Below are positions 1 through 64,000 of a stretch of 64,000 nucleotides of DNA, piece by piece. Source of the DNA: Maritimibacter sp. GTDB taxonomy: Bacteria > Pseudomonadota > Alphaproteobacteria > Rhodobacterales > Rhodobacteraceae. Each line of letters opens with the position of its first letter. Positions within the stretch are counted from its first letter, which is position 1. Location: positions 87,280-151,279 of the forward strand of contig CAXRHZ010000041.1 in NCBI GenBank assembly GCA_964230745.1. Reading direction: 5' to 3'. The notes beneath the pieces are model-generated. The model was not told the origin of the DNA and did no database searches. It saw only the letters and a program-made list of their open reading frames with translations. Position numbers and translations under genes: made by a program.

Positions 1-464
1 CCGCCGCCGACCACGATGATCTCCTGCCCGCGGTAGAAGAAGCCGTCGCAGGTGGCGCAGGCGGAGACGCCGAAGCCCTTGAACTTCTCCTCGCTCTCCA
101 GCCCGAGCCATTTCGCCCGCGCGCCGGTGGCGAGGATGACGGCGTCGGCCACGTAGGTCGCGCCGCTGTCCGACTGCGCCACGAAGGGCCGCTTGGACAG
201 GTCGAGCTCGGTGATGATATCGGTGATGACCTCGGTCCCCATCGCTTTCGCGTGCTCTTCCATCTTCACCATAAGCTCGGGCCCCTGGACCTCGGTGAAG
301 CCCGGGTAGTTCTCGACCTCGGTGGTTGTGGTGAGCTGGCCGCCCGGCTCCATCCCCTGCACGAGGATCGGTTTCAGCATCGCGCGCGCGGCATAGACGG
401 CGGCGGAGTAGCCGGCGGGCCCCGACCCGATGATCAGAACTCGGGTGTTGTGCGTCCCAGACAT
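1..464 (-). CDS. trxB: thioredoxin-disulfide reductase, N-terminal part (runs off window start)
   Basis: Reverse strand reads [28 protein letters not shown]...[16 protein letters not shown] and later G+[12 protein letters not shown] (CxxC); not in the ORF track because it is truncated. Confidence 0.95.
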
Positions 465-644
465 GACGAATCCCCTCGAAGTGTGTGTTGCGCCCGATAT
501 AGTGATGGGACCACCGGCCCGGAACCCCCCGCGGCGTGCTGTCACTTTCCCGACATCGAGACATGATCTTGCGCAAATGCGAAATATTATTGCGCGCGTG
601 GCCGCCTCACGGTAAGGTTCGCCAAATCAGCAGGGGGATGGCGC

Positions 645-1145
645 ATGCCGAACGCGAAACTGGACCCGATCGACCGGATGATCCTGGCCGAATTGCAGGG
701 GGACGGGCGCATGACGAACGTGGAGCTCGCCAAGCGCGTGGGCATTTCCGCGCCGCCTTGCCTGCGCCGGGTGCGCACGCTGGAGGAGGCCGGGTTCATC
801 CGGGGCTACCACGCCGATGTGGATGCCCGCGCGCTGGGTTTCGAGGTGCAGGTCTTTGCGATGGTGGGACTTCAGAGCCAGGCGGAGGCCGACCTGTCGC
901 GGTTCGAGGCGCGCTGCCGTGACTGGCCGCTCGTGCGCGAGTGCCACATGCTGAACGGCGAGGTGGATTTCATCCTGAAATGCGTGGCGCCCGACCTGTC
1001 GACCTTCCAGACCTTCCTGACCGAGGAGCTGACGGCGGCGGAGAACGTGGGCAGCGTGAAAACCTCGCTGGTCATCCGCGACGCCAAGGACGAGCCGGGC
1101 GTGCCCTTCGACGTGCTCGAGGCGCGGATGGCTGCGCAGGCCTGA
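645..1145 (+). CDS. Lrp/AsnC family transcriptional regulator
   Basis: LDPIDRMIL..LQGDGRMTNVELAKRVGISAPPCLRRVRTLE HTH plus RAM domain; divergent from trxB. Confidence 0.92.
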   Translation: MPNAKLDPIDRMILAELQGDGRMTNVELAKRVGISAPPCLRRVRTLEEAGFIRGYHADVDARALGFEVQVFAMVGLQSQAEADLSRFEARCRDWPLVRECHMLNGEVDFILKCVAPDLSTFQTFLTEELTAAENVGSVKTSLVIRDAKDEPGVPFDVLEARMAAQA

Positions 1146-1215
1146 GCGGCAGCAAAGTATTGTCCGGGTCTCGTTTCCGGCCCATCATGCGGGTATTCGC
1201 GAAGGGGAAAACACG

Positions 1216-1746
1216 ATGCATTTCAACAGAGTTCTGGCGCTTTTCGGGGCCGCCGCCGCGCTTTCCGGCTGCATGGGGACGGGCGGCACGACGGGCACGG
1301 CGCCGGACTGGACACTGAACTCCTACCTGCCGGACCCGACCGTGAACACGCAGATCCAAGGCAACGCGACGCAGGATTCTTCGTTCTCGACGCTATTCAG
1401 CGGCGTGCGGATCGGAGCGGGTGAAATGCCGCTCACGTGGAACCAGCAACTCGACAACGCCGCGCAGTCCTACGCCGGCTACCTCGTCGCCACGAACCAG
1501 TTTTCGCATACGGCGGGCAATTCCGACATTACCGACCGGGTGGCCGCCACCGGCTACCAGTACCGCAAGGTGGGCGAGAACCTTGGGCGCGGGCAGCAGT
1601 CGGAACAGGCGGTGATGACCGACTGGCAGAACTCCCCCGGTCACAACGCCAACCTGCTCGACCCGGATTTCGAGGAATTCGCGCTGGGCGTGTCGGGCAC
1701 CGGGCAGAACGTGACGTGGGTGCTGGTACTGGCCGATCCGCTCTGA
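1216..1746 (+). CDS. CAP/SCP (YkwD-like) domain lipoprotein
   Basis: Lipobox LSGC; FSHT, GENLG, WQNSPGHNANLL motifs. Confidence 0.85.
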   Translation: MHFNRVLALFGAAAALSGCMGTGGTTGTAPDWTLNSYLPDPTVNTQIQGNATQDSSFSTLFSGVRIGAGEMPLTWNQQLDNAAQSYAGYLVATNQFSHTAGNSDITDRVAATGYQYRKVGENLGRGQQSEQAVMTDWQNSPGHNANLLDPDFEEFALGVSGTGQNVTWVLVLADPL

Positions 1747-1780
1747 GCGGGGCCGCGCGACGCCCGTATCCACAAACGAA

Positions 1781-1804
1781 AACGGGGCGCCTAGGCGCCC
1801 CGTT
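1781..1804. terminator. bidirectional terminator-like palindrome between CAP gene and cspA
   Basis: Perfect 24-bp palindrome AACGGGGCGCCTAGGCGCCCCGTT between convergent genes. Confidence 0.7.
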
Positions 1805-1843
1805 CGTGTCTCGGCGGGTGCGGTCGCACCCGGATCGCGTGGC

Positions 1844-2050
1844 TCAGGCCAGCGCGAGGTTGGAGGCGGACTCGCGACCGTCACGACCTGCTTCGAGGTC
1901 GAAGGTCACGGCCTGGCCGTCCTTGAGGGTGGTGAGGCCGGCGCGCTCGACGGCGGAGATGTGGACGAACACGTCCTTCGATCCGCCTTCGGGCTCGATG
2001 AAGCCGAAGCCTTTAGTTGCGTTGAACCATTTCACGGTGCCATTCGCCAT
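1844..2050 (-). CDS. cspA: cold-shock protein
   Basis: [18 protein letters not shown]...DVFVHISA (RNP1/RNP2). Confidence 0.97.
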
Positions 2051-2389
2051 TGGAATGTTCCTTTCAGTTTGCCACCCGCGGAATTGCGGCGGCCCGGCAG
2101 CTTAAAGATCGAATGCTGGCCGAGTAGGAACAGGATCGCGAATTCAAGTATGCCACACCCACATGCGCTTTCCTGGCCCGAAACACAAGGGTTTTCCCAA
2201 CGGTAACGCAGAGATGAGCGGCCACGCGCCCGTGGCTCCGGGACCACATTTCGGCGGCTCTTTGCGAAAAAGTGAGTCTTTTGGCATTGTTATCACGGGC
2301 TTCCCCCCGGTTAACTGACTCGCGGAACACAGTTTTTCTCCGAGTCGCCTGGGGGCGGCAGGAAAACCGGGAGACGACACTTGATTGCT

Positions 2390-3100
2390 ATGCGTTTGAC
2401 GAAACTGGCGGCGGGCCTTGCGCTCGGCGTCCTGCTTGCCGCCTGTGCCGATGTGCCGACCGAGGAAACGGCGGTCACTTCGACCGGGGAGGTGCTGCCG
2501 GTCATCTCGTCCAAGACGCGCTCCATGTACCGGGAATTCGACGACGGGCAGTTCATCGTGCCCGCCGTGCCGCGCCAATACCTGTCGGAAGAGCGCGCGC
2601 GGCAGTACGTGCCGTACTACTCGCCCTATCCGGAGGGCACGATCGTCGTCGATCCCTATGACTACAAGCTCTACCTGATCTCCGGCCCGAACGAGGCGAT
2701 GCGCTATACCGTCGGCGTCGGCAAGGCGGGGCGGGGCCTGCGCGGCGAGGCGCGGGTGAACCATCAGAAGGACTGGCCCTACTGGACCCCGACCGCGAAC
2801 ATGCTGCGCCGCGAGCCGGAGAAATACGGCCCCGTGCGTGGTGGCATGGAGGGAGGGCTGGACAACCCGCTGGGCGCGCGGGCGCTCTACCTCTACCGCG
2901 GCGGGCGCGATACGCTCTACCGCATCCATGGCACGCCCTATCCCTGGACCGTGGGCGGCGAGGAATCCGGCGGCTGCATCCGCATGTTCCACCAGGACGC
3001 CATCCACCTCGCGGCCAATGTGGAGAACGGGACGCGGGTCATCATCCTAGGTGCGAGCGAGGCGGGGAAATACACGGTGCCCACGGGCGAAAGCGCCTGA
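2390..3100 (+). CDS. L,D-transpeptidase (YkuD family) lipoprotein
   Basis: Lipobox LAAC; LGARALYLY, YRIHGT...SGGCIRM catalytic His/Cys. Confidence 0.92.
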   Translation: MRLTKLAAGLALGVLLAACADVPTEETAVTSTGEVLPVISSKTRSMYREFDDGQFIVPAVPRQYLSEERARQYVPYYSPYPEGTIVVDPYDYKLYLISGPNEAMRYTVGVGKAGRGLRGEARVNHQKDWPYWTPTANMLRREPEKYGPVRGGMEGGLDNPLGARALYLYRGGRDTLYRIHGTPYPWTVGGEESGGCIRMFHQDAIHLAANVENGTRVIILGASEAGKYTVPTGESA

Positions 3101-3200
3101 CCCCGCGACCAGCGGTTCCCCGCCGCCGGACGCGACAACGTGAATGCGCGGGGGCGCCGGATCGGCTATCGTCTGCCCAAAACACCGAGGCAGGACAGTG

Positions 3201-4043
3201 ATGACCCCAACGACCCGGCGATCCGTCGCCCTTTCCCTCTTGCTCGCGGCGGCGGTGACGCTGGCCGCCTGCGGCTCTGGCCCCTCGCGGGGGCGGATGG
3301 CGACTCCCAAACCGCTGTTGCCGGAGAACTACCAGACCACGGGGATCCCCTCGATGTTCGGGGACACCGATCCCATCGACTGGACCGAGCATTCGCCCCG
3401 TCCCGATGCCTACCCGGTGCACGGGATCGACGCGTCGCGCTACCAGGGCGAGATCGACTTCGCCACGGCGCGCGCGAACGGGATCAACTTCGCCTGGCTG
3501 AAGGTGACCGAGGGGGGCGACCACCTCGACCCCGGCTACGAGATCAACGCGCCTCGCGCGCGGGCGGCGGGGATGCCGGTGGGCGGCTATCACTTCTACT
3601 ACTTCTGCCGCACGCCCGCCGAACAGGCGCGGTGGTTCATCAGGAACGTGCCGAAGGTCGCCGGGGACCTGCCGCCGATGCTGGACATGGAGTGGAACCA
3701 CCAGTCGCGGACCTGCAAGCGGCGTCCCGACGCCGAGACGGTGCGCGACGAGATCCGGCAATACGCCCAGATCGTCACGGCGCATTACGGCACGGCGCCG
3801 GTGATCTACGTCACCCCCGACTTCTACGCCGAGAACGAGCTTGGCCGGCTCGCGGGCTACGAGTTCTGGCTGCGCTCCGTCGCGGCGCATCCGTCGGAGC
3901 GGTATCCGGACGAACGCTGGACCTTCTGGCAATTCACCGGCACGGGCGTCGCGAAGGGCGTGAAGGGCAACGTGGACCTCAACGCCTTCGCGGGCAGCGT
4001 GGAGAGCTGGGTCGGCTGGCTGACGGCGCGCCGCCAGCGCTAG
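3201..4043 (+). CDS. GH25 lysozyme/muramidase lipoprotein
   Basis: Lipobox LAAC; GIDASRYQG, KVTEGGD, GGYHFYYFC, PPMLDMEW (DxE), WQFT. Confidence 0.92.
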   Translation: MTPTTRRSVALSLLLAAAVTLAACGSGPSRGRMATPKPLLPENYQTTGIPSMFGDTDPIDWTEHSPRPDAYPVHGIDASRYQGEIDFATARANGINFAWLKVTEGGDHLDPGYEINAPRARAAGMPVGGYHFYYFCRTPAEQARWFIRNVPKVAGDLPPMLDMEWNHQSRTCKRRPDAETVRDEIRQYAQIVTAHYGTAPVIYVTPDFYAENELGRLAGYEFWLRSVAAHPSERYPDERWTFWQFTGTGVAKGVKGNVDLNAFAGSVESWVGWLTARRQR

Positions 4044-4044
4044 G

Positions 4045-5070
4045 TCACGGCAGGCGGATCACCGGGGCGGGACCTAGCGGCACGGGGCCCAGGAAGGCGC
4101 GCCCGTCCTCGAACCGGAGCGTGGCGTCCAGCGTCTCGGGATCGCCCGACAGGCGGGCGAGCATTTCGCCCGCGCGGGTGATGGTGCCCACGAGCATCTC
4201 GGGCACCGCGCCCGCCGCCTGCGCGACGGCGATCATGTTGCGCCAGTTCTCGGCCTTCACGTCGATTTCGCCCTCGGCCACGCCGTTCTGTCCCACCACA
4301 AGAACGCCGGTCGCGTCGAGCGTCAGCGCACCCCAGTCGAGCGCGAGGCGCGTGAGCTCGATCTCGCGCGGCTGCGGGCGGGCGCGTTCGATGGCGAAGC
4401 GGTCCCACGGGTTGTCGAAGCGGATCGTCGCGGTGATGCGCGCCCGGTCGATCACCTCGGGGATCGCGCCCGCGTCGCGCGCACCGGAGAGGAGCGCGGG
4501 ATCGGGGCGGATGCCGCTCGCGTTCACGTCGAAATCGTAGACATGCCCCTGCCGGTCGGGCGTTTCGCGCATCGACACCTGCGCCTGGCTCAGCCCCGTC
4601 TCGCGCGTCGTGCCGTCGGCGGTCGTGGCGATGGTGGCGCCCTCGATCTCGATCACGCTGCGCCGGATGGGAAGCTCCACCGTGGGGGCGAAGCTCGCCG
4701 AGGCGCGGAAGACCTCGGCCTCGATCCGGTGGCTCGCGTCGCGGGTGGCGAAGACCTGTTCGCCGGGAAAGACCGCGATGACCTCGGTCGGGCTGTAGCT
4801 CAGCGACAGGTTCTGGAACGTGGGCGCGGACCAGGCGATGCCGGTTTCCGGGTCGGCGATGTTGAGGTCGGTGATGGTGGTGTCGAAGCGGCTCGGAAAG
4901 CCCGCGGTGTTGAGGCTGTCATACGCCGCCGTCCAGCCCTCTTCCCGCCGGTCCTCGAACCAGCCCGCGAGCACGCGCTCGGTCGCCTGCGCGCCGATGA
5001 ACCAGTATCCGCCCCATCCGAAGAAGATGAGGAGGATCAGGGCGATGATGATCTGGGGCGCCTTGCGCAT
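4045..5070 (-). CDS. DUF2125-like membrane-anchored periplasmic protein
   Basis: N-terminal TM then GFPSRF motif and C-terminal LGPVPLGPAP typical of DUF2125. Confidence 0.75.
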   Translation of the reverse strand: MRKAPQIIIALILLIFFGWGGYWFIGAQATERVLAGWFEDRREEGWTAAYDSLNTAGFPSRFDTTITDLNIADPETGIAWSAPTFQNLSLSYSPTEVIAVFPGEQVFATRDASHRIEAEVFRASASFAPTVELPIRRSVIEIEGATIATTADGTTRETGLSQAQVSMRETPDRQGHVYDFDVNASGIRPDPALLSGARDAGAIPEVIDRARITATIRFDNPWDRFAIERARPQPREIELTRLALDWGALTLDATGVLVVGQNGVAEGEIDVKAENWRNMIAVAQAAGAVPEMLVGTITRAGEMLARLSGDPETLDATLRFEDGRAFLGPVPLGPAPVIRLP

Positions 5071-5129
5071 CGTGGCCTCTCTGTTACCGTCCCCCCTTCT
5101 AGCCAGCGCGCGACAGGAGGGGAAGCGGG

Positions 5130-5663
5130 ATGGACAGCGACCTGTGGGTCTTCGGCTATGGCTCGCTCCTGTGGAACCAGGGGTTCCCGCATGTGGAGGC
5201 AGTGCAGGCGCGGCTGCACGGGTATCACCGCTCGTTCTGCATGCGTTCGATTCACCACCGGGGCACGGACGAGGTGCCGGGGCTGGTGCTCGCCCTCGAC
5301 GAGGCGCAGGGGGCCAGTTGTGCGGGCGTGGCCTACCGCGTTCATCCCGATCACCACGCGCCCACGATGGTGGCGCTGCGCGAACGCGAACTGATCTCGT
5401 CGGCCTATGTCGAGAAGACCCTACCCGTGTCGCTCGCCGATGGACGGGAGGTCACGGCGGTCTCATACGTGATCGACCCGGACCACGTGCAATACTGCCA
5501 CCTCGACCTCGAGGAGCAGGCCCGCATTATCGCGCGCGCCGTGGGCGGGCGCGGGCCGAACACCGAGTACCTCTACAACACCGCCCAGCACCTCACCGAC
5601 GAGGGGATCGAGGACCCGGACCTCACCTGGCTTGCTGCCGAAGTGCGCAGGATCACGGGATAA
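5130..5663 (+). CDS. chaC: gamma-glutamylcyclotransferase (ChaC family)
   Basis: LWVFGYGSLLW, HRGT..PGLVLAL, LRERE, GPNTEYL. Confidence 0.92.
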   Translation: MDSDLWVFGYGSLLWNQGFPHVEAVQARLHGYHRSFCMRSIHHRGTDEVPGLVLALDEAQGASCAGVAYRVHPDHHAPTMVALRERELISSAYVEKTLPVSLADGREVTAVSYVIDPDHVQYCHLDLEEQARIIARAVGGRGPNTEYLYNTAQHLTDEGIEDPDLTWLAAEVRRITG

Positions 5664-5743
5664 TCGTCCATTCGTTCCTTGTGAGCGGGGCGCGCAGCGA
5701 CTAACCTCCCGTTCAAATAATCATCCGGAAGGAGCCCGTCCGC

Positions 5744-6907
5744 ATGGACCAGCCGGATCTCGGGGCCGAGCCGAAATTCACACGACCCTTGCGTCAGATC
5801 CTGACGATGTTCATCGTTCTGGGACTGGTGGGTGTCGGCGTGTTCTTCGCGTTGCCGCAGGTGCTCCCGGTCTTTCTCGCCAATCTCTATCTCAACGCTT
5901 TCATCGGGTTCGTTTTCCTCGTCGGCCTGATCGCCTGTTTCTGGCAGGTGGTGCAGATCGCGAGTTCGGTGGGGTGGCTCAAGCGCTTCGCCTCGGGCGA
6001 GCATGACGGGCGCGGGGCGCCCCGGCTTCTGGCTCCGCTGGCCGCGCTTCTGCGCACGCGGCGCGACCGGATGCAGATCGGCTCGACCTCGGCGCGTTCG
6101 ATCCTCGACAGTGTTGCGACCCGCATCGACGAAGAACGTGACATCACGCGTTATATCACCAACCTTCTGATCTTCCTCGGCCTTCTGGGGACGTTCTTCG
6201 GTCTCGCCACGACCGTTCCGGCGGTGGTGGAGACGATACGCTCGCTCGCCCCGGGCGAGGGCGAGGGGGGCGTCGCGGTGTTCGACCGCCTCATGACCGG
6301 GCTCGAGGAACAGCTGGGCGGCATGGGCACGGCGTTCTCCTCCTCGCTCCTGGGGCTTGCCGGGTCGCTGGTCGTGGGCCTCCTCGAGCTCTTCGCGAGC
6401 CACGGACAGAACCGGTTCTACCGCGAGTTGGAAGAATGGCTCTCGTCGATCACCAAGGTGGGCTTTTCACCCGGGGAAGAGAACCAGGGCGAGGCGGGGA
6501 TGGCCGCCTACCTCACCTACATGGCCGAACAGATCGAGGCGCTGCGCCAGGCTGTCGCCACCGCCGAGGACGGGCGCGCCACCACGGACGCGCGGCTCTG
6601 GCAACTCGTCGACGGGGTCGAGCGGCTCGCGTCGAGCCTGCATGAACAGCCCGACCTCGGCCCCGAATTCGCGCGGATGGCCGAAGGGCAGGAACGCATG
6701 ATCGCCGCCATCGAGGGGCAGGGGAGCGCCGCCGCGCCCGCCGCTGCCAACGACGATGCCGAAGCCCGCATGCGCCTGCGCTCCATCGACGTGCAGCTTT
6801 TGCGGATCCTCGAAGAGATGGCCGCGGGTCGGCAGGAAACGATGTCGGAGCTGCGCTCAGACATCAACGCGCTCACCAAGGCGATCCGCGCGCTCGGGGG
6901 TGAGTGA
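5744..6907 (+). CDS. MotA/TolQ/ExbB-like proton-channel subunit with C-terminal helical tail
   Basis: TM motifs LIFLGLLGTFFGL and GMGTAFSSSLLGLAGSL; stop overlaps next start (TGATG). Confidence 0.8.
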   Translation: MDQPDLGAEPKFTRPLRQILTMFIVLGLVGVGVFFALPQVLPVFLANLYLNAFIGFVFLVGLIACFWQVVQIASSVGWLKRFASGEHDGRGAPRLLAPLAALLRTRRDRMQIGSTSARSILDSVATRIDEERDITRYITNLLIFLGLLGTFFGLATTVPAVVETIRSLAPGEGEGGVAVFDRLMTGLEEQLGGMGTAFSSSLLGLAGSLVVGLLELFASHGQNRFYRELEEWLSSITKVGFSPGEENQGEAGMAAYLTYMAEQIEALRQAVATAEDGRATTDARLWQLVDGVERLASSLHEQPDLGPEFARMAEGQERMIAAIEGQGSAAAPAAANDDAEARMRLRSIDVQLLRILEEMAAGRQETMSELRSDINALTKAIRALGGE

Positions 6908-8781
6908 TGGCGCTCGCGCGACGGTCTGTCCGCAACGTCTCCGGCACGATCTGGCCGGGGTTCGTGGATGCGATGACCGCGCTCCTCCTCGTCCTGATGT
7001 TCGTGCTCACCATCTTCATGGTCGTGCAATACGTGCTGCGCGAGCAGATCTCGGGGCAGGCGACGGAACTCGACAACCTGTCGGCGCAGGTGGCGGGGCT
7101 GGCCGATGCGCTGGGCCTGGAACGCCAGCGGACGGCGCAGCTGGGCGAGGAGGTGGGGAGCCTCACCGCCACGCTGGGCGACATGCGCACCGAGAACGCG
7201 GCGCAACAGGCGCGGATCGGTGAATTGGTCGAACAGACCGAAGCGCAGGCAGAGCGCATCGCGGGATACCAGGGCGAAATCGCGAGTTTCGAGGAACAGG
7301 TGGCGAGCCTGATCGCGCAGCGTGACAGCGTGATCGCCGAACGTGACACGGTGATCGCCGAGCGCGACGCGGTGATCGACGAACGTGACGAGGTGACGGA
7401 GGAACGGGACACGGCGCAACAGCGTGCGGTTGAACTGCGCGCGAGCGTCGAGGAACTGGAGGCCGCCCAGAGCCGCCTGATCTCGGAACAGGAGGCGCTG
7501 CAACTGGCGCTCGCCCGCGCCCGCGACGAGATCGACGCCGAGGCCGAGGCCGCGCGCCTTGCCGCCGCGCGCCGCGAGGCGGTCGAGGCCATGCTGGCCG
7601 AGATGCGTGCCGAGGCCGCGCAGGCGGACGCGGCCCTGGCCGAGGCCGAGACGGAGATTTCACAGCGCACAGCCGCGCTGGAAGAGGCGCAGGGGACCAT
7701 AGAAGAGCAGCAGGCCGACCTCGAGGCCGCGCGGGCCGCCGCCCAGCAGGCGCAGGAGGAACTGTCCGACGAGGAAGCCGCGCGCCTGGCGGATGCCGCG
7801 GCGCTTCAACGCCTTCGCGAGCGGCTTGCGGACGCGGACGAAGAGATCACCGCCATGACGCTCGCGCTCGAGGAGCAACGGCGGCAGGCGGAGGAAACGC
7901 TCACGCTGCTCGCCGCCGCGCGCACCGCGCAGGCGGATATCGAGGCGGCGCGGGATGAAGCGTTGAGCGAAGCCGACCGTCAGGCCGCGCTTCTCGCAAC
8001 CGCCCGATCGGAACTCGCCGACGAGGAGGCGCAGAGCGCGGAGGCGCAGCGGCGCATCGCGCTCCTGAACGAACAGACCGCGGCGCTGCGCCAGCAGCTC
8101 GGAAACCTCGAAAACGTGCTCGACGAAGCGCAGCAGCGCGAGGAGGAGGCGCAGGTGCAGATCGAAGCGCTGGGATCGCGGCTCAACACCGCGCTCGCGC
8201 AGGTGGCTGCCGAGCAGCGGGCGCTGGCGGAAGAGCAGGCCGCGCTGGCCGAAGAACAGCGGCGCCGTGCCGAGCTCGAGGCCGCTGAGGCCGAACGTGC
8301 GCGCGAAGAGGCCCGCAATCTCGAAGGGTATCGCTCGGAATTCTTCGGGCGGCTCCGGCAGGTTCTGGGCGACCGCGAGGGTATTCGCATCGACGGCGAC
8401 CGGTTCGTCTTCTCGTCCGAAGTGCTGTTCCCGGTGGGCGCGGCGGACCTGTCGCCCGCTGGGCGTGCGCAGATCACGCGGGTGGCGAACACGCTCATGG
8501 AGGTCGCATCCGAAATCCCCGCCGAAATCGACTGGATCCTGCGGGTGGACGGTCATACCGACAGCCAGCCGATCCGGGGCAATGCGGAATATGCCGACAA
8601 CTGGGAACTGAGCCAGGCGCGCGCGCTGTCCGTCGTGCGTTACATGCAGGACGAGCTGGGCTTTCCGCCCTTCCGTCTGGTCGCGGCCGGGTTCGGGGAA
8701 TTCCAGCCGCTGGTGCAGGGCGACAGCGACGAGGCGTTGGCGGCGAACCGGCGCATCGAGCTCAAACTGACCGAGAAGTGA
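6907..8781 (+). CDS. MotB-like protein: N-terminal TM, long coiled coil, C-terminal OmpA peptidoglycan-binding domain
   Basis: WPGFVDAMTALLLVLMFVLTIF (conserved Asp); A/E/Q/R-rich heptads; VDGHTD, NWELSQARA, NRRIEL. Confidence 0.85.
   Translation: MALARRSVRNVSGTIWPGFVDAMTALLLVLMFVLTIFMVVQYVLREQISGQATELDNLSAQVAGLADALGLERQRTAQLGEEVGSLTATLGDMRTENAAQQARIGELVEQTEAQAERIAGYQGEIASFEEQVASLIAQRDSVIAERDTVIAERDAVIDERDEVTEERDTAQQRAVELRASVEELEAAQSRLISEQEALQLALARARDEIDAEAEAARLAAARREAVEAMLAEMRAEAAQADAALAEAETEISQRTAALEEAQGTIEEQQADLEAARAAAQQAQEELSDEEAARLADAAALQRLRERLADADEEITAMTLALEEQRRQAEETLTLLAAARTAQADIEAARDEALSEADRQAALLATARSELADEEAQSAEAQRRIALLNEQTAALRQQLGNLENVLDEAQQREEEAQVQIEALGSRLNTALAQVAAEQRALAEEQAALAEEQRRRAELEAAEAERAREEARNLEGYRSEFFGRLRQVLGDREGIRIDGDRFVFSSEVLFPVGAADLSPAGRAQITRVANTLMEVASEIPAEIDWILRVDGHTDSQPIRGNAEYADNWELSQARALSVVRYMQDELGFPPFRLVAAGFGEFQPLVQGDSDEALAANRRIELKLTEK
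7321..7404 (+). repeat. in-frame 21-bp (7-aa) tandem repeat x4 inside the coiled coil
   Basis: CGTGACAGCGTGATCGCCGAA / CGTGACACGGTGATCGCCGAG / CGCGACGCGGTGATCGACGAA / CGTGACGAGGTGACGGAGGAA = RDSVIAE RDTVIAE RDAVIDE RDEVTEE. Confidence 0.85.
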
Positions 8782-8784
8782 GGA

Positions 8785-9765
8785 TCAGGGGGCCACGGTG
8801 AGGGTGGTCTCTCGTGCGTCGATCTCGGCCCCGTCGCGCATCAGGCGCACGCTGATCTCGTAATCGCCCACGGGCCAGCCATTGTCGGGGCGCCGCTTGC
8901 CCGCCGCCCGGAAGAACAGCACCTGCCTGCCTTCGATCTCCTGCGCGGCCGAGACGAGTTCCGACCCGTCAGGCCGCGTGATCGCGATGTCGAGCGTGTC
9001 GCCGGGCCGCGCGCCGTAGGCGAAGCCCCAGCCGACGAGGGCGGGCGCGTCCGGGGTGAGGCCGTTCACGCCCGCCGATCCCGCCTTGATCGCGTCGTAG
9101 TCGGGCAGACCCGCGCTCGCCCCAATGGTGAGGAGGCCGCCGGGACGGTAGGCCGGGCTGGCGCTCCACAGGTCGTCCTCCGGCCCGTCGTCCTGGCCGC
9201 ATTCCGTGATCTCGTCGGTGTTGAACGGATCGACCACGCGCCCGTCCCGGCGGACCGAGATGTGCAGATGCGGGAACTGGGTGCGGCCGGAATAGCCGAC
9301 CTCGCCCAGTGCCGCGCCCATCGCGACACGCTGGCCGGACTGCACCGTGACGGTTCCCTCCTTGAGGTGGCAATACTGCGTCTCCCACCCGCCGCCGTGG
9401 TCGAGCACCACGCCGTTTCCGCATTCGCGGCCCGAAAGCGTGTCGGGCGGCGTGTCGTCGGCCCCGAGGTCCGGCATTCCGTCGCGCACCCCGCGCACGA
9501 TGCCGGGCGCGGCGGCCACCACCGCAACGCCCGCCTCCATCGCGGCGAAGGAGGTGAGCGCGAAATCCGTGCCCTTGTGCCCGTCGTAGGACATCGGACC
9601 GCAGGTGAAATCCGCGGCGCCCGTGGACGGGTCGGCGTCGGTGTATTGAAGGATGAAGCAGTCCTCGCCCAGCGTGCAGTCGATCGGCTGGTTCAGGATT
9701 GGATCGCGGGCGAGGGCGGGCGTGGCCGCGAGGGCGACGGCGGCGAGGGGCAGGACAAGGCGCAT
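8785..9765 (-). CDS. M23 family metallopeptidase, secreted
   Basis: Signal peptide; HKGTDF (HxxxD), YCHLK, FPHLH (HxH). Confidence 0.9.
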   Translation of the reverse strand: MRLVLPLAAVALAATPALARDPILNQPIDCTLGEDCFILQYTDADPSTGAADFTCGPMSYDGHKGTDFALTSFAAMEAGVAVVAAAPGIVRGVRDGMPDLGADDTPPDTLSGRECGNGVVLDHGGGWETQYCHLKEGTVTVQSGQRVAMGAALGEVGYSGRTQFPHLHISVRRDGRVVDPFNTDEITECGQDDGPEDDLWSASPAYRPGGLLTIGASAGLPDYDAIKAGSAGVNGLTPDAPALVGWGFAYGARPGDTLDIAITRPDGSELVSAAQEIEGRQVLFFRAAGKRRPDNGWPVGDYEISVRLMRDGAEIDARETTLTVAP

Positions 9766-9797
9766 GGCCGCACTCTAGGCGCGCGGGGCGGGCCGGC

Positions 9798-10394
9798 TCA
9801 AGCGGTGGGTTTCATGGCCCAGTCGAGCGCGTCTTCCAGCCGGTCATCGCCCCAGAAAAGCTCATCTCCCACGGCGAATGTGGGCGAGCCGAAGACGCCC
9901 AATGCCTGCGCCTGCCCGGTTTCGGCGGCGAGGGCGGCTTCCGCGTCGGGGCTCTGCGCGCGGGCCAGAGCGTCCTTCGGATCCTGCCCGGCAGTCTCCA
10001 GCGCAAGCGAGAGGTTCGGGTCCTCGCCCGCCGGCTGCCCGTCCTCGAACCAGAGCCGGTAGGCCTCGCGCGTGTAGGCTTCGCCCCAACCCTCGGACAT
10101 GCCGAGCAACGCGACTTGGTTGGCCAGCACGAGGCCGGGGAGGGGGTAGGGCGCGGGCAGGCGTGGCGAGAGGCCGTAGCGCGGCGCGCGCCGCTCGATG
10201 TCGCGCCACATGTACGCGGCCTTCACCGGCTTGTCCTTGAACGGCACGTTGTTCTGCTCGACCATGATGTGACGCACGTTGAACGGGCGCCAGCGGAACA
10301 CGGCGCCCGTCTCGCGGGCCACGTCGCCGAGCCGCATGACCGTCAGGTAGCTGTAGGTCGAGCCTATGGAATACCAGAAATCGATTTGCTTCAT
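9798..10394 (-). CDS. 2-hydroxychromene-2-carboxylate isomerase / GST-kappa (DsbA-like) family protein
   Basis: IDFWYSIGSTYSYL, GVFGSPTF.VGDELFWGDDRL. Confidence 0.88.
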   Translation of the reverse strand: MKQIDFWYSIGSTYSYLTVMRLGDVARETGAVFRWRPFNVRHIMVEQNNVPFKDKPVKAAYMWRDIERRAPRYGLSPRLPAPYPLPGLVLANQVALLGMSEGWGEAYTREAYRLWFEDGQPAGEDPNLSLALETAGQDPKDALARAQSPDAEAALAAETGQAQALGVFGSPTFAVGDELFWGDDRLEDALDWAMKPTA

Positions 10395-10504
10395 GGTCAC
10401 GTCCCCCTGTCCTTGTGCCGAGACTAACAGGGCAGGGCCGCCGCGTCAGCACCGGGGGCCTGATGTGAAAGGACCGGCCCTGGGGCCGGTCCGATTGGTC
10501 TGGG

Positions 10505-12829
10505 TCAGTCAGCGGTCAGAAGCGGCGGCTTCTTTCGCGACGCAATGCGCGGGGAACCCGGCTCCTCGATCCGAAGGTCGATCTCGCCGTCCTTCACGCC
10601 GACCTGCACCACGCCGCCCTTGGCGAGCTTGCCGAAGAGCAGCTCTTCTGCCAGCGGCTTCTTGATGTGCTCCTGGATCACGCGGCCCAGCGGGCGCGCG
10701 CCCATCTTGTCGTCGTAGCCTTTGTCGGCAAGCCATTCTGCTGCTGCCGGGGTCAGTTCAATGGACACGTTGCGATCCATGAGCTGAGCTTCAAGCTGCA
10801 GCACGAACTTCTCGACCACCTGCGTGATGACCTCCTTGCCGAGCGGGGCAAAGCTGATCACGGCGTCCAGACGGTTGCGGAATTCCGGCGTGAACGTGCG
10901 TTCGATCGCCGCCGTATCCTCGCCCTCGCGCCGGTCGCGGCCGAAGCCGATGGCGGTCTTGGCCAGTTCCGTCGCGCCCGCGTTCGACGTCATGATGAGC
11001 ACCACGTTGCGGAAGTTCACCGTGCGACCGTTGTGGTCGGTGAGCTGGCCGTGGTCCATGACCTGCAGGAGGATGTTGTAGACATCCGGGTGGGCCTTTT
11101 CGATCTCGTCGAGAAGCAGCACGCAATGCGGATGCTGATCCACGCCATCGGTCAGGAGACCGCCCTGATCGAAGCCGACATAGCCCGGAGGCGCACCGAT
11201 CAGGCGGGAGACCGCGTGTTTCTCCATGTACTCCGACATGTCGAAGCGCAGCAGTTCCACACCCAGCTGGCTGGCCAGCTGGCGCGCCACCTCGGTCTTG
11301 CCGACGCCGGTGGGACCCGCGAACAGGTAGTTGCCGATCGGCTTTTCGGCGTCACGAAGGCCTGCACGGCTGAGCTTGATCGCCGAGGACAGGGCCGTGA
11401 TCGCGGCATCCTGGCCGAAGACCACGCGCTTGAGCGAACCTTCGAGATCGCGCAGCACCTCCTGATCGTCCTTGGAAACGGACTTCGGGGGGATGCGGGC
11501 GATCTTGGCGATTATCGCCTCGATCTCCTTCGTGCCGATGGACTTGCGGCGCTTCGATGCGGCGACGAGGTGCTGGGCCGCCCCCGCCTCGTCGATCACG
11601 TCGATGGCCTTGTCCGGCAGCTTACGGTCGTTGATGTAACGGTCCGACAGCTCCACGGCGGTCTTGATCGCGTCGTTGGTGTATTTGATCGCGTGATGCT
11701 CCTCGAAATAGGGCTTGAGGCCCTTGAGGATCTTCACGGTGTCGTCGACCGTCGGTTCGTTCACGTCGATCTTCTGGAACCGGCGGGAAAGCGCGCGGTC
11801 CTTTTCGAAGTGCTGGCGGAACTCCTTGTAGGTCGTCGACCCCATGCAACGCAGCTTGCCGCCCTGAAGCGCGGGCTTCAGGAGGTTCGAGGCGTCCATC
11901 GCACCGCCGGAGGTCGCACCGGCACCGATCACCGTGTGGATCTCGTCGATGAACAGCACCGCGTCGGGGTGGTTTTCCAGCTCCGTCACGACCGCCTTCA
12001 AACGCTCCTCGAAGTCACCGCGATACCGGGTGCCCGCGAGCAGCGCGCCCATGTCGAGCGAGAAGATGGTGGTCTTGGACAGAACCTCGGGCGTTTCCCC
12101 CGCCTCGATCTTCTTGGCCAGACCCTCGGCGATGGCGGTCTTGCCCACACCGGGATCGCCCACGAGGAGCGGGTTGTTCTTGCGGCGGCGGCAGAGCACC
12201 TGGATGCAGCGCTCCACCTCGTGCTCGCGCCCGATCAGCGGGTCGATGTCGCCCTGGCGCGCCTTCGCGTTCAGGTCGACGCAATACTTGCCGAGCGCCG
12301 AATCCTTGGCTTCCTCGTCCGCAGCCTCGTTCGTCGCTTCCTCGAAGTCCGGCGAGCCGGAGATCGGGCGGGTTTCGCCGTAGGACGGGTCCTTGGCCAC
12401 GCCGTGCGCGATGTAGTTCACGGCGTCGTAGCGGGTCATGTCCTGTTCCTGCAGGAAATAGGCCGCGTTGGATTCGCGTTCGGCGAAGATCGCGACGAGC
12501 ACGTTCGCCCCCGTGACTTCGGTCCGGCCCGAGGATTGCACGTGGATCGCCGCGCGCTGGATCACGCGCTGGAAGGCGGCGGTGGGCACGGCTTCGGAGC
12601 CTTCGATGTTGGTCTCGAAAGCCGACAGTTCGTCGTCGATGTACTTCAGGAGCGTGCCCCGAAGGTCTTCCAGGTCCACGCTGCACGCCTTCATGACGCG
12701 CGCCGCATCGGGCTCGTCAATCAGGGCGAGAAGCAGGTGTTCCAGCGTCGCCAGCTCATGCTGTCGTTCATTGGCGTGAGCGAGCGCGGCATGGATGGCC
12801 TGTTCGAGCGTGTTGGAGAAAGAAGGCAA
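10505..12829 (-). CDS. clpA: ATP-dependent Clp protease ATP-binding subunit ClpA
   Basis: Two AAA+ modules (GDPGVGKT, GPTGVGKT), DMSEYMEKHAVSRLIGAPPGYVG; probable TTG start 8 nt after GAGGAG. Confidence 0.97.
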   Translation of the reverse strand: MPSFSNTLEQAIHAALAHANERQHELATLEHLLLALIDEPDAARVMKACSVDLEDLRGTLLKYIDDELSAFETNIEGSEAVPTAAFQRVIQRAAIHVQSSGRTEVTGANVLVAIFAERESNAAYFLQEQDMTRYDAVNYIAHGVAKDPSYGETRPISGSPDFEEATNEAADEEAKDSALGKYCVDLNAKARQGDIDPLIGREHEVERCIQVLCRRRKNNPLLVGDPGVGKTAIAEGLAKKIEAGETPEVLSKTTIFSLDMGALLAGTRYRGDFEERLKAVVTELENHPDAVLFIDEIHTVIGAGATSGGAMDASNLLKPALQGGKLRCMGSTTYKEFRQHFEKDRALSRRFQKIDVNEPTVDDTVKILKGLKPYFEEHHAIKYTNDAIKTAVELSDRYINDRKLPDKAIDVIDEAGAAQHLVAASKRRKSIGTKEIEAIIAKIARIPPKSVSKDDQEVLRDLEGSLKRVVFGQDAAITALSSAIKLSRAGLRDAEKPIGNYLFAGPTGVGKTEVARQLASQLGVELLRFDMSEYMEKHAVSRLIGAPPGYVGFDQGGLLTDGVDQHPHCVLLLDEIEKAHPDVYNILLQVMDHGQLTDHNGRTVNFRNVVLIMTSNAGATELAKTAIGFGRDRREGEDTAAIERTFTPEFRNRLDAVISFAPLGKEVITQVVEKFVLQLEAQLMDRNVSIELTPAAAEWLADKGYDDKMGARPLGRVIQEHIKKPLAEELLFGKLAKGGVVQVGVKDGEIDLRIEEPGSPRIASRKKPPLLTAD

Positions 12830-12983
12830 GTGGTTCACTCCTCGTTTCCGGGGTCTCGGGGACGGGAGTGGCCCGTCCGTCTCGACCTTGGCCTCATATC
12901 TTTAAGGTTCGGTGTTCGCGGCGGTTCTTCAAGTGTTTTCTGGCTGAACAACGCTCACACGGTGGTGAACGTTGCACGAAGGC

Positions 12984-13751
12984 CTAGAAATTGTCCTTGG
13001 CCCTGCGGATCGCGGCGAAAACCTCGGCATCGCCGTCATGCTCCATGCCGACGGCTTTCTTCATCCCCGGCTCGCCCGCCCTGAGGAACGGGTTGGTCGC
13101 TTTTTCCAGCGAGAGGAGCGAGGGAACGGTGAATTCGCCGCGTTCGCGCATCGCGGTCACGTCGTCGGCACGCCGGATCAGGTCCGGGTTCTGCGGATCG
13201 ACGGACAGCGCGAAACGCGCGTTCGCGGCGGTGTATTCGTGGCCCGAGCAGATCTGCGTGTCGTCGGGCAGGGACATCAGGCCGTTGAGCGTGTCCCACA
13301 TCTGTTCGGGCGTGCCTTCGAACAGCCGCCCGCATCCCAGCGCCATCAGGCTGTCGCCGGTGAAGGCGGCCTTCGCGTCGGGCATGTAGAAGGCGATGTG
13401 ACCGATCGTGTGACCGTCCGCCGGCATCACCTCGACCTTGTGGCCGGAGAAGGACAGATCGTCGCCGGGCGCCACTGCGAGGTCGAGCGCGGGCAGGCGG
13501 CTTGCATCATGCGCCGCGCCGACGACGCGGCATCCGTAAGCCGCGCGCAGGTCATCGACCCCCTCGACGTGGTCGCCGTGGTGATGGGTTATGAAGAGGT
13601 CGGTCAGTTTCCAGCCGCGCTCTTCAAGAGCAGCCTTGATCGGTGCCGTTTCCGGGGCGTCGAACAGGACCGTGTCGCCGCTTTCCGTGTCATGCACGAG
13701 AAAGGCGTAGTTGTCGGCGCGGCAGGGGATGGTCACGAGGTCGAGTGTCAT
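12984..13751 (-). CDS. gloB: hydroxyacylglutathione hydrolase (glyoxalase II)
   Basis: THHHGDH, GHT.GH, FTGDSL, CGRLFEG, GHEYT, EKATNPF. Confidence 0.95.
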   Translation of the reverse strand: MTLDLVTIPCRADNYAFLVHDTESGDTVLFDAPETAPIKAALEERGWKLTDLFITHHHGDHVEGVDDLRAAYGCRVVGAAHDASRLPALDLAVAPGDDLSFSGHKVEVMPADGHTIGHIAFYMPDAKAAFTGDSLMALGCGRLFEGTPEQMWDTLNGLMSLPDDTQICSGHEYTAANARFALSVDPQNPDLIRRADDVTAMRERGEFTVPSLLSLEKATNPFLRAGEPGMKKAVGMEHDGDAEVFAAIRRAKDNF

Positions 13752-13839
13752 ATCGGGATGAATATGGGATGGGTGGCCGGGTTGCTCAAGGGGCGTTTTG
13801 CCCTCTTTCCAAGTGCGCCATATGCTCTAACCTGCGCCC

Positions 13840-14616
13840 ATGCACCTCGACGCCCAGCATCTTCGCGCTTTCTATTACCGCTCGGCCCTGGGTCGGGTCG
13901 CGCAGAAGAACATCCGTGACGCGGTCCTGCGCTACTGGGGCGGGCCGCACAAGGGCGAGACGGTTCTGGGTTACGGCTTCGCGGTGCCGCTCCTGCGCCC
14001 GTTTCTTGCCGACGCGCGCCGGGTGATCGCCTTGATGCCGGGGCCGCAGGGGGTCATGGCGTGGCCCGCGGGGATGCCCAATGTCTCGGTGCTGTGCGAA
14101 GAGGTCATGTGGCCCATCGATACGGGCGTGGCCGACAAGCTCGTCCTGTTGCACGGGCTGGAGACCTCGACGAACGCGCCCGCGCTGCTCGACGAGGCCT
14201 ACCGGGTGCTCGGCCCCGGGGGGCGTGCGCTCTTCATCGTGCCGAACCGCGCTGGGCTGTGGTCGCGCTCGGACAACACGCCGTTCGGCTACGGGCGCCC
14301 CTACACGACGGGCCAGCTCGAACACCAGTTGCGCGACCACGGCTTCGCGATCGAGCGACATACGGCCGCACTCTACCAGCCACCGTCCCACCGGCGCTTC
14401 TGGCTCAAGACCGGGCCGATGTGGGAACGGGTCGGAAAGGGGGCGCCGCGCATGGCGGGGGGCGTGCTCCTCATCGAAGCGTCCAAACAGGTGCGCGCGC
14501 AGAACCGGCCGGGGCTTCCGGAGGCCGTGAAACGGCCCCTGCGCGCGCTCGACGGCTTCGGCGCCCCGGAGCCGGGACGGCAGGCCGGACGGGCGCGCGA
14601 GGGATTCGGTTCATAG
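13840..14616 (+). CDS. class I SAM-dependent methyltransferase (YafS-like)
   Basis: [20 protein letters not shown]; divergent from gloB, a widespread arrangement. Confidence 0.8.
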
Positions 14617-14852
14617 GGTGAACTGACCGCCCGCGGGCCGCCGCAACAGGAGGGTCGCACCCCTTTTCATGCGCCCTGCGCCCAAGTTCCCTTATGTTGG
14701 CGCAAAACCTCCTCATGCGTATTGCGGGTGGGGGATTGCTCTGCTAGACCCACGCCGAATTTCAGATGGCTCGCGAACGCGCGGCATCAAGAGGCCGCCC
14801 CGGTTTGTCCACGACAGACCACGATGGGGCTAAGGACATCGGAAGGGTGGAC

Positions 14853-15413
14853 GTGTCGGAACCAGCTTCGATAACTTCTGGGATTGCCCAGCGCTATGCG
14901 ACGGCCGTTTTTGAACTGGCCAAGGACGACAACAAGCTCTCCGCCGTGGAGGCGGATATCGAGCAACTCGAAGGCGCCTACGCCGACAGCACGGACTTCG
15001 CCCGCCTCGTGAACTCGCCGATCTACTCGCGCGAGGAACAGGCGACGGCGATCAAGGCGCTGGCCGACAAGATGGGGCTTTCGCAGCAGATGACCGGCGT
15101 GCTCGGCGTCATGGCCCAGAAACGCCGCCTGTTCATCCTGCCGCAGCTCATCGAGCGCCTGCGCGCGATGATCTCGGACGACAAGGGCGAAGTGGTTGCC
15201 GAAGTGACCGCCGCCAAGTCGATGACCAAGGCCCAGCAGGACAAACTCGCCAAGGCGCTCAAGTCGTCCTTCGGCAAGGATGTGAAGATCAATCTGGCCG
15301 TCGATGAAAGCCTCATCGTCGGTCTCGTCGTCAAAGTGGGTTCGAAAATGATCGACAGCTCGATCGCCTCGCGCCTGAACGCACTCCAGAATTCCATGAA
15401 AGAGGTCGGATAA
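14853..15413 (+). CDS. atpH: F1 ATP synthase subunit delta
   Basis: GTG start [17 protein letters not shown]; [20 protein letters not shown]. Confidence 0.95.
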
Positions 15414-15415
15414 GA

Positions 15416-16954
<1,539 letters not shown>

Positions 16955-16981
16955 ACCTGGTGATCTGAGAGGAGGCTGGCG

Positions 16982-19326
<2,345 letters not shown>

Positions 19327-19377
19327 TCGGTCTTCCCCCGGCCACGGCCGGGGGGCGGCTCCTACCAGGAGACAAAC

Positions 19378-19788
19378 ATGGCTGACATGATGCAATTCGA
19401 CCTGGTGTCGCCGGAGCGTCGCCTGACCTCGACCGAGGCCAGCGCGGTGCAGATCCCCGGCGCCGACGGCGACTTCACGGCGATGGCGCAGCACGCGCCG
19501 ACGATCGCCACGCTGCGCCCGGGCATCGTGACGGTGCAGGGCGCGTCGGGCGAAGAGAAATACGTCGTGACCGGCGGCTTCGCCGAAGTCACGCCGGACG
19601 GGACCAGCGTGCTGGCCGAACGGGCCATGCCGGCGAGCGAAGTGACGCAGGAGGTGATCGACGAGTTCGTGGCCTCCGCCGTCGCCGCGCGCGACAACGC
19701 GACGCCCGAGATGCTCGACCAGCTGTCCAAGCAGGTGGGTGACATCGCGCTCGTCGCCTCCGAACTGGGCCTGCAGAGCAAGGCATAA
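19378..19788 (+). CDS. atpC: F1 ATP synthase subunit epsilon
   Basis: FDLVSPER, IPGADGDF..MAQHAP, VTGGFAEV. Confidence 0.96.
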   Translation: MADMMQFDLVSPERRLTSTEASAVQIPGADGDFTAMAQHAPTIATLRPGIVTVQGASGEEKYVVTGGFAEVTPDGTSVLAERAMPASEVTQEVIDEFVASAVAARDNATPEMLDQLSKQVGDIALVASELGLQSKA

Positions 19789-19815
19789 GACAACCCGAAC
19801 GACCGGGGGACAGTG

Positions 19816-19846
19816 AAAGCCCTGCATCCGAGGATGCGGGGCTTTT
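19816..19846 (+). terminator. intrinsic terminator of the atp operon
   Basis: AAAGCCCTGCATCC-GA-GGATGCGGGGCTTTT hairpin followed by a T tract. Confidence 0.85.
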
Positions 19847-19857
19847 GCTTTGGCGCG

Positions 19858-19902
19858 CCGATTTCCTTCGAGGTAATCGGTCGAAATCCTCGGAGGATTT
19901 CG
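19858..19902. repeat. REP-like double hairpin (single copy in window)
   Basis: CCGATTTCCT-TCG-AGGTAATCGG, T, CGAAATCCT-CGG-AGGATTTCG: two adjacent hairpins sharing an AAATCC/GGATTT-like core. Confidence 0.45.
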
Positions 19903-19918
19903 GGCGTCGCGCCCGGAC

Positions 19919-20056
19919 CTAGTGGTCCGCGTCCATCATCCGCTCGTGGACGGCCTGCATTTCCCGCGCCGCCATGTCGCTGACCGGGCCTTCATTGGTT
20001 TGCAGCGCCGCGACGAGTTCCGGGTCCTTGAATGACGGGAGCGGCCTTTGCGTCAA
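19919..20056 (-). CDS. putative 45-aa small protein (not in ORF track)
   Basis: TTG start overlapping the DUF1194 stop (TTGA); MTQRPLPSFKDPELVAALQTNEGPVSDMAAREMQAVHERMMDADH; mostly G/C third positions. Confidence 0.45.
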   Translation of the reverse strand: MTQRPLPSFKDPELVAALQTNEGPVSDMAAREMQAVHERMMDADH

Positions 20057-20754
20057 CGCGCCGTGTCGGGCAGCTCGAGGCGCACGAAACTGAACGCTCC
20101 GAGTTCGCGCAGGAGCTTGCGCCGCATCGCCTCGGCGTAATCGTTGTAGCTCGCCGTCGGCTGCACGAAGGCACCGGCACCGTGGATCACCGATCGCAGG
20201 TAATAGTCCACGACGGTCGGATCCTCGTTCGTGATGACGAGGCCGTTCACCGTGACCAGCGACATGTCATGGGCGAGATAGGCGCTTTCGGGCGGGAACC
20301 CGTCGTTGTTCACGCCGTCGCCCGACACGTCGATCACCTGTCGGCGACAGGTCTCCGGCGCGGCCCTGAGAAGGTTCAGCGCGTGCCCCACCGCATAGCC
20401 GAGCGAGGTGGGAAACTCGGCCACCGTGCGCGACGTGGCCCGCAGCGTCGCGGCCACGCCGCCAAGATCGGCGTCCCCCGCCACGAAGGTCCAGGGGAGT
20501 TGCGTGTATTGGTGCCGCGATCCGCTCCACTCGAAGATCGAAAGCCAGATGCCGCCCTGCGACGCGACCGCCTCCATGACCTCGGGGTCCGTCAATGCCC
20601 GCGCCAAGCCCTCCTGCTGCAGCTCGTATTCCCGCGCGTCGATCGAGGCGGAGACGTCCAGCGCCAGCACGAGCGCGAGATTGCAGGCGCGGGCCGGTCC
20701 CGCGCCAGACAAGGCGGCGGCGAGTGCGAGGGCGGCGAGGGCGGAGCGGCGCAT
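20053..20754 (-). CDS. DUF1194 / VWA-like secreted protein
   Basis: Signal peptide, ACNLALVLALDVSASID, EWSG, PTSLG, VIDVSGDGVNNDG, VNGLVI, KLLREL. Confidence 0.85.
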   Translation of the reverse strand: MRRSALAALALAAALSGAGPARACNLALVLALDVSASIDAREYELQQEGLARALTDPEVMEAVASQGGIWLSIFEWSGSRHQYTQLPWTFVAGDADLGGVAATLRATSRTVAEFPTSLGYAVGHALNLLRAAPETCRRQVIDVSGDGVNNDGFPPESAYLAHDMSLVTVNGLVITNEDPTVVDYYLRSVIHGAGAFVQPTASYNDYAEAMRRKLLRELGAFSFVRLELPDTAR

Positions 20755-21055
20755 GGGACGGTCCCTTAGGCTTGGGTCAGGCAAGCCTAGCACGCCACGG
20801 TCCGTCGCCCAAACCCGCACGCACCCCGCCAAGGTCACGAAATCGTCTATTGGGCGCGGAGGCTCGTGTTCCAGAGAGGACCTGCCCGCGCCAGGAAAGA
20901 GTGGACGGCGAAGGGGATGCAGTTCGTGTTCTCGCAGGAGGTCCGGGACGGGACCGCCCGTTGCCGGTCCTTCGCGGACGACCGGGGGATCCACCCGGGA
21001 CTGGGAGCGGCGCAAAAAGCGTTGATCGCGGCGGCGGCGCGCCCTAGCAAAAGCC

Positions 21056-22264
21056 ATGACGCCGCGCCCGCTTCATTTCATTCTCGCCACGATCCTGATC
21101 GACGCGATCGGGGTCGGGCTGATCTTTCCGCTGATGCCGGACCTGATGGACCGCGTGGGCGCGGGGGGCGTGTCGAACGGCGCGGTGCTGGGCGGTATCC
21201 TGATGGCGGCCTATGCGGCGACGCAGTTCCTCTGCGCCCCGGCGGTCGGCGGGTTGTCGGACGCGGTCGGGCGCAAGCCCGTACTGCTCGTGGCGCTTGC
21301 GACGCTGGCGGTGGACTACGTCATCATGGCCCTGGCGACGAGTTCCTGGCTCCTCCTCGTAGGGCGTCTGCTCGCCGGCATAGCGGGGGCGACCTATATC
21401 ACCGCGACCGCCTATCTGGCCGACATTTCGCCGCCGGAGAAACGGGCGGCCAACTTCGGGCTGATCGGCGCGACCTTCGGGATCGGCTTCGTGCTGGGCC
21501 CCGCACTCGGCGGGCTGCTGGCGGGGATCGACGTGACCGCGCCGTTCTGGGTGGCGGCGGCCCTGTCGGCGGCGAACGTGGCTTTCGGCCTCGCCGTCCT
21601 GCCCGAGAGCCTGCCGCCGGAGAAGCGCAGGGCGTTTCGCGCGAGCGACCTCAACCCCTTCGGCGCGATCCGCGAGGCGTTCCGCCTCCCGGCGCTGGCG
21701 CTGCCCCTGTCGTGCATGTTCGTCTTCGAGTTCGCCAACATGGTCTATCCGACGCTCTGGGCGTTCTGGGGGCGGGCCAATTTCGGCTGGTCCGCAGCGG
21801 TCATTGGCGGGTCACTCGCTGCCTATGGCGTGGGGGTCGCGATCACGCAAGCCGTTGTTCTCCCGAAGCTTCTCAAGCGGATGAGCGAGTTTCGAGTCCT
21901 GCTCGTCGCGCTCGCCACGGGGATCTTCGCGGCCTTCGCCTTCGGCATGATGGAGGCCGCGTGGATGGTGGCCGTGGTGCTGCCCATCGCCTGCCTGTCG
22001 GACATGGCGCCGCCGACGATGACGGCGATCATGGCCAACGCGACGAGCGAGGACCGGCAGGGGGTGTTGCAGGGCGTCATCGCCTCGCTGGGCTCGCTCG
22101 CGGCGATCTTCGCGCCGTTGGTGATGACCCCGATCTTTCGCGGCTTCTCGGGCCCGGACGCCGCAATGCGTCTGCCGGGTGCGCCGTTCCTCGTCTCCGG
22201 TCTGCTGCTCGTCGCCATGGTGCCGGTGGTTCTGAGGATGCGACCGGTTCCTCAATCGTCCTGA
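21056..22264 (+). CDS. MFS efflux transporter, TCR/Tet (DHA1) family
   Basis: GGLSDAVGRKPV motif A, GRLLAGIAG, FGIGFVLGPALGG; about 12 TM segments. Confidence 0.9.
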   Translation: MTPRPLHFILATILIDAIGVGLIFPLMPDLMDRVGAGGVSNGAVLGGILMAAYAATQFLCAPAVGGLSDAVGRKPVLLVALATLAVDYVIMALATSSWLLLVGRLLAGIAGATYITATAYLADISPPEKRAANFGLIGATFGIGFVLGPALGGLLAGIDVTAPFWVAAALSAANVAFGLAVLPESLPPEKRRAFRASDLNPFGAIREAFRLPALALPLSCMFVFEFANMVYPTLWAFWGRANFGWSAAVIGGSLAAYGVGVAITQAVVLPKLLKRMSEFRVLLVALATGIFAAFAFGMMEAAWMVAVVLPIACLSDMAPPTMTAIMANATSEDRQGVLQGVIASLGSLAAIFAPLVMTPIFRGFSGPDAAMRLPGAPFLVSGLLLVAMVPVVLRMRPVPQSS

Positions 22265-22336
22265 TGGTCTTGCAGGACCGCGCCCGGTTGGGGCAGGTTG
22301 GGCGCGGGCAGGGCGACAGAATAACAGGTTTCGACC

Positions 22337-22687
22337 ATGTGGCGCATCAGAACGCATCGAATGGGCATTGACCGCGGGTCCAAGGTTCTCTTTTCCGACT
22401 TCGTGACCGATGGCGCGATGTGGACGGGAGAAGGGGATCGCGAGATCCGGATGCTCATCCCCTTCGCCGAGCCGTTTGTGTCCGCTCCCGCAGTGATGGT
22501 GGGCATGTCGATGTGGGACATCGATGCCGAAACCAATTCGCGTATCGACATCTCGTCCGACAACGTGACCGAAAAGGATTTCGAGATCGTCTTTCACACC
22601 TGGGGCGACACCAAGGTCGCACGCATCCGGGCCGACTGGATCGCTTTCGGCGAGGTCGCGGACGAGGACGACTGGGACGTGAGCTGA
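22337..22687 (+). CDS. H-type lectin domain protein
   Basis: LFSDF...MWTGEG.RE...F..PF...P.V.VG.SMWD.....N.R..I....VT...F...F.TWGDT..AR..ADWIA.G. Confidence 0.85.
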   Translation: MWRIRTHRMGIDRGSKVLFSDFVTDGAMWTGEGDREIRMLIPFAEPFVSAPAVMVGMSMWDIDAETNSRIDISSDNVTEKDFEIVFHTWGDTKVARIRADWIAFGEVADEDDWDVS

Positions 22688-22701
22688 CCCCGGAAAACGG
22701 T

Positions 22702-22752
22702 ATGCACAGCGCGTACACATCCTGTGCACACGGTGTGCATACGATCGTGCAG
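22702..22752. repeat. short phased array of RTRCAY-like hexamers with 11-bp period
   Basis: TGCACAGCGCG/TACACATCCTG/TGCACACGGTG/TGCATACGATC/GTGCAG; outer parts GTATGCAC...GTGCATAC are inverted repeats. Confidence 0.55.
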
Positions 22753-22772
22753 CCGGACCGCCCGGCCGGGGA

Positions 22773-23786
22773 TCAGGTGTAGAGCGTTTCGTAGAGCGGC
22801 TGGAGCGTCGCGTGCTCGAACAGGGACGAGACCGAGGTGCCGCCCCAGATGTTCAGGATCGCCTGCGCGAAGATCGGGGCCATCGGCACGATCCGGATGT
22901 TGGGCGCGGCGGAGACCTCTGGCGTCGGCGAGATCGAGTCGGTGAGGACGAGGCTCTTCAGCTTGGACGCGGTCACGCGTTCCACCGCCGGGTTCGACAT
23001 GACGCCGTGGGTGATATAGGCGTGCACCTCCTCGGCCCCGCTTTCCATCAGCACGTCGGCCGCCTTGCACAGCGTGCCGGCGGTGTCGCAGATGTCGTCG
23101 ACGATGATGCAGCGCTTGCCGGTCACGTCACCGATCACGGTCATCTCGGCCACTTCGCCCGCCTTCTCGCGCCGCTTGTCCACGATGGCCAGCGGCGCCT
23201 CGATCCGCTTGGCGAGTTCGCGGGCGCGGGCCACGCCGCCCACGTCGGGCGAGATCACCATCACGTCGTCCATGCAGTCCTTGAAGTGGTGCATCACGTC
23301 GAGCGCGAAGACGGGGCTGGCATAGAGGTTGTCCACGGGCATGTCGAAGAAGCCCTGGATCTGGGTCGCGTGCAGGTCCATCGTCAGCACCCGCTCGATC
23401 CCGGCCTGCGAGATCATGTTCGCCACCAGCTTGGCCGAGATCGGCGTGCGCGCCTTGGTCCGGCGGTCCTGGCGGGCGTAGCCGAAATAGGGGATCACGG
23501 CGGTGATCCGGCCCGCCGAGGAGCGGCGAAGCGTGTCGGCGATGATGAGCAGTTCCATCAGGTTGTCGTTCGCGGGACGCGAGGTCGACTGGATGATGAA
23601 CATGTCCTCGCCGCGCACGTTCTCGTGGACTTCCACGAAGACTTCGGCGTCGTTGAACCGTTCGACGCGGGCATCGACCAGCTTGACGGGCGATCCGCGG
23701 TGGATCGACATGCGCCGGGCCACCGCCTCGGCCAATTTCAGGTTCGCATTGCCCGAGATGAGCTTGGGTTCGGTGATGGCTGGCAT
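22773..23786 (-). CDS. prs: ribose-phosphate pyrophosphokinase
   Basis: [32 protein letters not shown]. Confidence 0.98.
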
Positions 23787-23893
23787 GGATATTTCCCCGG
23801 CTGTCCATGTAACAGAATCGCGACTGATCGCGTTGACTTCGCTTAACACCGGGCTAGGGTCATGACCACCTGTGGTGCGGTGGGGGAGGCGGA

Positions 23894-24493
23894 ATGCCGA
23901 AGATCGAGTATTATTTCAGCACGGTTTCCCCTTACACATACCTCGCAGGACCCCGATTGCGCGCGATCGTCGAGGCGCATGGCGCCGAGGTCGTGCTCAA
24001 ACCCTTCGACATCGTGGGACTGTTTCCGCGCACGGGCGGCGTGCCCTTGCCGGAGCGCCATCCCTCACGCCAGGCCTATCGCCTTGTCGATCTGGAACGT
24101 CAGGCGAAAAAGGCCGGGATGCCGATCAACGTGCAGCCCGCGCATTTCCCGACCAACCCGGCCCCATCCTCCTACGCGATCATCGCGGCGCAGGCGGCGG
24201 GAGGTGGCGATGCCCTGACCCTCGTCGAGCGGCTGCTCGCGGCCTGCTGGGCGGGACAAGAGGACATCGCGCAGGACGATGTCATCAAACGGTGCCTTGA
24301 CGAGGCCGGTTTCGATCCGGCGCTGGCCGACACCGGGCTTTTCACTGGGGCCGAGGCTTACGGCCGCAACCTCGAAGACGCCGTCGCGGCGGGGGTGTTC
24401 GGCGCGCCGACCTGGATCGTGGACGGCGAGGCGATGTTCTGGGGGCAGGACCGGGTCGAGGATCTCGACCTGTATCTCAAGGGCGCGCTTTGA
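23894..24493 (+). CDS. 2-hydroxychromene-2-carboxylate isomerase / GST-kappa family protein (second, divergent paralog)
   Basis: [33 protein letters not shown]. Confidence 0.88.
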
Positions 24494-25311
24494 TGGAAGG
24501 CGGTCCGCCGCTTGCACGGGTCGCCGGTCATCCGATCCACGTGGTGCGAATGGGGGCCGGCGTGCGCCGGGCCCTGTTCATCCATTGCACCCTGGCCCAC
24601 AGCGGCGCGTGGACGGGTGTGAGCGCGGCGTTGCTGGACAAGCTCTCCATGACCGCTTTCGACCGGCCGGGGCATGGACGGTCGGCGCCGTGGACGGGCG
24701 GGGACGACGGCAAGGCGCTTCACGATCTGACCACCGAGATCGCGGGCCAGCTGATCGACCGGAGGGCGGACGTCGTGGGCCACAGCTATGGCGCGACCGT
24801 GGCGCTGCGGCTCGCCCTGGAATGGCCCGAGCACGTGCGCACGCTCACGATGATCGAGCCGGTGCTCTTCGCGGCGATCCGGGGCACGGCGGAGTACGAG
24901 CAGGCGCGGGACATGATCTACGGTTTGCGCGAGCACATCGAGCGGGGCGACAGGGTCGAGGCCGCGCGCATCTTTCACGACGCGACCAACCACGGAATGT
25001 CGTTCGACGACTTGCCGCCGGAGCGCCAGTCGCGCATGGCGTCGCGCATCCACCTCGTGCTCGAGGAATCCTCGGCGACCTTCGACGATACCGCCGGGCT
25101 GCTCGCCCCCGGACGGCTGGAGAAGATCCGCCAGCCCGTGATGCTGATGGAGGGAAGCAATCCGCCCGTCGGGGTGCGCGGGGTACACGAGGCGCTGGCG
25201 GCGCGGATCCCGCAGGCGCAACGGGTCGTGGTGGCAGGCGCCGGGCACATGTCGCCGATCACCCATCCCGACAACGTCGCGGGCGAGATTTCGGCCTTTC
25301 TGAAGATCTAG
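24493..25311 (+). CDS. alpha/beta fold hydrolase
   Basis: FIHCTL, DRPGHG, GHSYG nucleophile, AGHMSP; start overlaps upstream stop. Confidence 0.88.
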   Translation: MEGGPPLARVAGHPIHVVRMGAGVRRALFIHCTLAHSGAWTGVSAALLDKLSMTAFDRPGHGRSAPWTGGDDGKALHDLTTEIAGQLIDRRADVVGHSYGATVALRLALEWPEHVRTLTMIEPVLFAAIRGTAEYEQARDMIYGLREHIERGDRVEAARIFHDATNHGMSFDDLPPERQSRMASRIHLVLEESSATFDDTAGLLAPGRLEKIRQPVMLMEGSNPPVGVRGVHEALAARIPQAQRVVVAGAGHMSPITHPDNVAGEISAFLKI

Positions 25312-26354
25312 CCCAGCACGGCGAGGAATTCGTCCACTGCCGCGTCGGTCATCGACCAGTCGCAGACGAGGCGCGCGGTCAGGACCGCGTCGTCCGCCGC
25401 GCCGTCGAGCGTGCCGTCCCACAAGTGATAGACCGCGCCCGCGTCCTTGAGCTCGCGGTGCTGGCCGGCGCTGAGGCGGGGGAAGAGCATGTTGCCCGAG
25501 GGCGGATAGGCGAAGGTGACGCCCTCGACTCGGGCCAGCCCCGCCTCGAGCCGCGCGCGCGCCGAGTTGGCCTGCCGCGCGAGGGTGAGCCAGAGGTCGT
25601 CGTCGAGATAGGCGCCGAACTGGGCGGCGAGGTAGCGGTGCTTGGAGAACAGGTGCCCGCCGCGCTTGCGCCGGAGCTCGAACTCCCACGCCTTCGCCGG
25701 GTCGAAGAACACGACCGCCTCGGCGCCCATGAGACCGTTCTTGGTGCCGCCGAAGCTCACCACGTCCACGCCCGCCTTCCACGTCATCTCGGCCGGGGTG
25801 CAGTCGAGATCGACGAGGGCGTTGGCGAAGCGGGCGCCGTCGAGGTGGACCGGTACGCCGAAGTCGCGCGCCACCTCGGACAGGGCCGTGAGGTCGCCGC
25901 GCGAGTAGAGCGTGCCGCGCTCGGTGATCTGAGTGATCGAGACGGGGCCGCGCTGGGGCCCGTGGACCCCCCGGCTTTCCTCCGCCGCGATGGTGGCGCG
26001 CAGGGCCTCGGGCGTCATCCGCCCGTCCTCGGTAGGCACGAGAGTGAGCTTGGCGCCGCCGGTGTAGAACTCCGGCGCGTTGCACTCGTCCTCATGGATA
26101 TGGGCCGTGTCGGAGCAAAAGACGGTCTGGAACGGCTGGGTGTAGCTGGCGAGCGCGAGCGAGTTGGCCGCGGTGCCGGTCGCGACGAAGAGGACGGCGG
26201 CCTCGGGCGCTTCGAACACTTCGCGGATCTTCGCGACGGCGGCCTCGGTCACCGGGTCGGCGCCGTAGCTGCCGACATAGCCCTCGTTCGCGCGGGCCAG
26301 TGCGTCGAGCACGGCGGAGTGGACGGGGCCGGCGTTGTCGGAAGCGAAATGCAT
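25308..26354 (-). CDS. low-specificity L-threonine aldolase
   Basis: MHFASDN, GTAAN, AHIHEDEC, VHLDGARFANA, SFGGTKNG; true start inside the 644-aa track ORF. Confidence 0.9.
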   Translation of the reverse strand: MHFASDNAGPVHSAVLDALARANEGYVGSYGADPVTEAAVAKIREVFEAPEAAVLFVATGTAANSLALASYTQPFQTVFCSDTAHIHEDECNAPEFYTGGAKLTLVPTEDGRMTPEALRATIAAEESRGVHGPQRGPVSITQITERGTLYSRGDLTALSEVARDFGVPVHLDGARFANALVDLDCTPAEMTWKAGVDVVSFGGTKNGLMGAEAVVFFDPAKAWEFELRRKRGGHLFSKHRYLAAQFGAYLDDDLWLTLARQANSARARLEAGLARVEGVTFAYPPSGNMLFPRLSAGQHRELKDAGAVYHLWDGTLDGAADDAVLTARLVCDWSMTDAAVDEFLAVLG

Positions 26355-26806
26355 CACAGGTCCTCTTCGATCAGGTAGTCTTCCCACTCTTCCTCGGGGA
26401 TTTCGAACTCCGGCACCGTCCAGCCGCGCACCGAATTGCCGGCGGCGTGGGTACTGTCGGGGTCGCCGGTGACGAGCGGGTGCCAGTCGGGCAGGGGCTT
26501 GCCTTCGTGCCTGAGCCGGTATGCGCAGGTGGTCGGCATGAAATAGGCGATCTCGGCCATGTTCGCGGGCGTGAGCACGATGCATTCCGGGACGAACTGG
26601 AGCCGGATATCGTACTGCGCACAGCGGCAGGTCTCGTTGTCGAGCAGGCGGCAGGCGACACGGGTGAAGGCGACCTCGCCCGTGTCCTCGTCCTCGAGCT
26701 TGTTCAGGCAGCACTTGCCGCAACCGTCGCACAGCGCTTCCCACTCGGACGGGGTGAGCTGGCCGAGGGGCAGGGTCCAGAACTGTTTGCGCAGGCGAGT
26801 CGTCAT
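26354..26806 (-). CDS. YcgN/UPF0260 cysteine-cluster protein
   Basis: EWEALCDGCGKCCL, TRVACRLLD..TCRC..Y, MPTTCAYR. Confidence 0.9.
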   Translation of the reverse strand: MTTRLRKQFWTLPLGQLTPSEWEALCDGCGKCCLNKLEDEDTGEVAFTRVACRLLDNETCRCAQYDIRLQFVPECIVLTPANMAEIAYFMPTTCAYRLRHEGKPLPDWHPLVTGDPDSTHAAGNSVRGWTVPEFEIPEEEWEDYLIEEDL

Positions 26807-26976
26807 CGGGCGACCCTGTCCCAGCGGCGCTGGAATGAAAAGAGCGACGCGGGGGGCGTCGGCGGCGCAGCGCCCCGCACGGGCGATCCCGGCGATGGAA
26901 ATACAACCTGAGGTAATTCTGATATCTTGATTGCCTGTTTGAGTTGTATAGGGTGGTGCCCGAAAAGGGGCTACGC

Positions 26977-28149
26977 TTGAACGAGTACGATTTCCGAAAT
27001 GCCCGTGCCGCCGATGGCGTCAGGGCCCAGCTCGGGCTCTTGCTGAACAGGCTACGGCAGGCCTGCGGCTTCGAAGCCGTGTTCATCGCGCGGATCGCGG
27101 GCACGGAGCGGCGGATCGAAGCACTGGCGGCTGCGCCGGGGCAGGGCGCGGATCTCGCGGTCGGGCATGTCTGCGCGCTGCGCGACTGCCCGGTGGTCGC
27201 GGCGGCGGTCGCGCGCCAGCCCGCCCCCCTGCGACAGGTCATCCCGGCCCCGTTTCGCCCGGGACGCGCGCCCGACGGGGCCGCCGGCGTCGCCGTGCTC
27301 CTCTCCGACGGGGCGGTGTTCGGGGTGCTGGGCGGGATCGCGTCGGACGTGGGCGCCGACGTGGACGCGCGCCTTCGCGAGACGGCAACTCACCTCGCGG
27401 TGGCGCTCGACCTGCTGCAGGAAGACGCGGCGGTGGCACAGCGTCAGCGAGGGCTCTTGCGCGCGTTGATACGGGAGGAGCGGTTCCGGCCCGTGTTCCA
27501 GCCGGTGTGCGACCTCGTCACCGGAGACGTGATCTATCGCGAGGGGCTCACCCGGCTCGACGAGAGTGCAGGGACGAGCGTCCCGGAGGTGATCGCGGCG
27601 GCTCACGCGGTCGGGCTGGGGCCCGAAGTCGAACTGGGTTTCGCGCGCGCGATCCTTGCTGCCGACCGGGACTGGCCGGATGCGGCGGGGCTCGCGATCA
27701 ACCTGTCGGAAAGCACGCTCCACGCGCCGGACTTTGAGGCGTTTCTCGCACAGGAGGCCGAGCCGGGGCTGACCGTGGAACTGACCGAGCACGAACCGGT
27801 GCGCGACTACCCTGCGCTGGTGGAGCGGGTGGCGATGATGCGGGCGGCGGGCCTGAGCCTCGCCATCGATGATGCGGGCGCGGGATACACGTCGTTGCGA
27901 CATATCCTCGACCTAAAGCCGGACGTCTTGAAGATGGACGCGGGGCTGTCGGCGCGCGTGGACACGGATCCGGAAGCACTGGCGCTCTTTCGCGCGCTAC
28001 AGGGGTATTGCGACGAGACAGGGACGATACTCGTCATCGAGGGGATCGAGCGGGCCGAACAGCTCGCCGCTTTGCGGGCGGTCGGCGTGCGATATGTCCA
28101 AGGATTTCACGTGGGCGCGCCGGAGGAAAGGGCGCAGTCGTCCGGGTGA
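26977..28149 (+). CDS. GAF-like + EAL domain c-di-GMP phosphodiesterase
   Basis: FQPV, EGLTR (EAL variant), AINLS, VELTEHE, IDDAGAGYTSL, LKMD, IEGIE, YVQGF; start uncertain (TTG). Confidence 0.85.
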   Translation: MNEYDFRNARAADGVRAQLGLLLNRLRQACGFEAVFIARIAGTERRIEALAAAPGQGADLAVGHVCALRDCPVVAAAVARQPAPLRQVIPAPFRPGRAPDGAAGVAVLLSDGAVFGVLGGIASDVGADVDARLRETATHLAVALDLLQEDAAVAQRQRGLLRALIREERFRPVFQPVCDLVTGDVIYREGLTRLDESAGTSVPEVIAAAHAVGLGPEVELGFARAILAADRDWPDAAGLAINLSESTLHAPDFEAFLAQEAEPGLTVELTEHEPVRDYPALVERVAMMRAAGLSLAIDDAGAGYTSLRHILDLKPDVLKMDAGLSARVDTDPEALALFRALQGYCDETGTILVIEGIERAEQLAALRAVGVRYVQGFHVGAPEERAQSSG

Positions 28150-28179
28150 ACTGCCCGAAAAACAGGCACTTGGTCCGGG

Positions 28180-28857
28180 TTACATTCCGTGGCGGCCGAA
28201 CACCGTGCGGATGGTCATCGCGATGATACGAAGCTCCATCGCGAAGCCGGCGTTGCGGATGTAGTTCAGGTCGCGTGCGGTCTTGGCCCGCGTGGCATCG
28301 ACGCCCACGGCGTAGCCGAGCGTCACCTGCGCCAACCCGCTGATCCCGGGGCGCACGAGGTGGCGGTCGCGGTAGCGCGGGATTTCGCGCGAGAATTCGT
28401 GGGCATGTGCGAAGGTGTCGGGCCGGGGGCCGATGAGGCTCATCTCCCCGCGCAGGACGTTGAGCGCTTGGGGCAATTCGTCGAGCCGGGTGCGACGCAG
28501 AAGGCCGCCGAGCTTCGTGATCCTGTGCGTTTCGAGCGGGTCCTTGGCCGACCGTGTCGCGCTGGACGAATGCCGCATCGTCCTGAATTTCAAGACGTCG
28601 AAAGGCTCGCAGCCGCGACCCATCCGCTCCTGACGGAAGAACAGGGGGCCCTTGTTGAGGAAAGGATTGAGCAGCAGAAGCGCCAGGCCGACGAAGGTCG
28701 CGATGACGAGCAGGATAACCGATGCCACGATGTCGAACGCACGCTTGGCGGTCCAGAAGCCGGCGGACCCCCCGAGCTTATGGTTGGTATTGCTGACACG
28801 TCCGCCGACGCTTTCAACGTCGGAGAAGCGATATCCGATATTCGGATCGGCAGACAT
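28180..28857 (-). CDS. priming sugar transferase (WcaJ/CpsE-type catalytic domain)
   Basis: KRAFDI, FRQERMG, KFRTM, LDELPQ..NV..GEMSLIGPRP, VRPGISGLAQV. Confidence 0.92.
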   Translation of the reverse strand: MSADPNIGYRFSDVESVGGRVSNTNHKLGGSAGFWTAKRAFDIVASVILLVIATFVGLALLLLNPFLNKGPLFFRQERMGRGCEPFDVLKFRTMRHSSSATRSAKDPLETHRITKLGGLLRRTRLDELPQALNVLRGEMSLIGPRPDTFAHAHEFSREIPRYRDRHLVRPGISGLAQVTLGYAVGVDATRAKTARDLNYIRNAGFAMELRIIAMTIRTVFGRHGM

Positions 28858-29134
28858 CCTCGCCCCCAGAGTTCGATCGCCGGACCGCATCCGTTCTGAA
28901 TGTCCGGCGACCCACTTCGCCAACATACTGCAATGCGGCATCGTGTATAGGTCTTATTAACGAATAGGGGCGGACAGGCACGCTTGTGCCGACTAACCGG
29001 GGCCGTTGCCGAATAATTGGGCGCGTCGTCGCGGGCGCCTAATACCAAAGAATGCCTCGGCACAGGGATGTAACACCCGCATGAAGAATCACCGGAACCG
29101 GGGCGCGCCTGGCTGCGGCCCCGGCCGGGCCGTG

Positions 29135-29872
29135 TCAGGCGGCCCTGCTATCGTCGCGGCGGGTGCGGGCCAGTTTGTTGGTGAGGGAGACGGAAAGGAG
29201 ATGCGCGTAGATCGCGGGGAGTGTGCCGGACTCGCGCAGGCGCAGGAAATCGGCGTCGGACAGGCTGCGCAGCTTTTCCTCGTCGATCACGGCGAAGCCA
29301 TGCAGGCTCGCCGAAACCTCACCGCTGGCGTCGCGCGCCTCGATTGTGATCTGCGAGAACAGGTCGAGCTCCTTGAGAAGCCCCAGCGTTGCCTCGGTTC
29401 GTTTCGCGGAGGCCGCGTATTCGGTGACGAGCCGCACGACCCGGTCCATGAACTCGGTCTTCGTGCCGTCCTCGTCGAAGAGAGGCGTGCCCTCGTCGCC
29501 CTCGGCGAACCCGTCGTAGCCGGCATCCACGCAGACAATCGGGTCGGACCCCTCCTGCTCGCCGAGAATGAAGGGATAGCGGCGCAGGTACGCGGGCATG
29601 TAGCCGGGGCTCCAGGCGCCCGCGGTGTCGACGAAGACGTTTTCCCCGGTCCGGAGCCCGCACAGGAAGACCGGCGTGAAGCCCGTGTTGGTGGGCACGA
29701 ACACGATCGGCAGTTCGTGTGCCGCCGCCGTGAATTCGTCGAAGACCGCGGGAATGAGCTGCGCGTCGCGCGCAAAACCGAAGGGCTCGTCCAGCGCGGC
29801 GATCCGGTAGGATTGGTGGTTCACCGAGGAGAGCGCCTCGACGGACTTGTAAAACATCGGCAATTTGGTCAT
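29135..29872 (-). CDS. SapC family protein
   Basis: EF..A..ELPIVF, ENVFV...G.W...YMPAYLRRYPFIL, F..DG..T. Confidence 0.88.
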   Translation of the reverse strand: MTKLPMFYKSVEALSSVNHQSYRIAALDEPFGFARDAQLIPAVFDEFTAAAHELPIVFVPTNTGFTPVFLCGLRTGENVFVDTAGAWSPGYMPAYLRRYPFILGEQEGSDPIVCVDAGYDGFAEGDEGTPLFDEDGTKTEFMDRVVRLVTEYAASAKRTEATLGLLKELDLFSQITIEARDASGEVSASLHGFAVIDEEKLRSLSDADFLRLRESGTLPAIYAHLLSVSLTNKLARTRRDDSRAA

Positions 29873-30136
29873 CGGCCGTCCCTTTTCTGAACGGGCAAAC
29901 TGTCAGACGGAGGGCCGGGCGAGTCAATCCGGGGCCACCGTCCCGCCGCCCAGTCGGAGGGAAGCCGCGCGGAAAACCATTCGTTTCCGGCGGGCATACC
30001 GAAATCTAGGTATTGAGTGCAGGCATGGACGGCTATCGGGAGGCTCGCAACCGCGGGCAAACGACCGGATCAAGGTCAAAGGCTGGCTGCTTCGCCCGGG
30101 GGCGATGTCCCAGTCCGAGGGTGGGTGTTGGGCGAG

Positions 30137-30257
30137 GCGCACTATCGACGGGTCGGAGTTCCACGTGGTGCCCGGCTGCGGTCACTACGCCTGGGTCGAG
30201 GACCCGGAGCCCTACGACGGCGCCGTGCTCCCCTTTATGGAACGGGTCGCGGCCTGA
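30137..30257 (+). pseudogene. C-terminal fragment of an alpha/beta hydrolase
   Basis: TIDGSEFHVVPGCGHYAWVEDPEPYDGAVLPFMERVAA* (catalytic His segment); no recognizable N-terminal part upstream; left boundary approximate. Confidence 0.6.
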
Positions 30258-30304
30258 CCCGGCCGCGCCCGCCTGACACTCCCCCGATTTCAAGAGGATT
30301 CGAC

Positions 30305-31032
30305 ATGCTGGATATCAAGCGAACCGTCGTTCACACGCTGAACGAAGAGACGAACAACCCCTTCGTGACGGGCGCCTTCCGTCCGAATTTCACCGAGTAC
30401 ACGGCGGACACCGATACTCTCAAGGTGACGGGTGAAATCCCCAAGGATCTCAATGGCGTTTACGTGCGCAACACCCACAATCCGGTCCACGACTCCATCG
30501 GCCACTACCATCCCTTCGACGGTGACGCGATGCTCCACGCGCTTCACTTCGAGGACGGCAAGGCGACCTACAGCAACCGGTTCGTCGAAACCACCGGCTT
30601 CCTCGCCGAGCAGGCGGCGGGCCGGTGGCCCGGCCTCTTGAACCCCGACGAAGGCGCGCGACGCGGCTGGGGCGCGATCGGGGCGATGAAGGACAACGCC
30701 GGGACGGACGTCCACTGCCACGCCGGGATGTTGATCGCGGTCATGTCTCAGAGGTCCGAGCCCTGGCGGCTGGACCCGGTCACGATGGAGAACTTCGGCC
30801 CTGACGCGGAATGGGCGTTCAAGGTGGGACCGGCGGGCGTCACCGCGCATTACAAGGTGGATACACACACCGGGGAGATGATGTTCTTCAACTTCTCCGA
30901 GACCTACCCCTACATGAGCTACGGGGTGGTCGACCGGGACAACAAGCTCCAGCACTACGTGCCGATCGAGCTGGACGGGCCGCGCTGGCCGCACGACCTG
31001 GGCGTGACCCAAAACTACTCGATCCTCCACGC
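30305..31032 (+). pseudogene. carotenoid/stilbene cleavage dioxygenase (RPE65 family), 3'-truncated
   Basis: GEIPKDLNGVYVRN, HPFDGDAMLH, TAHYKVD, WPHDLGVTQNYSILH; after about 243 aa the frame runs on without family motifs to a stop at 31231; C-terminal His ligands absent. Confidence 0.8.
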
Positions 31033-31175
31033 TGACCAATTCACCGCCGCCGACGCTCGTCATGCACCAAGGCCGCTGCGGCGCATTCCCGAAATCCGCC
31101 GACGGCCACATCAAACGACCTGCCGCCACGGCAGCGCAACGTGGTTCTGTGAAGGAACGATGCCGCCGAATTCGT

Positions 31176-31258
31176 GCGAAACTGCAAGCCAAACTGCGTA
31201 CCGCGCGCGTTCAACCAGACATCCCGGCTGAAACGTCTACCAAGTCATTGAAAGGTAT
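31176..31258 (-). mobile_element. att-like remnant downstream of tRNA-Cys
   Basis: Direct repeats GCGAAACTGC (31176-85) and GCCAAACTGC (31188-97); IHF-like TTTCAATGACTTG on the minus strand (31241-53), next to the tRNA 3' end. Confidence 0.45.
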
Positions 31259-31332
31259 TGGAGGCGAGTACCGGAATCGAACCGGTGTACACGGATTTGC
31301 AATCCGCTGCGTCACCACTCCGCCAACTCGCC
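31259..31332 (-). tRNA. tRNA-Cys(GCA)
   Basis: GGCGAGTTGGCGGAGTGGTGACGCAGCGGATTGCAAATCCGTGTACACCGGTTCGATTCCGGTACTCGCCTCCA: 74 nt, GCA anticodon, T-loop GGTTCGATTCC, encoded CCA. Confidence 0.98.
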
Positions 31333-31463
31333 GAAGGGTGCGGGGGGAATAGCCCACGCGGGCGGGCTGTGCAAGGGGGTTCGGCGGGTGGTTGGCGTTG
31401 CGGCCCCGGGGTTTCTGTGGCAAGACCCGACGAGAGCCACGGAGCCAGACAGGACGCCTTCCC

Positions 31464-32117
31464 ATGAGCGATTTCGAGACACGCCGCCGGATGATGGTCG
31501 ACACGCAGGTTCGCCCCTCCGACGTCACCAAGTATCCCATCATCGACGCCATGCTCACCGTGCCGCGCGAGGACTTCGTGCCGGACGATCAGCGCGAGGC
31601 GGCCTACAGCGAAACGCAGATCGTGCTGGCGCCGGGGCGGGTCCTGCTCGAGGCGCGGTGTTTCGCCAAGCTGCTCGACGTGCTTTCGATCCAGCCGGAC
31701 GAGCTGGTCCTGGACCTGGGTGCGGGCTTCGGCTACGGCGCGGCGGTCATGGCCGAGCTGGGCGACTTCGTCGTCGCGCTGGAAGAGGACGAGGCGCTGG
31801 CGGGCGAGGCCGAGGCCCGGCTCGCGAACGCGGGCGTGGACAACGTGGCCGTGATCAACGAGGCACTGGCCGGCGGAGCGGCCAAGCATGGCCCCTACGA
31901 CGTGATCCTGATCGAGGGCGCGGTGGAGACGGTTCCCGACGTGATCACCGACCAACTGCGTGAAAATGGTCGCATCGCCACTATTTTTTCCGAGGACAAC
32001 CTTGGAATTGCGAAAATCGGGCACAAGATTGACGGAGCCGTGAACTGGCGCTTCGCCTTCAACGCGTCCGCCCCGGTTCTGCCGGGATTCACGGCCTCGA
32101 AAGAATTCGCGCTCTGA
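31464..32117 (+). CDS. pcm: protein-L-isoaspartate O-methyltransferase
   Basis: [43 protein letters not shown]. Confidence 0.9.
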
Positions 32118-32146
32118 GGCGCGACGCCACAGGGATCGGGGACATC

Positions 32147-33604
32147 ATGCCACATTTCATGTCGGGACTTGCCAGGCGCGTGACCGCTGCCTGCCTGTCC
32201 GCCACACTTGTCCTGGCGCCCGTTGCGGCCAGTGCCGAGTCGCTCGCCGATGCGATGGTCGCGGCTTACAAGAATTCGGGCCTGCTGGACCAACAGCGCG
32301 CGCTTCTGCGTGCCGAGGACGAGAACGTGGCGGTGGCCGTGTCTGCCCTGCGCCCCGTGTTGTCCTACGCGGCGACAGGCTCATGGAACTTCAACAATCC
32401 TTCGGTCGGCGGCACGGTGCCCGCGGCTTCGGAATCCGTGAGCGGGTCGCTGGCCCTGACCGCGTCGCTCCTGATCTACGACTTCGGGGCAACCGACAAG
32501 CGGATCGAGATCGCGCGCGAGAACGTGCTGATGACGCGCGAGGCGCTCGTCGGGGTTGAGCAGAACGTGTTGCTCAGCGCCGTGAACGCTTATCTCAACG
32601 TGCTGTCGGCGAGCGACTCGGTCGCGCTGCGGGCCAACTCGGTGCGGCTGATCACGCAGGAACTGCGTGCGGCGCGCGACCGGTTCGAGGTTGGTGAGAT
32701 CACGCAGACGGACGTGTCGCTGGCCGAGGCACGGCTGGCGGCGGCCCGTGCCGCCGAAGCCTCGGCACGGGGCAATCTCCTCGTCGCGCGGGAGGCCTAC
32801 AAGGCGGCCGTGGGCCGTGCGCCGGGGCAACTCGCCCCGCCGCCGAACCCGCCCGCTGTCCCCTCGACCGTCGAGGCGGCGAAGTCGCAGGCGCGGGCGC
32901 GCCATCCCGACGTGAAAGCCGCGCAGCGCTCGGTGAGTGTGGCCGAGATGTCGATCGAGCTGGCCAAGCGCAACACCATGCCGACGCTGAACGCCCAGGT
33001 TCAGGCCACGACCGGATTGCGCTCCACGACCACCTATTCCCCGCCGCCGATCGGGACCACGACATCGAGCGGCCCGAATGCCGGTCTGTCGGGGAGCCTG
33101 ACGCTTTCCGGTCCGATCTATTCCGGCGGACGCCTGTCGGCGCTTTATCGCCAGTCGCTCGCGCAGGCGGAAGCGGCGCGAGCGGGACTTCACGTGACGC
33201 TGCGCAACGTGGAACAGGCTGTCGGCAATGCCTGGGCCCAGCTCTCCATCGCGAGCGCGAGCCTCCAGGCGTCGGATCGCCAGATCCGGGCCAGCACGGT
33301 GGCACTGCGCGGCGCGCGGGAGGAGGCGAGGCTGGGCGCACGCACCACGCTCGACGTGCTCAATGCAGAGCAGGAGCTGCTCGACGCGCGCTCCACCGCC
33401 ATCCAGGCCCGGTATGACCAGTACCTCGCGATCTACAACCTGCTGGCCGCGATGGGGCTGCTGACCGCCGACCATCTGCGGCTCGGGATCGCCACCTACG
33501 ACCCGTCGGCCTATTTCAACACCGTGAAGGACGCACCGCTGCGCACGGTGAGCCCGCAGGGCGAGAAGCTGGACCATATCCTTGAGGCGCTGGGAAAACG
33601 CTGA
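32147..33604 (+). CDS. tolC: TolC family outer-membrane efflux protein
   Basis: Signal peptide, SLADAM..AY..S..L, RFEVGEITQTDV..AEAR, GARTTLDVLNAEQEL. Confidence 0.93.
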   Translation: MPHFMSGLARRVTAACLSATLVLAPVAASAESLADAMVAAYKNSGLLDQQRALLRAEDENVAVAVSALRPVLSYAATGSWNFNNPSVGGTVPAASESVSGSLALTASLLIYDFGATDKRIEIARENVLMTREALVGVEQNVLLSAVNAYLNVLSASDSVALRANSVRLITQELRAARDRFEVGEITQTDVSLAEARLAAARAAEASARGNLLVAREAYKAAVGRAPGQLAPPPNPPAVPSTVEAAKSQARARHPDVKAAQRSVSVAEMSIELAKRNTMPTLNAQVQATTGLRSTTTYSPPPIGTTTSSGPNAGLSGSLTLSGPIYSGGRLSALYRQSLAQAEAARAGLHVTLRNVEQAVGNAWAQLSIASASLQASDRQIRASTVALRGAREEARLGARTTLDVLNAEQELLDARSTAIQARYDQYLAIYNLLAAMGLLTADHLRLGIATYDPSAYFNTVKDAPLRTVSPQGEKLDHILEALGKR

Positions 33605-33608
33605 TTTT

Positions 33609-33624
33609 TTAAGGGTTTCCTAAC
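33609..33624 (+). promoter_or_regulatory. CtrA-like box upstream of the PopZ-like gene
   Basis: TTAA-GGGTTTC-CTAAC, one mismatch to TTAA-N7-TTAAC; an additional GGTTAAT half-site at about 33634-40. Confidence 0.5.
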
Positions 33625-33717
33625 TGAAGCATGGGTTAATGCCCATGTGCGGATTGCCCAAAGGGCCGGCGCTGGCTATTCTGAGGACCGGGGCTAAATC
33701 GAGGCGGTAACGAATCC

Positions 33718-34662
33718 ATGTCGGAACCAGTAACGAACCGGGAAATCGAAGACGTTCTGTCGGCGGTGCGGCGACTCGTGTCCGAAACCGGCGCGCCCCG
33801 GCGCGAGGAGCGGGCGAGCGAGATGGCGGGCAAGCTGGTCCTGACGCCGGCCTTCCGTGTGGACAACAAGCCGGAACCGGTCGTGGAGGCCGTTCCGGAG
33901 GCGCCGATGCATGCGGACGCGCCTGACGTGCAGGAGGCGTCGGTCGAAGCCCTAGTGCAGGATACGGTGGACGCTGCGCCTGAAGCGAACATCGCGGAAA
34001 GCGATGAGAGCGGGGCGCCGGAGGACGGCCAGCCGGATGCGATCGACGCGGCGCTGGCGGCACTCAAGGCAGACTCAGGCGCGGAGGTTGGCGAGACATC
34101 CGCGGCTGGCCCCGCCCCGGAAGACTCCGTGGCAGAGGTGACCGAGACGCTCGAGGAGCGGATCGCGGAGCTCGAGGCCGTGGTCACGGCGCCCGAAACG
34201 GAGGAATGGGAGCCGGACGGATCGGAAGAGGCCGATGCGCCGCGGACCGTCCTGTTCCGCCACAGCACGCCTTTCGCTTCGGTCTCCGACCCTGAACCCA
34301 CGGATGCGCCGGAGGCGGACGCCGATCCGGTGGACCTGTCGGAGGCCCCCTTTGCCGAGGCGGCCGACTGGGAGGACGTGGAGGAAGAGGCGATGTCCTT
34401 CGGAGCCGGTCCCGAAACGCTCGAGGCGGAAGAAGAGACGCTGTATTCTGCCGCGGATTACGACGATGCCGATACGACCCCCCTGTCCGGCGAAGGCGAC
34501 GGGGACGACATGGTCATCGACGAGGACATGCTCCGTGAAATCGTCGGGCGGCTCGTGCGGGAAGAACTCCAGGGCACGATGGGTGAGCGCATCACCCGCA
34601 ACCTGCGCCGCATGGTGCGCCGCGAGATCGCGCGCGCGATGGCGCTCAAGGATTTCGACTGA
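33718..34662 (+). CDS. acidic, largely disordered protein with PopZ-like architecture
   Basis: N-terminal EIEDVLSAVRRLVSE helix, E/D/A/P-rich middle, C-terminal helices MLREIVGRLVREELQG...RRMVRREIARAM; directly after pcm-tolC. Confidence 0.65.
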   Translation: MSEPVTNREIEDVLSAVRRLVSETGAPRREERASEMAGKLVLTPAFRVDNKPEPVVEAVPEAPMHADAPDVQEASVEALVQDTVDAAPEANIAESDESGAPEDGQPDAIDAALAALKADSGAEVGETSAAGPAPEDSVAEVTETLEERIAELEAVVTAPETEEWEPDGSEEADAPRTVLFRHSTPFASVSDPEPTDAPEADADPVDLSEAPFAEAADWEDVEEEAMSFGAGPETLEAEEETLYSAADYDDADTTPLSGEGDGDDMVIDEDMLREIVGRLVREELQGTMGERITRNLRRMVRREIARAMALKDFD

Positions 34663-34765
34663 CCTTCCGAACCTGAACGTGCGCCTTTCGGCGCGAAACG
34701 ATGCCTCGCACCCGTCCGGAGGGCAGGTGCTCAGGCGGGGCTGCGTGACGTGCGCTTCACACCGT

Positions 34766-36214
34766 TCAGCGGGCGAGCGCGAGGAGCGCGGGCACGTCGA
34801 GGTGGGCTTCGAGGTGATCCGCAAGCGTGTCGAGTGTCGCCTCCACCGTAGCTGAGTAGGACATATCCGATCTAGCCGCGCCCAATTCAGCGAGGAACTG
34901 GCGCCTGAAATCGTCTGAATCGAACATTCCGTGCAGATAGGTGCCGCGGATCCGGCCATTTTCTGAAGTCGCGCCTTCCGGCCGGTCCTCGATGGTAAGC
35001 CAGGGCCGTTCGGTCCCCGGCCCGGTCGTCCGGCCAAGGTGAATCTCGTAGCCCGTAAGGGCGAGGCCCGTATTGCGGGCACGAGCGGCCGTGAGGGCGA
35101 GCCGTTTTTCGGGTTGGAGCCGCGTGGTCACGTCGAGGTGGCCGAGCCCCGCCACTGTGGCCGGGTCGCCTTCGAGCCCGTCGGGATCCTCGATCTGCAT
35201 GCCGAGCATCTGGTAGCCGCCACAGATCCCGAGGACATGGCCGCCGCGCCGGATGTGGGCCGCGAGGTCGATGTCCCAGCCCTGCGCCCTGACGTGGGCG
35301 AGGTCTGCGATGGTCGATTTTGAGCCCGGAAGCAGCACGAGGTCGGCATCGCCGGGCAGGGGAGAGCCGGCCTGGACGATTTCGACCGTGACGCCCGGCT
35401 CGGCCGCGAGCGGGTCGAGGTCGTCGAAATTGGCAATTCGGTTCAGGCGCGGGACAGCGACCTTGAAGGTGCCGCCCGGGCGGGGCGAGGCGAGGTCGAG
35501 GATGTCCTCGGCGGGCAGGCGCCATGCCTCGGCAAACCACGGGAGGACGCCCAGCGAGGGCCAGCCGGTGTGGCGCGTGATCTCGGTCAGCCCGTCGTCG
35601 AACAGGCGCGGGTCGCCCCGGAACTTGTTGATGAGGAAAGCCACGATCCGGTCCCGGTCGCCGGGCGGCAGGACCGCGTGCGTTCCGACGAGCTGCGCGA
35701 TGACGCCGCCCCGGTCGATGTCGCCCGCTAGGACCACGGGCACCCGGGCGGCCTCGGCAAAACCCATGTTGGCGATATCGCCTGTGCGCAGGTTGACTTC
35801 GGCGGGGCTGCCCGCGCCCTCGACGATGACGAGGTCGGCGCTGGCGCGAAGCCGCCCGAAGCTCTCGAGCACTCGGGGGAGGAGTTGTGGCTTCAGCGCG
35901 GCGTAATCGCGGGCCCTGACGGTGGCATGGCGGCGGCCCTGGACGATCACTTGCGCGCCTGTGTCGGTCTCGGGCTTGAGCAGCACGGGGTTCATGTCGG
36001 TCACGGGGTCGCGGCCGGCCGCGCGCGCCTGTAGGGCCTGCGCCCGCCCGATTTCGCCCCCGTCGACTGTCACGGCAGCATTGTTGGACATGTTCTGCGG
36101 CTTGAACGGCGCGACCGAGAGACCCCGGCGAAGGGCCGCGCGTGCGAGCCCCGCAACGAGGAGCGATTTGCCGACGTTGGAGCCGGCCCCCTGGATCATG
36201 ATCGCCCTGGCCAT
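34766..36214 (-). CDS. cobQ: cobyric acid synthase
   Basis: [55 protein letters not shown]. Confidence 0.97.
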
Positions 36215-36269
36215 GCCACCCGTTAGCGCGCCGGTGAGGCGAGGGGAAGGGGCGGCGGGCCCGGTCGCA

Positions 36270-36307
36270 ACAGAAAAGCGCGCCCCCCCAGGGACGCGCT
36301 TTTCTGT
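36270..36307 (-). terminator. intrinsic terminator downstream of DUF6280-like gene
   Basis: ACAGAAAAGCGCG...CGCGCTTTTCTGT hairpin with A/T tracts on both sides. Confidence 0.8.
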
Positions 36308-36326
36308 GTGCCGGTGATCGCGGGGA

Positions 36327-36647
36327 TCAGGCGGCTTCGGCAGCCTCCGCCGCATGGCGGCGTTCGCTTTCTTCGCGCGACAGCGCGACCGAGGTGCGCA
36401 CACCCTTGGCCACGAAGTCCATCAGGCCGGTCACGACGCGTTCGTTCGGATCGATCCCGGCGCAGGACAGCACTTCGCGCCCGTCGCGCGAGCGCGCCCA
36501 ACGGGCAATCTGGTCCGGGCCGTTTCCGTATTTCTTGTCATCCGCGATGGCATCGTCCAGAGCGGCAAGGACCACGGCGGCGAAGAGTTTTCGCGCCCGG
36601 TTCCCTTGTTCGTGGTTGAAGGCAGTTCCGTCGACGTTGTCGAGCAT
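36327..36647 (-). CDS. conserved hypothetical protein (DUF6280-like)
   Basis: [63 protein letters not shown]; own terminator; divergent from efp; family name from memory. Confidence 0.75.
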
Positions 36648-36865
36648 TCCCAGTCCTTTTGTTGTTCTTGTCTTGCACTCGCTGGCGGTCCGGCCAATAT
36701 GCGTTTTTGGCCGCGATTCGATATTGGCTCAAATGCATGGCTGGCATGCACATACCGCATATCGCCGGGTGAAGACACACTAATTCTAGTCGGCTTGCAC
36801 GGGGCAAGCCCCCCGGATATAGGTGCGGCCAAATCATCGTCAACCATCTGCCACGGTTCAGCCTC

Positions 36866-37429
36866 ATGCCCAAAATCAACGGAAACGAGATCCGTCCCGG
36901 TAACGTTCTGGAGCACAACGACGGCCTTTGGGCCGCTGTGAAAGTCGATCACGTCAAGCCCGGGAAGGGCGGGGCCTTTGCCCAGGTCGAACTCCGCAAC
37001 CTTCGTAACGGGTCAAAACTTAACGAGCGATTTCGCTCGGCGGACAAAGTGGAGCGCGTGCGGCTCGAGCAGAAGGACATGCAGTTCCTCTACGAATCCG
37101 ACGGCATGCTGACCTTCATGGACACCGAAACTTTCGACCAGGTCGAGCTTCCGGCCGAGATCCTGGGCGAGCGTCGCCCCTTCCTTCAAGACGGCATGAC
37201 GATCGTGGTCGAGTTCTACGAGAGCGAGGCGCTGAACGCGACGCTGCCGCAGAAGGTCACCTGCACGGTGGAGGAAACCGAGCCGGTGGTGAAGGGTCAG
37301 ACGGCCGCCAACAGCTTCAAGCCGGCGGTGCTCGACAACGGCGTCCGGATTACCGTCCCGCCGTTCGTGGGGCAGGGCGAGGCGATCATCGTGAACACCG
37401 AAACGATGGAATACTCCGAGCGCGCTTGA
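36866..37429 (+). CDS. efp: elongation factor P
   Basis: [31 protein letters not shown]. Confidence 0.98.
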
Positions 37430-37451
37430 CGTATTGCGATATTCGAGACGA

Positions 37452-37489
37452 GAAAAGCGCCGCCCATGCAGGTGGCGCTTTTCATTTTC
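37452..37489 (+). terminator. efp terminator
   Basis: GAAAAGCGCC...GGCGCTTTTCATTTT. Confidence 0.8.
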
Positions 37490-37510
37490 GGACATCAAGG
37501 TCAGGCCTGT

Positions 37511-38317
37511 TCAGACCCCGAGCCGCGTGAGCAGACCGTCCACCATACCGCGATATCCGGCCCCGAAGAGGCGGAGGTGAACAAGGGCGGGCCAGAGGGT
37601 GTAGACGTGCCGCCGTTCCTCCCACCCCGGCTCGAGCGGTCCGTAGCTGTCGGCGAACCGGGCGCCCGGCGTGCCGAACAAGTGCAGCATTGCGAGGTCG
37701 ACCTCCGGGTCGCCCCAGTAAGAGGCCGGGTCGATCAGGTGGACCCGGGGGGCGGGCCCGAAGAGCAGGTTGCCGGTCCACAGATCGCCGTGCAGCAAGG
37801 CGGGACGCGGGCGTCGCGGCAGGATCTGCGGCAGCCGTTCGGCAAGGTTCGCGATGCGCGGAGCCAGCCCGCCGGGCAGGTGCGGCGTGTGAACGAGGAG
37901 CCGGTTCGCGGACCAGAATTCCGGCCAGTCCTCTTGCGGTGTGTTCACGATCCCGACGGGGCCGAAGGCGTAATCCTCGTCCCACCCGTAATGCGGCCCG
38001 GCCGCCGCGTGGAGGGTGCGCAGGGCAGTGCCGACCGCCGCCCATGACGTTGCGTCAGCCCGCCCCTCTTCCAGCGCTTCGATGAGCAGAACCTCTTCGG
38101 ACACCCCGATCACGGCCGGGACGGGCGCACCGGCCTCCGCCATCGCGGCAAGCATCCTGGCTTCGCGCGCGACCATCGGGCCGGTCTTGGCGACCACCCG
38201 GTCGCCGCCCTGAAGCGTCAGCATCGTCACCTCGCTCAGGTCGCCGCCGTGGAGCGCCCGCCGGCCGGCGATGCGGTCGGCGGTGATCCGTGAAACGGCG
38301 CGGTCTAGGGCGTCCAT
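37511..38317 (-). CDS. fructosamine kinase family protein
   Basis: REARML..M, LLHGDLWTGN, LIDPASYWGDPEVDLAM. Confidence 0.9.
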   Translation of the reverse strand: MDALDRAVSRITADRIAGRRALHGGDLSEVTMLTLQGGDRVVAKTGPMVAREARMLAAMAEAGAPVPAVIGVSEEVLLIEALEEGRADATSWAAVGTALRTLHAAAGPHYGWDEDYAFGPVGIVNTPQEDWPEFWSANRLLVHTPHLPGGLAPRIANLAERLPQILPRRPRPALLHGDLWTGNLLFGPAPRVHLIDPASYWGDPEVDLAMLHLFGTPGARFADSYGPLEPGWEERRHVYTLWPALVHLRLFGAGYRGMVDGLLTRLGV

Positions 38318-39054
38318 GTCACGCGGGCTTGGCCGGCGGTCATCGGACCCTTTGCCCGGTCGAACCGCAGGTAGGCGAGCGCTTGGCCACCCGCGCGGGT
38401 GTGGAGCGTGCCGGCAGGCTTGCCGTCTTCGGTCAGGATGTCCGTACCGGGATCGGCCGCGCCGTCGACCGACACCGTCACGACGCCCTTGCGCAGCTCG
38501 GTCTTGTGCTTCATCCGCGCGGTGACCTCCTGCCCGACGAAGCAGCCCTTGCGGAAGTCGACGCCGTTCAGCCGGTCGAACCCCGCTTCGAGGATGAAGG
38601 TATCGGGGGTGAGCTCGGTCCCGGTGGCGGGCACGCCATGCTCGACGCGCAGCGCCTCCCAGTCCGTTTCCGGCGCCTCTCCCGGCGCGTCAGCGTAGAG
38701 ACGCCAGCCAAGGGCCGGGTGGCGCGGGTCGGGATTCGCGCCGTCGGGCGGGTCGCCGAGGCCGCGCAGAGCTTGAAGCCCGGTCTCCTCGATCGCCACG
38801 TCCGCGCGCAGCTTGTACATCGTCAGTTTCTGCGCGAGCGCGGGTGCCACGCTATCGTCCACGTCGACGAGGATCGCGTCCTCGGTGTCGAGCAGGAAGA
38901 AGTCCGCGATATACTTGCCCTGCGGCGTCAGGAGCGCGGCATAGGTCAGCCCGCCCTCGGTCAGGTTGTTGGTCACGAGGTTCTCGATAAATGTCTTTCG
39001 GTCCCCGCCGGTGACGCGAAAAATCGTGCGGTTTTCGTGGGTTTCCCCGGTCAT
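38305..39054 (-). CDS. ygfZ: YgfZ/Iba57 folate-binding Fe-S/tRNA-modification protein
   Basis: LLTPQGK, MYKLRADV, VDFRKGCFVGQEVTARM. Confidence 0.92.
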   Translation of the reverse strand: MTGETHENRTIFRVTGGDRKTFIENLVTNNLTEGGLTYAALLTPQGKYIADFFLLDTEDAILVDVDDSVAPALAQKLTMYKLRADVAIEETGLQALRGLGDPPDGANPDPRHPALGWRLYADAPGEAPETDWEALRVEHGVPATGTELTPDTFILEAGFDRLNGVDFRKGCFVGQEVTARMKHKTELRKGVVTVSVDGAADPGTDILTEDGKPAGTLHTRAGGQALAYLRFDRAKGPMTAGQARVTWTP

Positions 39055-39114
39055 CGCTTTCCCCTGCCTGTGTCACGGGTAATATAATCACCCTGTTTCC
39101 CGTGAGAAGGTCCC

Positions 39115-39789
39115 ATGCGCGCGCCCCTGTCCATCGTCATACCCACGCTCGAGGCCGAGGGCGACCTTCCCGCGCTGCTCGTGGCGCTGATGGAGGGGGT
39201 CGAGGCGGGGATCGTGCGCGAATTGATCGTGAGCGACGGCGGATCGACCGGCGCGACACGCACCATCGCGGAGGAGGTCGGGGCGGTCTGGCTCTCGGGG
39301 CCCGCTGGCCGGGGCGGGCAGCTTGCGCGCGGTGTGGCGCGGGCCGGGGGCGACTGGATTCTCGTCCTTCATGCCGACAGCACTCCCGGCCCGGGCTGGG
39401 TCGAAGCGGTGGAGCGCGGTATTGCGCGCGGCGGGCCGGGATACTTTCGCCTCCGGTTCCGGGCGCGTGGCGTGGGGCCGCGGGTGACGGCCGGCTGGGC
39501 CAACATGCGCGCCGGGCTCTTCGGGTTGCCCTTCGGCGACCAGGGGCTTCTGGTGTCGCGCGCCGACTACGACGCGGCCGGTGGCTATCCGGATATCCCG
39601 TTGATGGAGGACATGGCGCTCGTCCGGGCCCTGCCGCGCCCGCGCCCGCTCGACGCCTGGGTCGAGACGGGGTGGACCCGCTACGCGGGCGGCTGGATCG
39701 GTCAGGGTGCGCGCAACCTCTGGCGCCAGTTGCGGTTTCTCGCGGGCGCCGATCCTGCGCGGCTCGCCCGCGGCTACCGGCGCGATTGA
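39115..39789 (+). CDS. GT2 glycosyltransferase (TIGR04283-like)
   Basis: LSIVIPTL, VSDGGS.G.T, GRGGQL..G, LVLHADS, LPFGDQGL, PLMED. Confidence 0.85.
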   Translation: MRAPLSIVIPTLEAEGDLPALLVALMEGVEAGIVRELIVSDGGSTGATRTIAEEVGAVWLSGPAGRGGQLARGVARAGGDWILVLHADSTPGPGWVEAVERGIARGGPGYFRLRFRARGVGPRVTAGWANMRAGLFGLPFGDQGLLVSRADYDAAGGYPDIPLMEDMALVRALPRPRPLDAWVETGWTRYAGGWIGQGARNLWRQLRFLAGADPARLARGYRRD

Positions 39790-39839
39790 CCTTGCCCGGC
39801 GCCGGGGCTACCGATTCCGGCGAGTTACGGAGTGCTCCC

Positions 39840-41033
39840 ATGAACCTGTCTTCCGGTCGCGATTACCTCGCCATTCCCGGCCCGTCCGTGTCCCCCGAGC
39901 GGGTGTTGAACGCGATGCACACGTCGTCGCCCAATATCTACGAGGGGGGACTGGTGGACGTGGTCGCGGACATGATCCCCGACCTCAAGGCCGTGGCGCG
40001 CACGAAGGGCGATGTCGCCATCTATATCGCGAACGGTCACGGGGCGTGGGAGGCTGCGGCGATGAACGTGCTCGCGCCGGGGGACACCGCGCTGGTTCTG
40101 GCCACGGGGCGGTTCGCTGCGCTCTGGGGCATGATCTGCAACCGCATGGGGATCGAGACCGAGGTGATCGACTTCGGGCGCAAATCGCCGCTGGACCCCG
40201 CACGGGTGGAAGAGGCGCTGAAGGCCGACACGTCCCACCGGATCAAGGCGGTGCTCACGGTGCAGACCGATACGGCGACGGGCATCCTGAACGACATCGC
40301 CGGCCTGCGCGCGGCGATGGACCGGGCGGGGCACCCCGCGCTCCTCATGGTCGATTGCATCGCCTCGCTCGCCTGCGACCGGTTCGAGATGGACGACTGG
40401 GGCGTGGACGTGATGGTGGCTGCCAGCCAGAAGGGGCTGATGACCCCGCCGGGGCTGGGCTTCGTGTTCTTCGGGGACAAGGCCAAGGCGCGGCAGAACC
40501 CCGACGTGAGCTATTACTGGGACTGGCGCCCGCGCGTGGAGCCGGAGGGATTCTACCAGTATTTCGGGGGCACCGCGCCGACGCATCACCTGCTGGGCCT
40601 TCGCGCCGCGCTCGACCTCATCGCCGAGGAGGGCGGGGTCGAGGTGGTCTGGCGGCGCCACGATCAGCTTGCCCGCGCGGCCTGGGCGGCGTTCGAGGCC
40701 TGGGGGCAGGGCGGGCCGATGGAGATCAACGTGGCCGATCCCGCCCACCGGTCGCGCGCCGTCACCGCGCTCGCCCTCGGGGCCGACAACGGCACGCGGC
40801 TGAGACGCTGGGTCGAGGGCAATGGCGGCGTGACGCTGGGGATCGGGCTGGGCATGTCCGCGCCGAACGACCCCAAGGGCGACGGATTCTTCCGACTGGG
40901 GCACATGGGGCACGTGAATGCCCACATGATCCTCGGCGCACTCGGCGTGATCGAGGCGGGGCTTCGGGCGCTGGACATTCCCCACGGCGACGGCGCTCTG
41001 GGCGCGGCGGCCGAGGTCATCGCCCGGGGCTAG
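39840..41033 (+). CDS. class V aminotransferase (alanine/serine-glyoxylate type)
   Basis: AIPGPS, NGHGAWEAA, VDCIASL, AASQKGLM.PPGL, FRLGHMG. Confidence 0.9.
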   Translation: MNLSSGRDYLAIPGPSVSPERVLNAMHTSSPNIYEGGLVDVVADMIPDLKAVARTKGDVAIYIANGHGAWEAAAMNVLAPGDTALVLATGRFAALWGMICNRMGIETEVIDFGRKSPLDPARVEEALKADTSHRIKAVLTVQTDTATGILNDIAGLRAAMDRAGHPALLMVDCIASLACDRFEMDDWGVDVMVAASQKGLMTPPGLGFVFFGDKAKARQNPDVSYYWDWRPRVEPEGFYQYFGGTAPTHHLLGLRAALDLIAEEGGVEVVWRRHDQLARAAWAAFEAWGQGGPMEINVADPAHRSRAVTALALGADNGTRLRRWVEGNGGVTLGIGLGMSAPNDPKGDGFFRLGHMGHVNAHMILGALGVIEAGLRALDIPHGDGALGAAAEVIARG

Positions 41034-41197
41034 GTCCCGGGCGGCGCTCCCCGCCTCAATCAAGAGTGGGCTTTCGACCACCGGCCTGTGCAAGCCAGGC
41101 CGCGCAGAAACCCCTGTTCCATCACGATAAACTGCCACGCGCTGCGGCCCGGTGGCCGGAGCTCAACGTGGGCGATTGAAATGCGCGGATCTTTTCG

Positions 41198-41213
41198 TTA
41201 ACCCATGAGTTAG
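41198..41213. promoter_or_regulatory. imperfect 16-bp palindrome just upstream of the TPP enzyme gene
   Basis: TTAACCCATGAGTTAG; 12 of 16 positions self-complementary. Confidence 0.4.
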
Positions 41214-41217
41214 CAAA

Positions 41218-42855
41218 ATGACGGCGGGGATCATGGCCAAACTGCATTTCGCGCTCGCAGAAGCGCTTCGCGACGGCGGCGTCGCCACCCTGTTCGGTGT
41301 CGTTGGGGATGCGAATGCCTATTTCGTTGCGGCTTACGCGGGGTTCGACGGTGCGCGCTACGTGAGCGCCTGCAACGAGAACGGGGCCGTCCTGATGGCG
41401 CTGGGCCATGCGATGACGACCGGTGGGGTGGGGTTCTGCACGGTGACCCACGGTCCGGCGCTCACCAATTGCGTGACGGCATTGACCGAAGGGGTGAAGT
41501 CCCACACGCCCGTCGTGCTCCTGTGCGGGGACACGCCGGTGGCGGATCGCGAGAACCTTCAGAACACGGACCAGAAGGCCGTGGTCCTCGCCGCCGGCGC
41601 CGGATTCGAGCAGATGCGCAGCCCGGCAACGGCGCTCGACGACCTTGCGCGGGCGGTGCGGCGGGCCAAGGCCGAGCGGCGGCCGATCGCCGTCAACATG
41701 CCCGCGGAGTTCCAGTGGGAGGAGGTCGATGCGCGCCCGGTGAGCTGGGAGGTTCCGGCCCTGGGGCCGACAGAGGTCGCGGGGGATGCGTTGGACGAGG
41801 CGGTCGGGATCATTGCCGCGGCCCGGCGTCCCGTCGTGCTGGCCGGACGCGGTGCGATTGACGATGCGTCCCGCGCGGCCCTGATCCGGCTCGCGCGCCG
41901 GATCGAGGCGCCGCTCGCCACGACGATCCGCGCCAAGAACCTGTTTCACGGAGAGGATCATGTGCTGGGCGTCTGCGGCACGGTCTCGACCCCGCAGGCA
42001 GCCGAGGCCCTGATGAGCGCCGACTGCATCATCGCCTTTGGCGCCTCGCTCAATTTCCACACGACCGGAGAGGGCGGCTATGTCGAGGGCAAGCGGGTGA
42101 TCCAGGTGGCCGACCGTGCGGAAGACCTCGGCACCGGGGCGGTGGCCGACGTGGCGATCCACGGGACCCCGGCGGCGGTCGCCGATACCTTTGCCTACTG
42201 GCTCGACGAGGCCGAGATCTCAGCCTCCGGTTTTACCCGCGACCTGCCCGCGACCGGGCTGGACGTACCGCCGCCTGCAACGCCGACGCATCCGCGCGAG
42301 GGGGCGGTGGATTTCCTCACGACCCTCGCGCGGCTGAACGACATTCTGCCCCGGGACCGCGTGCTCGTCACCGACGCCGGTCGCTGGATGGTGCGCAGTT
42401 ACGGCCTTCTGACCGCACCGCATCCGCGCGATTTCGTTACCTCGGCGAGTTTCGGGTCCATTGGCCTTGGCCTCGCCACGGCCGTCGGAGCGGGAGTGGC
42501 GCATCCCGGCCGCACGACCGTTCTGTTCAACGGGGACGGGGGGTTCATGCTGGGCAACCTCGCCGAGTTCCATTCGGCGGTGCGGGCCGGCCTCGACCTC
42601 GTGATCGTCCTGTTCAATGACGGCAGCTACGGCGCCGAGCACATCCAGTTCCGAAACAAGCAGCTCGATCCCGCGATCACCCTTTTCGACTGGCCCGATT
42701 TCGTCACGGTTGCGCGGGCGCTGGGCGGGGACGGCATCGGAATACGCGGCGCGGCGGATCTTGAGGCGCTCGGCCCGGCGCTGGAGGCGCGCGACAGGAA
42801 CCGGCCGTTCCTGATCGACGTCCACCTCGATCCCGATTGCGTCGCCATGTGGTAA
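41218..42855 (+). CDS. thiamine-pyrophosphate-dependent enzyme (acetolactate synthase-like fold)
   Basis: FGVVGDAN, NENGA (catalytic Glu), THGPALTN, NGDGGFM...NDGSYG TPP motif; start may be 41233. Confidence 0.9.
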   Translation: MTAGIMAKLHFALAEALRDGGVATLFGVVGDANAYFVAAYAGFDGARYVSACNENGAVLMALGHAMTTGGVGFCTVTHGPALTNCVTALTEGVKSHTPVVLLCGDTPVADRENLQNTDQKAVVLAAGAGFEQMRSPATALDDLARAVRRAKAERRPIAVNMPAEFQWEEVDARPVSWEVPALGPTEVAGDALDEAVGIIAAARRPVVLAGRGAIDDASRAALIRLARRIEAPLATTIRAKNLFHGEDHVLGVCGTVSTPQAAEALMSADCIIAFGASLNFHTTGEGGYVEGKRVIQVADRAEDLGTGAVADVAIHGTPAAVADTFAYWLDEAEISASGFTRDLPATGLDVPPPATPTHPREGAVDFLTTLARLNDILPRDRVLVTDAGRWMVRSYGLLTAPHPRDFVTSASFGSIGLGLATAVGAGVAHPGRTTVLFNGDGGFMLGNLAEFHSAVRAGLDLVIVLFNDGSYGAEHIQFRNKQLDPAITLFDWPDFVTVARALGGDGIGIRGAADLEALGPALEARDRNRPFLIDVHLDPDCVAMW

Positions 42856-42858
42856 ACT

Positions 42859-42875
42859 GTCCCGTAATGTGAGAC
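42859..42875. promoter_or_regulatory. 17-bp operator-like motif, copy upstream of dctP
   Basis: GTCCCGTAATGTGAGAC; 14/17 identical to 52323-52339; related half-matches at 42891 and 43002. Confidence 0.55.
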
Positions 42876-43091
42876 GTTAGACTCGACCACGTCCCATATT
42901 CGGGTACGGGAAATCACCGTAAAATACCGATACTTTTCTGGAAATTCATGAAAAACGCAAAAAAATCACTTCACATCTCCGACTCTCGTGCGACTCGTAT
43001 TGTCCCACTAAGTAGGAGATGCTAGCGTTTCGATAGCGCGAGAACCGTTCGCGCGACACATTCAGGCCGGTGACGGCTCAGGGAGGAACAC

Positions 43092-44312
43092 ATGACATTC
43101 ACCACGAAATGGACAGGTCTGTCCGCCGCGGCGCTGGTCGCCGTGTCCGGCATGACTTTTGCCACCGCGGCCCAGGCGCAGGAATGGCTCGACAACCTCG
43201 AGCCGATGACGCTGAAGCTCGCCGATTTCTCCGGCAACCAGGATGCCAACTTCGGCAAGGCCATGGTCGCCTGGGAGGAATCGATCACCGAGTTCACGGA
43301 CGGCAAGATCACGTTCGAGAACTACTGGTCCTCGTCGCTTCTGGGCGCGCTCGACACGCTTTCCGGCGTGGGTGACGGGGTGGCCGACATCGGCCTCATC
43401 ATCCCGTCCTACATGCCGCAGGAACTGCCCGTCGGCTCGTGGCTCTTCGGTATGGGTGCTGCGCTGTCCGGCTCTACCGTGCATGACGTGGCCGCGGGCG
43501 GCGCGGCCGCGCTCGAAACCGTGCTGACCTTCGAGCCGCTGACCGAAGAATACGCCCGCCACAACGTGAAAGTGCTCCAGGCGACGGCGACCCCCGCCTA
43601 CAATCTGCTGTGCAACACGCCGATCTCGTCGCCCGAAGAAGCCGAGGGCAAGCGTGCCCGCGCCATCGGCGCGGTCTGGTCGGAGACGGTCGAAGCGCTT
43701 GGCATGACCCCGGTCTCCATCGCCTGGGGCGAGGCCTACGAAGGGCTTCAGCGGGGCGTGTTCGACTGCATGGTCATCAACCCGAACCAGTATGCCGACG
43801 GGCTCGTCCTCAAGGACGTGGCGCCGGAATTCGTGCCGGTGACCATGGCGCAGCTCCAGGCCTCCACCTGGGTCATCAACCTCGACGTCTGGGAAAGCTT
43901 CCCGGCGGAGCTGCAGGACTTCATCACCCAGGCCAACATCAAGGCGGCCTACGACATCTGGGAAGGTTACCTCGACATCGAGGCGAAGGCCGGTGAGCTG
44001 ATCGCGGCCGGGGAGGAGATCCACACGAACGACATCTCCTCGCTCGAACCCATCGCGCGTGAGCAGCGGGCGAACTTCGTCGCCGGTCTGGCCGATACCG
44101 CGCCCGACTCGGTCGAGGATCCGGCCGCCTTCATCGCCGACTACCAGGCGCGCATCGACTACTGGACCGATGCCCTGGAAGCAGAGGGATACGAGGTCGC
44201 CGAGCGCACACCGGAAGCCATTCTGGATGCCTTCGCGGGCCTGTCCGAGGTGGACCTGTCGAACTTCTACGAGAAGTTCAACTCCGAGTTCACCCCGGGC
44301 CTCATGAACTGA
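43092..44312 (+). CDS. dctP: TRAP transporter substrate-binding protein (DctP family, long type)
   Basis: Signal peptide, ITFENYWSSSL, GVADIG, EGKRARAIG (conserved Arg), EAYEGLQRGVFD. Confidence 0.88.
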   Translation: MTFTTKWTGLSAAALVAVSGMTFATAAQAQEWLDNLEPMTLKLADFSGNQDANFGKAMVAWEESITEFTDGKITFENYWSSSLLGALDTLSGVGDGVADIGLIIPSYMPQELPVGSWLFGMGAALSGSTVHDVAAGGAAALETVLTFEPLTEEYARHNVKVLQATATPAYNLLCNTPISSPEEAEGKRARAIGAVWSETVEALGMTPVSIAWGEAYEGLQRGVFDCMVINPNQYADGLVLKDVAPEFVPVTMAQLQASTWVINLDVWESFPAELQDFITQANIKAAYDIWEGYLDIEAKAGELIAAGEEIHTNDISSLEPIAREQRANFVAGLADTAPDSVEDPAAFIADYQARIDYWTDALEAEGYEVAERTPEAILDAFAGLSEVDLSNFYEKFNSEFTPGLMN

Positions 44313-44316
44313 AACC

Positions 44317-44351
44317 GGATGGTCCGCCCCGCATGACGGGGCGGACATTCC
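44317..44351 (+). other. GC-rich hairpin after dctP (mRNA stabilizer or attenuator)
   Basis: GTCCGCCCCG-CATGA-CGGGGCGGAC without a T tract, between dctP and dctQ. Confidence 0.55.
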
Positions 44352-44391
44352 AGGCTTGCCCGTTCGCGGGCACACGGGCGACACTCACCAC

Positions 44392-44961
44392 ATGACCGAC
44401 GTTTCCCTTCGTCCCTCAACGCCCCGGCGCCCAGAGCCGGGCATTCTGCGCATCGTGGATGCCGCAGCGCTGGCCCTTGCCGTTGTCGCCGGGTTCGCAC
44501 TCGTGCTGCTCGCCGTGAACGTGCTCGTCGACGTGATCGGGCGCGCGGGGTTCAACCAGCCTTTCACAGGCACGCTCGAGTACACGGAGAACTGGTGGAT
44601 GCCGACGCTGACGCTGCTCGCCTTCGCCTATACCGAGCGCCGGCAGGAGCATATCAAGGTGACGATCCTGCTGGACACGCTTCCGATCGCCATGCGCCGG
44701 GTCGTGGAGGGGGTTTTCGGGACCATTGCGACCGTGCTTCTCCTGGCGCTTGCCTGGCACGGGCTGAGCGAGGCGCTGGAAGCGGCGGAGTATCGTCAGA
44801 CCACGGCCTCCAGCCCGCCGGTGGCGATCTGGCCGTTCAAGTTCGCGGCGCCTCTGGGCGTGCTCGCGCTCGCCCTTCAGATGGCAGCGACGAGCTATCG
44901 CTACCTCGCAGGCCACCTGCCGCGGACCGGCGGCGACGATCATGAAGGCGAAGCCGTATGA
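44392..44961 (+). CDS. dctQ: TRAP small permease
   Basis: 4 TM segments, DVIGR..FNQP..G..E, HIKVTILLD. Confidence 0.9.
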   Translation: MTDVSLRPSTPRRPEPGILRIVDAAALALAVVAGFALVLLAVNVLVDVIGRAGFNQPFTGTLEYTENWWMPTLTLLAFAYTERRQEHIKVTILLDTLPIAMRRVVEGVFGTIATVLLLALAWHGLSEALEAAEYRQTTASSPPVAIWPFKFAAPLGVLALALQMAATSYRYLAGHLPRTGGDDHEGEAV

Positions 44962-46433
44962 CCAGCCCGACCGAAACCCTGCCGATGCGCGCGGTATCCC
45001 GCGTCGGGATCGCGATCTTCGTCATCGGGCTCGTGGTCGCCGCCGGGTCGCTCTGGGGCATGCTCGCGGCGGACCTGCCCAAGGAGATCACCGGGCTACT
45101 CATCGTCGTCCTGTCCATCGTGCTGCTGCTCATGGGCATACCCGTAGGGGTGGCCATGCTGGGGGCCGCGGTGGTGGGTCTCTATGCGCTGAGCGGGGGG
45201 CGGGTCGTGCGCTCGACCATGGAGAGCGTGGCTTTCGACGCCACCGCGTCATGGTCGCTGTCGGTGATCCCGATGTTCATCCTGATGGGCATGATCCTGT
45301 GGAAGTCGGGCCTCACCACCTCGGCCTTCTCGGCCGCGCGGGTCTGGCTGGGCTGGATGCCCGGCGGGCTCGCCGTCGCCACGAATTTCGCGGGCGCCGC
45401 GCTCGCGGCGAGTTCCGGGAGCACCATCGGCATCACTTATGCGCTGGGCCGCGTGTCGATCCCGGAAATGCTCAAATCCGGCTACAATCCCCAACTCGCC
45501 GTCGGTTCAGTGGCCGCCGCGGGGACATTGGGCCAGATCATCCCGCCTTCGCTCCTGCTCGTGGTCTATGCCGGTGCGGCCTCGCTCCCCGTGGGACAGC
45601 AGCTTCTCGCGGGCGTCGTGCCCGGCGTGATCCTGGCCGTGGCGTTTGGCGTCATGATCGTTGTTCATGCCAGCCTGCGCCCGGGTTTCGCGCCGCGCGC
45701 CGATATGTCCGACGTCACCTGGGCGATGCGGCTGCGGGCGCTGGTCGAGGGCATACCGATCGCAATCGTGATCCTGATCGTCATTGGCGGCCTGTTCGCG
45801 GGGATCTTCACGGCGACCGAGGCCGGGGTCTGCGGCATGATCGCGGCGCTCATCCTGGGCGTCCTCCACCAGCTTCGCCAACGCACGAGCCTTCGCGAAA
45901 TCGGCGCGATGCTGCGGGCCGCACTGATCGGCACGCTGACCGGCACCGCCTCGGTCTTTCTCCTGATCGTGGGCGTCGCCGTCCTCACCCGTGCCATGGC
46001 GCTGAGCCAGGTGCCCAACTTCATCGCCAGCGGGATCGCGGAGATGGGGCTCGGGCGGATCGAGCTGCTGTTCATCCTGATCGGCGCCTACCTCATCCTG
46101 GGGATGTTCATGGACACGCTCGCGATGATGCTCCTGACCATTCCTGTTCTGCTCGGACCGCTCGCCTCGGTCGGGGTCGATCCGTTATGGTTCGGCGTGT
46201 TCCTCGTGGTCATGGCTGAGGTCGGGTTGCTCACGCCGCCTTTGGGCATTCTCACATTCATCGTCCATCGCATCGCGTCGGACCCGGAGGCGAACCTCGG
46301 GCGGCCCATATCGCTCGGCACCGTGTTCCTGGGCGTGCTGCCCTTCGCCCTCACCGCCATTGCGGTCGTGGTGTTCCTCATCTTCGTGCCGGAGATCGCC
46401 ACATGGCTGCCGGGCCTCAGCACGGGTCGATGA
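44958..46433 (+). CDS. dctM: TRAP large permease
   Basis: IPMFILMG, GGLAVAT, ASSGS, GTLGQIIPPS, TATEAG, EVGLLTPPLG. Confidence 0.93.
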   Translation: MTSPTETLPMRAVSRVGIAIFVIGLVVAAGSLWGMLAADLPKEITGLLIVVLSIVLLLMGIPVGVAMLGAAVVGLYALSGGRVVRSTMESVAFDATASWSLSVIPMFILMGMILWKSGLTTSAFSAARVWLGWMPGGLAVATNFAGAALAASSGSTIGITYALGRVSIPEMLKSGYNPQLAVGSVAAAGTLGQIIPPSLLLVVYAGAASLPVGQQLLAGVVPGVILAVAFGVMIVVHASLRPGFAPRADMSDVTWAMRLRALVEGIPIAIVILIVIGGLFAGIFTATEAGVCGMIAALILGVLHQLRQRTSLREIGAMLRAALIGTLTGTASVFLLIVGVAVLTRAMALSQVPNFIASGIAEMGLGRIELLFILIGAYLILGMFMDTLAMMLLTIPVLLGPLASVGVDPLWFGVFLVVMAEVGLLTPPLGILTFIVHRIASDPEANLGRPISLGTVFLGVLPFALTAIAVVVFLIFVPEIATWLPGLSTGR

Positions 46434-46473
46434 CGGGTTGCGCCCGCGGCGCGTTCCGGGAAAGGAGGGGCGC

Positions 46474-47142
46474 ATGACGACACCGGAAACCGCCTCTCGC
46501 AAGGAACAGCGCGAAGCCTCGGATCGCAAGATGCTGCGCGCGGCCACTGCACTGGTCAGCAAGCGGGGCATCGCAGGGGCCAAGCTGTCGCAGATCGGGC
46601 TTGACGCGGGGTACAGCGCGAACCTTCCGGTGCAGCGCTTCGGGACCAAACTCGCCCTGCTGATCGCGGTGCTGGACGGGATCGAGGCGCGGTTCCTGCG
46701 CCACGTGGAGGCGCGTGTCGGCACGCGGCGCGGGGCCGAGGCGCTGGCCGAGCGCATCCGCCTCCAGCTCGAGGCCGTGCGCGACATGCCCGAGAGTGCC
46801 ATCGCGCTCTACCATCTCATCATCGAAAGCACCGGTTCGATGCCGGACCTCAGGCCAAGGGTCGCGAGGCTGCAAGAGGCCTACCACCGCAACCTGCGCA
46901 CCTATCTCGAGCAGGCTCAGGCAGCGGGCGAGCTTGCCCCTGGCATGGATATCGAACGCGCGGCGCGGGTGATTTCCGGGGCGATCGGCGGGATGTCGAT
47001 GCAGGCGATTGTGGAAGAGCGGACCCGGGCGCTGGGCGACGACGCCCCGGCGCTGGCCGAAATGCTTCTGGCCCCCGTCCTCGCGAAAGGGGTCAGTCCT
47101 GCGCGACCCGGGACTGCGTCGCCTCGATCTCCTCGCGGATGA
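46474..47142 (+). CDS. TetR family transcriptional regulator
   Basis: RKMLRAATALVSKRG...LSQIGLDAGYS..L....FGTK HTH; 3' end overlaps the convergent IclR gene by 50 bp. Confidence 0.85.
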   Translation: MTTPETASRKEQREASDRKMLRAATALVSKRGIAGAKLSQIGLDAGYSANLPVQRFGTKLALLIAVLDGIEARFLRHVEARVGTRRGAEALAERIRLQLEAVRDMPESAIALYHLIIESTGSMPDLRPRVARLQEAYHRNLRTYLEQAQAAGELAPGMDIERAARVISGAIGGMSMQAIVEERTRALGDDAPALAEMLLAPVLAKGVSPARPGTASPRSPRG

Positions 47143-47869
47143 TCGCCTTCCACATCGCGATGCGCTCCTCGTCCACCTCGTCCGCGTGGACGGCGATGGA
47201 AATGGCGAGGTCGGGTTCTTCCGCGAAGGCGCGAACGCCCATGCCGAGGCCATAGATCGACTTGTACGCGCGGGCCCGGCTTTCGGAGAACCCGGAGGCC
47301 CGCGTGGCCGCGACCGCCGCGCGCACGCTCTCGGCATCGAGGTTCTCGTATCCTGCGAGGTCGGGTGCGATGGTCTCGATCACCCTGTCGACGGTGGCAT
47401 CGGGCAGCCCCGCCAGCAGGGCCGTGGCGCCCGCGCCGACACCGAGGTAGCGCCGCTGCCCCACTTCCACCGGGATCACGCGGATCACGGCGCGCCCCTC
47501 GGCCTTGTGGACGCAGACCGCCTCGAAGGCGGACCGGCGCATGAGATAGGTCGTCACGTTGGACCGGGCCGCCACCCGGTCGACGCAGGCGGTCCAGGGC
47601 GCGAGCTGCAACACCTGGTCGCTCACGGCGAGGCCGAGCTCGTAGCTCAGCATGCCGACTTCGTACTTGCGCGTCGCTGGATTATAGGCGGCGAGCCCGG
47701 TGTCGGTCAGGCTCTTGAGGATACGGTGCGTGGTCGAGCGGGCAAGCCCGACGGAGTCGGAGATGCGGCGCAGGTTCATCGGGCCTTCGTCGGAGACATG
47801 GGCGATCTGCTTTAGGATCGCAGCCGCGCGCCGGATCGCCTGTGTGCCGTCCTGGTTTTCGTCTTTCAT
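47093..47869 (-). CDS. IclR family transcriptional regulator
   Basis: QAIRRAAAIL, GLARSTTHRIL..L...G, GAGATALLA, AISIA. Confidence 0.92.
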   Translation of the reverse strand: MKDENQDGTQAIRRAAAILKQIAHVSDEGPMNLRRISDSVGLARSTTHRILKSLTDTGLAAYNPATRKYEVGMLSYELGLAVSDQVLQLAPWTACVDRVAARSNVTTYLMRRSAFEAVCVHKAEGRAVIRVIPVEVGQRRYLGVGAGATALLAGLPDATVDRVIETIAPDLAGYENLDAESVRAAVAATRASGFSESRARAYKSIYGLGMGVRAFAEEPDLAISIAVHADEVDEERIAMWKAIIREEIEATQSRVAQD

Positions 47870-47897
47870 GCAAGCTCCCCGCCGGTGTCGCGGCACA

Positions 47898-49472
47898 TTA
47901 GCCGGTGTCCCCGGCCGATGCCACCAGCGCGGCGGCCCGCGCACGCAGGTCAGGCTTGCGCACCTTGCCCACAGCGTTCACGGGCAGGGCCTCGAGGCGT
48001 TCGAGCACTTCGGGAAACTTCTGTTTCGCCAGCCCCGCGGCGTCCAGGTGTCGGGTCATGGCCGGCATGTCGAACCCTTCGGAGGCGACGACGAAGGCGA
48101 CGACGATTTCGCCGCGTGCCGCGTCCGGCGCACCGACCACGGCGACATCCGATACATCAGGATGGGCGAGGAGGGCGTTCTCTATCTCGACCGGGCTTAT
48201 GTTCTCGCCCTTGCGGATGATGATGTCCTTCTTGCGTCCGGTCACCACGACGAAACGGTCGTCCACGATCCGCCCGAGATCGCCCATGCGGAAGAACCCG
48301 TCTTCGGTGAAGGCGCCGGCATCGTGCTGCGGGTCGAGGTAGCCGGGAAACATCTGCGGGCCGCGCAGGACGATCTCGCCGTCGTCGAGCCGGAGGTCGA
48401 GCGCCATCTCGCCATCGGTATCGGCATGCGCCTCTGCAGCGGCGCGGTCGCGGATGCCGGGGCAGGCGAGGGGGACTTCGGTGGAGCCGTAGGCGCGGGA
48501 GACAACCGTGGCCGGCCATGCCGCCAGGGCTTCGCGCACGAGTTCGGGCGGGACCGAGGCGCCGCCGCAGATGAACCGGCGCAGCGTGGGCAGGTCGCTC
48601 CCGGCGCGCGCGGCAGAGGCCAGCAGCCCCGACAGGAACGGCGTGGCGCCGGCCATGAAGGTCGCGCCTTCGTCGTCGATCCGGGCCACCGCCCGGTCTG
48701 GGTCCCAGCCATCCTCCAGCACGGTGCGGCAGCCGGTGATCCAGGGAAACTCGAACGCATAGATCGAGCCGCCGATATGGCCGATGGGGGAGGGAACGAA
48801 GAGCACGTCCGCGTCTGCGAGCCCCCAGAAGCCCGCCGTGCCCCTCACGACCGCGTCCATGCTGTCATGGGTGTGGATCACGCCCTTGGGGGTTCCCGTG
48901 CTGCCGGAGGTGAAGATGATCATTTTCGCGTCGCGGCTGTCGGGAAGACGGGGCGTGGCTGCGGCGCCCGATGTCAGCGCCTCGAAGGTGAGAGGGCCGT
49001 TGCCGCGCACCGTCACGACATGGTCTGGCGGTGTGTCGAGCGAGGCGACGAGGCCCGGGTAGTCGACCTTGCCCGCCGGCGGGATGAAAATCGCTTCGAC
49101 CCCGCAGGCGGGCAGGATCGCCGAGAGCTCGGCCTTGCGATAGATCGGGAGGAGCGGGACGATCCGGTAGCCTGTCAGCGCGGCGGCGAGGTTGAGGACG
49201 GTCGCCTCCCACCAGTTCGGGAGCTGAAAGGCGATGGCGGCGCCGGGCGTGAGACCGAGCCGGTCGAGGCCGCCCGCGAGCCGGAGCGCCATGTCGACCA
49301 TATCGCCGCGGGTGAGACGCGTGTCGCCCTGTCTCAGAATTTCGACGTCCGGGGCCTGGGTGCGAAGGTCCAGCGCGATCTCGCCCAACGTCGGGCTGCG
49401 CGGGGCCCGGTGCCGACCGGCCGCGTCAAGGTCGCGCATCCGGGCCGCGAGCCGGTCGACCGCGCCGGTCAT
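47898..49472 (-). CDS. acyl-CoA ligase (cyclohexanecarboxylate-CoA ligase/FadK-like AMP-binding enzyme)
   Basis: FTSGSTGTPKGVIHTH, YGSTE, FRMGDLG, GRKKDIIIRKGENI, AVGKVRK. Confidence 0.88.
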   Translation of the reverse strand: MTGAVDRLAARMRDLDAAGRHRAPRSPTLGEIALDLRTQAPDVEILRQGDTRLTRGDMVDMALRLAGGLDRLGLTPGAAIAFQLPNWWEATVLNLAAALTGYRIVPLLPIYRKAELSAILPACGVEAIFIPPAGKVDYPGLVASLDTPPDHVVTVRGNGPLTFEALTSGAAATPRLPDSRDAKMIIFTSGSTGTPKGVIHTHDSMDAVVRGTAGFWGLADADVLFVPSPIGHIGGSIYAFEFPWITGCRTVLEDGWDPDRAVARIDDEGATFMAGATPFLSGLLASAARAGSDLPTLRRFICGGASVPPELVREALAAWPATVVSRAYGSTEVPLACPGIRDRAAAEAHADTDGEMALDLRLDDGEIVLRGPQMFPGYLDPQHDAGAFTEDGFFRMGDLGRIVDDRFVVVTGRKKDIIIRKGENISPVEIENALLAHPDVSDVAVVGAPDAARGEIVVAFVVASEGFDMPAMTRHLDAAGLAKQKFPEVLERLEALPVNAVGKVRKPDLRARAAALVASAGDTG

Positions 49473-50254
49473 GACTTGCGCGACCGTGCGAGGAAGGCTT
49501 CGACCCGGGCCTCGTGTTCGGCCGTGCGTACGCTGCGCGATTCCAGCTCCATTCCGGTTTCCATCATCTCGCTGGCGAGCCGTCTGAGCTCCGTGTTCAT
49601 GACGGTCTTGGTCCAGCGCATCGCCTGGGACGGTCCTGAAAGGAGCCTCTCGCAGAAGGCGTCGACCCTGGTATCGAGCTCGGCATCCGGGACCACATGG
49701 TTCACGAGCCCGATTTCGCCCGCACGCGCGGCGGTGAGGATCTCGCCCGTGAAGAGGAATTCCTTGGCCCTATGCAATCCGATGAGGGCGGGCCAGATGA
49801 TCGCGCCGCCGTCGCCGGCGACGAGGCCGATGGAGACATGCGGGTCGCCGATCTTCGCGCTTTCGGCGGCGAAGGTGATGTCGCAGAAGAGCGCGATGGT
49901 CGCCCCCAGACCCACGGCGGGGCCGTTGATGCGGGCAATCACGGGTTTGTCGATCTCAAGCAGCGTGTGGATCAGCGCCTTTGCCTCGTCGACCTCCTTG
50001 TCGAACAGGCTTGGTTCGTCGATCACACGGCGCATCCCCTCTATATCGCCCCCTGCGGAAAAGGCACGGCCCGCCCCCGTGAGGACCACAACGTCCGAGC
50101 CGTCGTCGTCGCGGGCGAAGGCGAGCGCGTCGACGATCTCGGCATGCATCGGGCCGCCGAAGGCGTTGAGCGTCTCCGGCCGGTTCAGGGTGATCGTGAG
50201 GCGCCGTTTGTCACGGCGCAAATGCAGCGTTTCGAAGTCCGGCGTGTCACTCAT
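49469..50254 (-). CDS. crotonase-superfamily enzyme lacking the canonical Glu pair
   Basis: AFSAGGD, AVGLGA, GDPHVSIGLVAGDGG..IWP; start overlaps the upstream ACAD stop (ATGA). Confidence 0.9.
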   Translation of the reverse strand: MSDTPDFETLHLRRDKRRLTITLNRPETLNAFGGPMHAEIVDALAFARDDDGSDVVVLTGAGRAFSAGGDIEGMRRVIDEPSLFDKEVDEAKALIHTLLEIDKPVIARINGPAVGLGATIALFCDITFAAESAKIGDPHVSIGLVAGDGGAIIWPALIGLHRAKEFLFTGEILTAARAGEIGLVNHVVPDAELDTRVDAFCERLLSGPSQAMRWTKTVMNTELRRLASEMMETGMELESRSVRTAEHEARVEAFLARSRKS

Positions 50255-51168
50255 CGTTCCCCCCACCTCGCGTCAGCGTAGTCCAGTTGGGCCTGCGCCG
50301 CACCGCCCATTTCGGCCCGAAGCGCCCGGGCGCGGTAGGTCCAGCGGTGCAAGGGGTGTTCGAGGGTGAGACCCATGGCGCCCATGAACTGATGCAGGTC
50401 GTAGCCGATCCGGGTCGCATGGCCCTGCAGGTATCCGAGCGCCTGGGCTGCGTCGGCAGGGGCGCGGGTTGCCGCCGCCCTGAGCGTCATGAGCTCGCCT
50501 GCCTCGATACGCACCGCGTCTTCCGCGAGCCGGTGCTGCACACCCTGAAAGCTGCCCAGCGGTCGCCCGAACTGCTCGCGCTCGCGCAGGTATTGCAGGA
50601 CCGAAGCGAGCCCTCCGGCCAGCACGCCGCCCAACTCGGCGGCGAGCGCCACCGACCATAGTGTGCGGATCGACACGGGGTCGGTGTCGATGTCCTGCCA
50701 GTCAGGCGACGCGGTCAGGACGCCCATCGGGTAGGCGTAGAGGCTGTCCACGCGCCGGGTTACTCCCTCCACGCCGGCCCACCGCAGCCCGCCGTCGGTG
50801 ATCGACAGGAGCGCACGGGCCTGCGGCAGGAAGCGCACCGCGCCCGGCGCGTCGTCGACCACCACCGCGAGCGGGCGGGGGAGGTCGATGCCGAGGAACG
50901 GGCGCAGGAGCGAGGTTGCGGCGCATTCCAGCACCACGGGTGTCTTCGCCACCGCGTGAACCATCGCGGCCGCGGCGACCGGTCCAAGCTCCGCCTCGCG
51001 GGCCGCGTCGAAGAAGCCGGCCTCGGCCAGCCTGTCGTCGAGCGCGTGGCCATAGTCGTGGCGCCCCCAGCCCTCGACCGTGCGAAAGCCCGCCTCGGCC
51101 TCGTCCGACAGCATCTGTTCGAGCACGGTGGCGAAGGTCGCCTGATCTTCGTTGAACGCCAGCCGCAT
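50251..51168 (-). CDS. acyl-CoA dehydrogenase, short (putative non-catalytic) subunit
   Basis: 305 aa; YLREREQFGRPLGSFQGVQHRLA, HQFMGAMGLTLEHPLH. Confidence 0.85.
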   Translation of the reverse strand: MRLAFNEDQATFATVLEQMLSDEAEAGFRTVEGWGRHDYGHALDDRLAEAGFFDAAREAELGPVAAAAMVHAVAKTPVVLECAATSLLRPFLGIDLPRPLAVVVDDAPGAVRFLPQARALLSITDGGLRWAGVEGVTRRVDSLYAYPMGVLTASPDWQDIDTDPVSIRTLWSVALAAELGGVLAGGLASVLQYLREREQFGRPLGSFQGVQHRLAEDAVRIEAGELMTLRAAATRAPADAAQALGYLQGHATRIGYDLHQFMGAMGLTLEHPLHRWTYRARALRAEMGGAAQAQLDYADARWGER

Positions 51169-51170
51169 GG

Positions 51171-52313
51171 TCAGGCCCCCCTGGGAAGGTTGAGGTGACG
51201 GCGCGCCACGAGGTTGAGCTGGATCTCGGCGGCGCCGGCGGCGATGCCCGTGACGATGGCGCGTTCGTGGTGGGCCTGGAACGCGGGATGTTCGTCACCC
51301 GAATAGCAGTCGGGCAGGAAGTCCATTCCGAAATCCGTCACCTTGTGATCCGCCTCCACCACCGCCACGCGGGCGAGGTTCGCGGCGGTTCCCGGCGGCA
51401 CGCCGCGGGCCCGTTCGTCCACGACCCGGTAGACCAGCATCCGTGCTGCATCGCAGGCCATCGCGGCTTCGGCTGCGCGTCCGCGCACGAGCGCGTTGCC
51501 GAAACCGCCCCGCGCTTTCAGCTCCGCGACCATCGCGTCGAGCTCACGCGCCGACATCTCGTAGCGGGGGATGCCGACGCGTTCGTTCGAGAGGGCGTAG
51601 GAGATGATGGTCCAGCCTTCGCCTTCTTCCCCCAGCATGGCCGAGGCCGGGACGCGCACGTCGGTGAAGAACACCTCGTGGATGTCGCCATGTCCGATCA
51701 GGCTCGGGATCGCGCGCACCTCGATCCCCGGCGTGTCCATCGGGAGGAGGAAGATCGCGATGCCGCCGCGCCCCTCGCCGGTGCGGGCCAGCAGGAAACA
51801 GGTGTCGGCGAGGCCGGCGTAGGAGGTCCAGATCTTCTGCCCGTTGATGACGTAGTCGTCGCCGTCGCGCAACGCGCGGGTGCGCAGGCTCGCGAGGTCG
51901 GATCCCGCGCCGGGTTCCGAGAAGCCCTGGCACCAGATCGCGCGGCCTTCGGCCATGGGGGGGAGATAGCGGCGTTTCTGTTCGTCCGAGCCGTAGCGCA
52001 TCAGGACCGGGCCGATCCAGTTGACGTTCATGTATTGCCCGCCGCGCGGCTCGCCCGCCGCCCACATCTCTTCGCCCAGGATGAAATGCTCCCACGTTGG
52101 CCGGTCCGCGCCGCCCCAGTCCGCGGGCCAGTGCGGCACGAGAAGCCCCGCTTCGGCGAGTTTCGGGCAGAAATCGAGGCTGAACTCGGTCTGTTCGCGT
52201 GACCCGGGCCCGTGGCGTGCGATACTCTGCCAGTCGCCGGGCAATTCGCGCGCGAGGAAGTCGCGCACCTTGGCGCGGAAAGCGTCGTTTTCCTCCGACC
52301 ACGCGAAGTCCAT
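51171..52313 (-). CDS. acyl-CoA dehydrogenase, long (putative catalytic) subunit
   Basis: WCQGFSEPGAGSDLASL, NGQKIWTS, LSNERV, IAAGAAEIQLN. Confidence 0.92.
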   Translation of the reverse strand: MDFAWSEENDAFRAKVRDFLARELPGDWQSIARHGPGSREQTEFSLDFCPKLAEAGLLVPHWPADWGGADRPTWEHFILGEEMWAAGEPRGGQYMNVNWIGPVLMRYGSDEQKRRYLPPMAEGRAIWCQGFSEPGAGSDLASLRTRALRDGDDYVINGQKIWTSYAGLADTCFLLARTGEGRGGIAIFLLPMDTPGIEVRAIPSLIGHGDIHEVFFTDVRVPASAMLGEEGEGWTIISYALSNERVGIPRYEMSARELDAMVAELKARGGFGNALVRGRAAEAAMACDAARMLVYRVVDERARGVPPGTAANLARVAVVEADHKVTDFGMDFLPDCYSGDEHPAFQAHHERAIVTGIAAGAAEIQLNLVARRHLNLPRGA

Positions 52314-52322
52314 GTGGTAACT

Positions 52323-52339
52323 CTCCCATTATGTGAGAC
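52323..52339. promoter_or_regulatory. 17-bp operator-like motif, copy in the divergent ACAD promoter region
   Basis: CTCCCATTATGTGAGAC overlapping the RBS of the minus-strand ACAD; weaker copy at 52480-52496. Confidence 0.55.
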
Positions 52340-52365
52340 ATATGTGCCTCAAGCGGATGCCATCG

Positions 52366-52433
52366 AACATGCCGAGGCGTTCTGCCACTGTCAACAGCTC
52401 GCAGCTTGACCTTATGTTTCTAGTGAGTATAGC
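52366..52433. promoter_or_regulatory. back-to-back sigma70-like promoters
   Basis: Minus strand TTGACA (52394-52389) N17 CATGTT; plus strand TTGACC (52406-52411) N16 TATAGC. Confidence 0.45.
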
Positions 52434-52516
52434 CTGCCCCTGCCGTGTCGGGATGCATTCCGGCGCATGGTGCTCGACCATATCACTATATGGAACGAAT
52501 GGGCGACGGGAGGAAT

Positions 52517-53647
52517 ATGGAACTCACGCCGACAACGGAAGACGCGGCTTTCCGCGCTGCTGCGCGCGACTGGCTCATGGCCAATCGCCCAGAGGGACCC
52601 GCGCCGCGCGAAGGGCGGGCGGCGCGCGACTACGCTACCGACTGGCTTGCACGGTGCCACGAGGGTGGCTGGTCCGGGCTCGCATGGCCCGCGGACTACG
52701 GCGGGCAGGGGCTTTCGCCCGCGCGGCTCATCACTTGGTACGAGGAATACGTGCGCGCCCGGGCGCCATCGGCGCTGGACTGCACCTTCGTCGCGCTGAA
52801 CCACGCAGGGCCGACAGTAATCGCGCGCGGGACCGAGGAGCAGAAGGCCTTCCACCTGCCGCGAATCCTCGAGGGCCGGTCGATCTGGTGCCAGGGGTTT
52901 TCCGAACCGGGGGCGGGATCGGACCTCGCCAGCCTGCGCACGACGGGGCGGGTCGAGGGCAACGAACTGGTGGTCAACGGTCAGAAGATCTGGTCGAGCT
53001 ATGCCGATGTCGCAGATTACCAGGAGCTTCTGATCCGCACCGAGCCGGGGTCGTCGCGCCACAAGGGCCTGTCCTGGGTGATCTGCGACATGAGCCTGCC
53101 CGGGATCACCGTCCGCCCGATCGCGAACATGGCGGGCGTCACGCATTTCGCCGAAGTGTTCTATGACGACGTGCGTATCCCGCTCTCGGACGTGGTGGGC
53201 GATCTGCACGACGGCTGGTCCGTGGCGATGACCACGCTCGCCTTCGAGCGACGCACTGCCGCGCTCGCCCTGCAACTGGAGTTGTCGGTGAAGGTCGAAG
53301 ACCTGATCGCGCTGGCCGAGGCACCCGCCGGCTCCGCGACCGCCGAACGCCTCGCCGATCTCAGGGCCGAGGCCGCGGCGATCCGCGCGATGACATGGCG
53401 CACAGCGTTACGCGAACCGGCGACACCCTTCGACGGGTCGCTCGTCCGGCTGAGTTTCGCGGAACTGGCGCAGCGGGTGCACCGGGCCACGATGGACGTG
53501 TTGGGCCCTGCCGGGCTGACCGACAGCGACTGGTCGCACGCCTATCTCGAAAGCTATTCGGAAACCATCGCCGGGGGGACCGCCGAAATCCAGCGCAACA
53601 TCATCGCCGAGCGGTTCCTGGGCCTGCCGAGGGAGCCGCGCACATGA
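52517..53647 (+). CDS. acyl-CoA dehydrogenase, long (putative catalytic) subunit
   Basis: WCQGFSEPGAGSDLASL, NGQKIWSS, LAFERR, IAGGTAEIQRNIIAERFLGLPREP; RBS GGGAGG. Confidence 0.92.
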   Translation: MELTPTTEDAAFRAAARDWLMANRPEGPAPREGRAARDYATDWLARCHEGGWSGLAWPADYGGQGLSPARLITWYEEYVRARAPSALDCTFVALNHAGPTVIARGTEEQKAFHLPRILEGRSIWCQGFSEPGAGSDLASLRTTGRVEGNELVVNGQKIWSSYADVADYQELLIRTEPGSSRHKGLSWVICDMSLPGITVRPIANMAGVTHFAEVFYDDVRIPLSDVVGDLHDGWSVAMTTLAFERRTAALALQLELSVKVEDLIALAEAPAGSATAERLADLRAEAAAIRAMTWRTALREPATPFDGSLVRLSFAELAQRVHRATMDVLGPAGLTDSDWSHAYLESYSETIAGGTAEIQRNIIAERFLGLPREPRT

Positions 53648-54555
53648 GTTATGACCTGACGCCGGGCGAAGACCTGCGCCAGATCCTCGACGCCGCCGAG
53701 GCGATGCTGGCGACGCATTATCCCGTGGCGCGTCTGCGGGAGGGGGCAGGGGACGACCTTGCCCCGCTCGAAGAGTTCGGGGCCTTCGCGCTCGCCCTGC
53801 CGGAGGCGGACGGGGGCGCGGGGTTCACCCTCGTGGAAGAGGCGCAGTTGCATGTCGCGCTGGGCCGGCACCTCGTCAGTCCCCGCGCCCTTGCCACCGC
53901 GCTCGCCCGGCGGATCGACGGGCAGGCGACGGCCTGCGCCGGGGTCGTGGACGGCGCGGACTGGCTCGCTCTCGGTCCGGACGGGGCGGAGACGATCCTC
54001 GTGCGGACCAAAGACGGGCTCGTTCTGTCGGCCCTGGGTCAGGCCAAGCAGGTCGAGTCGCTGGGCCACGGCCTGCCACTCGCCCGTGTCGCGCCCGGTG
54101 CAGACAACCGGCGGGCGGACGAGACGATGCTGGGCGTCGCGCGACTGCTTACTTCGGCGCAGCTTCTGGGGGTTGCGATGGGCGCCGCGGACCTCGCCGT
54201 GGACTACGCGAAGACGCGGGAGCAGTTCGGGCGGCCCATCGGCAGTTTCCAGGCGATCAAGCATCATGCCGCGGACATGGCGATGGGGGTCGAACAGGTC
54301 TCGGCGCTGATCGACATGGCCGCCATCGCCCTGCGCGACGGGCACGACGATGCGCGGTTCCAGCTCGCGGCGCTGGCGCGGCTCGCCCCGCGCGTGGCGC
54401 TGGCCAACGCGCGCACGGGCATCCAGATCCACGGCGGCATCGGCTTCTCCGCCGAGGCCGACGCGCAGCTCTATCTCAAGCAGGCGCACCTCCTGCGCCA
54501 GTTCCTCGGAGCGGACGACCTGATGGAGGCCGCCGCGCCGCTCACGCCCTACTGA
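53644..54555 (+). CDS. acyl-CoA dehydrogenase, short (putative non-catalytic) subunit
   Basis: 303 aa; YAKTREQFGRPIGSFQAIKH, QIHGGIGFS.E; ATGA overlap with the upstream ACAD. Confidence 0.85.
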   Translation: MSYDLTPGEDLRQILDAAEAMLATHYPVARLREGAGDDLAPLEEFGAFALALPEADGGAGFTLVEEAQLHVALGRHLVSPRALATALARRIDGQATACAGVVDGADWLALGPDGAETILVRTKDGLVLSALGQAKQVESLGHGLPLARVAPGADNRRADETMLGVARLLTSAQLLGVAMGAADLAVDYAKTREQFGRPIGSFQAIKHHAADMAMGVEQVSALIDMAAIALRDGHDDARFQLAALARLAPRVALANARTGIQIHGGIGFSAEADAQLYLKQAHLLRQFLGADDLMEAAAPLTPY

Positions 54556-54566
54556 AAGGACAGATC

Positions 54567-55370
54567 ATGCGAACCGCCCTCATCACCGGCGCGTCGAGCG
54601 GTATCGGCCTCGCCACCGCGCGCAAGTTCCTGAGCGAAGGCGTGGCGGTTGTGGGCGTCGCCCGCAGCGCAGACAAGCTCGCCGCCGCGGTCGAGAGCTG
54701 CGCCGATCTGCCGGGCAGGATGGTGCCCTGCGCGCTCGACATCACGGCGGACGATGGGCCCGCGCGGGCGGTGAAGGCGGCGCTCGACGAATTCGGCCGG
54801 CTCGATCACCTCGTCAACAACGCCGGGATCGGAAGCCCGGAGCCGGTCCACAGCACGGACGACGAGACGCTCGACCGTTTCCTCGACATCATGCTGCGCG
54901 CACCCTTCCGGCTTGCGCGCGAGGCGCTCGCGGCGTTCGGTGAGATCGCGACCATCGTGAACGTCTCCTCCACATACGCGATCGTGGGGGGGCTGCGCGG
55001 CGGGGCCTACTCGGCGGCCAAGGCCGGGCTGAACGGGCTCACGCTCCACATGGCGGCGCAATACGGTTCCTCCGGCGTCCGGTCGAACGCGGTCGCGCCG
55101 GGCGTAATCCCGACACCCATGACGGAGCACCGACTAGAGGTCGAAGCGTTCCGGCGCATGAACCACGACATGACGCCCGCTGCCCGCTGGGGCACGGTCG
55201 AGGACGTGGCCGAGGCGATCTGGTTCCTGTCCTCGCCCGCTTCGGGCTGGATCAACGGTCAGGTCCTTGCCGTCGATGGCGGCTGGACCTCGACCAAGTT
55301 CCTGACCGAGGCGGCCTTGTCGGCGGAGCGCGTCCTGCGCCCGGTGGACTGGAGCCATTCCGGGCGCTGA
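54567..55370 (+). CDS. short-chain dehydrogenase/reductase
   Basis: TGASSGIG, NNAG, NVSS, YSAAK, APGVI.T. Confidence 0.93.
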   Translation: MRTALITGASSGIGLATARKFLSEGVAVVGVARSADKLAAAVESCADLPGRMVPCALDITADDGPARAVKAALDEFGRLDHLVNNAGIGSPEPVHSTDDETLDRFLDIMLRAPFRLAREALAAFGEIATIVNVSSTYAIVGGLRGGAYSAAKAGLNGLTLHMAAQYGSSGVRSNAVAPGVIPTPMTEHRLEVEAFRRMNHDMTPAARWGTVEDVAEAIWFLSSPASGWINGQVLAVDGGWTSTKFLTEAALSAERVLRPVDWSHSGR

Positions 55371-55379
55371 GATTACGCG

Positions 55380-57392
55380 TCAGCGCTTGTCTGCCAGCCG
55401 GTTCGCCGCGAACTCCGCGAACCAGTCGAGGGCTGCGGGATTGCGAGTCGCATCCTTCGAGGCGACCTTTTCAGGCGCTTCACCGAGGAGCATGCGGCGC
55501 ACCGGCACCTCCATCTTCTTGCCCGTAAGGGTCGTGGGGATTTCCGGGACCGCGACGATCACGTCCGGCACGTGGCGCGGCGAGCGTTCGCTGCGCAGGC
55601 GGCGCACGATTTCCGCCTCGGTGTCCGGGGTGAAGGATGTGCCCGGCGCCATCTGGACGAAAAGCGGCATGTAGTAGCCTCCGCCTTCCTCCTCGATGCA
55701 GACGATCAGGCTGTCTGCGATCTCCTCGAACCCTTCCACGGTGCGGTAGATCTCGGCCGACCCGATGCGCACGCCGAAGCGGTTGAGCGTCGCGTCGGAG
55801 CGCCCCAGCACGTAGGAGCCGCCGCGCGCGTTGAACCGCACCCGGTCGCCGTGGCGCCAGATGCCCGGATACATGTCGAAATAGCTGTCGTGGTAGCGGC
55901 TGAAATCCGGGTCGCCCCAGAGAAAGAGCGGCATGGACGGCATCGGCTGCCGCATCACGAGTTCGCCCACCTCGCCGGTCGGGGCGGGTTTGCCGCTCTC
56001 GTCCAAGGCGGTGGCATCGCAGCCGAGCGCGGGGGCCTGTATCTCGCCCGCATGGGCGGGGAGGAGCGGGGATCCGGCGAGGATGCCCGAGCAGATTTCC
56101 GTGCCGCCAGATTGGGATGTGGCGTAGATGTCCGCTTTGATCGCGTCATGGACCCAGGCGAGAATCTCGGGCGTGACGGGGGAGCCGGTGAGGAGGATCG
56201 TCTCCAGCGGGGCGATGTCGAATTCTTCGCCGGGCCGGATGCCCTGGCCGCGCACCATCTGCATGAAGGTGGGTGAAACGCCGAAGGTGGTCACGCCGGT
56301 CTCTGCCATGAGCCGCCAGAGCGCACGGGCGTCCGGATATGTCGGGTGGCCGTCGTAGAGCGTCACGCATCCGTTCAGCATCGGGCCCATCATCAGCGTG
56401 TTCCAGACCATCCACCCGGTCGTGGAATAGCAGAACTGCACCGCGCCCTCGTGCATGTCGAGGTGGAAGGCACCGGACTTCAGGTGCTCCAGCACGATCC
56501 CGTGGTGCCCGTGGACGATGGGCTTGGGGAGCCCCGTGGTTCCGGAGGAGAACAGCGTCCAAAGCGGGTGGTCCGAGGGGACGCGGATGTATTCGAACGC
56601 CTCGCGGGGCACGTCGGGCCCGTCGAGGAGGCTCTCCCATGCCAGCGTCTTGCCGGGAAATGCCGGGGACCCCGCGTTGGGCAGGTAGTCGAGCAGGACC
56701 AGCGTTTCGGCGCTGGGCAGATGGTCGAAGATGCGCTCGAGTTCGCTCGTGCGGTCGTGGTCCTTGCCGCCGTAGCGGTAGCCGTTCACCGCGAAGACCA
56801 GCTTGGGTTCGATCTGGCCGAACCGGTCGATCACCGTCTGCGCGCCGAACTCGGGCGCGGCGGAGGCCCAGGTCGCCCCGATCGCGGTGGTCGCGAGCAT
56901 GGCGACGACGGTTTCGGGGATATTGGGCATGTAGGCCACGATCCGGTCGCCGGGGACGATGCCCATCTCGCGCAGGCGTGTCGCCAGGCGACGCACTGCG
57001 CCCGCGATATCGGCCCAGCTCAGCCAGGCCACGTCGGGGCGCGTTTCGGACATGTGCGCGATCATCGGTCGGGCCGGGTCGCCCGTCGCCTCGTGGCGCA
57101 GGACGTGTTCGGCGTAGTTGAGCCGGGTGCCGGTGAACCAACGGGTATGCGGCATCGGGTCGTCGGTCATCACCGCGTCCATCTCGCCGTCGTGGATGAT
57201 GTCGAAATAGTCCCAGACCGCGCGCCAGAAGCCCGGCACATCCTCGACCGACCAGCGCCAAAGGTCAAAGTAGCCTTCGAATTCCTTGCCGCGCTCGGTT
57301 GCGAGCCAGTTCAGGAACCGGGTGGTCTCGACGCGGGCCCGGCGCTCGTCGTTGGCGCGCCAGAGTTCCTGGCCTTCTGTCACTTCGGTCAT
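55380..57392 (-). CDS. acetoacetate--CoA ligase
   Basis: LWRWSVED...FW, LNYAEH.LR, FSSGTTGLPKPIVH.H.G, WMVWN, SGGTEI, WRHGD, GRSDATLNRFGVRIG, GKKMEVPV. Confidence 0.92.
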   Translation of the reverse strand: MTEVTEGQELWRANDERRARVETTRFLNWLATERGKEFEGYFDLWRWSVEDVPGFWRAVWDYFDIIHDGEMDAVMTDDPMPHTRWFTGTRLNYAEHVLRHEATGDPARPMIAHMSETRPDVAWLSWADIAGAVRRLATRLREMGIVPGDRIVAYMPNIPETVVAMLATTAIGATWASAAPEFGAQTVIDRFGQIEPKLVFAVNGYRYGGKDHDRTSELERIFDHLPSAETLVLLDYLPNAGSPAFPGKTLAWESLLDGPDVPREAFEYIRVPSDHPLWTLFSSGTTGLPKPIVHGHHGIVLEHLKSGAFHLDMHEGAVQFCYSTTGWMVWNTLMMGPMLNGCVTLYDGHPTYPDARALWRLMAETGVTTFGVSPTFMQMVRGQGIRPGEEFDIAPLETILLTGSPVTPEILAWVHDAIKADIYATSQSGGTEICSGILAGSPLLPAHAGEIQAPALGCDATALDESGKPAPTGEVGELVMRQPMPSMPLFLWGDPDFSRYHDSYFDMYPGIWRHGDRVRFNARGGSYVLGRSDATLNRFGVRIGSAEIYRTVEGFEEIADSLIVCIEEEGGGYYMPLFVQMAPGTSFTPDTEAEIVRRLRSERSPRHVPDVIVAVPEIPTTLTGKKMEVPVRRMLLGEAPEKVASKDATRNPAALDWFAEFAANRLADKR

Positions 57393-57610
57393 GCGGGGCC
57401 TTTCCGTTGGTATGAGTTGTGCGGGAGGGCGCGGCTGGCCCGGTGTGCTGGTGTGCACGGCGTCTGGTCCAAAGTTGCCTCCCGTCTTGCGCGATCCTCC
57501 GACGCGCCGGGCGAGTATGGCGCGGGGACCGGGTGGCCGCCAGCCCCCGCGTCGCGTCGCGGTTGCCGGCCTGACGGCTTCGCGGCAGGATGAACGCGAT
57601 GGGAGAGGAC

Positions 57611-58102
57611 ATGAGCGAAATACACGAAGGGGGATGCCTGTGCGGACGCGTCCGTTACCGCACGACCGGCGCCCCGGTGCGGGCCGGCGTGTGCCATTGC
57701 CGGTATTGCCAGACCCGCAGCGGGAGCGCCTTCGGCCTCTCGGTCTATTTCGACCCCAAGCAGGTCGAGCACCTCTCCGGCGATTTGACCGACTACAGCT
57801 TCACCAGCGAGAGCGGCCGCGCGTTCAGCACGCGCTTCTGTGCCCGGTGCGGCACGACGGTATTCTGGTCGCTCGAACTGTTCGGCGACGCGGTGGCGGT
57901 TGCGGGCGGCACGTTCGACCCGCCGACGTTCTGGTACGACATCGGGCGCGAGGTGTTCTGTCGCAGCCAGGCGCCCTTTGTCCGGATCGACGCCGGGGAA
58001 AGCCACGCGACGAGTGCCAGTCATGCCCCGGACCGCGCCGAGCGCCCGGAGCTTTCGGGGCAGGTGGGCGGGGAAGGTGAACATTCCCGTCAGGGTAGTT
58101 GA
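57611..58102 (+). CDS. GFA/CENP-V family Zn-binding protein
   Basis: GGCLCG.VRY, CHCRYCQ, RFCARCG. Confidence 0.9.
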   Translation: MSEIHEGGCLCGRVRYRTTGAPVRAGVCHCRYCQTRSGSAFGLSVYFDPKQVEHLSGDLTDYSFTSESGRAFSTRFCARCGTTVFWSLELFGDAVAVAGGTFDPPTFWYDIGREVFCRSQAPFVRIDAGESHATSASHAPDRAERPELSGQVGGEGEHSRQGS

Positions 58103-58198
58103 CGGATGCCCGCCGGATTGGTTTCCTGACCCGGATCCGGCCGGGAAACGCGCGGCGGGACACCGGCCCGCGAGAGGCCGCTCAACTGGGAGGAAATC

Positions 58199-59158
58199 AT
58201 GAAGCTATTCAAGGCCGCTTTGGCCACTGCCGTCCTTTCGGCGACACCGCTTGTCGCCCAGACTCCGCTCTCCGTCGCCACCGGCGGCACCGGGGGCGTC
58301 TACTACCCGATGGGCGGCGGCCTTGCCGAAGTCATCAACAACCATGTCGAGGGCTACTCGGCCACAGCAGAAGTCACCGGCGCCTCGGTGGAGAACATGG
58401 GCCTCGTCGCCACGGGTGACGCGGACCTCGCCATCGGGCTTGCCGACACCGTCTACCAGGCGCGCACCGGTACGGGCCGGTTCGAGGGGCAGCAGCTCGA
58501 GATGGTGCACGGCATCGCCTCGCTCTATGCCAACATGATCCAGATCGTCACGCTTGCCGACAGCGGCATCACCTCGCTCGACGACCTTGCCGGCAAGCGG
58601 GTCTCCATCGGCGCGCCGGGTTCGGGCACCGAAGTGAACGCCGAGCAGGTGCTCACCGCCGCCGGCATCAGCTATGACGACATCGAGGAGCAGCGCCTCA
58701 ACTTCAACGAGACCGCCGACGCGCTCGCCAACGGCGACATCGACGCGGGCTTCTGGAGCGTGGGCGCTCCGACCTCGTCGATCCTGAACCTCGCTACCAC
58801 GCAGGACATCGTCGTGATCGAACTCACCGACGAACAGATCGCGGCGGCGCAGGAGGCCCAGCCGCTCTTCGCCCGCACGACCCTGTCCGCCGGCATCTAC
58901 GACGGTGTGGACGAGGATGTGACCGTGCTGGGCGTGCCCAACGTGCTCGTCGCCTCCTCGGAAATGTCCGAGGACCTCGCCTACGAGATCACCAAGGCGA
59001 TGTTCGAGAACATCGCGGACCTGCAGGCGGTGCACCCGGCGGCGAACCAGACCACGGTCGAGTTCACGCTGTCGGCCACGCCGATCCCGCTGCATCCCGG
59101 TGCCCTGCGCTACTACGAGGAAACCGGCGCGGACATCCCGGACAAGCTGCGTCCGTGA
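58199..59158 (+). CDS. TAXI family TRAP substrate-binding protein
   Basis: ATGGTGGVYYPMG, TGASVEN, SIGAPGSGTE, PLHPGA..YY. Confidence 0.93.
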   Translation: MKLFKAALATAVLSATPLVAQTPLSVATGGTGGVYYPMGGGLAEVINNHVEGYSATAEVTGASVENMGLVATGDADLAIGLADTVYQARTGTGRFEGQQLEMVHGIASLYANMIQIVTLADSGITSLDDLAGKRVSIGAPGSGTEVNAEQVLTAAGISYDDIEEQRLNFNETADALANGDIDAGFWSVGAPTSSILNLATTQDIVVIELTDEQIAAAQEAQPLFARTTLSAGIYDGVDEDVTVLGVPNVLVASSEMSEDLAYEITKAMFENIADLQAVHPAANQTTVEFTLSATPIPLHPGALRYYEETGADIPDKLRP

Positions 59159-59631
59159 CGGCGAAAATCGGGGGAGCGCTCGCTGCGCTCCTCCTTCCGC
59201 TGACCGCATCCCCCGGCCTTGGAGGAACGCTGACCGCGTCGCTCGCCGCGACCGGGGAGGTTCTGGCCGAGGTCCGGGTCGCGCCGGGTGACGGCTGGTG
59301 CGTGCTCTGGCGCCATTCGGTACAGGGGTTCGAGGTCGAGGATTGTTACGAGAACCGGGCGGGGCGGATGGTCCTACACCGCTCGCACCTGCCCGATTTC
59401 GCCGCCGGTCTGGACCATATCCCCGGGCGCGGGCGGCAGGTATCGGACGGGCAGGGGGGCTACTGGATCGAGGATCTCGACGAACCCGTGCCCGGCAACG
59501 CCTATATCCTGCGCCCCGGCACGATGAAGGTCGATCACCGGCTGCGCGCGGGGGACACCGAGATTTCCCTGTCGGCGCTCGCCGCCCATGAACGGGTGCG
59601 CATCGCGCTCGCACCGGACGAGGACATATGA
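59155..59631 (+). CDS. DUF1850-like TAXI accessory protein
   Basis: WRHSV....VEDCY, PDFAAGL; overlaps both neighbors. Confidence 0.8.
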   Translation: MTAKIGGALAALLLPLTASPGLGGTLTASLAATGEVLAEVRVAPGDGWCVLWRHSVQGFEVEDCYENRAGRMVLHRSHLPDFAAGLDHIPGRGRQVSDGQGGYWIEDLDEPVPGNAYILRPGTMKVDHRLRAGDTEISLSALAAHERVRIALAPDEDI

Positions 59632-61637
59632 CAGACACGCAGAGCACGCCCGGCGCCGAAGTGGTGCAACCCCGCTTCGTGCTGGGCCTGATCTCCGTCG
59701 TCGGGATCGCGCTGTCGCTGTTTCAGCTCTACGCGGCAGGCATCCAGCCGCTGGGCCTGTTCTACCAGCGCCCGATCCACCTCGGCTTCATCCTCGTCCT
59801 GTGTTTCCTGATCTACCCGGTCTTCGGAAAGCATCGCCCGCGCGGGGTGGGCGGCTGGCTCATCGACGGGCCGCTGATCCTGTGCGGCGTGCTCGTGGGC
59901 TTCTGGGTGCCCTACAACATCGACACGATCGCGAACGCGATCTTCCCGCGCACCATCGACGTGGCCGTCGGCATCGTCTCGGTCCTCGTGGTTCTGGAGG
60001 CGGCGCGGCGTGCCGTGGGGCTGGTCCTCACGATCATCGGCGCGATCTTCGTGGTCTATGCCTTCGCCGGTGTCAGGGGGGAGCTTCCGTGGCTCGCAGA
60101 CCTCATGCCCGGCATTCTCAATCACCGCGGCTATTCCATAGACCGTGTGGCGAGCCAGCTCACGCTCGGGGCCGAGGGGCTCTTCGGTATTCCGCTGGGG
60201 GTCGCTGCGACGTTCATCTTCATCTTCGTCCTGTTCGGGGCGCTGCTGGAGGTGACGGGGGCCGGGCGGTTTTTCATCGACCTCGCCTATGCCGCGACGG
60301 GGCGCCAGCGTGGCGGGCCGGCCAAGGCCGCCGTCATCGCGTCGGCGGGCATGGGGTCGATCTCCGGCTCCGCCATCGCCAACGTGGTTACGACGGGCGC
60401 CTTCACCATCCCGCTGATGAAGAAACTTGGCTACCGCCCCGCGCAGGCCGGCGGAATCGAGGCGGCAGCCTCCACCGGCGGGCAGATCATGCCGCCGCTG
60501 ATGGGCGCGGGCGCCTTCCTGATGAGCGAGTTCACGCGGGTGCCCTATATCGAGATCGTCCTCGTCTCGATTTTCCCGGCGATGCTGTATTTTGGTTCGG
60601 TCTACCTGCTCGTCCATATCGCGGCCGTGAAACTGGGCCTGAAGGGCATCGCACAAGCCGACCTGCCGCTCGTGCGCGACGTGCTGGCGAAGGGCTGGCA
60701 CTTCCTGCTCCCGCTCGTCGTGCTCGTCTATTTCCTCGTCGCGGGTTATTCGCCGCTGCGCGTCGGGTTCTTCGCGGTCGTCTCGGTCGCTGCGGCCGCC
60801 GTCGGGCGGGCGCTGTGGGATTTCCTGCGTGACGGGCCAACGCTGACCAAGGCGCGCGACCTCGGCGCACGGGGCCTCGCGCTCACGCTGCAGGCGCTCG
60901 AACTTGGCGCGCGCAATGCGGTGGCCGTGTCGATGGCCTGTGCCGTAGCCGGAATCATCGTGGGTGTCGTCGGGCTCACCGGACTGGGGCTCAAGTTCTC
61001 GGCCATGATGCTCGCCTTCTCGGGCGGCAACATGCTCCTTGCGTTGCTGCTTGTCATCATCGCGAGCCTGATCCTCGGCATGGGGCTGCCGGTCACGGCG
61101 GCCTACATCGTGCTCATCATCCTCGTCGGCCCCGCGCTCACCAACGAGTTCGGCGTGCCGCTCCTCATCGCGCATTTGGTGGTATTCTGGTATTCGCAGG
61201 ACTCGAACGTGACACCCCCCGTGGCGCTCGCGGGATTCGCGGGGTCCGCCATCGCGGGATCGAAGCCCATGGAGACGAGTTTCCAGGCATGGAAATATGC
61301 CAAGGGCCTCTACCTCATCCCGCTGTTCATGGTCTTCAACGAGGTCATCATCATCGGCGGTCCGGTCCCGCTCGTCATCTGGAACGGGGCGCTCGCCATC
61401 GTCGGGCTTGTCGCCTTCGCCGCGATGCTCGAGGGTTTCCTCTTCGGACCCATGCCGATCTGGCAGCGCGTCCTGCTGGCCCCGGCCATCGTCGCGGTGT
61501 TCTGGCCCTCGCTCCAGGTCGAGGCGGCCGGGGCGGCGGCCATCGTGGTCATCCTCGGTCTGAACTGGCTTGCGAGAGGGCGCGGGGACGTGACAGGAGA
61601 GGCGGACAACCCGGAGCCTGCCCATGACCAAGCCTGA
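59628..61637 (+). CDS. TAXI-TRAP fused permease (DctQM)
   Basis: GGPAKAAV, SGSAIANV.TTG, EAAASTGGQIMPP.MGA, LGMGLP, TPPVALA. Confidence 0.93.
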   Translation: MTDTQSTPGAEVVQPRFVLGLISVVGIALSLFQLYAAGIQPLGLFYQRPIHLGFILVLCFLIYPVFGKHRPRGVGGWLIDGPLILCGVLVGFWVPYNIDTIANAIFPRTIDVAVGIVSVLVVLEAARRAVGLVLTIIGAIFVVYAFAGVRGELPWLADLMPGILNHRGYSIDRVASQLTLGAEGLFGIPLGVAATFIFIFVLFGALLEVTGAGRFFIDLAYAATGRQRGGPAKAAVIASAGMGSISGSAIANVVTTGAFTIPLMKKLGYRPAQAGGIEAAASTGGQIMPPLMGAGAFLMSEFTRVPYIEIVLVSIFPAMLYFGSVYLLVHIAAVKLGLKGIAQADLPLVRDVLAKGWHFLLPLVVLVYFLVAGYSPLRVGFFAVVSVAAAAVGRALWDFLRDGPTLTKARDLGARGLALTLQALELGARNAVAVSMACAVAGIIVGVVGLTGLGLKFSAMMLAFSGGNMLLALLLVIIASLILGMGLPVTAAYIVLIILVGPALTNEFGVPLLIAHLVVFWYSQDSNVTPPVALAGFAGSAIAGSKPMETSFQAWKYAKGLYLIPLFMVFNEVIIIGGPVPLVIWNGALAIVGLVAFAAMLEGFLFGPMPIWQRVLLAPAIVAVFWPSLQVEAAGAAAIVVILGLNWLARGRGDVTGEADNPEPAHDQA

Positions 61638-62889
61638 AATATCCCCCGCGCTGCTGAACGACGTCCGCGCACGCTTCGCCCATGTCGAGACCTGCCCCTT
61701 CGAGGGCGAGCGCGTGTTTTTCGAGAATGCCGGTGGTGCGCTGACGCTCAATTCGGTCGTCGAGACGTCGGCCCGCATGGCCGCGATTCCCGACAACCAG
61801 GGCCGGTCCAACGTTGCCTCGAAGGCGCTTCAGGACATGATCGACACGGCCAAGGCGGATATGGCCGTGTTCTTCAACGCGCCCGAGGGGCAGTTCTTCG
61901 TGGGCGAGAGCGGCACCGAGCTCCTCTTCCGCCTGATCCGCGCGGCCTGCCTCGGCAGCCCCAAGGGACGGGTGCTGGGGAGCACGCTAGAACACCCGGC
62001 GAGCCGGAGCGCCGCGGACCGATGGTCGAAGGTGGCGGGGAAGCCCTATTTCCTCGCAAGCCATGACGACGCGACGGGCTCCGTCACGGCCGATGACTAC
62101 GCGCAGCTGGTCACGCCGGACACGGTGGTCGCGACGATCCTGCACACTTCGCCCGTGACCGGAATCGGCGTTGACGTGGCGGCGATCGCCGCGCAGATCC
62201 GGGCGGTGGCGCCCGAGTGTTTCATCATCGTCGACGGCATCCAGCACGCGGCACACGGGCGGCTCGACATCGCGTCCTACGACATCGACGGCTATGTCAT
62301 CTCGCCCTACAAGGTGTTTTCGCGCCACGGCTACGGCGTCGCGTGGATGTCAGACAGGCTGGCCGCGCTGGGCCACGACACGCTGATCGGCTCGCCCACC
62401 GCACCGTGGGAACTCGGCACCCGCGACACGGGCGCCTATGCGACGTTTTCGGACGTCGTGGCCTATTTCGACTGGTTGGGCGGCGAGGTCTCCGACGCGA
62501 CGGACCGTCGGGCGCGTATCGTCGCGGCCGGGGAGGCGATCCATGCGCAGGAGGACGCACTCTGCCACGCCATGCTTCACGGCACGGGCAACCAGAAGGG
62601 GCTGGCGGACTACGAGGGCGTCACGATCCTGGGCGGCACGGACAACTCGGGGCGTGAGGGGCTTGTTTCCTTCGCGCTGGAGTCAGTGCCGGCCCCGGAC
62701 CTCGTCGACGGGCTGAACGCGCGCGGCATCCGGACGCATATCCGCAAGGCGGACCATTACTCCGGCAACATACTCGACCCGCTAGGCATGGCCCATTGCG
62801 TGCGCGTGTCCATGTGCCACTACAACTCGGAAGCCGAAGTGGCGCGCTTTCTCCAGGCCGTCGCGGAGATCGCCGAGGCGGCCGACTGA
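61624..62889 (+). CDS. class V aminotransferase, cysteine desulfurase-like
   Basis: FFENAGG, DGIQH..H, SPYKVF (PLP Lys), VRVSMCHYN; overlaps permease end. Confidence 0.85.
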   Translation: MTKPEISPALLNDVRARFAHVETCPFEGERVFFENAGGALTLNSVVETSARMAAIPDNQGRSNVASKALQDMIDTAKADMAVFFNAPEGQFFVGESGTELLFRLIRAACLGSPKGRVLGSTLEHPASRSAADRWSKVAGKPYFLASHDDATGSVTADDYAQLVTPDTVVATILHTSPVTGIGVDVAAIAAQIRAVAPECFIIVDGIQHAAHGRLDIASYDIDGYVISPYKVFSRHGYGVAWMSDRLAALGHDTLIGSPTAPWELGTRDTGAYATFSDVVAYFDWLGGEVSDATDRRARIVAAGEAIHAQEDALCHAMLHGTGNQKGLADYEGVTILGGTDNSGREGLVSFALESVPAPDLVDGLNARGIRTHIRKADHYSGNILDPLGMAHCVRVSMCHYNSEAEVARFLQAVAEIAEAAD

Positions 62890-62896
62890 GCCGGGC

Positions 62897-63658
62897 TCAG
62901 GCCGCCGCTTCGGGCGATTTGCCGAGGATGATCATGCCGAGGATGTCCTCGTCCGTCACTTCGCCGACATTCACCGTCCCCACGAGCTGACCGTTCTTCA
63001 TCACCGAGGCGCGGTCGCACAGGTCCATCACGGAATGCACGTCGTGCTCGATGAGGAAGATGCCGATGCCCTGTTCCTTGAGCTGGTTGATGAGCTCGGA
63101 GACCATCTGCGTCTCCTGCGGGCCGAGCGCCGCCGTGGGCTCGTCCATGATGAGGATTCGGGCGTTGAAATAGACCGCGCGGGCGATGGCGACCGACTGG
63201 CGCTGCCCGCCAGAGAGCGCCTTCACCGGGTCCTTGAACTTCTTGAAGTTCGAGTTGAGCCGACCCATGATCTTGCGCGTTTCGGCCTCCATCTGGGCGT
63301 CGTCCATGAAGCCCATCGGGGTGACAAGCTCCCGGCCAAGAAACAGGTTCGAGGCGGCGTCGAGGTTATCGGCTAGCGCGAGGGTCTGGTAGATCGTCTC
63401 GATGTTGTGCTTGCGGGCGTCGCGGGGGTTCTGGATGTCGACCTTTTCCCCGTCGATCAGGATTTCGCCCGCGTCCATCTTGTAGGCGCCCGACAGGCAC
63501 TTGATGAGTGTGGACTTGCCCGCGCCGTTGTGCCCCAGAAGGCCCACGACCTCGCCGGGGTAAAGGTCGACCGTGACGTGGTCGACCGCCTTGATTCCGC
63601 CGAAGGAGACCGACACGTCGCGCATTTCGACGAGGGGGGTTCCGCTTCTGTCAACCAT
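62897..63658 (-). CDS. sugar ABC transporter ATP-binding protein (single domain)
   Basis: [37 protein letters not shown]. Confidence 0.92.
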
Positions 63659-64000
63659 CACGCGTCTCCCGTCCGCTTGCGGTAGATGATGTCGATGAGC
63701 ACGGCCAGCACGAGGACGCCGCCCACGACGATGTTCTGGAACGGCGCATCGACGCCGACCATCGCCATGCCGGATTGCAACGACTGCATGATGAGCGCGC
63801 CCAGGATTGCGCCGTAGATCGTGCCGATGCCGCCTGCGAGCGCGGTGCCCCCGATGACGGCGGCGGCGATCACGCGCAATTCGTCCAGCGTGCCGATGTC
63901 GTTTGAGTGGAACGACAGGCGGGCCGAGGCCACGAGACCGGCGAGCGCGCACAGGACGCCCATGATCGCGAAAACCTTGACCGTCAGGAGCCGGGTGTTG
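63658..64000 (-). CDS. sugar ABC transporter permease (XylH/GguB-like), C-terminal part (runs off window end)
   Basis: [36 protein letters not shown]. Confidence 0.9.

What the first reader, a model, noticed from the sequence alone, without database searches (positions are those of the whole stretch)
5744..8781. Orphan MotAB/ExbBD/ZorAB-like stator with a roughly 430-residue periplasmic coiled coil
Seen: translationally coupled genes (TGATG). The A subunit has the channel helices GLLGTFFGL and GMGTAFSSSLLGL plus an approximately 150-aa helical C-terminal tail. The B subunit has the conserved TM Asp (WPGFVDAMT), about 430 aa of heptad-rich sequence (about 7040-8340) and an OmpA domain. Known: this 5:2 rotary family drives flagella (MotAB), TonB/Tol (ExbBD, TolQR) and Zorya defense (ZorAB). 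No flagellar, tonB/tolA or zorC/D/E gene is in this window. Inference: at about 0.15 nm per residue the coil would be about 65 nm if straight, longer than a typical periplasm, so it must fold back, lie laterally or act as a long strut. That suggests a PMF-driven machine with an unassigned output.
Basis: partly seen in the sequence, partly recalled or inferred. Interest (0 to 1): 0.62.

Follow-up and report, generated by a model that had tools for sequence, protein, structure and literature searches.

The report
Conserved wall-anchored ion motor, giant stalk
Two overlapping genes of a marine Maritimibacter-like bacterium encode a non-flagellar, Zorya/Tol/Mot-type proton-channel pair; its wall-binding subunit carries a coiled-coil rod about 64 nm long, it belongs to a core-genome family found across Alphaproteobacteria, and no cellular job is established for it.

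Summary
A (5744-6907, 387 aa) and B overlap as TGATG. B most likely starts at ATG 6907 (624 aa), not at the GTG at 6904.

- **A subunit:** the AlphaFold2 model's best PDB matches are all ExbB, TolQ, ZorA and MotA. By sequence the A family is closest to ZorA: 63 of 63 members hit a PADLOC ZorA1 model, against 21 of 63 for Pfam MotA_ExbB.
- **B subunit:** it has a MotB-type TM with a near-invariant Asp21, a proline-free coil of about 434 aa, and a MotS/PomB-like OmpA domain with its conserved wall-binding-domain residues intact.
- **Not unique:** B passes NCBIfam equivalog NF006542 (PRK09039.1-1, 706 bits). The pair sits in conserved synteny in 37 Rhodobacterales loci. Orthologous pairs occur in Sinorhizobium meliloti and in distant alphaproteobacterial MAGs. 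Those MAGs usually carry a third, Pro-rich OmpA-like gene that is absent here.
- **Not flagellar, Tol/Ton or Zorya defence:** defining features of each failed when tested.
- **New here:** the stalk varies from 44 to 88 nm (far longer in one genome) in exact 7-residue steps within four discrete zones. That argues against a fixed-length ruler.

Function is unproven. The best guess is a wall-anchored 5:2 motor whose A ring and cytoplasmic tail turn. The only experimental lead is Komagataeibacter hansenii "motAB": overexpression elongated the cells and the proteins were polar.

The parts
5744..6907 (+). Gene A: 387-aa MotA/ExbB/TolQ/ZorA-type channel subunit
   Evidence: Translation. AF2 model has mean pLDDT 82, above 90 in the TM core. 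All top 50 Foldseek PDB hits are ExbB, TolQ, ZorA or MotA. PADLOC ZorA1 PDLC00597 gives E = 1.8e-12. Pfam MotA_ExbB scores only 13 bits, below its cut-off of 22.9.
5804..5953 (+). A residues 21-70: N-terminal hydrophobic helix pair (TM1-TM2)
   Evidence: Helices H16-35, H37-46 and H48-83 in the AF2 model. The segments are hydrophobic in the translation. Topology is inferred.
6152..6223 (+). A residues 137-160: channel helix with LIFLGLLGTFFGL; Thr150 and Gly146/149/153 invariant
   Evidence: Invariant columns in the 63-member alignment. The same FLGLLGTFWGL motif aligns to TolQ YIGLFGTVWGI.
6326..6397 (+). A residues 195-218: second channel helix GMGTAFSSSLLGLAGSLVVG
   Evidence: F198, G204 and L205 are invariant. 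It lies within helix H176-241.
6407..6904 (+). A residues 222-387: cytoplasmic helical tail (three helices: 251-301, 306-329, 335-384)
   Evidence: AF2 secondary structure, pLDDT 53-84. Relatives down to 35% identity align out to about residue 385. Motifs such as LRxID...ELRxEIRxLxRTI are conserved. Total size matches the 378-aa type II ZorA of PDB 8VVI.
6905..6909 (+). TGATG stop/start overlap coupling A and B
   Evidence: Sequence. A metatranscriptome contig spans 6260-7097 at 100% identity.
6907..8781 (+). Gene B: 624-aa MotB-like, peptidoglycan-binding subunit (PRK09039 family)
   Evidence: NCBIfam NF006542 scores 706 bits against a cut-off of 388. The start at ATG 6907 is inferred from relatives.
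6952..7038 (+). B residues 16-44: MotB-type TM helix WPGFVDAMTALLLVLMFVL with Asp21
   Evidence: W16, P17, G18, F19, V20 and D21 are conserved in at least 90% of 54 homologues. The spacing from the WPGF motif to the QYVLRE motif is invariant at 25 aa.
7039..8367 (+). B residues 45-487: periplasmic coiled-coil stalk (434 aa between landmarks, about 64 nm if straight)
   Evidence: Heptad register is held over most of its length. AF2 helices are 19-185, 197-345 and 355-487. Length variation is in heptad steps.
7306..7414 (+). 21-bp tandem array (RDxVIAE heptads); the window carries one heptad more than its closest relatives
   Evidence: Tandem Repeats Finder gives period 21, 4-4.5 copies. There is a 7-aa gap at this position in L001, L003 and L004 relative to the window.
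7462..7494 (+). B residues 186-196: first predicted break or hinge in the stalk
   Evidence: AF2 shows a non-helical stretch with pLDDT below 50. It is followed by the strongly conserved EALQLALA...ARLAAARRE island.
7942..7968 (+). B residues 346-354: second predicted break or hinge
   Evidence: AF2 shows a non-helical stretch with pLDDT below 50.
8368..8781 (+). B residues 488-624: stator-type OmpA-like peptidoglycan-binding domain
   Evidence: Pfam OmpA E = 1.2e-13. Best Foldseek hits are MotS, the DVU_2228 MotB-like protein and PomB-C (E about 1e-10, TM about 0.7 normalised to the target). H550-T551-D552, R572-A573 and N614-R615-R616 are invariant.

Best explanation
Genes A and B encode the Rhodobacterales form of a core-genome, non-flagellar ion-motor pair that is conserved across Alphaproteobacteria. 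NCBI names B 'peptidoglycan-binding protein', family PRK09039, and names A 'biopolymer transporter ExbB'.

**Shown**
- A has the ExbB/TolQ/ZorA/MotA fold, the conserved channel Thr and Gly residues, and a cytoplasmic helical tail of about 165 aa.
- B has a MotB-type TM Asp, a stalk of about 434 residues with a heptad register, and a MotB/PomB-like OmpA domain whose conserved wall-binding-domain residues are intact.
- The two genes are translationally coupled.
- The pair is vertically inherited in fixed synteny.

**Inferred mechanism**
- The proteins assemble as A5B2, by analogy with every solved relative.
- The B dimer is fixed to peptidoglycan through its OmpA domains, so proton flow through the Asp/Thr site turns the A pentamer around B. 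This is the logic of MotAB and ZorAB, not of ExbBD/TolQR.
- The mechanical output would then be the bundled cytoplasmic A tails, acting on a partner that is still unknown.
- The B stalk is a parallel two-stranded coiled coil. At 64 nm it cannot stand perpendicular in the periplasm, so it must lie at a shallow angle or bend at its two predicted hinges. It would act as a long, torsionally stiff leash rather than a distance ruler.

**Physiological role**
This is speculative: envelope or cell-division housekeeping, possibly at the poles.
For: **Family identity**
- B scores 706 bits on NF006542 (cut-off 388).
- S. meliloti B scores 692 bits on the sister equivalog NF006544. S. meliloti A is 45% identical to the window's A, and its B is 44% identical to the window's B over the aligned parts.

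**Fold**
- A matches ExbB 5zfp, TolQ, ZorA 8qyd/8vvn and MotA 6ykm.
- The C-terminal domain of B matches MotS, PomB and H. pylori MotB.

**Sequence affinity to ZorA**
- 63 of 63 family members hit PADLOC ZorA1, and 50-57 of 63 hit each ZorA3 model. Only 21 of 63 hit Pfam MotA_ExbB.
- A is 387 aa, close to the 378-aa type II ZorA of 8VVI, whose five C-termini bundle into a tail.

**Functional residues**
- Conserved residues are A Thr150, Gly146/149/153; B Asp21; B D552, R572, N614-R616.

**Core-genome status**
- The block DUF2125-chaC-A-B-(M23)-clpA recurs in 37 Rhodobacterales loci.
- GC content is the same as the flanks.
- There are no phage hits and no defence genes beside it.

**Coupling and expression**
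- The TGATG overlap is confirmed.
- Metatranscriptome contigs, 100% identical, span chaC-A and the A-B junction.

**Stalk as a continuous coil of non-critical length**
- All indels among five close relatives are 7, 14 or 28 aa.
- 12 of 13 and 16 of 19 distinct lengths of the two main variable zones fall in one residue class mod 7 (P about 1e-8 and 1e-10).
- Total length ranges from 297 to 595 aa among 140 homologues.
Against: - No multimer model, structure or genetics exists for this pair, so 5:2 stoichiometry and rotation rest on analogy only.
- Sequence similarity of A to any solved protein is weak. The profile search gave TolQ E = 0.77 and ZorA E = 0.002, and most of that ZorA alignment lies in the coiled-coil tail. 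Foldseek E-values are only about 1e-2.
- No cytoplasmic partner for the A tail is encoded nearby.
- In other Alphaproteobacteria a third, Pro-rich OmpA-like gene precedes A. That hints the output could instead be periplasmic.
- The AF2 monomer breaks the stalk into three helices of 133-167 aa, so a folded stalk is not excluded.
- The metatranscriptome contigs may include contaminating DNA; one runs on into the convergent M23 gene.
Confidence: 0.55

Rival explanations
1. Tol/Ton-like logic: the moving, force-transmitting part is B, not A. PMF-driven changes in the A5B2 core would be carried along the long B coiled coil to the wall (pulling, twisting or reaching), so the output is periplasmic. 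In the three-gene lineages it might act together with the Pro-rich OmpA-like protein C. The role would be in envelope constriction or cohesion.
For: - The ancestral module includes a TonB/TolA-style Pro-rich periplasmic protein with an OmpA-like end.
- The stalk contains strongly conserved islands (residues 196-233, 286-337 and 363-470). These are unusual for a passive spacer.
- Overexpression of the K. hansenii pair elongated or filamented the cells (PMC6315621, PMC6570709).
Against: - An OmpA-type wall anchor on B is the hallmark of systems in which B is the fixed part (MotB, PomB, ZorB).
- ExbD and TolR lack such a domain.
- A stalk whose length differs by tens of nanometres between close relatives is hard to reconcile with a calibrated force transducer.
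- Protein C is not adjacent in Rhodobacterales.
Confidence: 0.17
2. A static tether or gated channel. The pair would be mainly a structural link from inner membrane to peptidoglycan, or a PMF/envelope-state sensor. The channel would only gate or regulate assembly, as the MotB plug does, and would drive no sustained rotation.
For: - The long leash has an unconstrained length.
- No output partner gene is present.
- Alphaproteobacteria lack Braun's lipoprotein (established knowledge), so extra wall tethers are plausible.
Against: - The proton-binding Asp, the channel Thr and the glycine-rich channel helices are conserved in at least 90% of members, many being invariant, down to 32% identity. That level of conservation is costly to explain without ion flow.
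- The A tail is conserved over its full length.
Confidence: 0.15
3. A Zorya-like anti-phage system whose effector genes lie elsewhere or are unrecognised.
For: - The best sequence matches of A, and of all 63 relatives, are PADLOC ZorA models.
- B hits ZorB3 and ZorB1 models.
- A has the size of a type II ZorA.
Against: - No ZorC/D/E/F/G hit and no other credible defence hit in ten neighbouring genes; the only two matches are weak, partial hits on the Lrp regulator and the methyltransferase.
- The synteny is fixed and the distribution fits vertical inheritance from Rhodobacterales to Sinorhizobium.
- GC content matches the host.
- It is absent from the phage records, and the only 'plasmid' hits are 3.5-4.6-Mb records.
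- The B hits to ZorB lie mostly in the generic OmpA domain.
Confidence: 0.03
4. A flagellar or gliding stator (a MotAB/PomAB/AglRQS equivalent).
For: - Some sources name B 'chemotaxis protein MotB'.
- In one relative the pair lies 1 kb from a flagellar gene cluster (L041).
- K. hansenii overexpressors spread faster on soft agar (PMC6570709).
Against: - B scores 24-90 bits on flagellar MotB/MotS/MotD models whose cut-offs are 264-312 bits.
- B has no MotB_plug domain.
- L041 also carries a canonical MotB with a plug domain, and S. meliloti has its own motABC (established knowledge).
- K. hansenii has no flagellar genes (PMC6315621).
- No flagellar genes lie beside the pair here.
Confidence: 0.03

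Closest known systems
ZorA/ZorB core of Zorya anti-phage systems (ZorA5B2; PDB 8QYD, 8VVN type I, 8VVI type II)
   Same: - ZorA is the best sequence match for A: all 63 family members hit PADLOC ZorA1.
- The A fold matches ZorA.
- In both, the A subunit carries a C-terminal cytoplasmic helical tail, and A (387 aa) is about the size of the 378-aa type II ZorA.
- In both, the B subunit has a TM Asp and an OmpA-type wall anchor.
- The implied logic is the same: a fixed B and a turning A.
   Different: - No ZorC/D/E/F/G effectors are present.
- The pair is in the core genome and vertically inherited, not in a defence island.
- The long coiled coil is on the periplasmic side, in B (about 434 aa). 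ZorB has none, and type I ZorA carries its long coil in the cytoplasm.
- Many relatives carry a third, Pro-rich OmpA-like gene.
[quoted passage not shown]
   Same: - The window's B passes NF006542 (706 bits against a cut-off of 388).
- S. meliloti B passes NF006544.
- A is 45% identical and B 44% identical over the aligned parts.
- Gene order and tight coupling are the same.
   Different: - These families are annotation names only, with no function attached.
- Short forms of about 340-350 aa have a stalk of about 150 residues (about 22 nm). The Rhodobacterales form has expanded the middle of the stalk to 300-600 aa or more.
- The Rhodobacterales form lies in a different neighbourhood (chaC/clpA rather than efp-suhB).
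Komagataeibacter hansenii ATCC 23769 'MotA/MotB' (Jacek et al., PMC6315621 and PMC6570709)
   Same: - It is a non-flagellated alphaproteobacterium with an adjacent pair of 348 and 321 aa.
- The published primers encode MotA starting (V/M)TRPTTY, identical to the first seven residues of family member P0290. They encode MotB starting MARRSR and ending EFRLTDR*, which matches the family termini MALxRRS... and ...IELKLTEK*.
   Different: - Membership was checked only through these terminal peptides, not through full sequences.
- The data are from overexpression only: cells were elongated, colonies spread faster, and GFP fusions were polar.
- Its stalk is the short form.
Flagellar stators MotAB/PomAB/MotPS
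   Same: - B has the W-x-x-F/Y-x-D-x-M-T type of TM motif.
- B has a stator-type, extended OmpA-like domain; its best structural matches are MotS and PomB.
- A appears to have a four-helix membrane topology.
   Different: - There is no MotB plug.
- A lacks a recognisable FliG-interacting domain and falls below the Pfam MotA_ExbB threshold.
- The pair coexists with canonical stators in relatives.
- It occurs in a non-flagellated bacterium, if the K. hansenii pair belongs to this family.
ExbBD and TolQR
   Same: - These are the top structural matches for the A core (5zfp, 9ddm, 8odt).
- They share the GLxGTxxG channel motif.
   Different: - ExbD and TolR have no OmpA domain and are not wall-fixed.
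- No TonB or TolA partner is present.
- ExbB and TolQ have no long C-terminal tail.

Membership tests
5:2 ion-driven motor superfamily (MotAB/ExbBD/TolQR/ZorAB/GldLM) | The A subunit has the ExbB/TolQ/MotA/ZorA membrane fold | tested here: met
   The AF2 model has pLDDT 82. All top 50 Foldseek PDB hits are ExbB, TolQ, ZorA or MotA, with TM 0.39-0.65 normalised to the target.
5:2 ion-driven motor superfamily (MotAB/ExbBD/TolQR/ZorAB/GldLM) | A conserved acidic residue in the single TM helix of B, and conserved Thr/Gly residues in the channel helices of A | tested here: met
   B Asp21 is conserved in at least 90% of 54 homologues. A Thr150 and Gly146/149/153 are invariant in 63 members.
5:2 ion-driven motor superfamily (MotAB/ExbBD/TolQR/ZorAB/GldLM) | A5B2 stoichiometry and rotation | not testable with these tools
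   Only monomer AlphaFold2 was available, and there are no experimental data.
NCBIfam PRK09039.1-1 (NF006542) peptidoglycan-binding protein | Whole-protein score above the curated equivalog cut-off | tested here: met
   706.4 bits against a cut-off of 388.
Flagellar MotAB/PomAB | B reaches the curated MotB/MotS/MotD model cut-offs and has a MotB_plug domain | tested here: not met
   The best flagellar model (MotD, NF006541) scores 89.7 bits against a cut-off of 283. There is no PF13677 hit.
Flagellar MotAB/PomAB | It is the organism's flagellar stator, lying in flagellar gene context and being the only stator | tested here: not met
   The genes flanking the pair are not flagellar, and the window holds no second stator-like A or B gene. 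Relative L041 carries a separate MotB_plug+OmpA gene.
ExbBD / TolQR | The B subunit has an ExbD/TolR-type periplasmic domain and no OmpA wall anchor, and a TonB/TolA partner gene is present | tested here: not met
   B has an OmpA domain. No partner gene is present in the conserved neighbourhood.
Zorya (types I-III) | ZorA-like and ZorB-like core proteins | tested here: met
   PADLOC ZorA1 gives E = 1.8e-12 for A and hits 63 of 63 family members. ZorB3 gives E = 5e-21 for B, mostly over the OmpA domain.
Zorya (types I-III) | Adjacent effector genes (ZorC+ZorD, ZorE, or ZorF+ZorG) | tested here: not met
   Ten neighbouring genes gave no Zor hits in PADLOC. The neighbours are chaC, DUF2125, M23, an HCCA isomerase, clpA and others.
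Zorya (types I-III) | Patchy, mobile, defence-island distribution | tested here: not met
   The same synteny holds in 37 Rhodobacterales loci. Orthologues lie on the S. meliloti 3.7-Mb replicon and in distant MAGs next to efp-suhB. There are no phage hits.
Three-gene alphaproteobacterial module (C: Pro-rich OmpA-like protein; A; B) | A C gene lies directly upstream of A | tested here: not met
   C is present in L038, L039, L040, L042 and L044. tblastn found no C homologue in the 64-kb window or in the 37 Rhodobacterales loci.

The most novel reading that the evidence does not exclude
This pair and its relatives would form a third housekeeping class of PMF-driven 5:2 envelope motor, alongside Tol and Ton. 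The class would be specific to Alphaproteobacteria and would be the closest cellular kin of the Zorya core. In the Rhodobacterales form, the wall-anchored B dimer has grown into a periplasmic rod of 44-88 nm (up to about 170 nm) that changes length in heptad steps. The rod would lie along the inner face of the wall and hold the B dimer against rotation at a distance, while the A ring and its short cytoplasmic tail bundle turn. This would couple the state of the wall or of the PMF to a cytoplasmic process such as division or polar organisation.
Probability: 0.25. Interest if true: 0.8.

Novelty: new variant of a known kind. Interest (0 to 1): 0.6.

Why it matters
Ion-driven 5:2 motors are known to power flagella, gliding and type 9 secretion, Ton uptake, Tol-Pal and Zorya defence. 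This family is a further branch. It is vertically inherited in a major bacterial class, has thousands of members and curated annotation models, and has essentially no experimental work behind it.

It combines a ZorA-like A subunit with a MotB-like wall anchor on a rod far longer than the periplasm is wide. It could therefore show how torque or tension is handled over tens of nanometres in the envelope. It could also show what Zorya evolved from.

Orthologues exist in S. meliloti, and the family is widespread among roseobacters, so tractable laboratory strains should be within reach. The question is directly testable by deletion, an Asp-to-Asn mutation, stalk-length swaps and cryo-ET.

Tried and rejected
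- **Single-sequence PDB search:** the A core found nothing relevant. Even profiles give only marginal TolQ and ZorA hits, so fold comparison was needed.
- **Reaching distant relatives:** the profile search of the 5.8-billion-protein set returned only Rhodobacterales. The single genome-contig scan did the same. Distant relatives were reached instead through the 50%-representative search plus contig look-ups. A 3.7-Mb S. meliloti record filed as a plasmid also helped.
- **Whole-genome searches:** I could not do whole-genome phylogenetic profiling, look for gene C elsewhere in this genome, or check the genome for flagellar or Tol genes.
- **Folded-back stalk:** the AF2 monomer shows three helices. 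Across 55 distinct architectures, helix 3 stays at 117-141 aa while helices 1 and 2 range over 82-253 and 89-275 aa and are only loosely correlated (Spearman 0.47, not corrected for phylogeny). A fixed three-helix bundle is therefore not supported, although hinges are not excluded.
- **Periplasmic ruler:** rejected, because stalk length differs by 7-49 aa within one genus and about two-fold within the order.
- **Functional link to the wall-enzyme neighbours:** the CAP, L,D-transpeptidase and GH25 genes are present only in the closest relative and absent from L002-L004. The M23 gene is convergent and only partly conserved. This does not support a dedicated module.
- **Promoter and terminator scan:** nothing found.
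- **Heptad polymorphism in metagenomes:** contigs from four DNA runs showed no 21-bp indels. Contigs hide rare variants, so this is uninformative.
- **Literature:** seven searches found no functional paper other than the Komagataeibacter overexpression work.

Full report
**What is there**

The window is uniformly 65-70% G+C, with no anomaly at the locus. ORF A (5744-6907, 387 aa) ends in a TGA whose last base is the first base of an ATG at 6907 (sequence GAGTGATGGCG). The ORF finder starts B at the GTG at 6904. Every relative begins MAL(A/S/T)RRS, so B is most likely 6907-8781, 624 aa.

The closest named homologue of A (94% identical) is from a Maritimibacter strain. NCBI names the A homologues 'biopolymer transporter ExbB' and the B homologues 'peptidoglycan-binding protein' or 'chemotaxis protein MotB'.

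**Subunit A**

- Pfam MotA_ExbB scores only 13 bits against a cut-off of 22.9, and no NCBIfam model reaches its cut-off.
- PADLOC ZorA1 model PDLC00597 hits at E = 1.8e-12.
- Across 63 family members down to 32% identity, all 63 hit that ZorA1 model and 50-57 hit each ZorA3 model. Only 21 hit Pfam MotA_ExbB at E <= 1e-3.
- An AF2 model built on that alignment has mean pLDDT 82, above 90 in the membrane core.
- All top 50 Foldseek matches in the PDB are ExbB, TolQ, ZorA or MotA.
- The helices LIFLGLLGTFFGL and GMGTAFSSSLLGL contain invariant Gly146/149/153, Thr150, Phe198 and Gly204. The first aligns with the TolQ motif YIGLFGTVWGI.
- After the last membrane helix come three cytoplasmic helices (251-301, 306-329, 335-384). 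These are conserved in length and in motifs down to 35% identity.
- At 387 aa, A is the size of the 378-aa type II ZorA of Sulfuricurvum kujiense (PDB 8VVI). Its five C-termini bundle into a cytoplasmic tail that is needed for function (PMC11890865).

**Subunit B**

- B scores 706 bits on NCBIfam equivalog NF006542 (PRK09039.1-1, cut-off 388). Four sister equivalogs of about 343-350 aa also hit its two ends.
- The N-terminus has the MotB-type TM motif WPGFVDAMT. Asp21 is conserved in at least 90% of 54 homologues.
- Residues 45-487 are helical. They hold one heptad register over most of their length. I saw no proline in that stretch.
- The C-terminal domain is OmpA-like (Pfam E = 1.2e-13). Its best structural matches are the stator anchors MotS, DVU_2228 and PomB-C (E about 1e-10).
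- The conserved HTD...RA...NRR residues of the OmpA-like domain are invariant.
- There is no MotB_plug domain. Flagellar MotB/MotS/MotD models score 24-90 bits against cut-offs of 264-312.

**Distribution and context**

- A has more than 8000 close homologues and spans 2175 clusters at 50% identity at E <= 1e-3.
- In 37 Rhodobacterales loci the block DUF2125(-)-chaC-A-B-(M23-)-clpA(-)-gloB recurs.
- The CAP, L,D-transpeptidase and GH25 genes upstream in this window occur only in the nearest relative, so they are not part of a module.
- Distant relatives (32-41% identity) sit after efp and/or suhB. They carry a third gene, C, directly upstream of A. C is a secreted, Pro-rich protein with an OmpA-like end. 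Their B is 340-459 aa.
- One intermediate lineage has efp-suhB-A-B(428 aa)-VIT1-clpA without C, which bridges the two contexts.
- No C homologue is present in this window or in the 37 Rhodobacterales loci.
- A 3.7-Mb Sinorhizobium meliloti record gives a named orthologous pair in the order suhB, A (368 aa), B (342 aa), then a convergent ABC transporter and rpmE. Its B scores 692 bits on NF006544. Identities to the window's proteins are 45% for A and 44% for B over the aligned parts.
- In locus L041 the pair coexists with a canonical MotB_plug+OmpA gene next to flagellar genes.
- There are no phage hits. The ten neighbouring genes gave no Zorya or other credible defence hit; the only two matches are weak, partial hits on the Lrp regulator and the methyltransferase. 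Profiles of the A core and of the two ends of B found no second stator-like gene or OmpA-like domain in the 64-kb window.
- The pair is therefore a vertically inherited housekeeping module. It is not a defence island and not a flagellar stator.

**The stalk**

Aligning B with short forms shows three things:
- About 90 N-terminal residues are shared.
- The last roughly 90 coil residues plus the OmpA domain are shared.
- The middle is a lineage-specific expansion.

Among five Maritimibacter-clade proteins (624, 617, 617, 631 and 582 aa), every indel is exactly 7, 14 or 28 residues. The window carries one extra heptad (VIAERDA) inside a 21-bp tandem array at 7306-7414.

Across 140 Rhodobacterales homologues there are 55 distinct architectures:
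- Four inter-landmark spacers are essentially invariant: 25, 29 and 36 aa, and one of 33 aa that is 30 aa in a few architectures.
- Four zones vary.
- The two main zones take 13 and 19 distinct lengths. Of these, 12 and 16 fall in a single class mod 7 (P about 6e-9 and 1e-10).
- The landmark-to-landmark coil ranges from 297 to 595 aa, which is 44-88 nm. The window has 434 aa, or 64 nm.
- One genome (L034) encodes a 1302-aa B.

This fits a continuous coiled coil that grows and shrinks by slippage of heptad-coding repeats. It is poorly compatible with a calibrated ruler.

The AF2 monomer places low-confidence breaks at residues 186-196 and 346-354. Helix 3 is nearly constant (117-141 aa), whereas helices 1 and 2 range over 82-253 and 89-275 aa. 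A fixed three-helix fold-back is therefore not supported. Monomer AF2 cannot settle this, and hinges remain possible.

At 64 nm the rod cannot stand perpendicular in a periplasm a few tens of nanometres wide (established knowledge). It must lie obliquely, lie laterally, or bend.

**Expression**

A marine metatranscriptome (run X8) holds contigs 100% identical to the window. They span chaC into A (5110-6082) and the A-B junction (6260-7097), and cover most of B. This is consistent with co-transcription. Contaminating DNA cannot be excluded, because one contig continues into the convergent M23 gene.

**How it probably works**

Shown: the fold, the channel residues, the wall-anchor residues, the gene coupling and the conservation.

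Inferred:
- The proteins form an A5B2 assembly, as every solved relative does.
- B carries a stator-type wall anchor, so the logic should be that of MotAB and ZorAB: B is fixed, and proton flow turns the A ring.
- The conserved cytoplasmic A tails, probably bundled, would then be the output.
- The stalk would act as a long, torsionally stiff leash.

I put about 0.55 on this. The main rivals are a Tol-like reading in which B and the stalk transmit force in the periplasm (0.17), and a largely static tether or sensor (0.15). Zorya-type defence and flagellar or gliding roles are each about 0.03.

**Literature**

Seven full-text searches found no functional study of PRK09039-type pairs. A 2025 survey of MotAB relatives separates flagellar from 'generic' transporters, and in the passages I searched it does not mention coiled coils or Alphaproteobacteria (PMC12505986).

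Overexpression gave elongated or filamentous cells and faster colony spreading, and GFP fusions were polar (PMC6315621, PMC6570709).

I tested membership only partly:
- The published primers encode MotA starting (V/M)TRPTTY, identical to the first seven residues of family member P0290.
- They encode MotB starting MARRSR and ending EFRLTDR*, which matches the family termini MALxRRS... and ...RRIELKLTEK*.

**Verdict**

This is a stator-like pair with an unassigned output and an over-long periplasmic coil. It is also a member of a large, annotated but unstudied alphaproteobacterial family, not a one-off orphan.
- It is the Rhodobacterales variant of that family: no adjacent C gene, and a hyper-extended stalk that varies in heptad steps.
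- Novelty: a new variant of a known kind. Interest: 0.6.

Noticed in passing
window 6904-6909: The mechanical ORF call starts B at GTG 6904. Relatives show the start is the ATG at 6907, which overlaps A's TGA stop (TGATG). With that start, B is 624 aa and falls into the family's dominant length class (1 mod 7).
   Followed up: yes
window 1216-4043: The CAP/SCP, L,D-transpeptidase (YkuD) and GH25 muramidase genes lie between lrp and DUF2125. They are present in the closest relative (L001) and absent from L002-L004, where lrp sits about 0.5 kb from DUF2125. This looks like a recent accessory insertion of about 3 kb of wall-acting genes, not part of the motor module.
   Followed up: partly
L034:9270 onward: A Paracoccaceae MAG encodes a 1302-aa B homologue. 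Its stalk would exceed 1100 residues, about 170 nm if straight.
   Followed up: no
L038:6335-7960; L040:7111-8004; L042:4483-5232; L044:4964-5929: In distant Alphaproteobacteria a third gene precedes A. It has a signal peptide, a long Pro-rich or PAETAA-type repeat spacer reminiscent of TonB/TolA, and a C-terminal OmpA-like domain. It is missing next to the pair in all Rhodobacterales loci, in L043, and (from the 315-nt gap) in S. meliloti.
   Followed up: partly
L045 (CP090106.1) and L038: A convergent ABC_membrane+ABC_tran exporter gene overlapping the 3' end of B, followed by rpmE, is conserved between S. meliloti and a very distant low-GC relative. CP090106.1 is labelled 'plasmid pSymB' but is 3.7 Mb and carries ribosomal-protein and purine genes, so it is probably the chromosome mislabelled.
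   Followed up: no
L041:1-5211: In one relative the A-B pair lies about 1 kb downstream of a flagellar cluster (flgK, flgI and rod genes) that includes a canonical MotB_plug+OmpA gene. The proximity is probably coincidental, but it is the only flagellar adjacency I saw.
   Followed up: no
window 7492-7605, 7762-7917 and 7993-8316 (B residues 196-233, 286-337 and 363-470): The stalk is not uniformly variable. Strongly conserved islands, such as EALQLALAxARDEIDA...ARLAAARRE and ELTAMTLALEEQRKxAEETLTLLAAA, alternate with the heptad-variable zones. This suggests partner-binding or hinge functions.
   Followed up: partly
window 4900-9900: A marine metatranscriptome (run X8) contains contigs 100% identical to chaC-A, the A-B junction, B and the M23 gene. 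The same strain's DNA is present in more than ten marine metagenome runs.
   Followed up: partly

Follow-up and report, generated by a model that had tools for sequence, protein, structure and literature searches.

A probable divergent ortholog of PopZ encoded downstream of pcm and tolC in Rhodobacterales

Background

An open reading frame of Maritimibacter sp., here called ORF X, encodes what is probably the Rhodobacterales ortholog of PopZ in a remodelled form, with the terminal modules and the locus of PopZ kept and a presumed role as a scaffold, and we put the probability of this reading at roughly 0.75. PopZ is the central protein by which Alphaproteobacteria organise their cell poles, anchor their chromosomes and signal asymmetrically, and one of the foremost bacterial models of biomolecular condensates. 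The N-terminal amphipathic helix (H1) of Caulobacter PopZ recruits client proteins. Both the Rhodobacter model organisms and the abundant roseobacters of the sea belong to the Rhodobacterales.

The order has been described as being without a conspicuous PopZ (PMC5182065, PMC6414705), in agreement with an earlier note on this DNA, and R. sphaeroides was taken to have no PopZ by Pfeiffer et al. (2019). No binding of ParB1 of R. sphaeroides to Caulobacter PopZ was seen in a two-hybrid assay (PMC9298525). PopZ homologs were gathered by Lasker et al. (2022) by BLAST of the C-terminal region (PMC9512792), an approach by which the Rhodobacterales family would be missed. No description of a Rhodobacterales PopZ was found in the literature searched. 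Three members of the family are labelled 'cell pole-organizing protein PopZ' by the automatic annotation of JGI; some pipelines therefore already make the link, and the novelty of the finding is moderate.

Gene locus, coding signal and transcription

The window analysed in this study is the whole stretch of Maritimibacter DNA, 64,000 nt long, and all positions are counted from its first letter. The genes and elements around ORF X are as follows.

31392..32117, + strand: PCMT-family methyltransferase gene (pcm-like); PF01135, 6.4e-26; upstream in 76/80 loci
32147..33604, + strand: TolC outer membrane channel gene; TIGR01844, 2.8e-86; directly upstream of ORF X
33654..33682, + strand: possible own promoter of ORF X, TTGCCC-N17-TATTCT, in the tolC-X spacer; kept in six Maritimibacter-clade sequences
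33718..34662, + strand: ORF X, probable divergent PopZ ortholog (PopZ-like protein of Rhodobacterales); coding signature, homologs and RNA

ORF X starts with ATG and encodes a protein of 314 aa with a pI of 4.05. Its GC content per codon position (0.77/0.47/0.81) is like that of the adjoining genes, which indicates that the frame is coding, and the start codon is backed by 30 aligned relatives, in which M1 is invariant and the N-terminus MSEPV is kept. A metatranscriptome contig of 3242 nt covers positions 31444-34685 with 0 mismatches, that is pcm, tolC and ORF X, and stops 23 nt past the ORF X stop codon. Three transcriptome contigs lie within ORF X, and two transcriptome runs have perfect contigs inside it. 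ORF X is real and transcribed.

The TTGCCC-N17-TATTCT element is predicted from its sequence and may be a promoter of ORF X's own; a scan for consensus promoters and terminators gave no match, this element included. A CtrA-like 16-mer, TTAAGGGTTTCCTAAC, is present at 33609-33624. Boxes of this kind, with at most one mismatch, were found in 4 of 77 loci, three of which belong to the nearest relatives and carry the identical 16-mer, and the box was therefore rejected as a family-wide regulatory feature.

The earlier note had placed the gene directly after pcm and tolC, and the PF01135 and TIGR01844 matches, both on the + strand, bear this out. The order PCMT, TolC, X, all on the + strand, was found in 76 of 80 family loci, and the gap between TolC and X has a median of 85 nt; of the four exceptions, two are cut by contig ends (L014 and L056) and two are not (L016 and L037). 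Downstream of ORF X lie cobQ (- strand), a DUF6280 gene (- strand) and efp (+ strand). A family member of Celeribacter indicus has the locus PCMT-OEP-X-cobQ, with cobQ again on the - strand. The popZ locus of Caulobacter segnis (L002) reads PCMT-OEP(TolC)-DUF2497-valS on one strand, so that the position of popZ after pcm-tolC in Caulobacter, as given in the earlier note, holds; the downstream gene differs, being valS in Caulobacter and cobQ on the opposite strand in the family. The locus of a diverged metagenomic PopZ (P0315, L085) likewise contains PCMT-OEP-DUF2497. The slot after pcm-tolC that is shared by 76 of the 80 loci and by Caulobacter popZ argues that ORF X is the positional ortholog of popZ.

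Protein organization and conservation within the family

Conservation was read from the columns of an alignment of 30 relatives. It is gathered in three modules (residues 1-48, 145-170 and 268-307), and between them the linkers are free in length and sequence; such a restriction to modules would not be expected by chance. The parts of the protein are listed below.

33736..33789, + strand, residues 7-24: H1-like N-terminal helix containing EIEDVLSAVRRLVSE; AlphaFold2 pLDDT 75-89; matched by PopZ N-module profiles
33832..33861, + strand, residues 39-48: KLVLTPAFRV motif, family-specific; V41, L42, T43 and R47 invariant in 30 relatives
33862..34128, + strand, residues 49-137: acidic disordered linker 1; pLDDT mostly below 50; about 25% D+E and about 24% A
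34129..34227, + strand: central module, made up of the helix LEERIAELEAVV (residues 138-157) and EWEPDGSE (residues 163-170); AlphaFold2 helix pLDDT about 75
34228..34515, + strand, residues 171-266: acidic disordered linker 2; pLDDT below 50; about 30% D+E
34516..34659, + strand, residues 267-314: C-terminal H3H4-like module; two amphipathic helices, AlphaFold2 pLDDT about 90

AlphaFold2, run on the alignment of 30, predicted helices at residues 7-24, 138-157, 269-285 and 287-313 with pLDDT 75-93, and 142 residues of the ORF X protein had a pLDDT below 50. The layout reported in the earlier note, an N-terminal helix, a spacer of about 240 aa and C-terminal helices, is present, with EIEDVLSAVRRLVSE at residues 9-23, a spacer of 242 aa (residues 25-266) and RRMVRREIARAM at residues 297-308. 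The note had also called the spacer E/D/A/P-rich; it is acidic (28.1% D+E; net charge per residue, -0.24) and alanine-rich (18.6% A), and less rich in proline (9.5% P).

Among the 30 relatives, the conserved strings are MSEPVxNAEIEDVLSSIRRLVSE at residues 1-24, KLVLTPAFRV at residues 39-48, LExRIAELEAAV ... EWEPDGSE at residues 138-170, and VIDEDxLRExVxRLVREELQGxxGERITRNVRRMVRREIxRALAL over the last 48 residues or so. Conservation within the family is highest in the C-terminal two-helix module, whose second helix is strongly basic (RITRNLRRMVRREIARAM). In the central module, L145, I149, A150, L152, E153 and E170 do not vary, and E165-S169 hardly do; no such module was evident in the members from Cypionkella and Paracoccus.

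Distribution of the family and its absence from annotation

The homolog search returned 2264 proteins, none of which had a precomputed Pfam domain and for which the NCBI label is 'hypothetical protein'. When each species was represented by one genome, at least 560 genomes were found to encode a relative. The best 80 of these all belong to Rhodobacterales and include Maritimibacter, Roseovarius, Aliiroseovarius, Celeribacter, Thalassovita, Tateyamaria, Sulfitobacter, Phaeobacter, Ruegeria, Yoonia, Loktanella, Cypionkella, Paracoccus, Limimaricola and others. The nearest relative among the matches listed is from a Maritimibacter MAG (62% identity). When the search was seeded with the Cypionkella member, Cypionkella, Pseudorhodobacter and Tabrizicola were among the 120 matches listed, and none of these 120 came from Rhodobacter or Cereibacter.

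The full-length ORF X protein had no Pfam or NCBIfam match at E <=1, and a PDB sequence search with it returned no relative. Its isolated C-terminal 50 aa matched PF10691 (DUF2497), the PopZ family, with E=0.24 and 12.3 bits over columns 37-73 of the 75 model columns, and the relatives reached 15.8-19.8 bits, all below the gathering cutoff of 27 bits, as compared with 86-94 bits for canonical PopZ. A sub-threshold DUF2497 match was nevertheless found in 21 of the 30 relatives (best E=3e-4), always with the C-terminus aligned to model columns ~31-73, and DUF2497 was the only recurrent Pfam family, any other being matched by at most 2 of the 30 members. The 75-column Pfam model fails because the counterpart of H2, which makes up the first half of DUF2497, is missing.

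Profile evidence for homology to PopZ

A sequence of Caulobacter PopZ was used as query to assemble the PopZ set, and the entries returned are annotated with PF10691 and named PopZ. One returned PopZ then served as the seed of an exhaustive search, which gave 150 diverse representatives, of which 144 were used in the HMM. Pairwise BLASTP against Caulobacter PopZ gave E=0.019 and E=0.33 only, and a first whole-alignment hhalign comparison, with a Caulobacter-only PopZ profile, aligned the N helix alone at 48.8% probability. Because of the narrowness of the Caulobacter-only profile and of interference from the linker, the modules were compared one by one on the 144 diverse PopZ proteins.

The full-length PopZ HMM was tested against 1320 controls, consisting of shuffled, locally shuffled and reversed sequences. 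It gave 15 bits or more for 51 of 120 family members and for none of the controls, the control maximum being 10.9 bits. In this test the score of the ORF X protein itself is lowered by a large bias correction; the naive full-length PopZ HMM gave it E=5.4, yet it ranked first within the 64-kb window, where the PopZ HMM scan found no second PopZ-like sequence.

With the PopZ N-module HMM, the median score of the family N-termini was 20.7 bits and the ORF X score 14.1, while no control exceeded 7.4. Reciprocally, the family N HMM scored PopZ at a median of 22.5 bits, and each of the 139 PopZ N-termini exceeded the highest control, which reached 10.1. The hhalign comparison of the N modules gave a probability of 95.6% (P=1.1e-8), anchored on residue 1 of both families.

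For the C-terminal modules, the PopZ C-module HMM gave a median of 8.8 bits on the family, and 109 of 111 C-termini exceeded the 99th percentile of controls. The family C HMM reached up to 27.3 bits on PopZ C-termini, 41 of 144 of which lay above the control maximum of 10.5, and the genuine PopZ proteins P0315 and P0341 scored 27.1 and 25.6 bits. The hhalign probability was 82.5% (P=9.8e-6) over 36 gapless columns, which pair MLREIVGRLVREELQGTMGERITRNLRRMVRREIAR with TLEDVVRELLRPLLKEWLDQNLPRIVETKVEEEVQR (Caulobacter residues 136-171, H3H4) and end near the C-terminus. All four cross-module negative controls were flat. The alignment register of amphipathic helices can be ambiguous, and for a single pair, P0001 against the PopZ C HMM, HMMER picked a different local register; the pairing with 136-171 results from every profile-level and intermediate-sequence alignment.

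By these profile comparisons, both terminal modules show homology to those of PopZ. The earlier note had proposed a divergent PopZ counterpart, to be checked by a profile search of the termini, and that search favours it, since both termini match PopZ profiles, reciprocally and above shuffled and reversed controls, and the locus is shared.

Comparison with canonical PopZ and other polar hubs

Caulobacter crescentus PopZ (PF10691/DUF2497; 177 aa) and ORF X are alike in the helix at the extreme N-terminus (MEEILASIRRIISED in PopZ, EIEDVLSAVRRLVSE in ORF X), in an acidic disordered linker, in the gapless C-terminal pair and in the order pcm-tolC-popZ on the same strand. The central helix with EWEPDGSE and the KLVLTPAFRV motif are found in the family only. 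The central module had no counterpart in 144 PopZ proteins, with the positive control working. A likeness (LxLT) between KLVLTPAFRV and the DVLELT motif of PopZ was considered and rejected, as no significant HMM match was obtained.

In Caulobacter PopZ, H3H4 (residues 135-177) form a trimeric coiled coil in which W151/L152 are crucial for trimer stability, contacts between trimers are made by H2, and filaments form through the action of the last six residues (PMC12999525). Several of these elements differ in the family. The PopZ H2 HMM (Caulobacter 102-128, AASAFGSL-type) gave a median of -2.2 on the family, with none above the 99th percentile, while its median on PopZ, the positive control, was 42 bits. 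At the Trp151 site, WL is found in 111 of 113 PopZ representatives, as opposed to a variable residue in the family (T/S/A/P/Q and others; Thr287 in ORF X), whereas the Leu152 site stays hydrophobic (V/L/M/I; Met288 in ORF X). Pro146 and Pro158 of Caulobacter are not conserved in the family. The last helix is basic in the family, with a net charge of +4 over the last 28 residues as against +1, and canonical PopZ is acidic or neutral there.

The linker has a median length of 226 aa in the family and 88 aa in PopZ (2.5 times longer), and its proline content is 9.3% in the family, as compared with 20.7% in PopZ representatives. The net charge per residue is -0.23 in the family and -0.20 in PopZ representatives, with 28% and 24% D+E, respectively. 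In PopZ homologs, longer linkers are offset by lower charge (PMC9512792), a drop that the family linkers do not show.

The closest canonical relatives of the family C-module are diverged PopZ proteins from other Alphaproteobacteria (P0315, P0341 and P0329, for example) with C-termini of the type ...LRPMLKGWLDENLPxIVERMVRAEIERIAR. The family C HMM gives them 20-27 bits, and they have the string RMVR.EI.R in common with the family; P0315 also has the PCMT-OEP-PopZ locus. Unlike the family, they belong fully to PF10691 (86-94 bits), possess H2 and the WL core, and have short linkers, with a total length of 183-221 aa.

On sequence grounds, ORF X is a divergent, non-canonical PopZ, in which H2 is absent, Trp151 is replaced, the linker is longer and a central module has been added. 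A polar-scaffold, condensate and client-recruiting function is what we infer for it.

DivIVA of Firmicutes and Actinobacteria and HubP of Vibrio are self-assembling scaffolds, coiled-coil or acidic in nature, by which ParA/ParB and signalling proteins are held at the poles. They would be functional analogues only of ORF X, if its presumed role as a polar scaffold holds; no relationship in sequence was seen, and at E <=1 neither ORF X nor its relatives matched DivIVA or any other hub family of Pfam.

Proposed mechanism and alternative explanations

If ORF X is a remodelled PopZ, its C-terminal helices would oligomerise, and the long polyanionic linker would project the N-terminal helices outward and set the fluidity of the assembly. 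The N-terminal helix would then dock lineage-specific clients, for example ParB/ParA or components of the CtrA phosphorelay, at the cell pole. Since H2 and the Trp are lost and the linker is 2.5-fold longer with undiminished charge, the added central helix (LExRIAELEAAV) may have replaced the lost valency by providing self-association of the kind that canonical PopZ owes to H2; a contribution might also come from the basic last helix through its action on the acidic linker. We advance tentatively, as something possible on which we would not wager, that assembly relies on the central coiled-coil helix and on the attraction between basic tail and polyanionic linker in place of the H2/Trp core, giving a polar or non-polar condensate with other material properties and other clients.

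The main rival is that ORF X descends from PopZ and no longer forms a hub. The protein would then be a soluble acidic adaptor or chaperone-like tether without self-assembly, in which the N-terminal helix, KLVLTPAFRV and EWEPDGSE would act as linear binding motifs. The absence of H2 and the replacement of Trp151 speak for it, since in Caulobacter these elements aid trimer stability and inter-trimer contacts, as does the linker of the family, whose greater length at undiminished charge, contrary to the trend among PopZ homologs, is predicted to cause stronger repulsion. PopZ has been found to be dispensable for fitness in Zymomonas (bioRxiv 10.64898/2026.07.24.740507), which shows that PopZ functions drift. 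However, the C-terminal pair is the most conserved part of the protein, is predicted with a pLDDT of ~90 and keeps the Leu152 site hydrophobic, and a conserved amphipathic pair in an otherwise disordered protein resembles an oligomerisation interface. We consider this explanation unlikely.

That ORF X is not homologous to PopZ at all, being an unrelated acidic disordered protein with convergent or chance helices, would fit the sub-threshold scores of all curated models, the poor BLASTP and first hhalign values, and a C-terminal match that is short, helical and open to one alternative register. It is improbable, because two independent modules matching at the correct ends, reciprocally and above controls, with cross-module controls flat, the same slot after pcm-tolC, and DUF2497 as the sole recurrent Pfam match would all have to coincide by chance.

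A role as an envelope-tied, co-transcribed accessory factor of TolC efflux or of the isoaspartate-repair methyltransferase, suggested by the single metatranscriptome contig that spans pcm, tolC and X and by the three co-directional genes with short gaps in 76 of 80 genomes, is very improbable, since bona fide Caulobacter popZ has the same gene order and, to our knowledge, no TolC function, so that the linkage carries no functional message, while the N-terminus is an acidic amphipathic H1-like helix and not a signal peptide or membrane segment, and a promoter-like element is kept in the tolC-X spacer.

Implications

A syntenic, divergent ortholog of PopZ makes pole organisation and ParB anchoring in Rhodobacterales directly testable. 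If the altered assembly logic proposed for the remodelled PopZ is true, it could explain why ParB1 of R. sphaeroides does not bind Caulobacter PopZ, and also the diverged ZitP zinc-finger domain in Rhodobacterales. The family represents a natural experiment in PopZ design, without H2 and the Trp core, with a linker 2.5 times longer and with an added helix, and such a PopZ variant would be useful for understanding and engineering the material properties of condensates.

Genomic context and transcription of the PopZ-like gene

One error-free metatranscriptome contig covers positions 31444-34685 of the window, and thus pcm (a PCMT-family methyltransferase gene), tolC and the PopZ-like gene. Because this single contig spans all three genes and ends 23 nt past the stop codon of the last, co-transcription of pcm, tolC and the PopZ-like gene is suggested; DNA carry-over in the metatranscriptome library could also have given such a contig. 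The surrounding features were as follows.

26944-28149, +, EAL-domain protein (c-di-GMP phosphodiesterase type)
28180-28941, -, bacterial sugar transferase
29135-29872, -, SapC-family protein
30305-31228, +, RPE65-type carotenoid oxygenase ORF (model match)
31259-31332, -, tRNA-Cys(GCA) gene
36327-36647, -, DUF6280 gene (PF19796, 9.3e-46)

Downstream, the DUF6280 gene is flanked by cobQ and efp, and the DUF6280-efp pair was kept in at least 64 of the 80 Rhodobacterales loci. The upstream neighbours encoding the EAL-domain, sugar transferase and SapC-family proteins show no conserved linkage with the PopZ-like locus. The oxygenase ORF looks truncated or frameshifted, since its match is limited to model positions 1-221 of 469, and together with the directly adjoining tRNA-Cys(GCA) gene it may represent a rearrangement remnant at the tRNA.

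Distribution of the CtrA-like box and the central module

The spacer between tolC and the PopZ-like gene carries a CtrA-like 16-mer, TTAAGGGTTTCCTAAC (33609-33624), which was identical in the three closest relatives and missing from M. harenae, Maritimibacter S23 and most of the family (found in 4 of 77 loci). The family members of Cypionkella (L054:4501-5430) and Paracoccus (L084:4501-5358) retained the module at each terminus as well as the LILTPALRV motif, and were without a recognisable LExRIAELEAAV...EWEPDGSE central module. The central module is therefore confined to part of the Rhodobacterales.

Follow-up and report, generated by a model that had tools for sequence, protein, structure and literature searches.

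In the window, which is the whole 64-kb stretch of DNA analysed here, genes were called by GC3 and domains by Pfam and NCBIfam. The gene content that a first-pass annotation had listed for a catabolic island is present, but the extent given there (41218-57392) did not hold. Comparison with 34 related genomes led us to redraw the unit, and DNA similarity to six Maritimibacter-type genomes defines a shared block of only 14.2 kb at 41167-55370. The left limit of similarity to the Maritimibacter loci lies at 41167-41290 and the right limit at 55309-55370. The flanks are unrelated, and the right end of the block is the SDR stop codon. The features of the block, and the gene next to it, are:

41167-41217, plus strand: TPP promoter and left edge of the block, conserved in 8 loci; the sequence farther upstream is unrelated
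41218-42855, plus strand: TPP-dependent enzyme, 545 aa, with all three TPP Pfam domains
42859-43030, plus strand: TRAP promoter/operator region, conserved in 8 loci
43092-44312, plus strand: DctP-family solute-binding protein (Pfam DctP), long 406-aa form with signal peptide
44356-44961, plus strand: DctQ, TRAP small membrane subunit (Pfam DctQ; syntenic with DctP and DctM elsewhere)
44958-46433, plus strand: DctM, TRAP large membrane subunit (Pfam DctM, 269 bits)
46474-47142, plus strand: TetR-family regulator (NCBIfam TetR-type matches; TetR_C domains in Logan gene calls)
47093-47869, minus strand: IclR-family regulator (Pfam HTH_IclR and IclR_C)
47898-49472, minus strand: AMP-forming acyl-CoA ligase, 524 aa (Pfam AMP-binding)
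49469-50254, minus strand: EchA15-type crotonase
50251-51168, minus strand: ACAD beta1, 305 aa, C-terminal ACAD domain only (four-way alignment)
51171-52313, minus strand: ACAD alpha1, 380 aa, all three Pfam domains, invariant E244
52314-52516, intergenic: divergent control region, elements conserved in 10 loci of several genera, surrounding sequence not conserved
52517-53647, plus strand: ACAD alpha2 (Pfam), 376 aa from the conserved Met, invariant E268
53644-54555, plus strand: ACAD beta2, 303 aa, truncated like beta1 (alignment)
54567-55370, plus strand: classical SDR (Pfam adh_short)
55380-57458, convergent with the SDR gene: acetoacetate-CoA ligase (AACS)

A seven-gene core was present in 29 of the 34 loci, in both Rhodobacterales and Hyphomicrobiales. 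Its order is SDR, ACAD beta2 and ACAD alpha2, followed divergently by ACAD alpha1, ACAD beta1, the crotonase and the ligase. IclR, the final gene of the minus-strand operon, usually comes next, and most related loci have its orthologue within or beside the core. The TPP enzyme (13 of 34 loci) and the TRAP transporter (15 of 34) occur in rearranged positions, and in some loci, of Hyphomicrobiales and on the Terrarubrum plasmid, Liv-type ABC genes replace TRAP at the equivalent place. Start and stop codons overlap by 4 bp inside both operons, as at the ligase start and the crotonase stop, indicating translational coupling. No G+C shift, adjoining tRNA gene or terminal repeat was found for the block. 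Contigs of a marine metatranscriptome, unstranded and possibly including DNA carry-over, cover several island genes; in the same metatranscriptome the island's right-hand neighbours, the AACS, GFA and TAXI-TRAP genes, had no contigs. The block is genuine, inherited as a block and present in many genomes.

The four ACADs form two pairs, as had been proposed, each consisting of a full-length subunit and a subunit of about 305 aa without the middle domain. ACAD beta1 also lacks the catalytic Glu and keeps REQFGRPLGSFQ. The ACAD alpha2 reading frame opens at 52445, and conservation begins at M25. The top structural matches of ACAD alpha1 are Tcur3483 and the A chain of 4x28, both steroid-type alpha2beta2 ACADs, and the PDB matches of ACAD beta2 include Tcur3481 and the 4x28 D chain. 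Both pairs look like alpha2beta2 enzymes. The top NCBIfam model of both alpha subunits is PimC_large (204 bits for alpha1 and 187 bits for alpha2, cut-off 624), and that of beta2 is IpdE2 (107 bits, cut-off 450).

We aligned the crotonase to E. coli PaaF, PaaG and 22 orthologues. It is indeed atypical: the catalytic E109 and E129 of E. coli PaaF correspond to T123 and H143 (ORF numbering), so that both hydratase glutamates are missing, and D152 is also present. These substitutions are invariant in the orthologues, as is the motif GDPHVxIGLVAGDGG in the same alignment. The best structural matches are PDB 3rrv and the EchA15 proteins of M. tuberculosis and M. marinum, which share with the window's crotonase an Asp-x-His at the second catalytic-Glu position and a loop Asp, although identity is moderate. 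Because EchA15-type proteins have no specific functional name, the match gives a subfamily and not an activity. The crotonase was no nearer to known retro-Claisen hydrolases than to ordinary hydratases, and all 120 relatives among the matches listed carry generic names. Two otherwise complete loci (L033 and L037) lack it; the enzyme may therefore be dispensable, or its gene may lie at another site.

The top NCBIfam model of the ligase is cyclohexanecarboxylate-CoA ligase (283 bits, cut-off 792), and the protein is about equally similar to aryl-acid adenylating enzymes and fatty-acid ligases. The SDR carries TGxxxGIG, S134, Y148 and K152, with R33 past strand beta2, all invariant in 24 orthologues, and is probably NADP(H)-dependent. 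The TPP enzyme falls in an unassigned subfamily within the acetolactate-synthase/decarboxylase superfamily; its PDB relatives are all roughly equidistant, and its top NCBIfam score (198 bits, cut-off 539) identifies no equivalog. Its orthologues (49-83% identity) are carried at variable places by 13 related loci and by the Terrarubrum plasmid, and others occur without the core in aromatic-catabolism neighbourhoods. Since fewer than half of the loci carry the gene, and its operator differs, the enzyme may act in a side reaction.

In the transporter, the carboxylate-binding Arg pointed out in the first-pass annotation is R190 of DctP, within GKRARAIG; all of 13 orthologues and 6 long paralogues keep it. 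DctP orthologues (69-93% identity) are found in 15 loci, and DctM orthologues show 73-91% identity. The nearest solved structures to DctP remain distant (E = 5e-18). The likely translation start of DctQ is the ATG at 44392.

Two operators are conserved. Operator A, the palindrome GTCCCA-N5-TGGGAC, lies upstream of the TRAP operon and of each ACAD operon; its half-sites were observed 4 times in island intergenic regions against 0.58 expected (Poisson p = 0.003). The TRAP promoter region contains the copy GTCCCGTAATGTGAGAC at 42859-42875, a second A-like site at 42891-42907 and an invariant block, TTGTCCCACTAAGTAGGAGATGCTAGCGTTT, at 43000-43030. The 16-mer TCCCRTWATGTGAGAC has two sites in the whole window, one at 52324 and the other in this region. 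The divergent control region has operator A sites at 52323-52339 and 52478-52496, on either side of back-to-back -35 boxes (TGTCAA at 52389-52394, minus strand; TTGACC at 52407-52412, plus strand) and -10-like boxes (52366-52371, minus strand; TATAGC at 52429-52434, plus strand). Operator B, the palindrome TAACCCATGAGTTA at 41199-41212, ends 6 nt before the TPP ATG, downstream of a -35-like TTGAAA at 41176-41181. It is unique to the TPP promoter, with one perfect copy in the window against 0.25 expected at two or fewer mismatches. The TetR gene lies 40 bp 3' of DctM on the same strand and is restricted to Maritimibacter-type loci and the related loci L011, L013 and L036; in Terrarubrum another TetR adjoins NMO-TPP. 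Operator A is also conserved in loci that bear IclR and lack TetR (L008 and L017). IclR is probably the repressor acting on operator A, and TetR probably controls the TPP promoter.

The enzyme absences claimed earlier also hold. In tblastn searches of the 64-kb window, probes for thiolase, PaaH-type HADH, family III CoA-transferase, MaoC and NMO gave no match, and the remaining called genes have housekeeping functions only in Pfam scans. A thiolase occurs in just 3 of the 34 genomic loci. Nor does any described pathway match: all island enzymes score far below NCBIfam equivalog cut-offs, and we found no equivalent of the gene cluster in the literature. Because no island enzyme reaches such a cut-off, we infer every activity from family membership.

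The island and the actinobacterial steroid C/D-ring module (HIP, KstR2 regulon; gene order as in M. tuberculosis) share a layout that combines a ligase, a crotonase, an SDR and two ACAD pairs, and both have adjacent full-length and degenerate ACAD genes. Tcur3481-Tcur3483 and both 4x28 chains are the closest solved structures to the island ACADs. In other genomes the core is accompanied by NMO-family, MaoC, extra crotonase and SDR genes, from families that also serve in steroid C/D-ring degradation. However, the island scores far under the cut-offs (IpdE2, as above; FadD3, 211 against 657 bits), lacks an IpdAB-type hydrolase, a thiolase and a ring-opening oxygenase, imports by TRAP, and is found in marine Rhodobacterales and Hyphomicrobiales. 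The strict core was not found in actinobacterial loci; their one clear orthologue is ACAD alpha1 (51-52%). The cyclohexanecarboxylate pathway (aliA, aliB, badK, badH, badI) follows a logic like that proposed for the island: a ligase, an ACAD, crotonase-family enzymes and an SDR process a ring acid, and a crotonase opens the ring by hydrolysis. The AliA-type model is the ligase's best match. Again the scores are below cut-off (the ligase as above; dehydrogenase, 104 against 575 bits). The island has one crotonase instead of two, which is not of the MenB/BadI type, heteromeric ACADs and a TPP enzyme. The 3,3'-thiodipropionate cluster of Variovorax paradoxus TBEA6, likewise for an unusual carboxylate, brings together several genes of the crotonase family, two ACAD homologues, a family III CoA-transferase and IlvX, an acetolactate-synthase-like TPP protein that is induced and whose deletion gave no phenotype (PMC6370202). 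This cluster resembles the island in composition, by gene types alone, and the window encodes no equivalent of its sulfur-specific enzymes, Mdo and the AcdA desulfinase.

The island was originally taken to be self-contained and to reach 57392, with hydrolytic or TPP-dependent C-C cleavage releasing acetoacetate that the neighbouring ligase would salvage. The absence of a thiolase fits this model, and the acetoacetate-CoA ligase is the sole protein to reach an equivalog cut-off (827 bits against 639), separated from the SDR gene by 9 bp. Yet it lies outside the block common to the Maritimibacter genomes, has no counterpart in any of the 34 related loci, is transcribed convergently with no operator A or B found nearby, and received no transcript contigs from the run whose contigs cover island genes. 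It is a chance neighbour in this genome only, which leaves acetoacetate release unsupported. Synteny largely refutes the salvage model, and we consider it very improbable. The view of a coherent CoA-dependent carboxylate catabolic unit, with an unmatched pathway and no linked thiolase, survives on the core synteny, the persistent TPP and transporter linkage and the operator common to three operons. That unrelated operons are adjacent by chance, or that the set is biosynthetic, is extremely unlikely. In its favour, the TPP gene is frequently absent and under a separate operator, and the functional assignments are all generic; against it, the seven-gene order is preserved across two orders of Alphaproteobacteria, linkage outlasts rearrangement, three operons share one operator, high-affinity uptake systems are swapped at the same position, and carrier-protein, synthase and export genes are absent.

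Two other substrates were weighed. Side-chain shortening of an arylalkanoic (phenylpropanoid-type) acid, feeding a ring-cleavage pathway encoded elsewhere, is unlikely. TPP orthologues adjoin homogentisate-pathway and Rieske-oxygenase genes in Loktanella, Novosphingobium and Rhodococcus, ACAD alpha1/beta1 relatives of Sphingobium and Novosphingobium lie amid ring-hydroxylating oxygenase and phenylacetate-CoA-ligase-type genes, and the ligase is as near to aryl-acid adenylating enzymes as to fatty-acid ligases. The nearest solved relatives of DctP, which we take to include indole-acid binders, point the same way. These similarities are all at family level only, however, the crotonase falls outside the hydratase-lyase type, and in none of the 29 core loci do genes for ring cleavage or ring hydroxylation occupy a conserved position. 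Beta-oxidation of medium-chain dicarboxylic acids (pimelate to sebacate), as by PimCD/pimFABCDE, is quite unlikely. A 715-aa ADP-forming acyl-CoA synthetase, presumably resembling the pimelate-activating PauA, accompanies the core in four loci; together with PimC as the best model for both alpha subunits it would fit a dicarboxylate, and the transporter is of the DctP family. PimCD of the alphaproteobacterium Rhodopseudomonas palustris is likewise a two-subunit ACAD. Its role in dicarboxylate use is backed by fitness data, and PimCD-type pairs are required for C8-C12 dicarboxylates in beta-proteobacteria (PMC12543098). But the alpha subunits reach only about 200 bits, one third of the cut-off, and the beta subunits lack the whole middle domain (the PimD model has 378 positions, these subunits about 305 aa; 39-69 bits against 653). 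No PimF (hydratase/dehydrogenase fusion) or PimB (thiolase) partner is linked, and a non-canonical, non-hydratase crotonase and a TPP enzyme would be needless for a straight-chain substrate.

The reading we prefer is that the 14.2-kb set (41167-55370) encodes an IclR-controlled modified beta-oxidation of a bulky, possibly ring-bearing carboxylate, to which we give an even chance. The carboxylate would be imported by the TRAP system, or by the Liv-type ABC system in other genomes, and converted to its CoA thioester by the AMP-forming ligase. The two alpha2beta2 ACADs would introduce double bonds, in two consecutive desaturations or as the opening step of two rounds. With His and Asp in place of two glutamates, the EchA15-type crotonase would catalyse a reaction other than ordinary hydration; we favour isomerisation of a double bond, or hydration linked to hydrolysis of a C-C bond. 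The SDR would interconvert hydroxyl and keto groups. The TPP enzyme, a frequent add-on with its own operator, would act beside a carbonyl, with either a 2-oxo-acid form of the substrate or a later C-C bond as its target. Thiolysis, if required, would depend on enzymes encoded elsewhere. We favour a ring-bearing or branched bulky acid as the substrate, and an alicyclic one is a reasonable guess by analogy, because the enzyme families and layout are like the steroid C/D-ring module and the ligase model is a cyclohexanecarboxylate-CoA ligase.

Genes in the window were called by third-position G+C and then scanned against Pfam and NCBIfam. This recovered every gene that the first-pass annotation had listed for the region, which are given here with their window positions.

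Genes of the island and the acetoacetate-CoA ligase to its right
41218-42855, three-domain TPP enzyme
43092-46433, DctP, DctQ and DctM (Pfam)
46474-47142, TetR
47093-47869, minus strand, IclR
47898-49472, minus strand, AMP-forming acyl-CoA ligase
49469-50254, minus strand, crotonase
50251-51168, minus strand, short ACAD (beta1)
51171-52313, minus strand, full-length ACAD (alpha1)
52517-53647, plus strand, full-length ACAD (alpha2)
53644-54555, plus strand, short ACAD (beta2)
54567-55370, SDR
55380-57458, minus strand, acetoacetate-CoA ligase

The acetoacetate-CoA ligase is the sole protein above an NCBIfam curated cut-off (827 bits vs 639), and the rest are assigned at family level. All island proteins, together with six accessory proteins from other genomes, score far under the NCBIfam equivalog cut-offs. 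The enzymes reported missing by the first reading are indeed missing, as probes for thiolase, PaaH-type 3-hydroxyacyl-CoA dehydrogenase, family III CoA-transferase, MaoC hydratase and NMO-family proteins gave no matches in the 64 kb. The scanned window genes contain no CoA-transferase domain, the sequence probe covering family III only. Elsewhere the window carries housekeeping genes, which encode a Clp-type ATPase, F1 ATP-synthase subunits, PRPP synthetase, a CobQ-like amidotransferase, EF-P and cell-wall enzymes. Three well-supported coding regions (5744-6907, 13840-14616 and 33718-34662) have no Pfam match at E <= 1e-8. Long antisense ORFs lie over real genes at 7660-8556, 27052-27903, 53554-54489 and 39825-41138, all on the minus strand. 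Three of the four are rich in G+C at third codon positions, and family scans of two gave no matches; all four are shadow ORFs of the sort that high-G+C DNA commonly produces and do not represent genes.

Relatives of the acyl-CoA ligase were found in 34 species-representative genomes, the closest being Maritimibacter harenae (81%) and the others belonging to Rhodobacterales and Hyphomicrobiales. We mapped every window protein onto these 34 ligase-containing loci. A seven-gene core, ordered SDR, ACAD beta2, ACAD alpha2 and, in divergent orientation, ACAD alpha1, ACAD beta1, crotonase and ligase, is whole in 29 of them, usually with IclR next after it, and a thiolase occurs in only three. Two cores that are otherwise complete, L033 (7411-10001) and L037 (8965-10001), contain no crotonase orthologue, and a third locus, L014, is reduced to ACAD alpha1, ACAD beta1 and the ligase, so the core is not strictly indivisible. 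DNA similarity to six Maritimibacter-type genomes starts at 41167-41290 and stops abruptly at 55309-55370; these edges correspond to about 50 bp 5' of the TPP start codon and to the SDR stop codon. Outside these edges the sequence is unrelated in each of the genomes compared. These abrupt limits define the unit as a 14.2-kb block that stops 2 kb short of the right-hand boundary originally proposed; apart from this boundary the original observation holds. The acetoacetate-CoA ligase had been counted as part of the island, where it was to salvage released acetoacetate. The identity of the enzyme is secure, but its gene lies outside the shared block and occurs in none of the 34 related loci, and acetoacetate salvage as an island function is wrong. 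Nor do the 34 loci contain any counterpart of the aminotransferase on the upstream side or of the GFA and TAXI-TRAP genes on the downstream side.

The block does not have the features of a mobile island. G+C is about 67% along the whole window with no break in composition at the island, the sole tRNA gene is at 31259, and the longest repeat at the edges is 9 nt; no integrase, adjacent tRNA gene or meaningful terminal repeat was found at the block edges. To its right, 57590-62889 carries a GFA-family gene, a TAXI-type TRAP system (NMT1_3 binding protein, DUF1850 and a fused DctM) and a class-V aminotransferase; neither these genes nor the acetoacetate-CoA ligase are linked to the island in other genomes. 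To its left, 39115-41033 encodes a glycosyltransferase near the TIGR04283 arsenosugar-type family (163 bits, cut-off 182) and a class-V aminotransferase resembling BhcA (260 bits vs 650), both missing from the related loci.

The two ACAD pairs are at the heart of the block. The alpha1 (380 aa) and alpha2 (376 aa) subunits each contain three Pfam domains, and beta1 (305 aa) and beta2 (303 aa) contain the C-terminal domain only. The genes of a pair adjoin or overlap by 4 bp, placing a complete ACAD beside a degenerate one. Invariant only in the alpha subunits are E244/E268 in an N/F-E-R motif, probably the catalytic base as in isovaleryl-CoA-dehydrogenase-type enzymes, and the CQGFSEPGAGSDL and NGQKIW motifs. 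The beta subunits lack the entire middle domain and the Glu, and have a C-terminal REQFGRP(L/I)GSFQ motif of their own. The closest solved structures are steroid-type heteromeric ACADs: for alpha, Tcur3483 and chain A of 4x28; for beta, Tcur3481 and chain D of 4x28. Among HMMs, the alpha subunits match PimC_large best and beta2 matches IpdE2 best, in each case far under cut-off. Judged by sequence, this arrangement fits two alpha2beta2 enzymes, which would be heterotetramers carrying two FAD.

The crotonase has the expected fold (ECH_1, 164 bits, Pfam). The catalytic E109/E129 of E. coli PaaF align with T123/H143, and because both glutamates are replaced the protein is not a standard hydratase. 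The replacement is invariant in 22 orthologues, as is the motif GDPHVxIGLVAGDGG. A search with the orthologue profile returned 3rrv and mycobacterial EchA15 as the best structures, both with the His and Asp. The loop Asp is one alignment column off the loop Asp of PaaG (D144, E. coli numbering), which serves that isomerase as catalytic base. Retro-Claisen crotonases (6-oxocamphor hydrolase and Anabaena beta-diketone hydrolase) score 125-133 bits with the orthologue profile, below many ordinary hydratases, and the BadI and MenB models are not among the 25 best NCBIfam matches of the crotonase. By residue count, the His-to-Asp spacing of 9 would match that in the camphor enzyme. Retro-Claisen activity is thus a possible lead only. 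All 120 crotonase relatives among the matches listed in a large protein collection have generic names, and the protein has thousands of metagenomic relatives.

Orthologues of the TPP enzyme (49-83% identity) occur in 13 loci and on a Terrarubrum plasmid, and their place shifts: beside DctP, the SDR or ACAD alpha1, or after IclR. Orthologues also occur without the core in Loktanella, Novosphingobium and Rhodococcus, in the latter two among oxygenase and hydrolase genes. On a Loktanella salsilacus plasmid (L045, 1-11620) the orthologue (47%) follows a TRAP system and stands beside hmgA, fahA, maiA and an FAD-oxidoreductase/DUF2783 pair. This homogentisate-pathway setting suggests an aromatic 2-oxo or 2-hydroxy acid as a possible substrate of the TPP subfamily. 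The TRAP system on that plasmid was considered as a counterpart of the window's TRAP and rejected, as the two are not orthologous.

An orthologous DctPQM system (DctP 69-93%) is found in 15 loci. Its three components are adjacent, a signal sequence is visible at the N terminus of the DctP translation, and R190, the probable equivalent of the carboxylate-binding Arg of SiaP, is invariant. In several Hyphomicrobiales (Aquamicrobium and Mesorhizobium among them) and Terrarubrum, a Liv-type ABC system sits between crotonase and IclR in place of the TRAP. Linkage that is kept through rearrangement, and through the swap of uptake systems at the same place, argues that transporter, TPP enzyme and core serve one process. 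Searches of solved structures with the ACADs, crotonase, TPP enzyme, ligase, and TRAP and ABC binding proteins gave relatives that are distant or have no ligand-specific name. The SDR retains the catalytic residues of the classical type, and Arg33, which follows strand beta2, is invariant, a common indicator of NADP(H) preference. Four loci (L008, L011, L013 at 10274-12421, and L017) carry a 715-aa ADP-forming acyl-CoA synthetase (CoA_binding_2, Succ_CoA_lig, ATP-grasp_5) between ligase and IclR, which could provide a further activation step or release a product acid with a gain of ATP.

Consensus promoter and terminator scans gave nothing above chance, and the regulatory elements were found by cross-genome alignment. 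The divergent region 52314-52516 contains back-to-back -35 and -10-like boxes, and a GTCCCA-N5-TGGGAC palindrome (operator A) lies downstream of each promoter's boxes (52323-52339 and 52478-52496), kept across genera. Operator A recurs between the TPP stop codon and the TRAP genes (42859-42875), followed further on by a second copy and an invariant 31-bp block. Over the whole window the 16-mer TCCCRTWATGTGAGAC has just two occurrences, at 42860 and 52324, and half-sites in the island's intergenic DNA number 4 against 0.58 expected. Since operator A is kept in loci with IclR and without TetR, we assign it to IclR as a predicted site. Unlike operator A, the TPP-promoter palindrome TAACCCATGAGTTA (41199-41212; operator B) has a single occurrence in the window and is tentatively a putative TetR site. 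Neither operator was found near the acetoacetate-CoA ligase gene. Within 41176-41220, the palindrome includes the -10-like box of the TPP promoter, which leaves only about 6 nt to the ATG, and no obvious ribosome-binding site is seen; translation may start on a leaderless mRNA or on one with a very short leader.

Unstranded contigs of a marine metatranscriptome map to the TPP gene, DctP/DctQ, ACAD alpha1 and the divergent region, with bin-level coverage over the acyl-CoA ligase; contigs also map to the upstream glycosyltransferase, and none to the acetoacetate-CoA ligase, GFA or TAXI-TRAP genes. These contigs weakly suggest that the island is expressed. One contig joins 44638 to 54421, skipping 9782 bases with a shorter side of 21 nt, and is most likely an assembly chimera. 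The sample search returned marine and seawater metagenomes only, with no enrichment hinting at a substrate.

As the first-pass annotation had held, the gene set matches no described pathway: equivalog tests fail, and the literature on alpha2beta2 ACADs, on cyclohexane carboxylate with TRAP, on EchA15/EchA13/FadE17-18 and on Variovorax CoA-transferase clusters gives partial analogies only. Steroid degradation and PimCD supply most of the known examples of heteromeric alpha2beta2 ACADs. The island resembles the steroid C/D-ring (HIP) module in enzyme families and layout, but falls short of FadD3 (211 bits vs 657) and IpdE2 (107 vs 450) and lacks the hallmark IpdAB-type hydrolase and thiolase. 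It shares its logic with the cyclohexanecarboxylate (ali/bad) pathway, from which the best model of the ligase comes; however, the scores are 283/792 for TIGR03208 (AliA ligase) and 104/575 for TIGR03207 (AliB dehydrogenase, alpha1), and that pathway uses two crotonases (BadK hydratase and BadI hydrolase) where the island has one. The thiodipropionate cluster of V. paradoxus TBEA6 (VPARA_05480-05550) is alike in composition, including an acetolactate-synthase-like protein that is induced (PMC6370202).

Orthologues of ACAD alpha1 (51-75% identity) are on plasmids of several genera. Terrarubrum has the full core with TPP enzyme, two NMO-family genes, MaoC and a second crotonase. In Variovorax a TTT binding protein accompanies the genes for SDR, alpha, beta, family III CoA-transferase and PaaG-like crotonase, and Sphingobium and Novosphingobium have alpha/beta pairs in other contexts. 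In Rhodococcus opacus and Streptomyces the ligase is divergent from alpha-beta-beta'-crotonase-alpha', a layout that resembles the M. tuberculosis fadD3/fadE30-33 genes; in these actinobacterial loci orthology is clear for alpha1 alone. About eight loci (including L009, L010, L012, L019, L025, L027 and L042) have the core with a pair that is not in the window, an NMO-family flavoenzyme and a second crotonase whose first catalytic site has Glu and whose second has Asp-Thr-His.

The reading of the island as a CoA-dependent catabolic unit with no linked thiolase, outside described pathways, is right. We favour a modified beta-oxidation module, IclR-controlled, whose substrate would be a bulky and possibly ring-bearing carboxylate and to which the TPP enzyme would be a semi-independent accessory. 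A dicarboxylate is a live alternative. PimCD-type pairs are tied to C8-C12 dicarboxylates by fitness data (PMC12543098), and PimCD gives the best HMM matches; but these reach about a third of the PimC cut-off (204 and 187 bits vs 624), PimD scores are 39 and 69 vs 653, and the island has truncated beta subunits and neither PimF nor PimB. An arylalkanoate is a further live alternative to the bulky carboxylate. Beyond the favoured module, we consider it rather unlikely that the island encodes a new thiolase- and oxygenase-independent route, in which non-steroid alpha2beta2 ACADs would desaturate the CoA ester of a ring-bearing or branched acid that blocks beta-oxidation, and an EchA15-type His/Asp crotonase and/or a new TPP subfamily would then cleave it. 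If true, this would be the first function for EchA15-type crotonases, a Mycobacterium tuberculosis protein among them, and would point to a substrate class widely used by marine Rhodobacterales and soil Hyphomicrobiales.

The compact module built on two alpha2beta2-type ACAD pairs is conserved among Alphaproteobacteria of sea and soil, in at least 29 genomes at species level. The question of the substrate can be tested directly, given the predicted regulon with its defined operators, binding proteins of two families that would share a ligand, and cultured carriers such as Maritimibacter alkaliphilus HTCC2654. Its identity would give functions to EchA15-type crotonases, truncated ACAD beta subunits, the 545-aa TPP group and the long-form TRAP binding protein, and would add a carbon source to models of marine heterotrophy.

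Follow-up and report, generated by a model that had tools for sequence, protein, structure and literature searches.

A crotonase with a His/Asp dyad in a conserved alphaproteobacterial gene cluster: a candidate CoA-dependent retro-Claisen hydrolase

Main finding

In a 64,000-nucleotide stretch of DNA from Maritimibacter sp., referred to here as the window, we analysed a crotonase that is not a canonical hydratase. Its His139/Asp148 pair is that of 6-oxocamphor hydrolase (OCH), and the two further residues His37 and Glu238 are present as well, which makes C-C hydrolysis of the retro-Claisen type its likeliest chemistry. With a probability of roughly 0.55, the protein is a CoA-dependent retro-Claisen (reverse Dieckmann) C-C hydrolase of a bulky or cyclic 3-oxoacyl-CoA. 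The positions of the genes and residues discussed below are collected in Table 1.

Table 1. Genes of the cluster and residues of the His/Asp crotonase, with positions in the window
Feature	Position	Strand	Basis or remark
Thiamine-diphosphate (ThDP) enzyme	41218..42855	+	adjoins cluster in several relatives
TRAP transporter dctP-dctQ-dctM	43092..46433	+	branched-chain ABC transporter instead in other clusters
TetR regulator	46474..47142	+	variable part of cluster
IclR regulator	47093..47944	-	shared by most related clusters; real start likely around 47869
Acyl-CoA ligase	47898..49472	-	best family cyclohexanecarboxylate-CoA ligase, 283.5/792, far below cut-off
His/Asp crotonase	49469..50254	-	open reading frame; Pfam ECH_1 match
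C-terminal helix, residues 245-260	49475..49522	-	predicted structure; mostly missing in OCH-like proteins
Glu238	49541..49543	-	OCH Glu244, ABDH Glu243, 3Q1T Glu244; alignments and conservation
Asp148, putative dyad partner of His139	49811..49813	-	OCH Asp154; alignments
His139, proposed general base	49838..49840	-	OCH His145, rat ECH Glu164 position; alignments
Thr119	49898..49900	-	rat ECH Glu144 position; alignment; Thr/Ser in 82/83 loci
Second oxyanion-hole motif GLG, residues 115-117 (putative)	49904..49912	-	sequence alignment
First oxyanion-hole/CoA loop FSAGGD, residues 65-70 (putative)	50045..50062	-	sequence alignment
His37	50144..50146	-	OCH His45, ABDH His43, 3Q1T His44; alignments and conservation
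Small subunit, paired acyl-CoA dehydrogenase 1	50251..51168	-	families
Large subunit, paired acyl-CoA dehydrogenase 1	51171..52313	-	PimC-like, below cut-off
Large subunit, paired acyl-CoA dehydrogenase 2, divergent	52517..53647	+	family match
Small subunit, paired acyl-CoA dehydrogenase 2	53644..54555	+	IpdE2/PimD-like, below cut-off
SDR	54567..55370	+	short-chain dehydrogenase/reductase; YxxxK; Arg after strand 2, an NADP(H)-type signature

Family assignment and catalytic residues

The open reading frame originally claimed for the crotonase was borne out and encodes a protein of 261 aa. Its ATG shares bases with the stop codon of the preceding acyl-CoA dehydrogenase gene, as does its own stop codon with the ATG of the CoA ligase gene that follows. 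The protein matched Pfam ECH_1 with an E value of 5.6e-48 (163.9 bits against a cut-off of 27), which places it in the crotonase superfamily, and comparison of the solved crotonases with its predicted structure (pLDDT 93.7) gave Z scores of 30-36, in agreement with the crotonase fold. The closest structure was 3RRV (Z 36.5, rmsd 1.6, 251 residues aligned); the values were Z 34.4 and rmsd 1.9 for 3Q1T (256 aligned) and Z 31.9 and rmsd 2.0 for OCH (243 aligned, up to residue 248). None of the NCBIfam crotonase families among the best 25 matches reached its cut-off, including the EchA15 subfamily PRK07327 at the top (191.6 of 292 bits) and PaaG in third place (164.7 of 345 bits), and a search of the ESM Atlas returned generic ECH clusters only. 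The protein carries the His-x8-Asp dyad, His37, Asp137, Glu238 and the CoA-type motifs of the 3RRV/EchA15-like His/Asp crotonases, a set of proteins that seem to depend on CoA; it groups with these, and identity with OCH is excluded.

The GDPH segment of the window protein aligned without gaps with GQPE of the two-Glu hydratases 7EUM and 9ULA, which puts His139 at the position of Glu164 in rat enoyl-CoA hydratase (ECH), and the alignment of GLGAT with GGGCE of the same two proteins puts Thr119 at the Glu144 position; the two-Glu crotonases of the same genome carry Glu at column 119, in the same register. The original prediction, in which the two hydratase glutamates were replaced by Ala and His, was thus right about the loss of both and about His139, but the Ala, residue 118, lies one residue before the Glu144 position. 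The structures 7EUM, 9ULA and 28BQ were rejected as close relatives, being two-Glu enzymes, and served only to fix the register. For the segment around the His, alignment with residues 128-169 of OCH chain 1SZO equated His139 with His145 and Asp148 with Asp154, so that the Asp proposed nine residues past the His is indeed in place, and the OCH numbering and the H..G.V.GDG...WP context given with it are correct.

A published structural table places His146 of 3Q1T on Glu164 of rat ECH, and the catalytic residues His43, His144, Asp153 and Glu243 of the Anabaena beta-diketone hydrolase (ABDH) have been matched to His44, His146, Asp155 and Glu244 of 3Q1T (PMC3584854). The window protein aligns with 3Q1T at exactly those four sites, with His37, His139, Asp148 and Glu238, a four-residue signature of which the original prediction had thus caught half. 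Across all 120 homologues, His37, Thr119, Asp137, His139, Asp148, Trp154 and Glu238 are invariant, and His139, Asp137 and Glu238 are kept in 83/83 genome loci, down to 39% identity, with His37 in 80 of the 82 loci that cover it. As these last four residues were absent from the scan patterns used to collect the loci, their retention, together with the invariance among the 120 homologues, argues that the dyad is not a chance feature, whereas for Asp148 and Gly68/69, which the scan patterns contained, any count over the 80 genome loci is circular. A His at position 37 is also found in PaaG, so that His37 alone is not diagnostic. The FSAGGD loop and the GLG motif, judged from sequence to form the oxyanion hole, are conserved in 119 to 120 of the 120 homologues at each column, and Arg63 is present in 113.

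The tree was built from 53 proteins, ABDH not among them, and included seven other crotonases of the same genome; its outgroup was small and its branches long. The OCH-like proteins formed their own group (100/100) on a long branch with the query outside it, and a 96/94 branch separated the window family, the OCH-like proteins and an EchA15-like protein, taken together, from the seven other crotonases. The sampled crotonases linked to the gene cluster formed one group (99/91). At least 561 relatives were found among the 600 motif matches listed, in data with one genome per species, and 7376 of 8000 scored proteins passed an E value of 1e-40, the dyad having been checked in only part of these. 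The family is large and poorly characterised, and the window protein is a further member of a published kind.

Gene cluster and its distribution

The cluster is laid out as two divergent units, with the dehydrogenase 1 pair, the crotonase and the ligase on the minus strand and the dehydrogenase 2 pair and the SDR on the plus strand. For the large subunit of dehydrogenase 2, the start was set at the ATG which gives 376 aa, as in homologues, instead of position 52445 proposed by the ORF caller. Both large subunits keep Glu in the expected catalytic ER motif. Paired large and small acyl-CoA dehydrogenases occur in steroid and pimelate pathways, and the best matches of the present pairs were PimC, PimD and IpdE2, all below cut-off; the pairs hint at a bulky or cyclic acid without naming it. 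The neighbours did not give the substrate either, as the ligase, the dehydrogenases, the SDR, the ThDP enzyme and DctP all scored below family cut-offs or matched only distant structures. The NADP(H)-type signature of the SDR would suit a reductase better than a BadH-like 3-hydroxyacyl-CoA dehydrogenase, and counts against the hydrolase reading of the crotonase. The acetoacetate-CoA ligase and GFA genes were left out as pathway members, being absent from all related loci compared.

A core of seven genes (the ligase, the two dehydrogenase pairs, the SDR and the His/Asp crotonase) was found intact in 12 other loci at 49-90% identity, in Rhodobacterales and Hyphomicrobiales including Mesobacterium, Maritimibacter, Chachezhania, Pseudoruegeria, Sinisalibacter, Martelella, Mesorhizobium, Pararhizobium, Microvirga and Terrarubrum, and a thirteenth locus holds six of the seven genes and ends at a contig edge. 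Neither a thiolase nor a two-Glu hydratase belongs to the shared core. In fuller clusters the core is joined by a MaoC-type protein, another crotonase that has the Glu144 equivalent, an NMO/FabK-like flavoprotein or a second SDR; no orthologue of these accessory genes was found in the window's genome (92% complete), which holds elsewhere a housekeeping two-Glu hydratase (C52:50491) and about ten thiolases. The cluster was present in only two of 150 sampled genomes of the same family, and among 300 sampled genomes of the order no match was found at an E value of 1e-85, with only eight candidates scored per genome. In Terrarubrum the cluster is on a plasmid and in Chachezhania it stands beside repABC genes, which, together with the patchy spread, suggests a mobile accessory pathway.

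Proposed reaction and alternative explanations

In the proposed reaction, an imported carboxylic acid would be activated by the adjacent ligase and then pass through the dehydrogenase pairs and the SDR to become a 3-oxoacyl-CoA, probably cyclic or branched, whose thioester carbonyl would sit in a standard backbone oxyanion hole made by the NH groups of Gly69 and Leu116. Together with His37 and Glu238, the His139/Asp148 dyad would then activate a water for addition to the C3 ketone; on cleavage of the C2-C3 bond, the thioester enolate would be held in the oxyanion hole and protonated, which would give a ring-opened dicarboxylic acid mono-CoA ester. The residues, their match to those of OCH and ABDH, their conservation and the operon are observed; we infer that the enzyme binds CoA, as well as its reaction, the cyclic nature of its substrate and the order of the steps, and the terms 'ring-opening' and 'cyclic' are drawn from the neighbouring genes. 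Given a water-activating centre of the OCH type and an intact thioester oxyanion hole, hydrolysis of a 3-oxoacyl-CoA appears the simplest way to join the two. Because the shared core lacks a thiolase, the C-C cleaving step would otherwise be unfilled, although this is weak evidence because of the thiolases elsewhere in the genome. The separate candidate hydratase carried by several of the fuller clusters (MaoC-type or Glu144-type crotonase) favours the hydrolase reading.

It is less probable, though still to be taken seriously, that the protein is an atypical enoyl-CoA hydratase, or a hydratase that goes on to cleave its product as Oah and HCHL do, acting on a bulky enoyl-CoA from the neighbouring dehydrogenases; His139 would then protonate C2, and Asp148, Glu238 and His37 would activate the water for addition at C3. 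The crotonase is the only one in the shared core and stands directly behind a dehydrogenase pair, so that it could be the hydratase, since the core has no other and the genome has no orthologues of the accessory genes. The location of His139 at the position of the C2-protonating Glu164, the intact oxyanion hole and the NADP(H)-type look of the SDR are in keeping with such a role, and ThnL, which lacks one Glu, provides the precedent of a Glu-deficient hydratase, with a hydrolase side activity of only 0.06% (PMC13689101). All four polar residues, however, match C-C hydrolases and not hydratases, the fuller clusters hold other hydratase candidates, and the two-Glu hydratase at C52:50491 could serve this step.

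Other enolate chemistry is improbable, be it that of a thioesterase (through an Asp anhydride, as in 4-chlorobenzoyl-CoA dehalogenase), a double-bond isomerase (as in PaaG) or a decarboxylase. In other crotonases His and Asp do serve thioesterase, isomerase and decarboxylase reactions, and the third rank of PaaG among the NCBIfam matches points the same way; yet in PaaG-like proteins the Asp lies eight residues past the Glu164 position, in comparison to nine in the window protein, which is the OCH register, and all such families scored far below their cut-offs.

A further alternative, which we regard as rather doubtful, is a CoA-independent beta-diketone hydrolase like OCH (CamK; 1O8U, 1SZO) and ABDH (2J5G, 2J5S), which would cut a free cyclic 1,3-diketone, the resulting keto-acid then being activated by the ligase. 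Both enzymes share about 30% identity with the window protein (Z 31-32), and OCH residues His45, Asp142, His145, Asp154, Trp160 and Glu244 correspond to His37, Asp137, His139, Asp148, Trp154 and Glu238, so that the dyad as well as the additional His and Glu of these hydrolases are present, and with them four of the five polar active-site residues of OCH. For the relative 3Q1T, a diketone hydrolase function was predicted in 2013, and ABDH is called CoA-independent in a title cited by the same paper (PMC3584854). OCH-like genes also stand among CoA-pathway genes, and gene neighbourhood was for this reason rejected as proof of CoA dependence.

The OCH set used in this comparison comprised a near-copy of OCH, with the same length and the numbering of 1O8U, and 104 full-length relatives. 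In OCH, Trp40 and His122 stabilise the ketone enolate, a task that usually falls to the backbone oxyanion hole; both residues are present in 104/104 OCH-like proteins, but they are Phe32 and Gly117 in the window protein, and OCH Glu124 also has no counterpart there. ABDH has Phe at the Trp40 site and keeps the His122 equivalent, which the window protein lacks. The first loop of OCH is different from the FSAGGD loop and two residues shorter, and His122-Pro123 occupies the place of the GLG motif. The window family has 23-30 residues past Glu238, in comparison to mostly 7-18 past Glu244 in OCH-like proteins, and the loss of the CoA loop and the last helix seen in OCH is thus not shared by the window protein. 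Since Trp40 and His122 are missing and the motifs for a CoA thioester are intact, a free cyclic beta-diketone as substrate is not supported. The transporter, a carboxylate-type TRAP system or an ABC system, and the exclusion of the query from the OCH clade also speak against this alternative. Of the earlier claim that the enzyme performs retro-Claisen cleavage of a cyclic beta-keto or diketo substrate and not hydration, the retro-Claisen part therefore remains the likeliest, with His37 and Glu238 now in its favour, and the OCH-like free cyclic diketone does not stand. Lastly, an ordinary crotonyl-CoA hydratase of beta-oxidation, which database names and the Pfam match would imply, is very improbable in view of the absence of both Glu144 and Glu164 and the patchy spread.

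Significance

If the CoA-dependent retro-Claisen reading is true, the enzyme would be useful for alicyclic acid breakdown or biocatalysis. The His/Asp group takes in hundreds to thousands of genes named 'enoyl-CoA hydratase', mycobacterial EchA15 relatives among them, and for these the name is probably wrong. The operon, which is compact and conserved and has a transporter and a regulator of its own, offers a practical route to a natural substrate. A specialist would not be surprised by the residue pattern or the hydrolase prediction, because both were already published for the relative 3Q1T (PMC3584854).

We also put forward, as a speculative wider picture, that the His/Asp crotonase performs the C-C cleavage, and hydration as well, in a mobile pathway of alphaproteobacteria that has not been described before and that opens rings without a thiolase, that its very large CoA-dependent family is the stock from which the CoA-independent OCH and ABDH arose, and that the cluster could be a handle to the first natural substrate. 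Such a pathway would consist of the ligase, the two dehydrogenase pairs, the SDR and the His/Asp crotonase, often with the ThDP enzyme.

Comparison with known crotonases

The nearest known proteins are His/Asp crotonases from structural genomics, namely 3RRV of M. paratuberculosis, which was both the best sequence match (E 3.5e-47, 164 bits) and the closest structure, the EchA15 group (3QK8, 3Q1T, 7M3W) and Thermus 1WZ8 (NCBIfam PRK07327). At 32-36% identity to the window protein, they have the same set of His37, Asp137, His139, Asp148 and Glu238, lack the hydratase Glu and have a CoA-type loop; the DPH..GDG motif of the window protein is like that of 3RRV, in comparison to DGH..GDH in EchA15. 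The window protein is set apart from them by the Thr at the Glu144 position and by its proteobacterial seven-gene cluster. Structures of these relatives have been public since 2005-2011, and no natural substrate for the 3RRV/EchA15-like His/Asp crotonases and no description of the seven-gene cluster were found in the accessible literature. According to Mills et al. 2022 (ACS Chem Biol 17:395), three structural-genomics 'ECHs' that had been predicted to be hydrolases were reportedly better hydrolases than hydratases, a result given no weight in the present assignment.

With rat ECH (1EY3/1DUB) the window protein has the fold and the oxyanion hole in common, and differs in both catalytic glutamates. 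MenB chains scored about 99-103 bits against the window protein in comparison to 164 for 3RRV, and the BadI and MenB families were not among the best 25 NCBIfam matches. Reverse-Dieckmann hydrolysis of cyclic 3-oxoacyl-CoA is established for the crotonases BadI, a 2-ketocyclohexanecarboxyl-CoA hydrolase, and EchA20, a HIEC-CoA hydrolase (PMC5380842; PMC13689101), both MenB-like, to which the window protein is similar in its proposed reaction and in its place in the pathway, with a ligase, dehydrogenases, an SDR and a ring hydrolase. Unlike the systems of the BadI/EchA20 type, the cluster has neither IpdAB nor a thiolase, and its neighbouring genes fall far below the cut-offs of AliA, AliB and PimC/D. 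The reaction proposed here would thus be of the BadI/EchA20 type, carried out with the water-activating dyad of OCH, a different set of residues.

Genes accompanying the cluster

Homologues of the ThDP enzyme were linked to the cluster in four loci from other genomes (L085, L087, L092 and L097; 49% to 81% identity), and the L089 cluster also carries a ThDP enzyme, recognized there by Pfam call. The PDB relatives of this enzyme are distant ones only, and it could be a second C-C cleaving step. The divergent region is likely a target of the nearby IclR regulator. The acetoacetate-CoA ligase gene and the GFA-family gene flanking the cluster in the window were absent from every related locus fetched, so they probably do not belong to it.

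The fuller clusters carry an accessory pair. One member is an NMO/FabK-like flavoprotein; the other, a PRK06190-like crotonase, keeps the equivalent of Glu144 (rat enoyl-CoA hydratase numbering) and has His at the Glu164 position. The combination is reminiscent of IpdC and EchA20, which are paired in the degradation of steroid rings. In genome G117, a second His/Asp crotonase is located just outside the same cluster.

Signs of cluster mobility were seen in the repABC replication genes adjoining the Chachezhania cluster and in the plasmid-borne Terrarubrum cluster (L097). Separately, at least 10 Sphingobium Tom strains carry a 47% relative on plasmids, adjoining dehydrogenase and SDR genes in a different cluster layout.

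Coordinates of the features discussed
Feature	Location	Remark
ThDP enzyme	window 41218-42855	accompanies cluster in several related loci
Glu144 position	window 49898-49900	
Divergent promoter region, ~200 bp	window 52314-52516	separates two dehydrogenase operons
Acetoacetate-CoA ligase	window 55380-57458	score above NCBIfam cut-off; flanks cluster
GFA-family gene	window 57590-58102	flanks cluster
Accessory pair	L004:13737-15474, L084:4902-6580, L085:35-1811, L095:18223-19950, L097:3200-4896	
EchA15-type crotonase (DGH...GDH)	L084:15745-16665	genome G117
repABC genes	L093:592-4165	Chachezhania
47% relative	L096:7986-8783	Sphingobium Tom

The Glu144 position

The conserved hydroxyl at the Glu144 position may have a role in the window crotonase and its relatives, which carry Thr or Ser there in 82 of 83 loci, whereas all OCH-like (6-oxocamphor hydrolase-like) proteins compared (104/104) have Glu.
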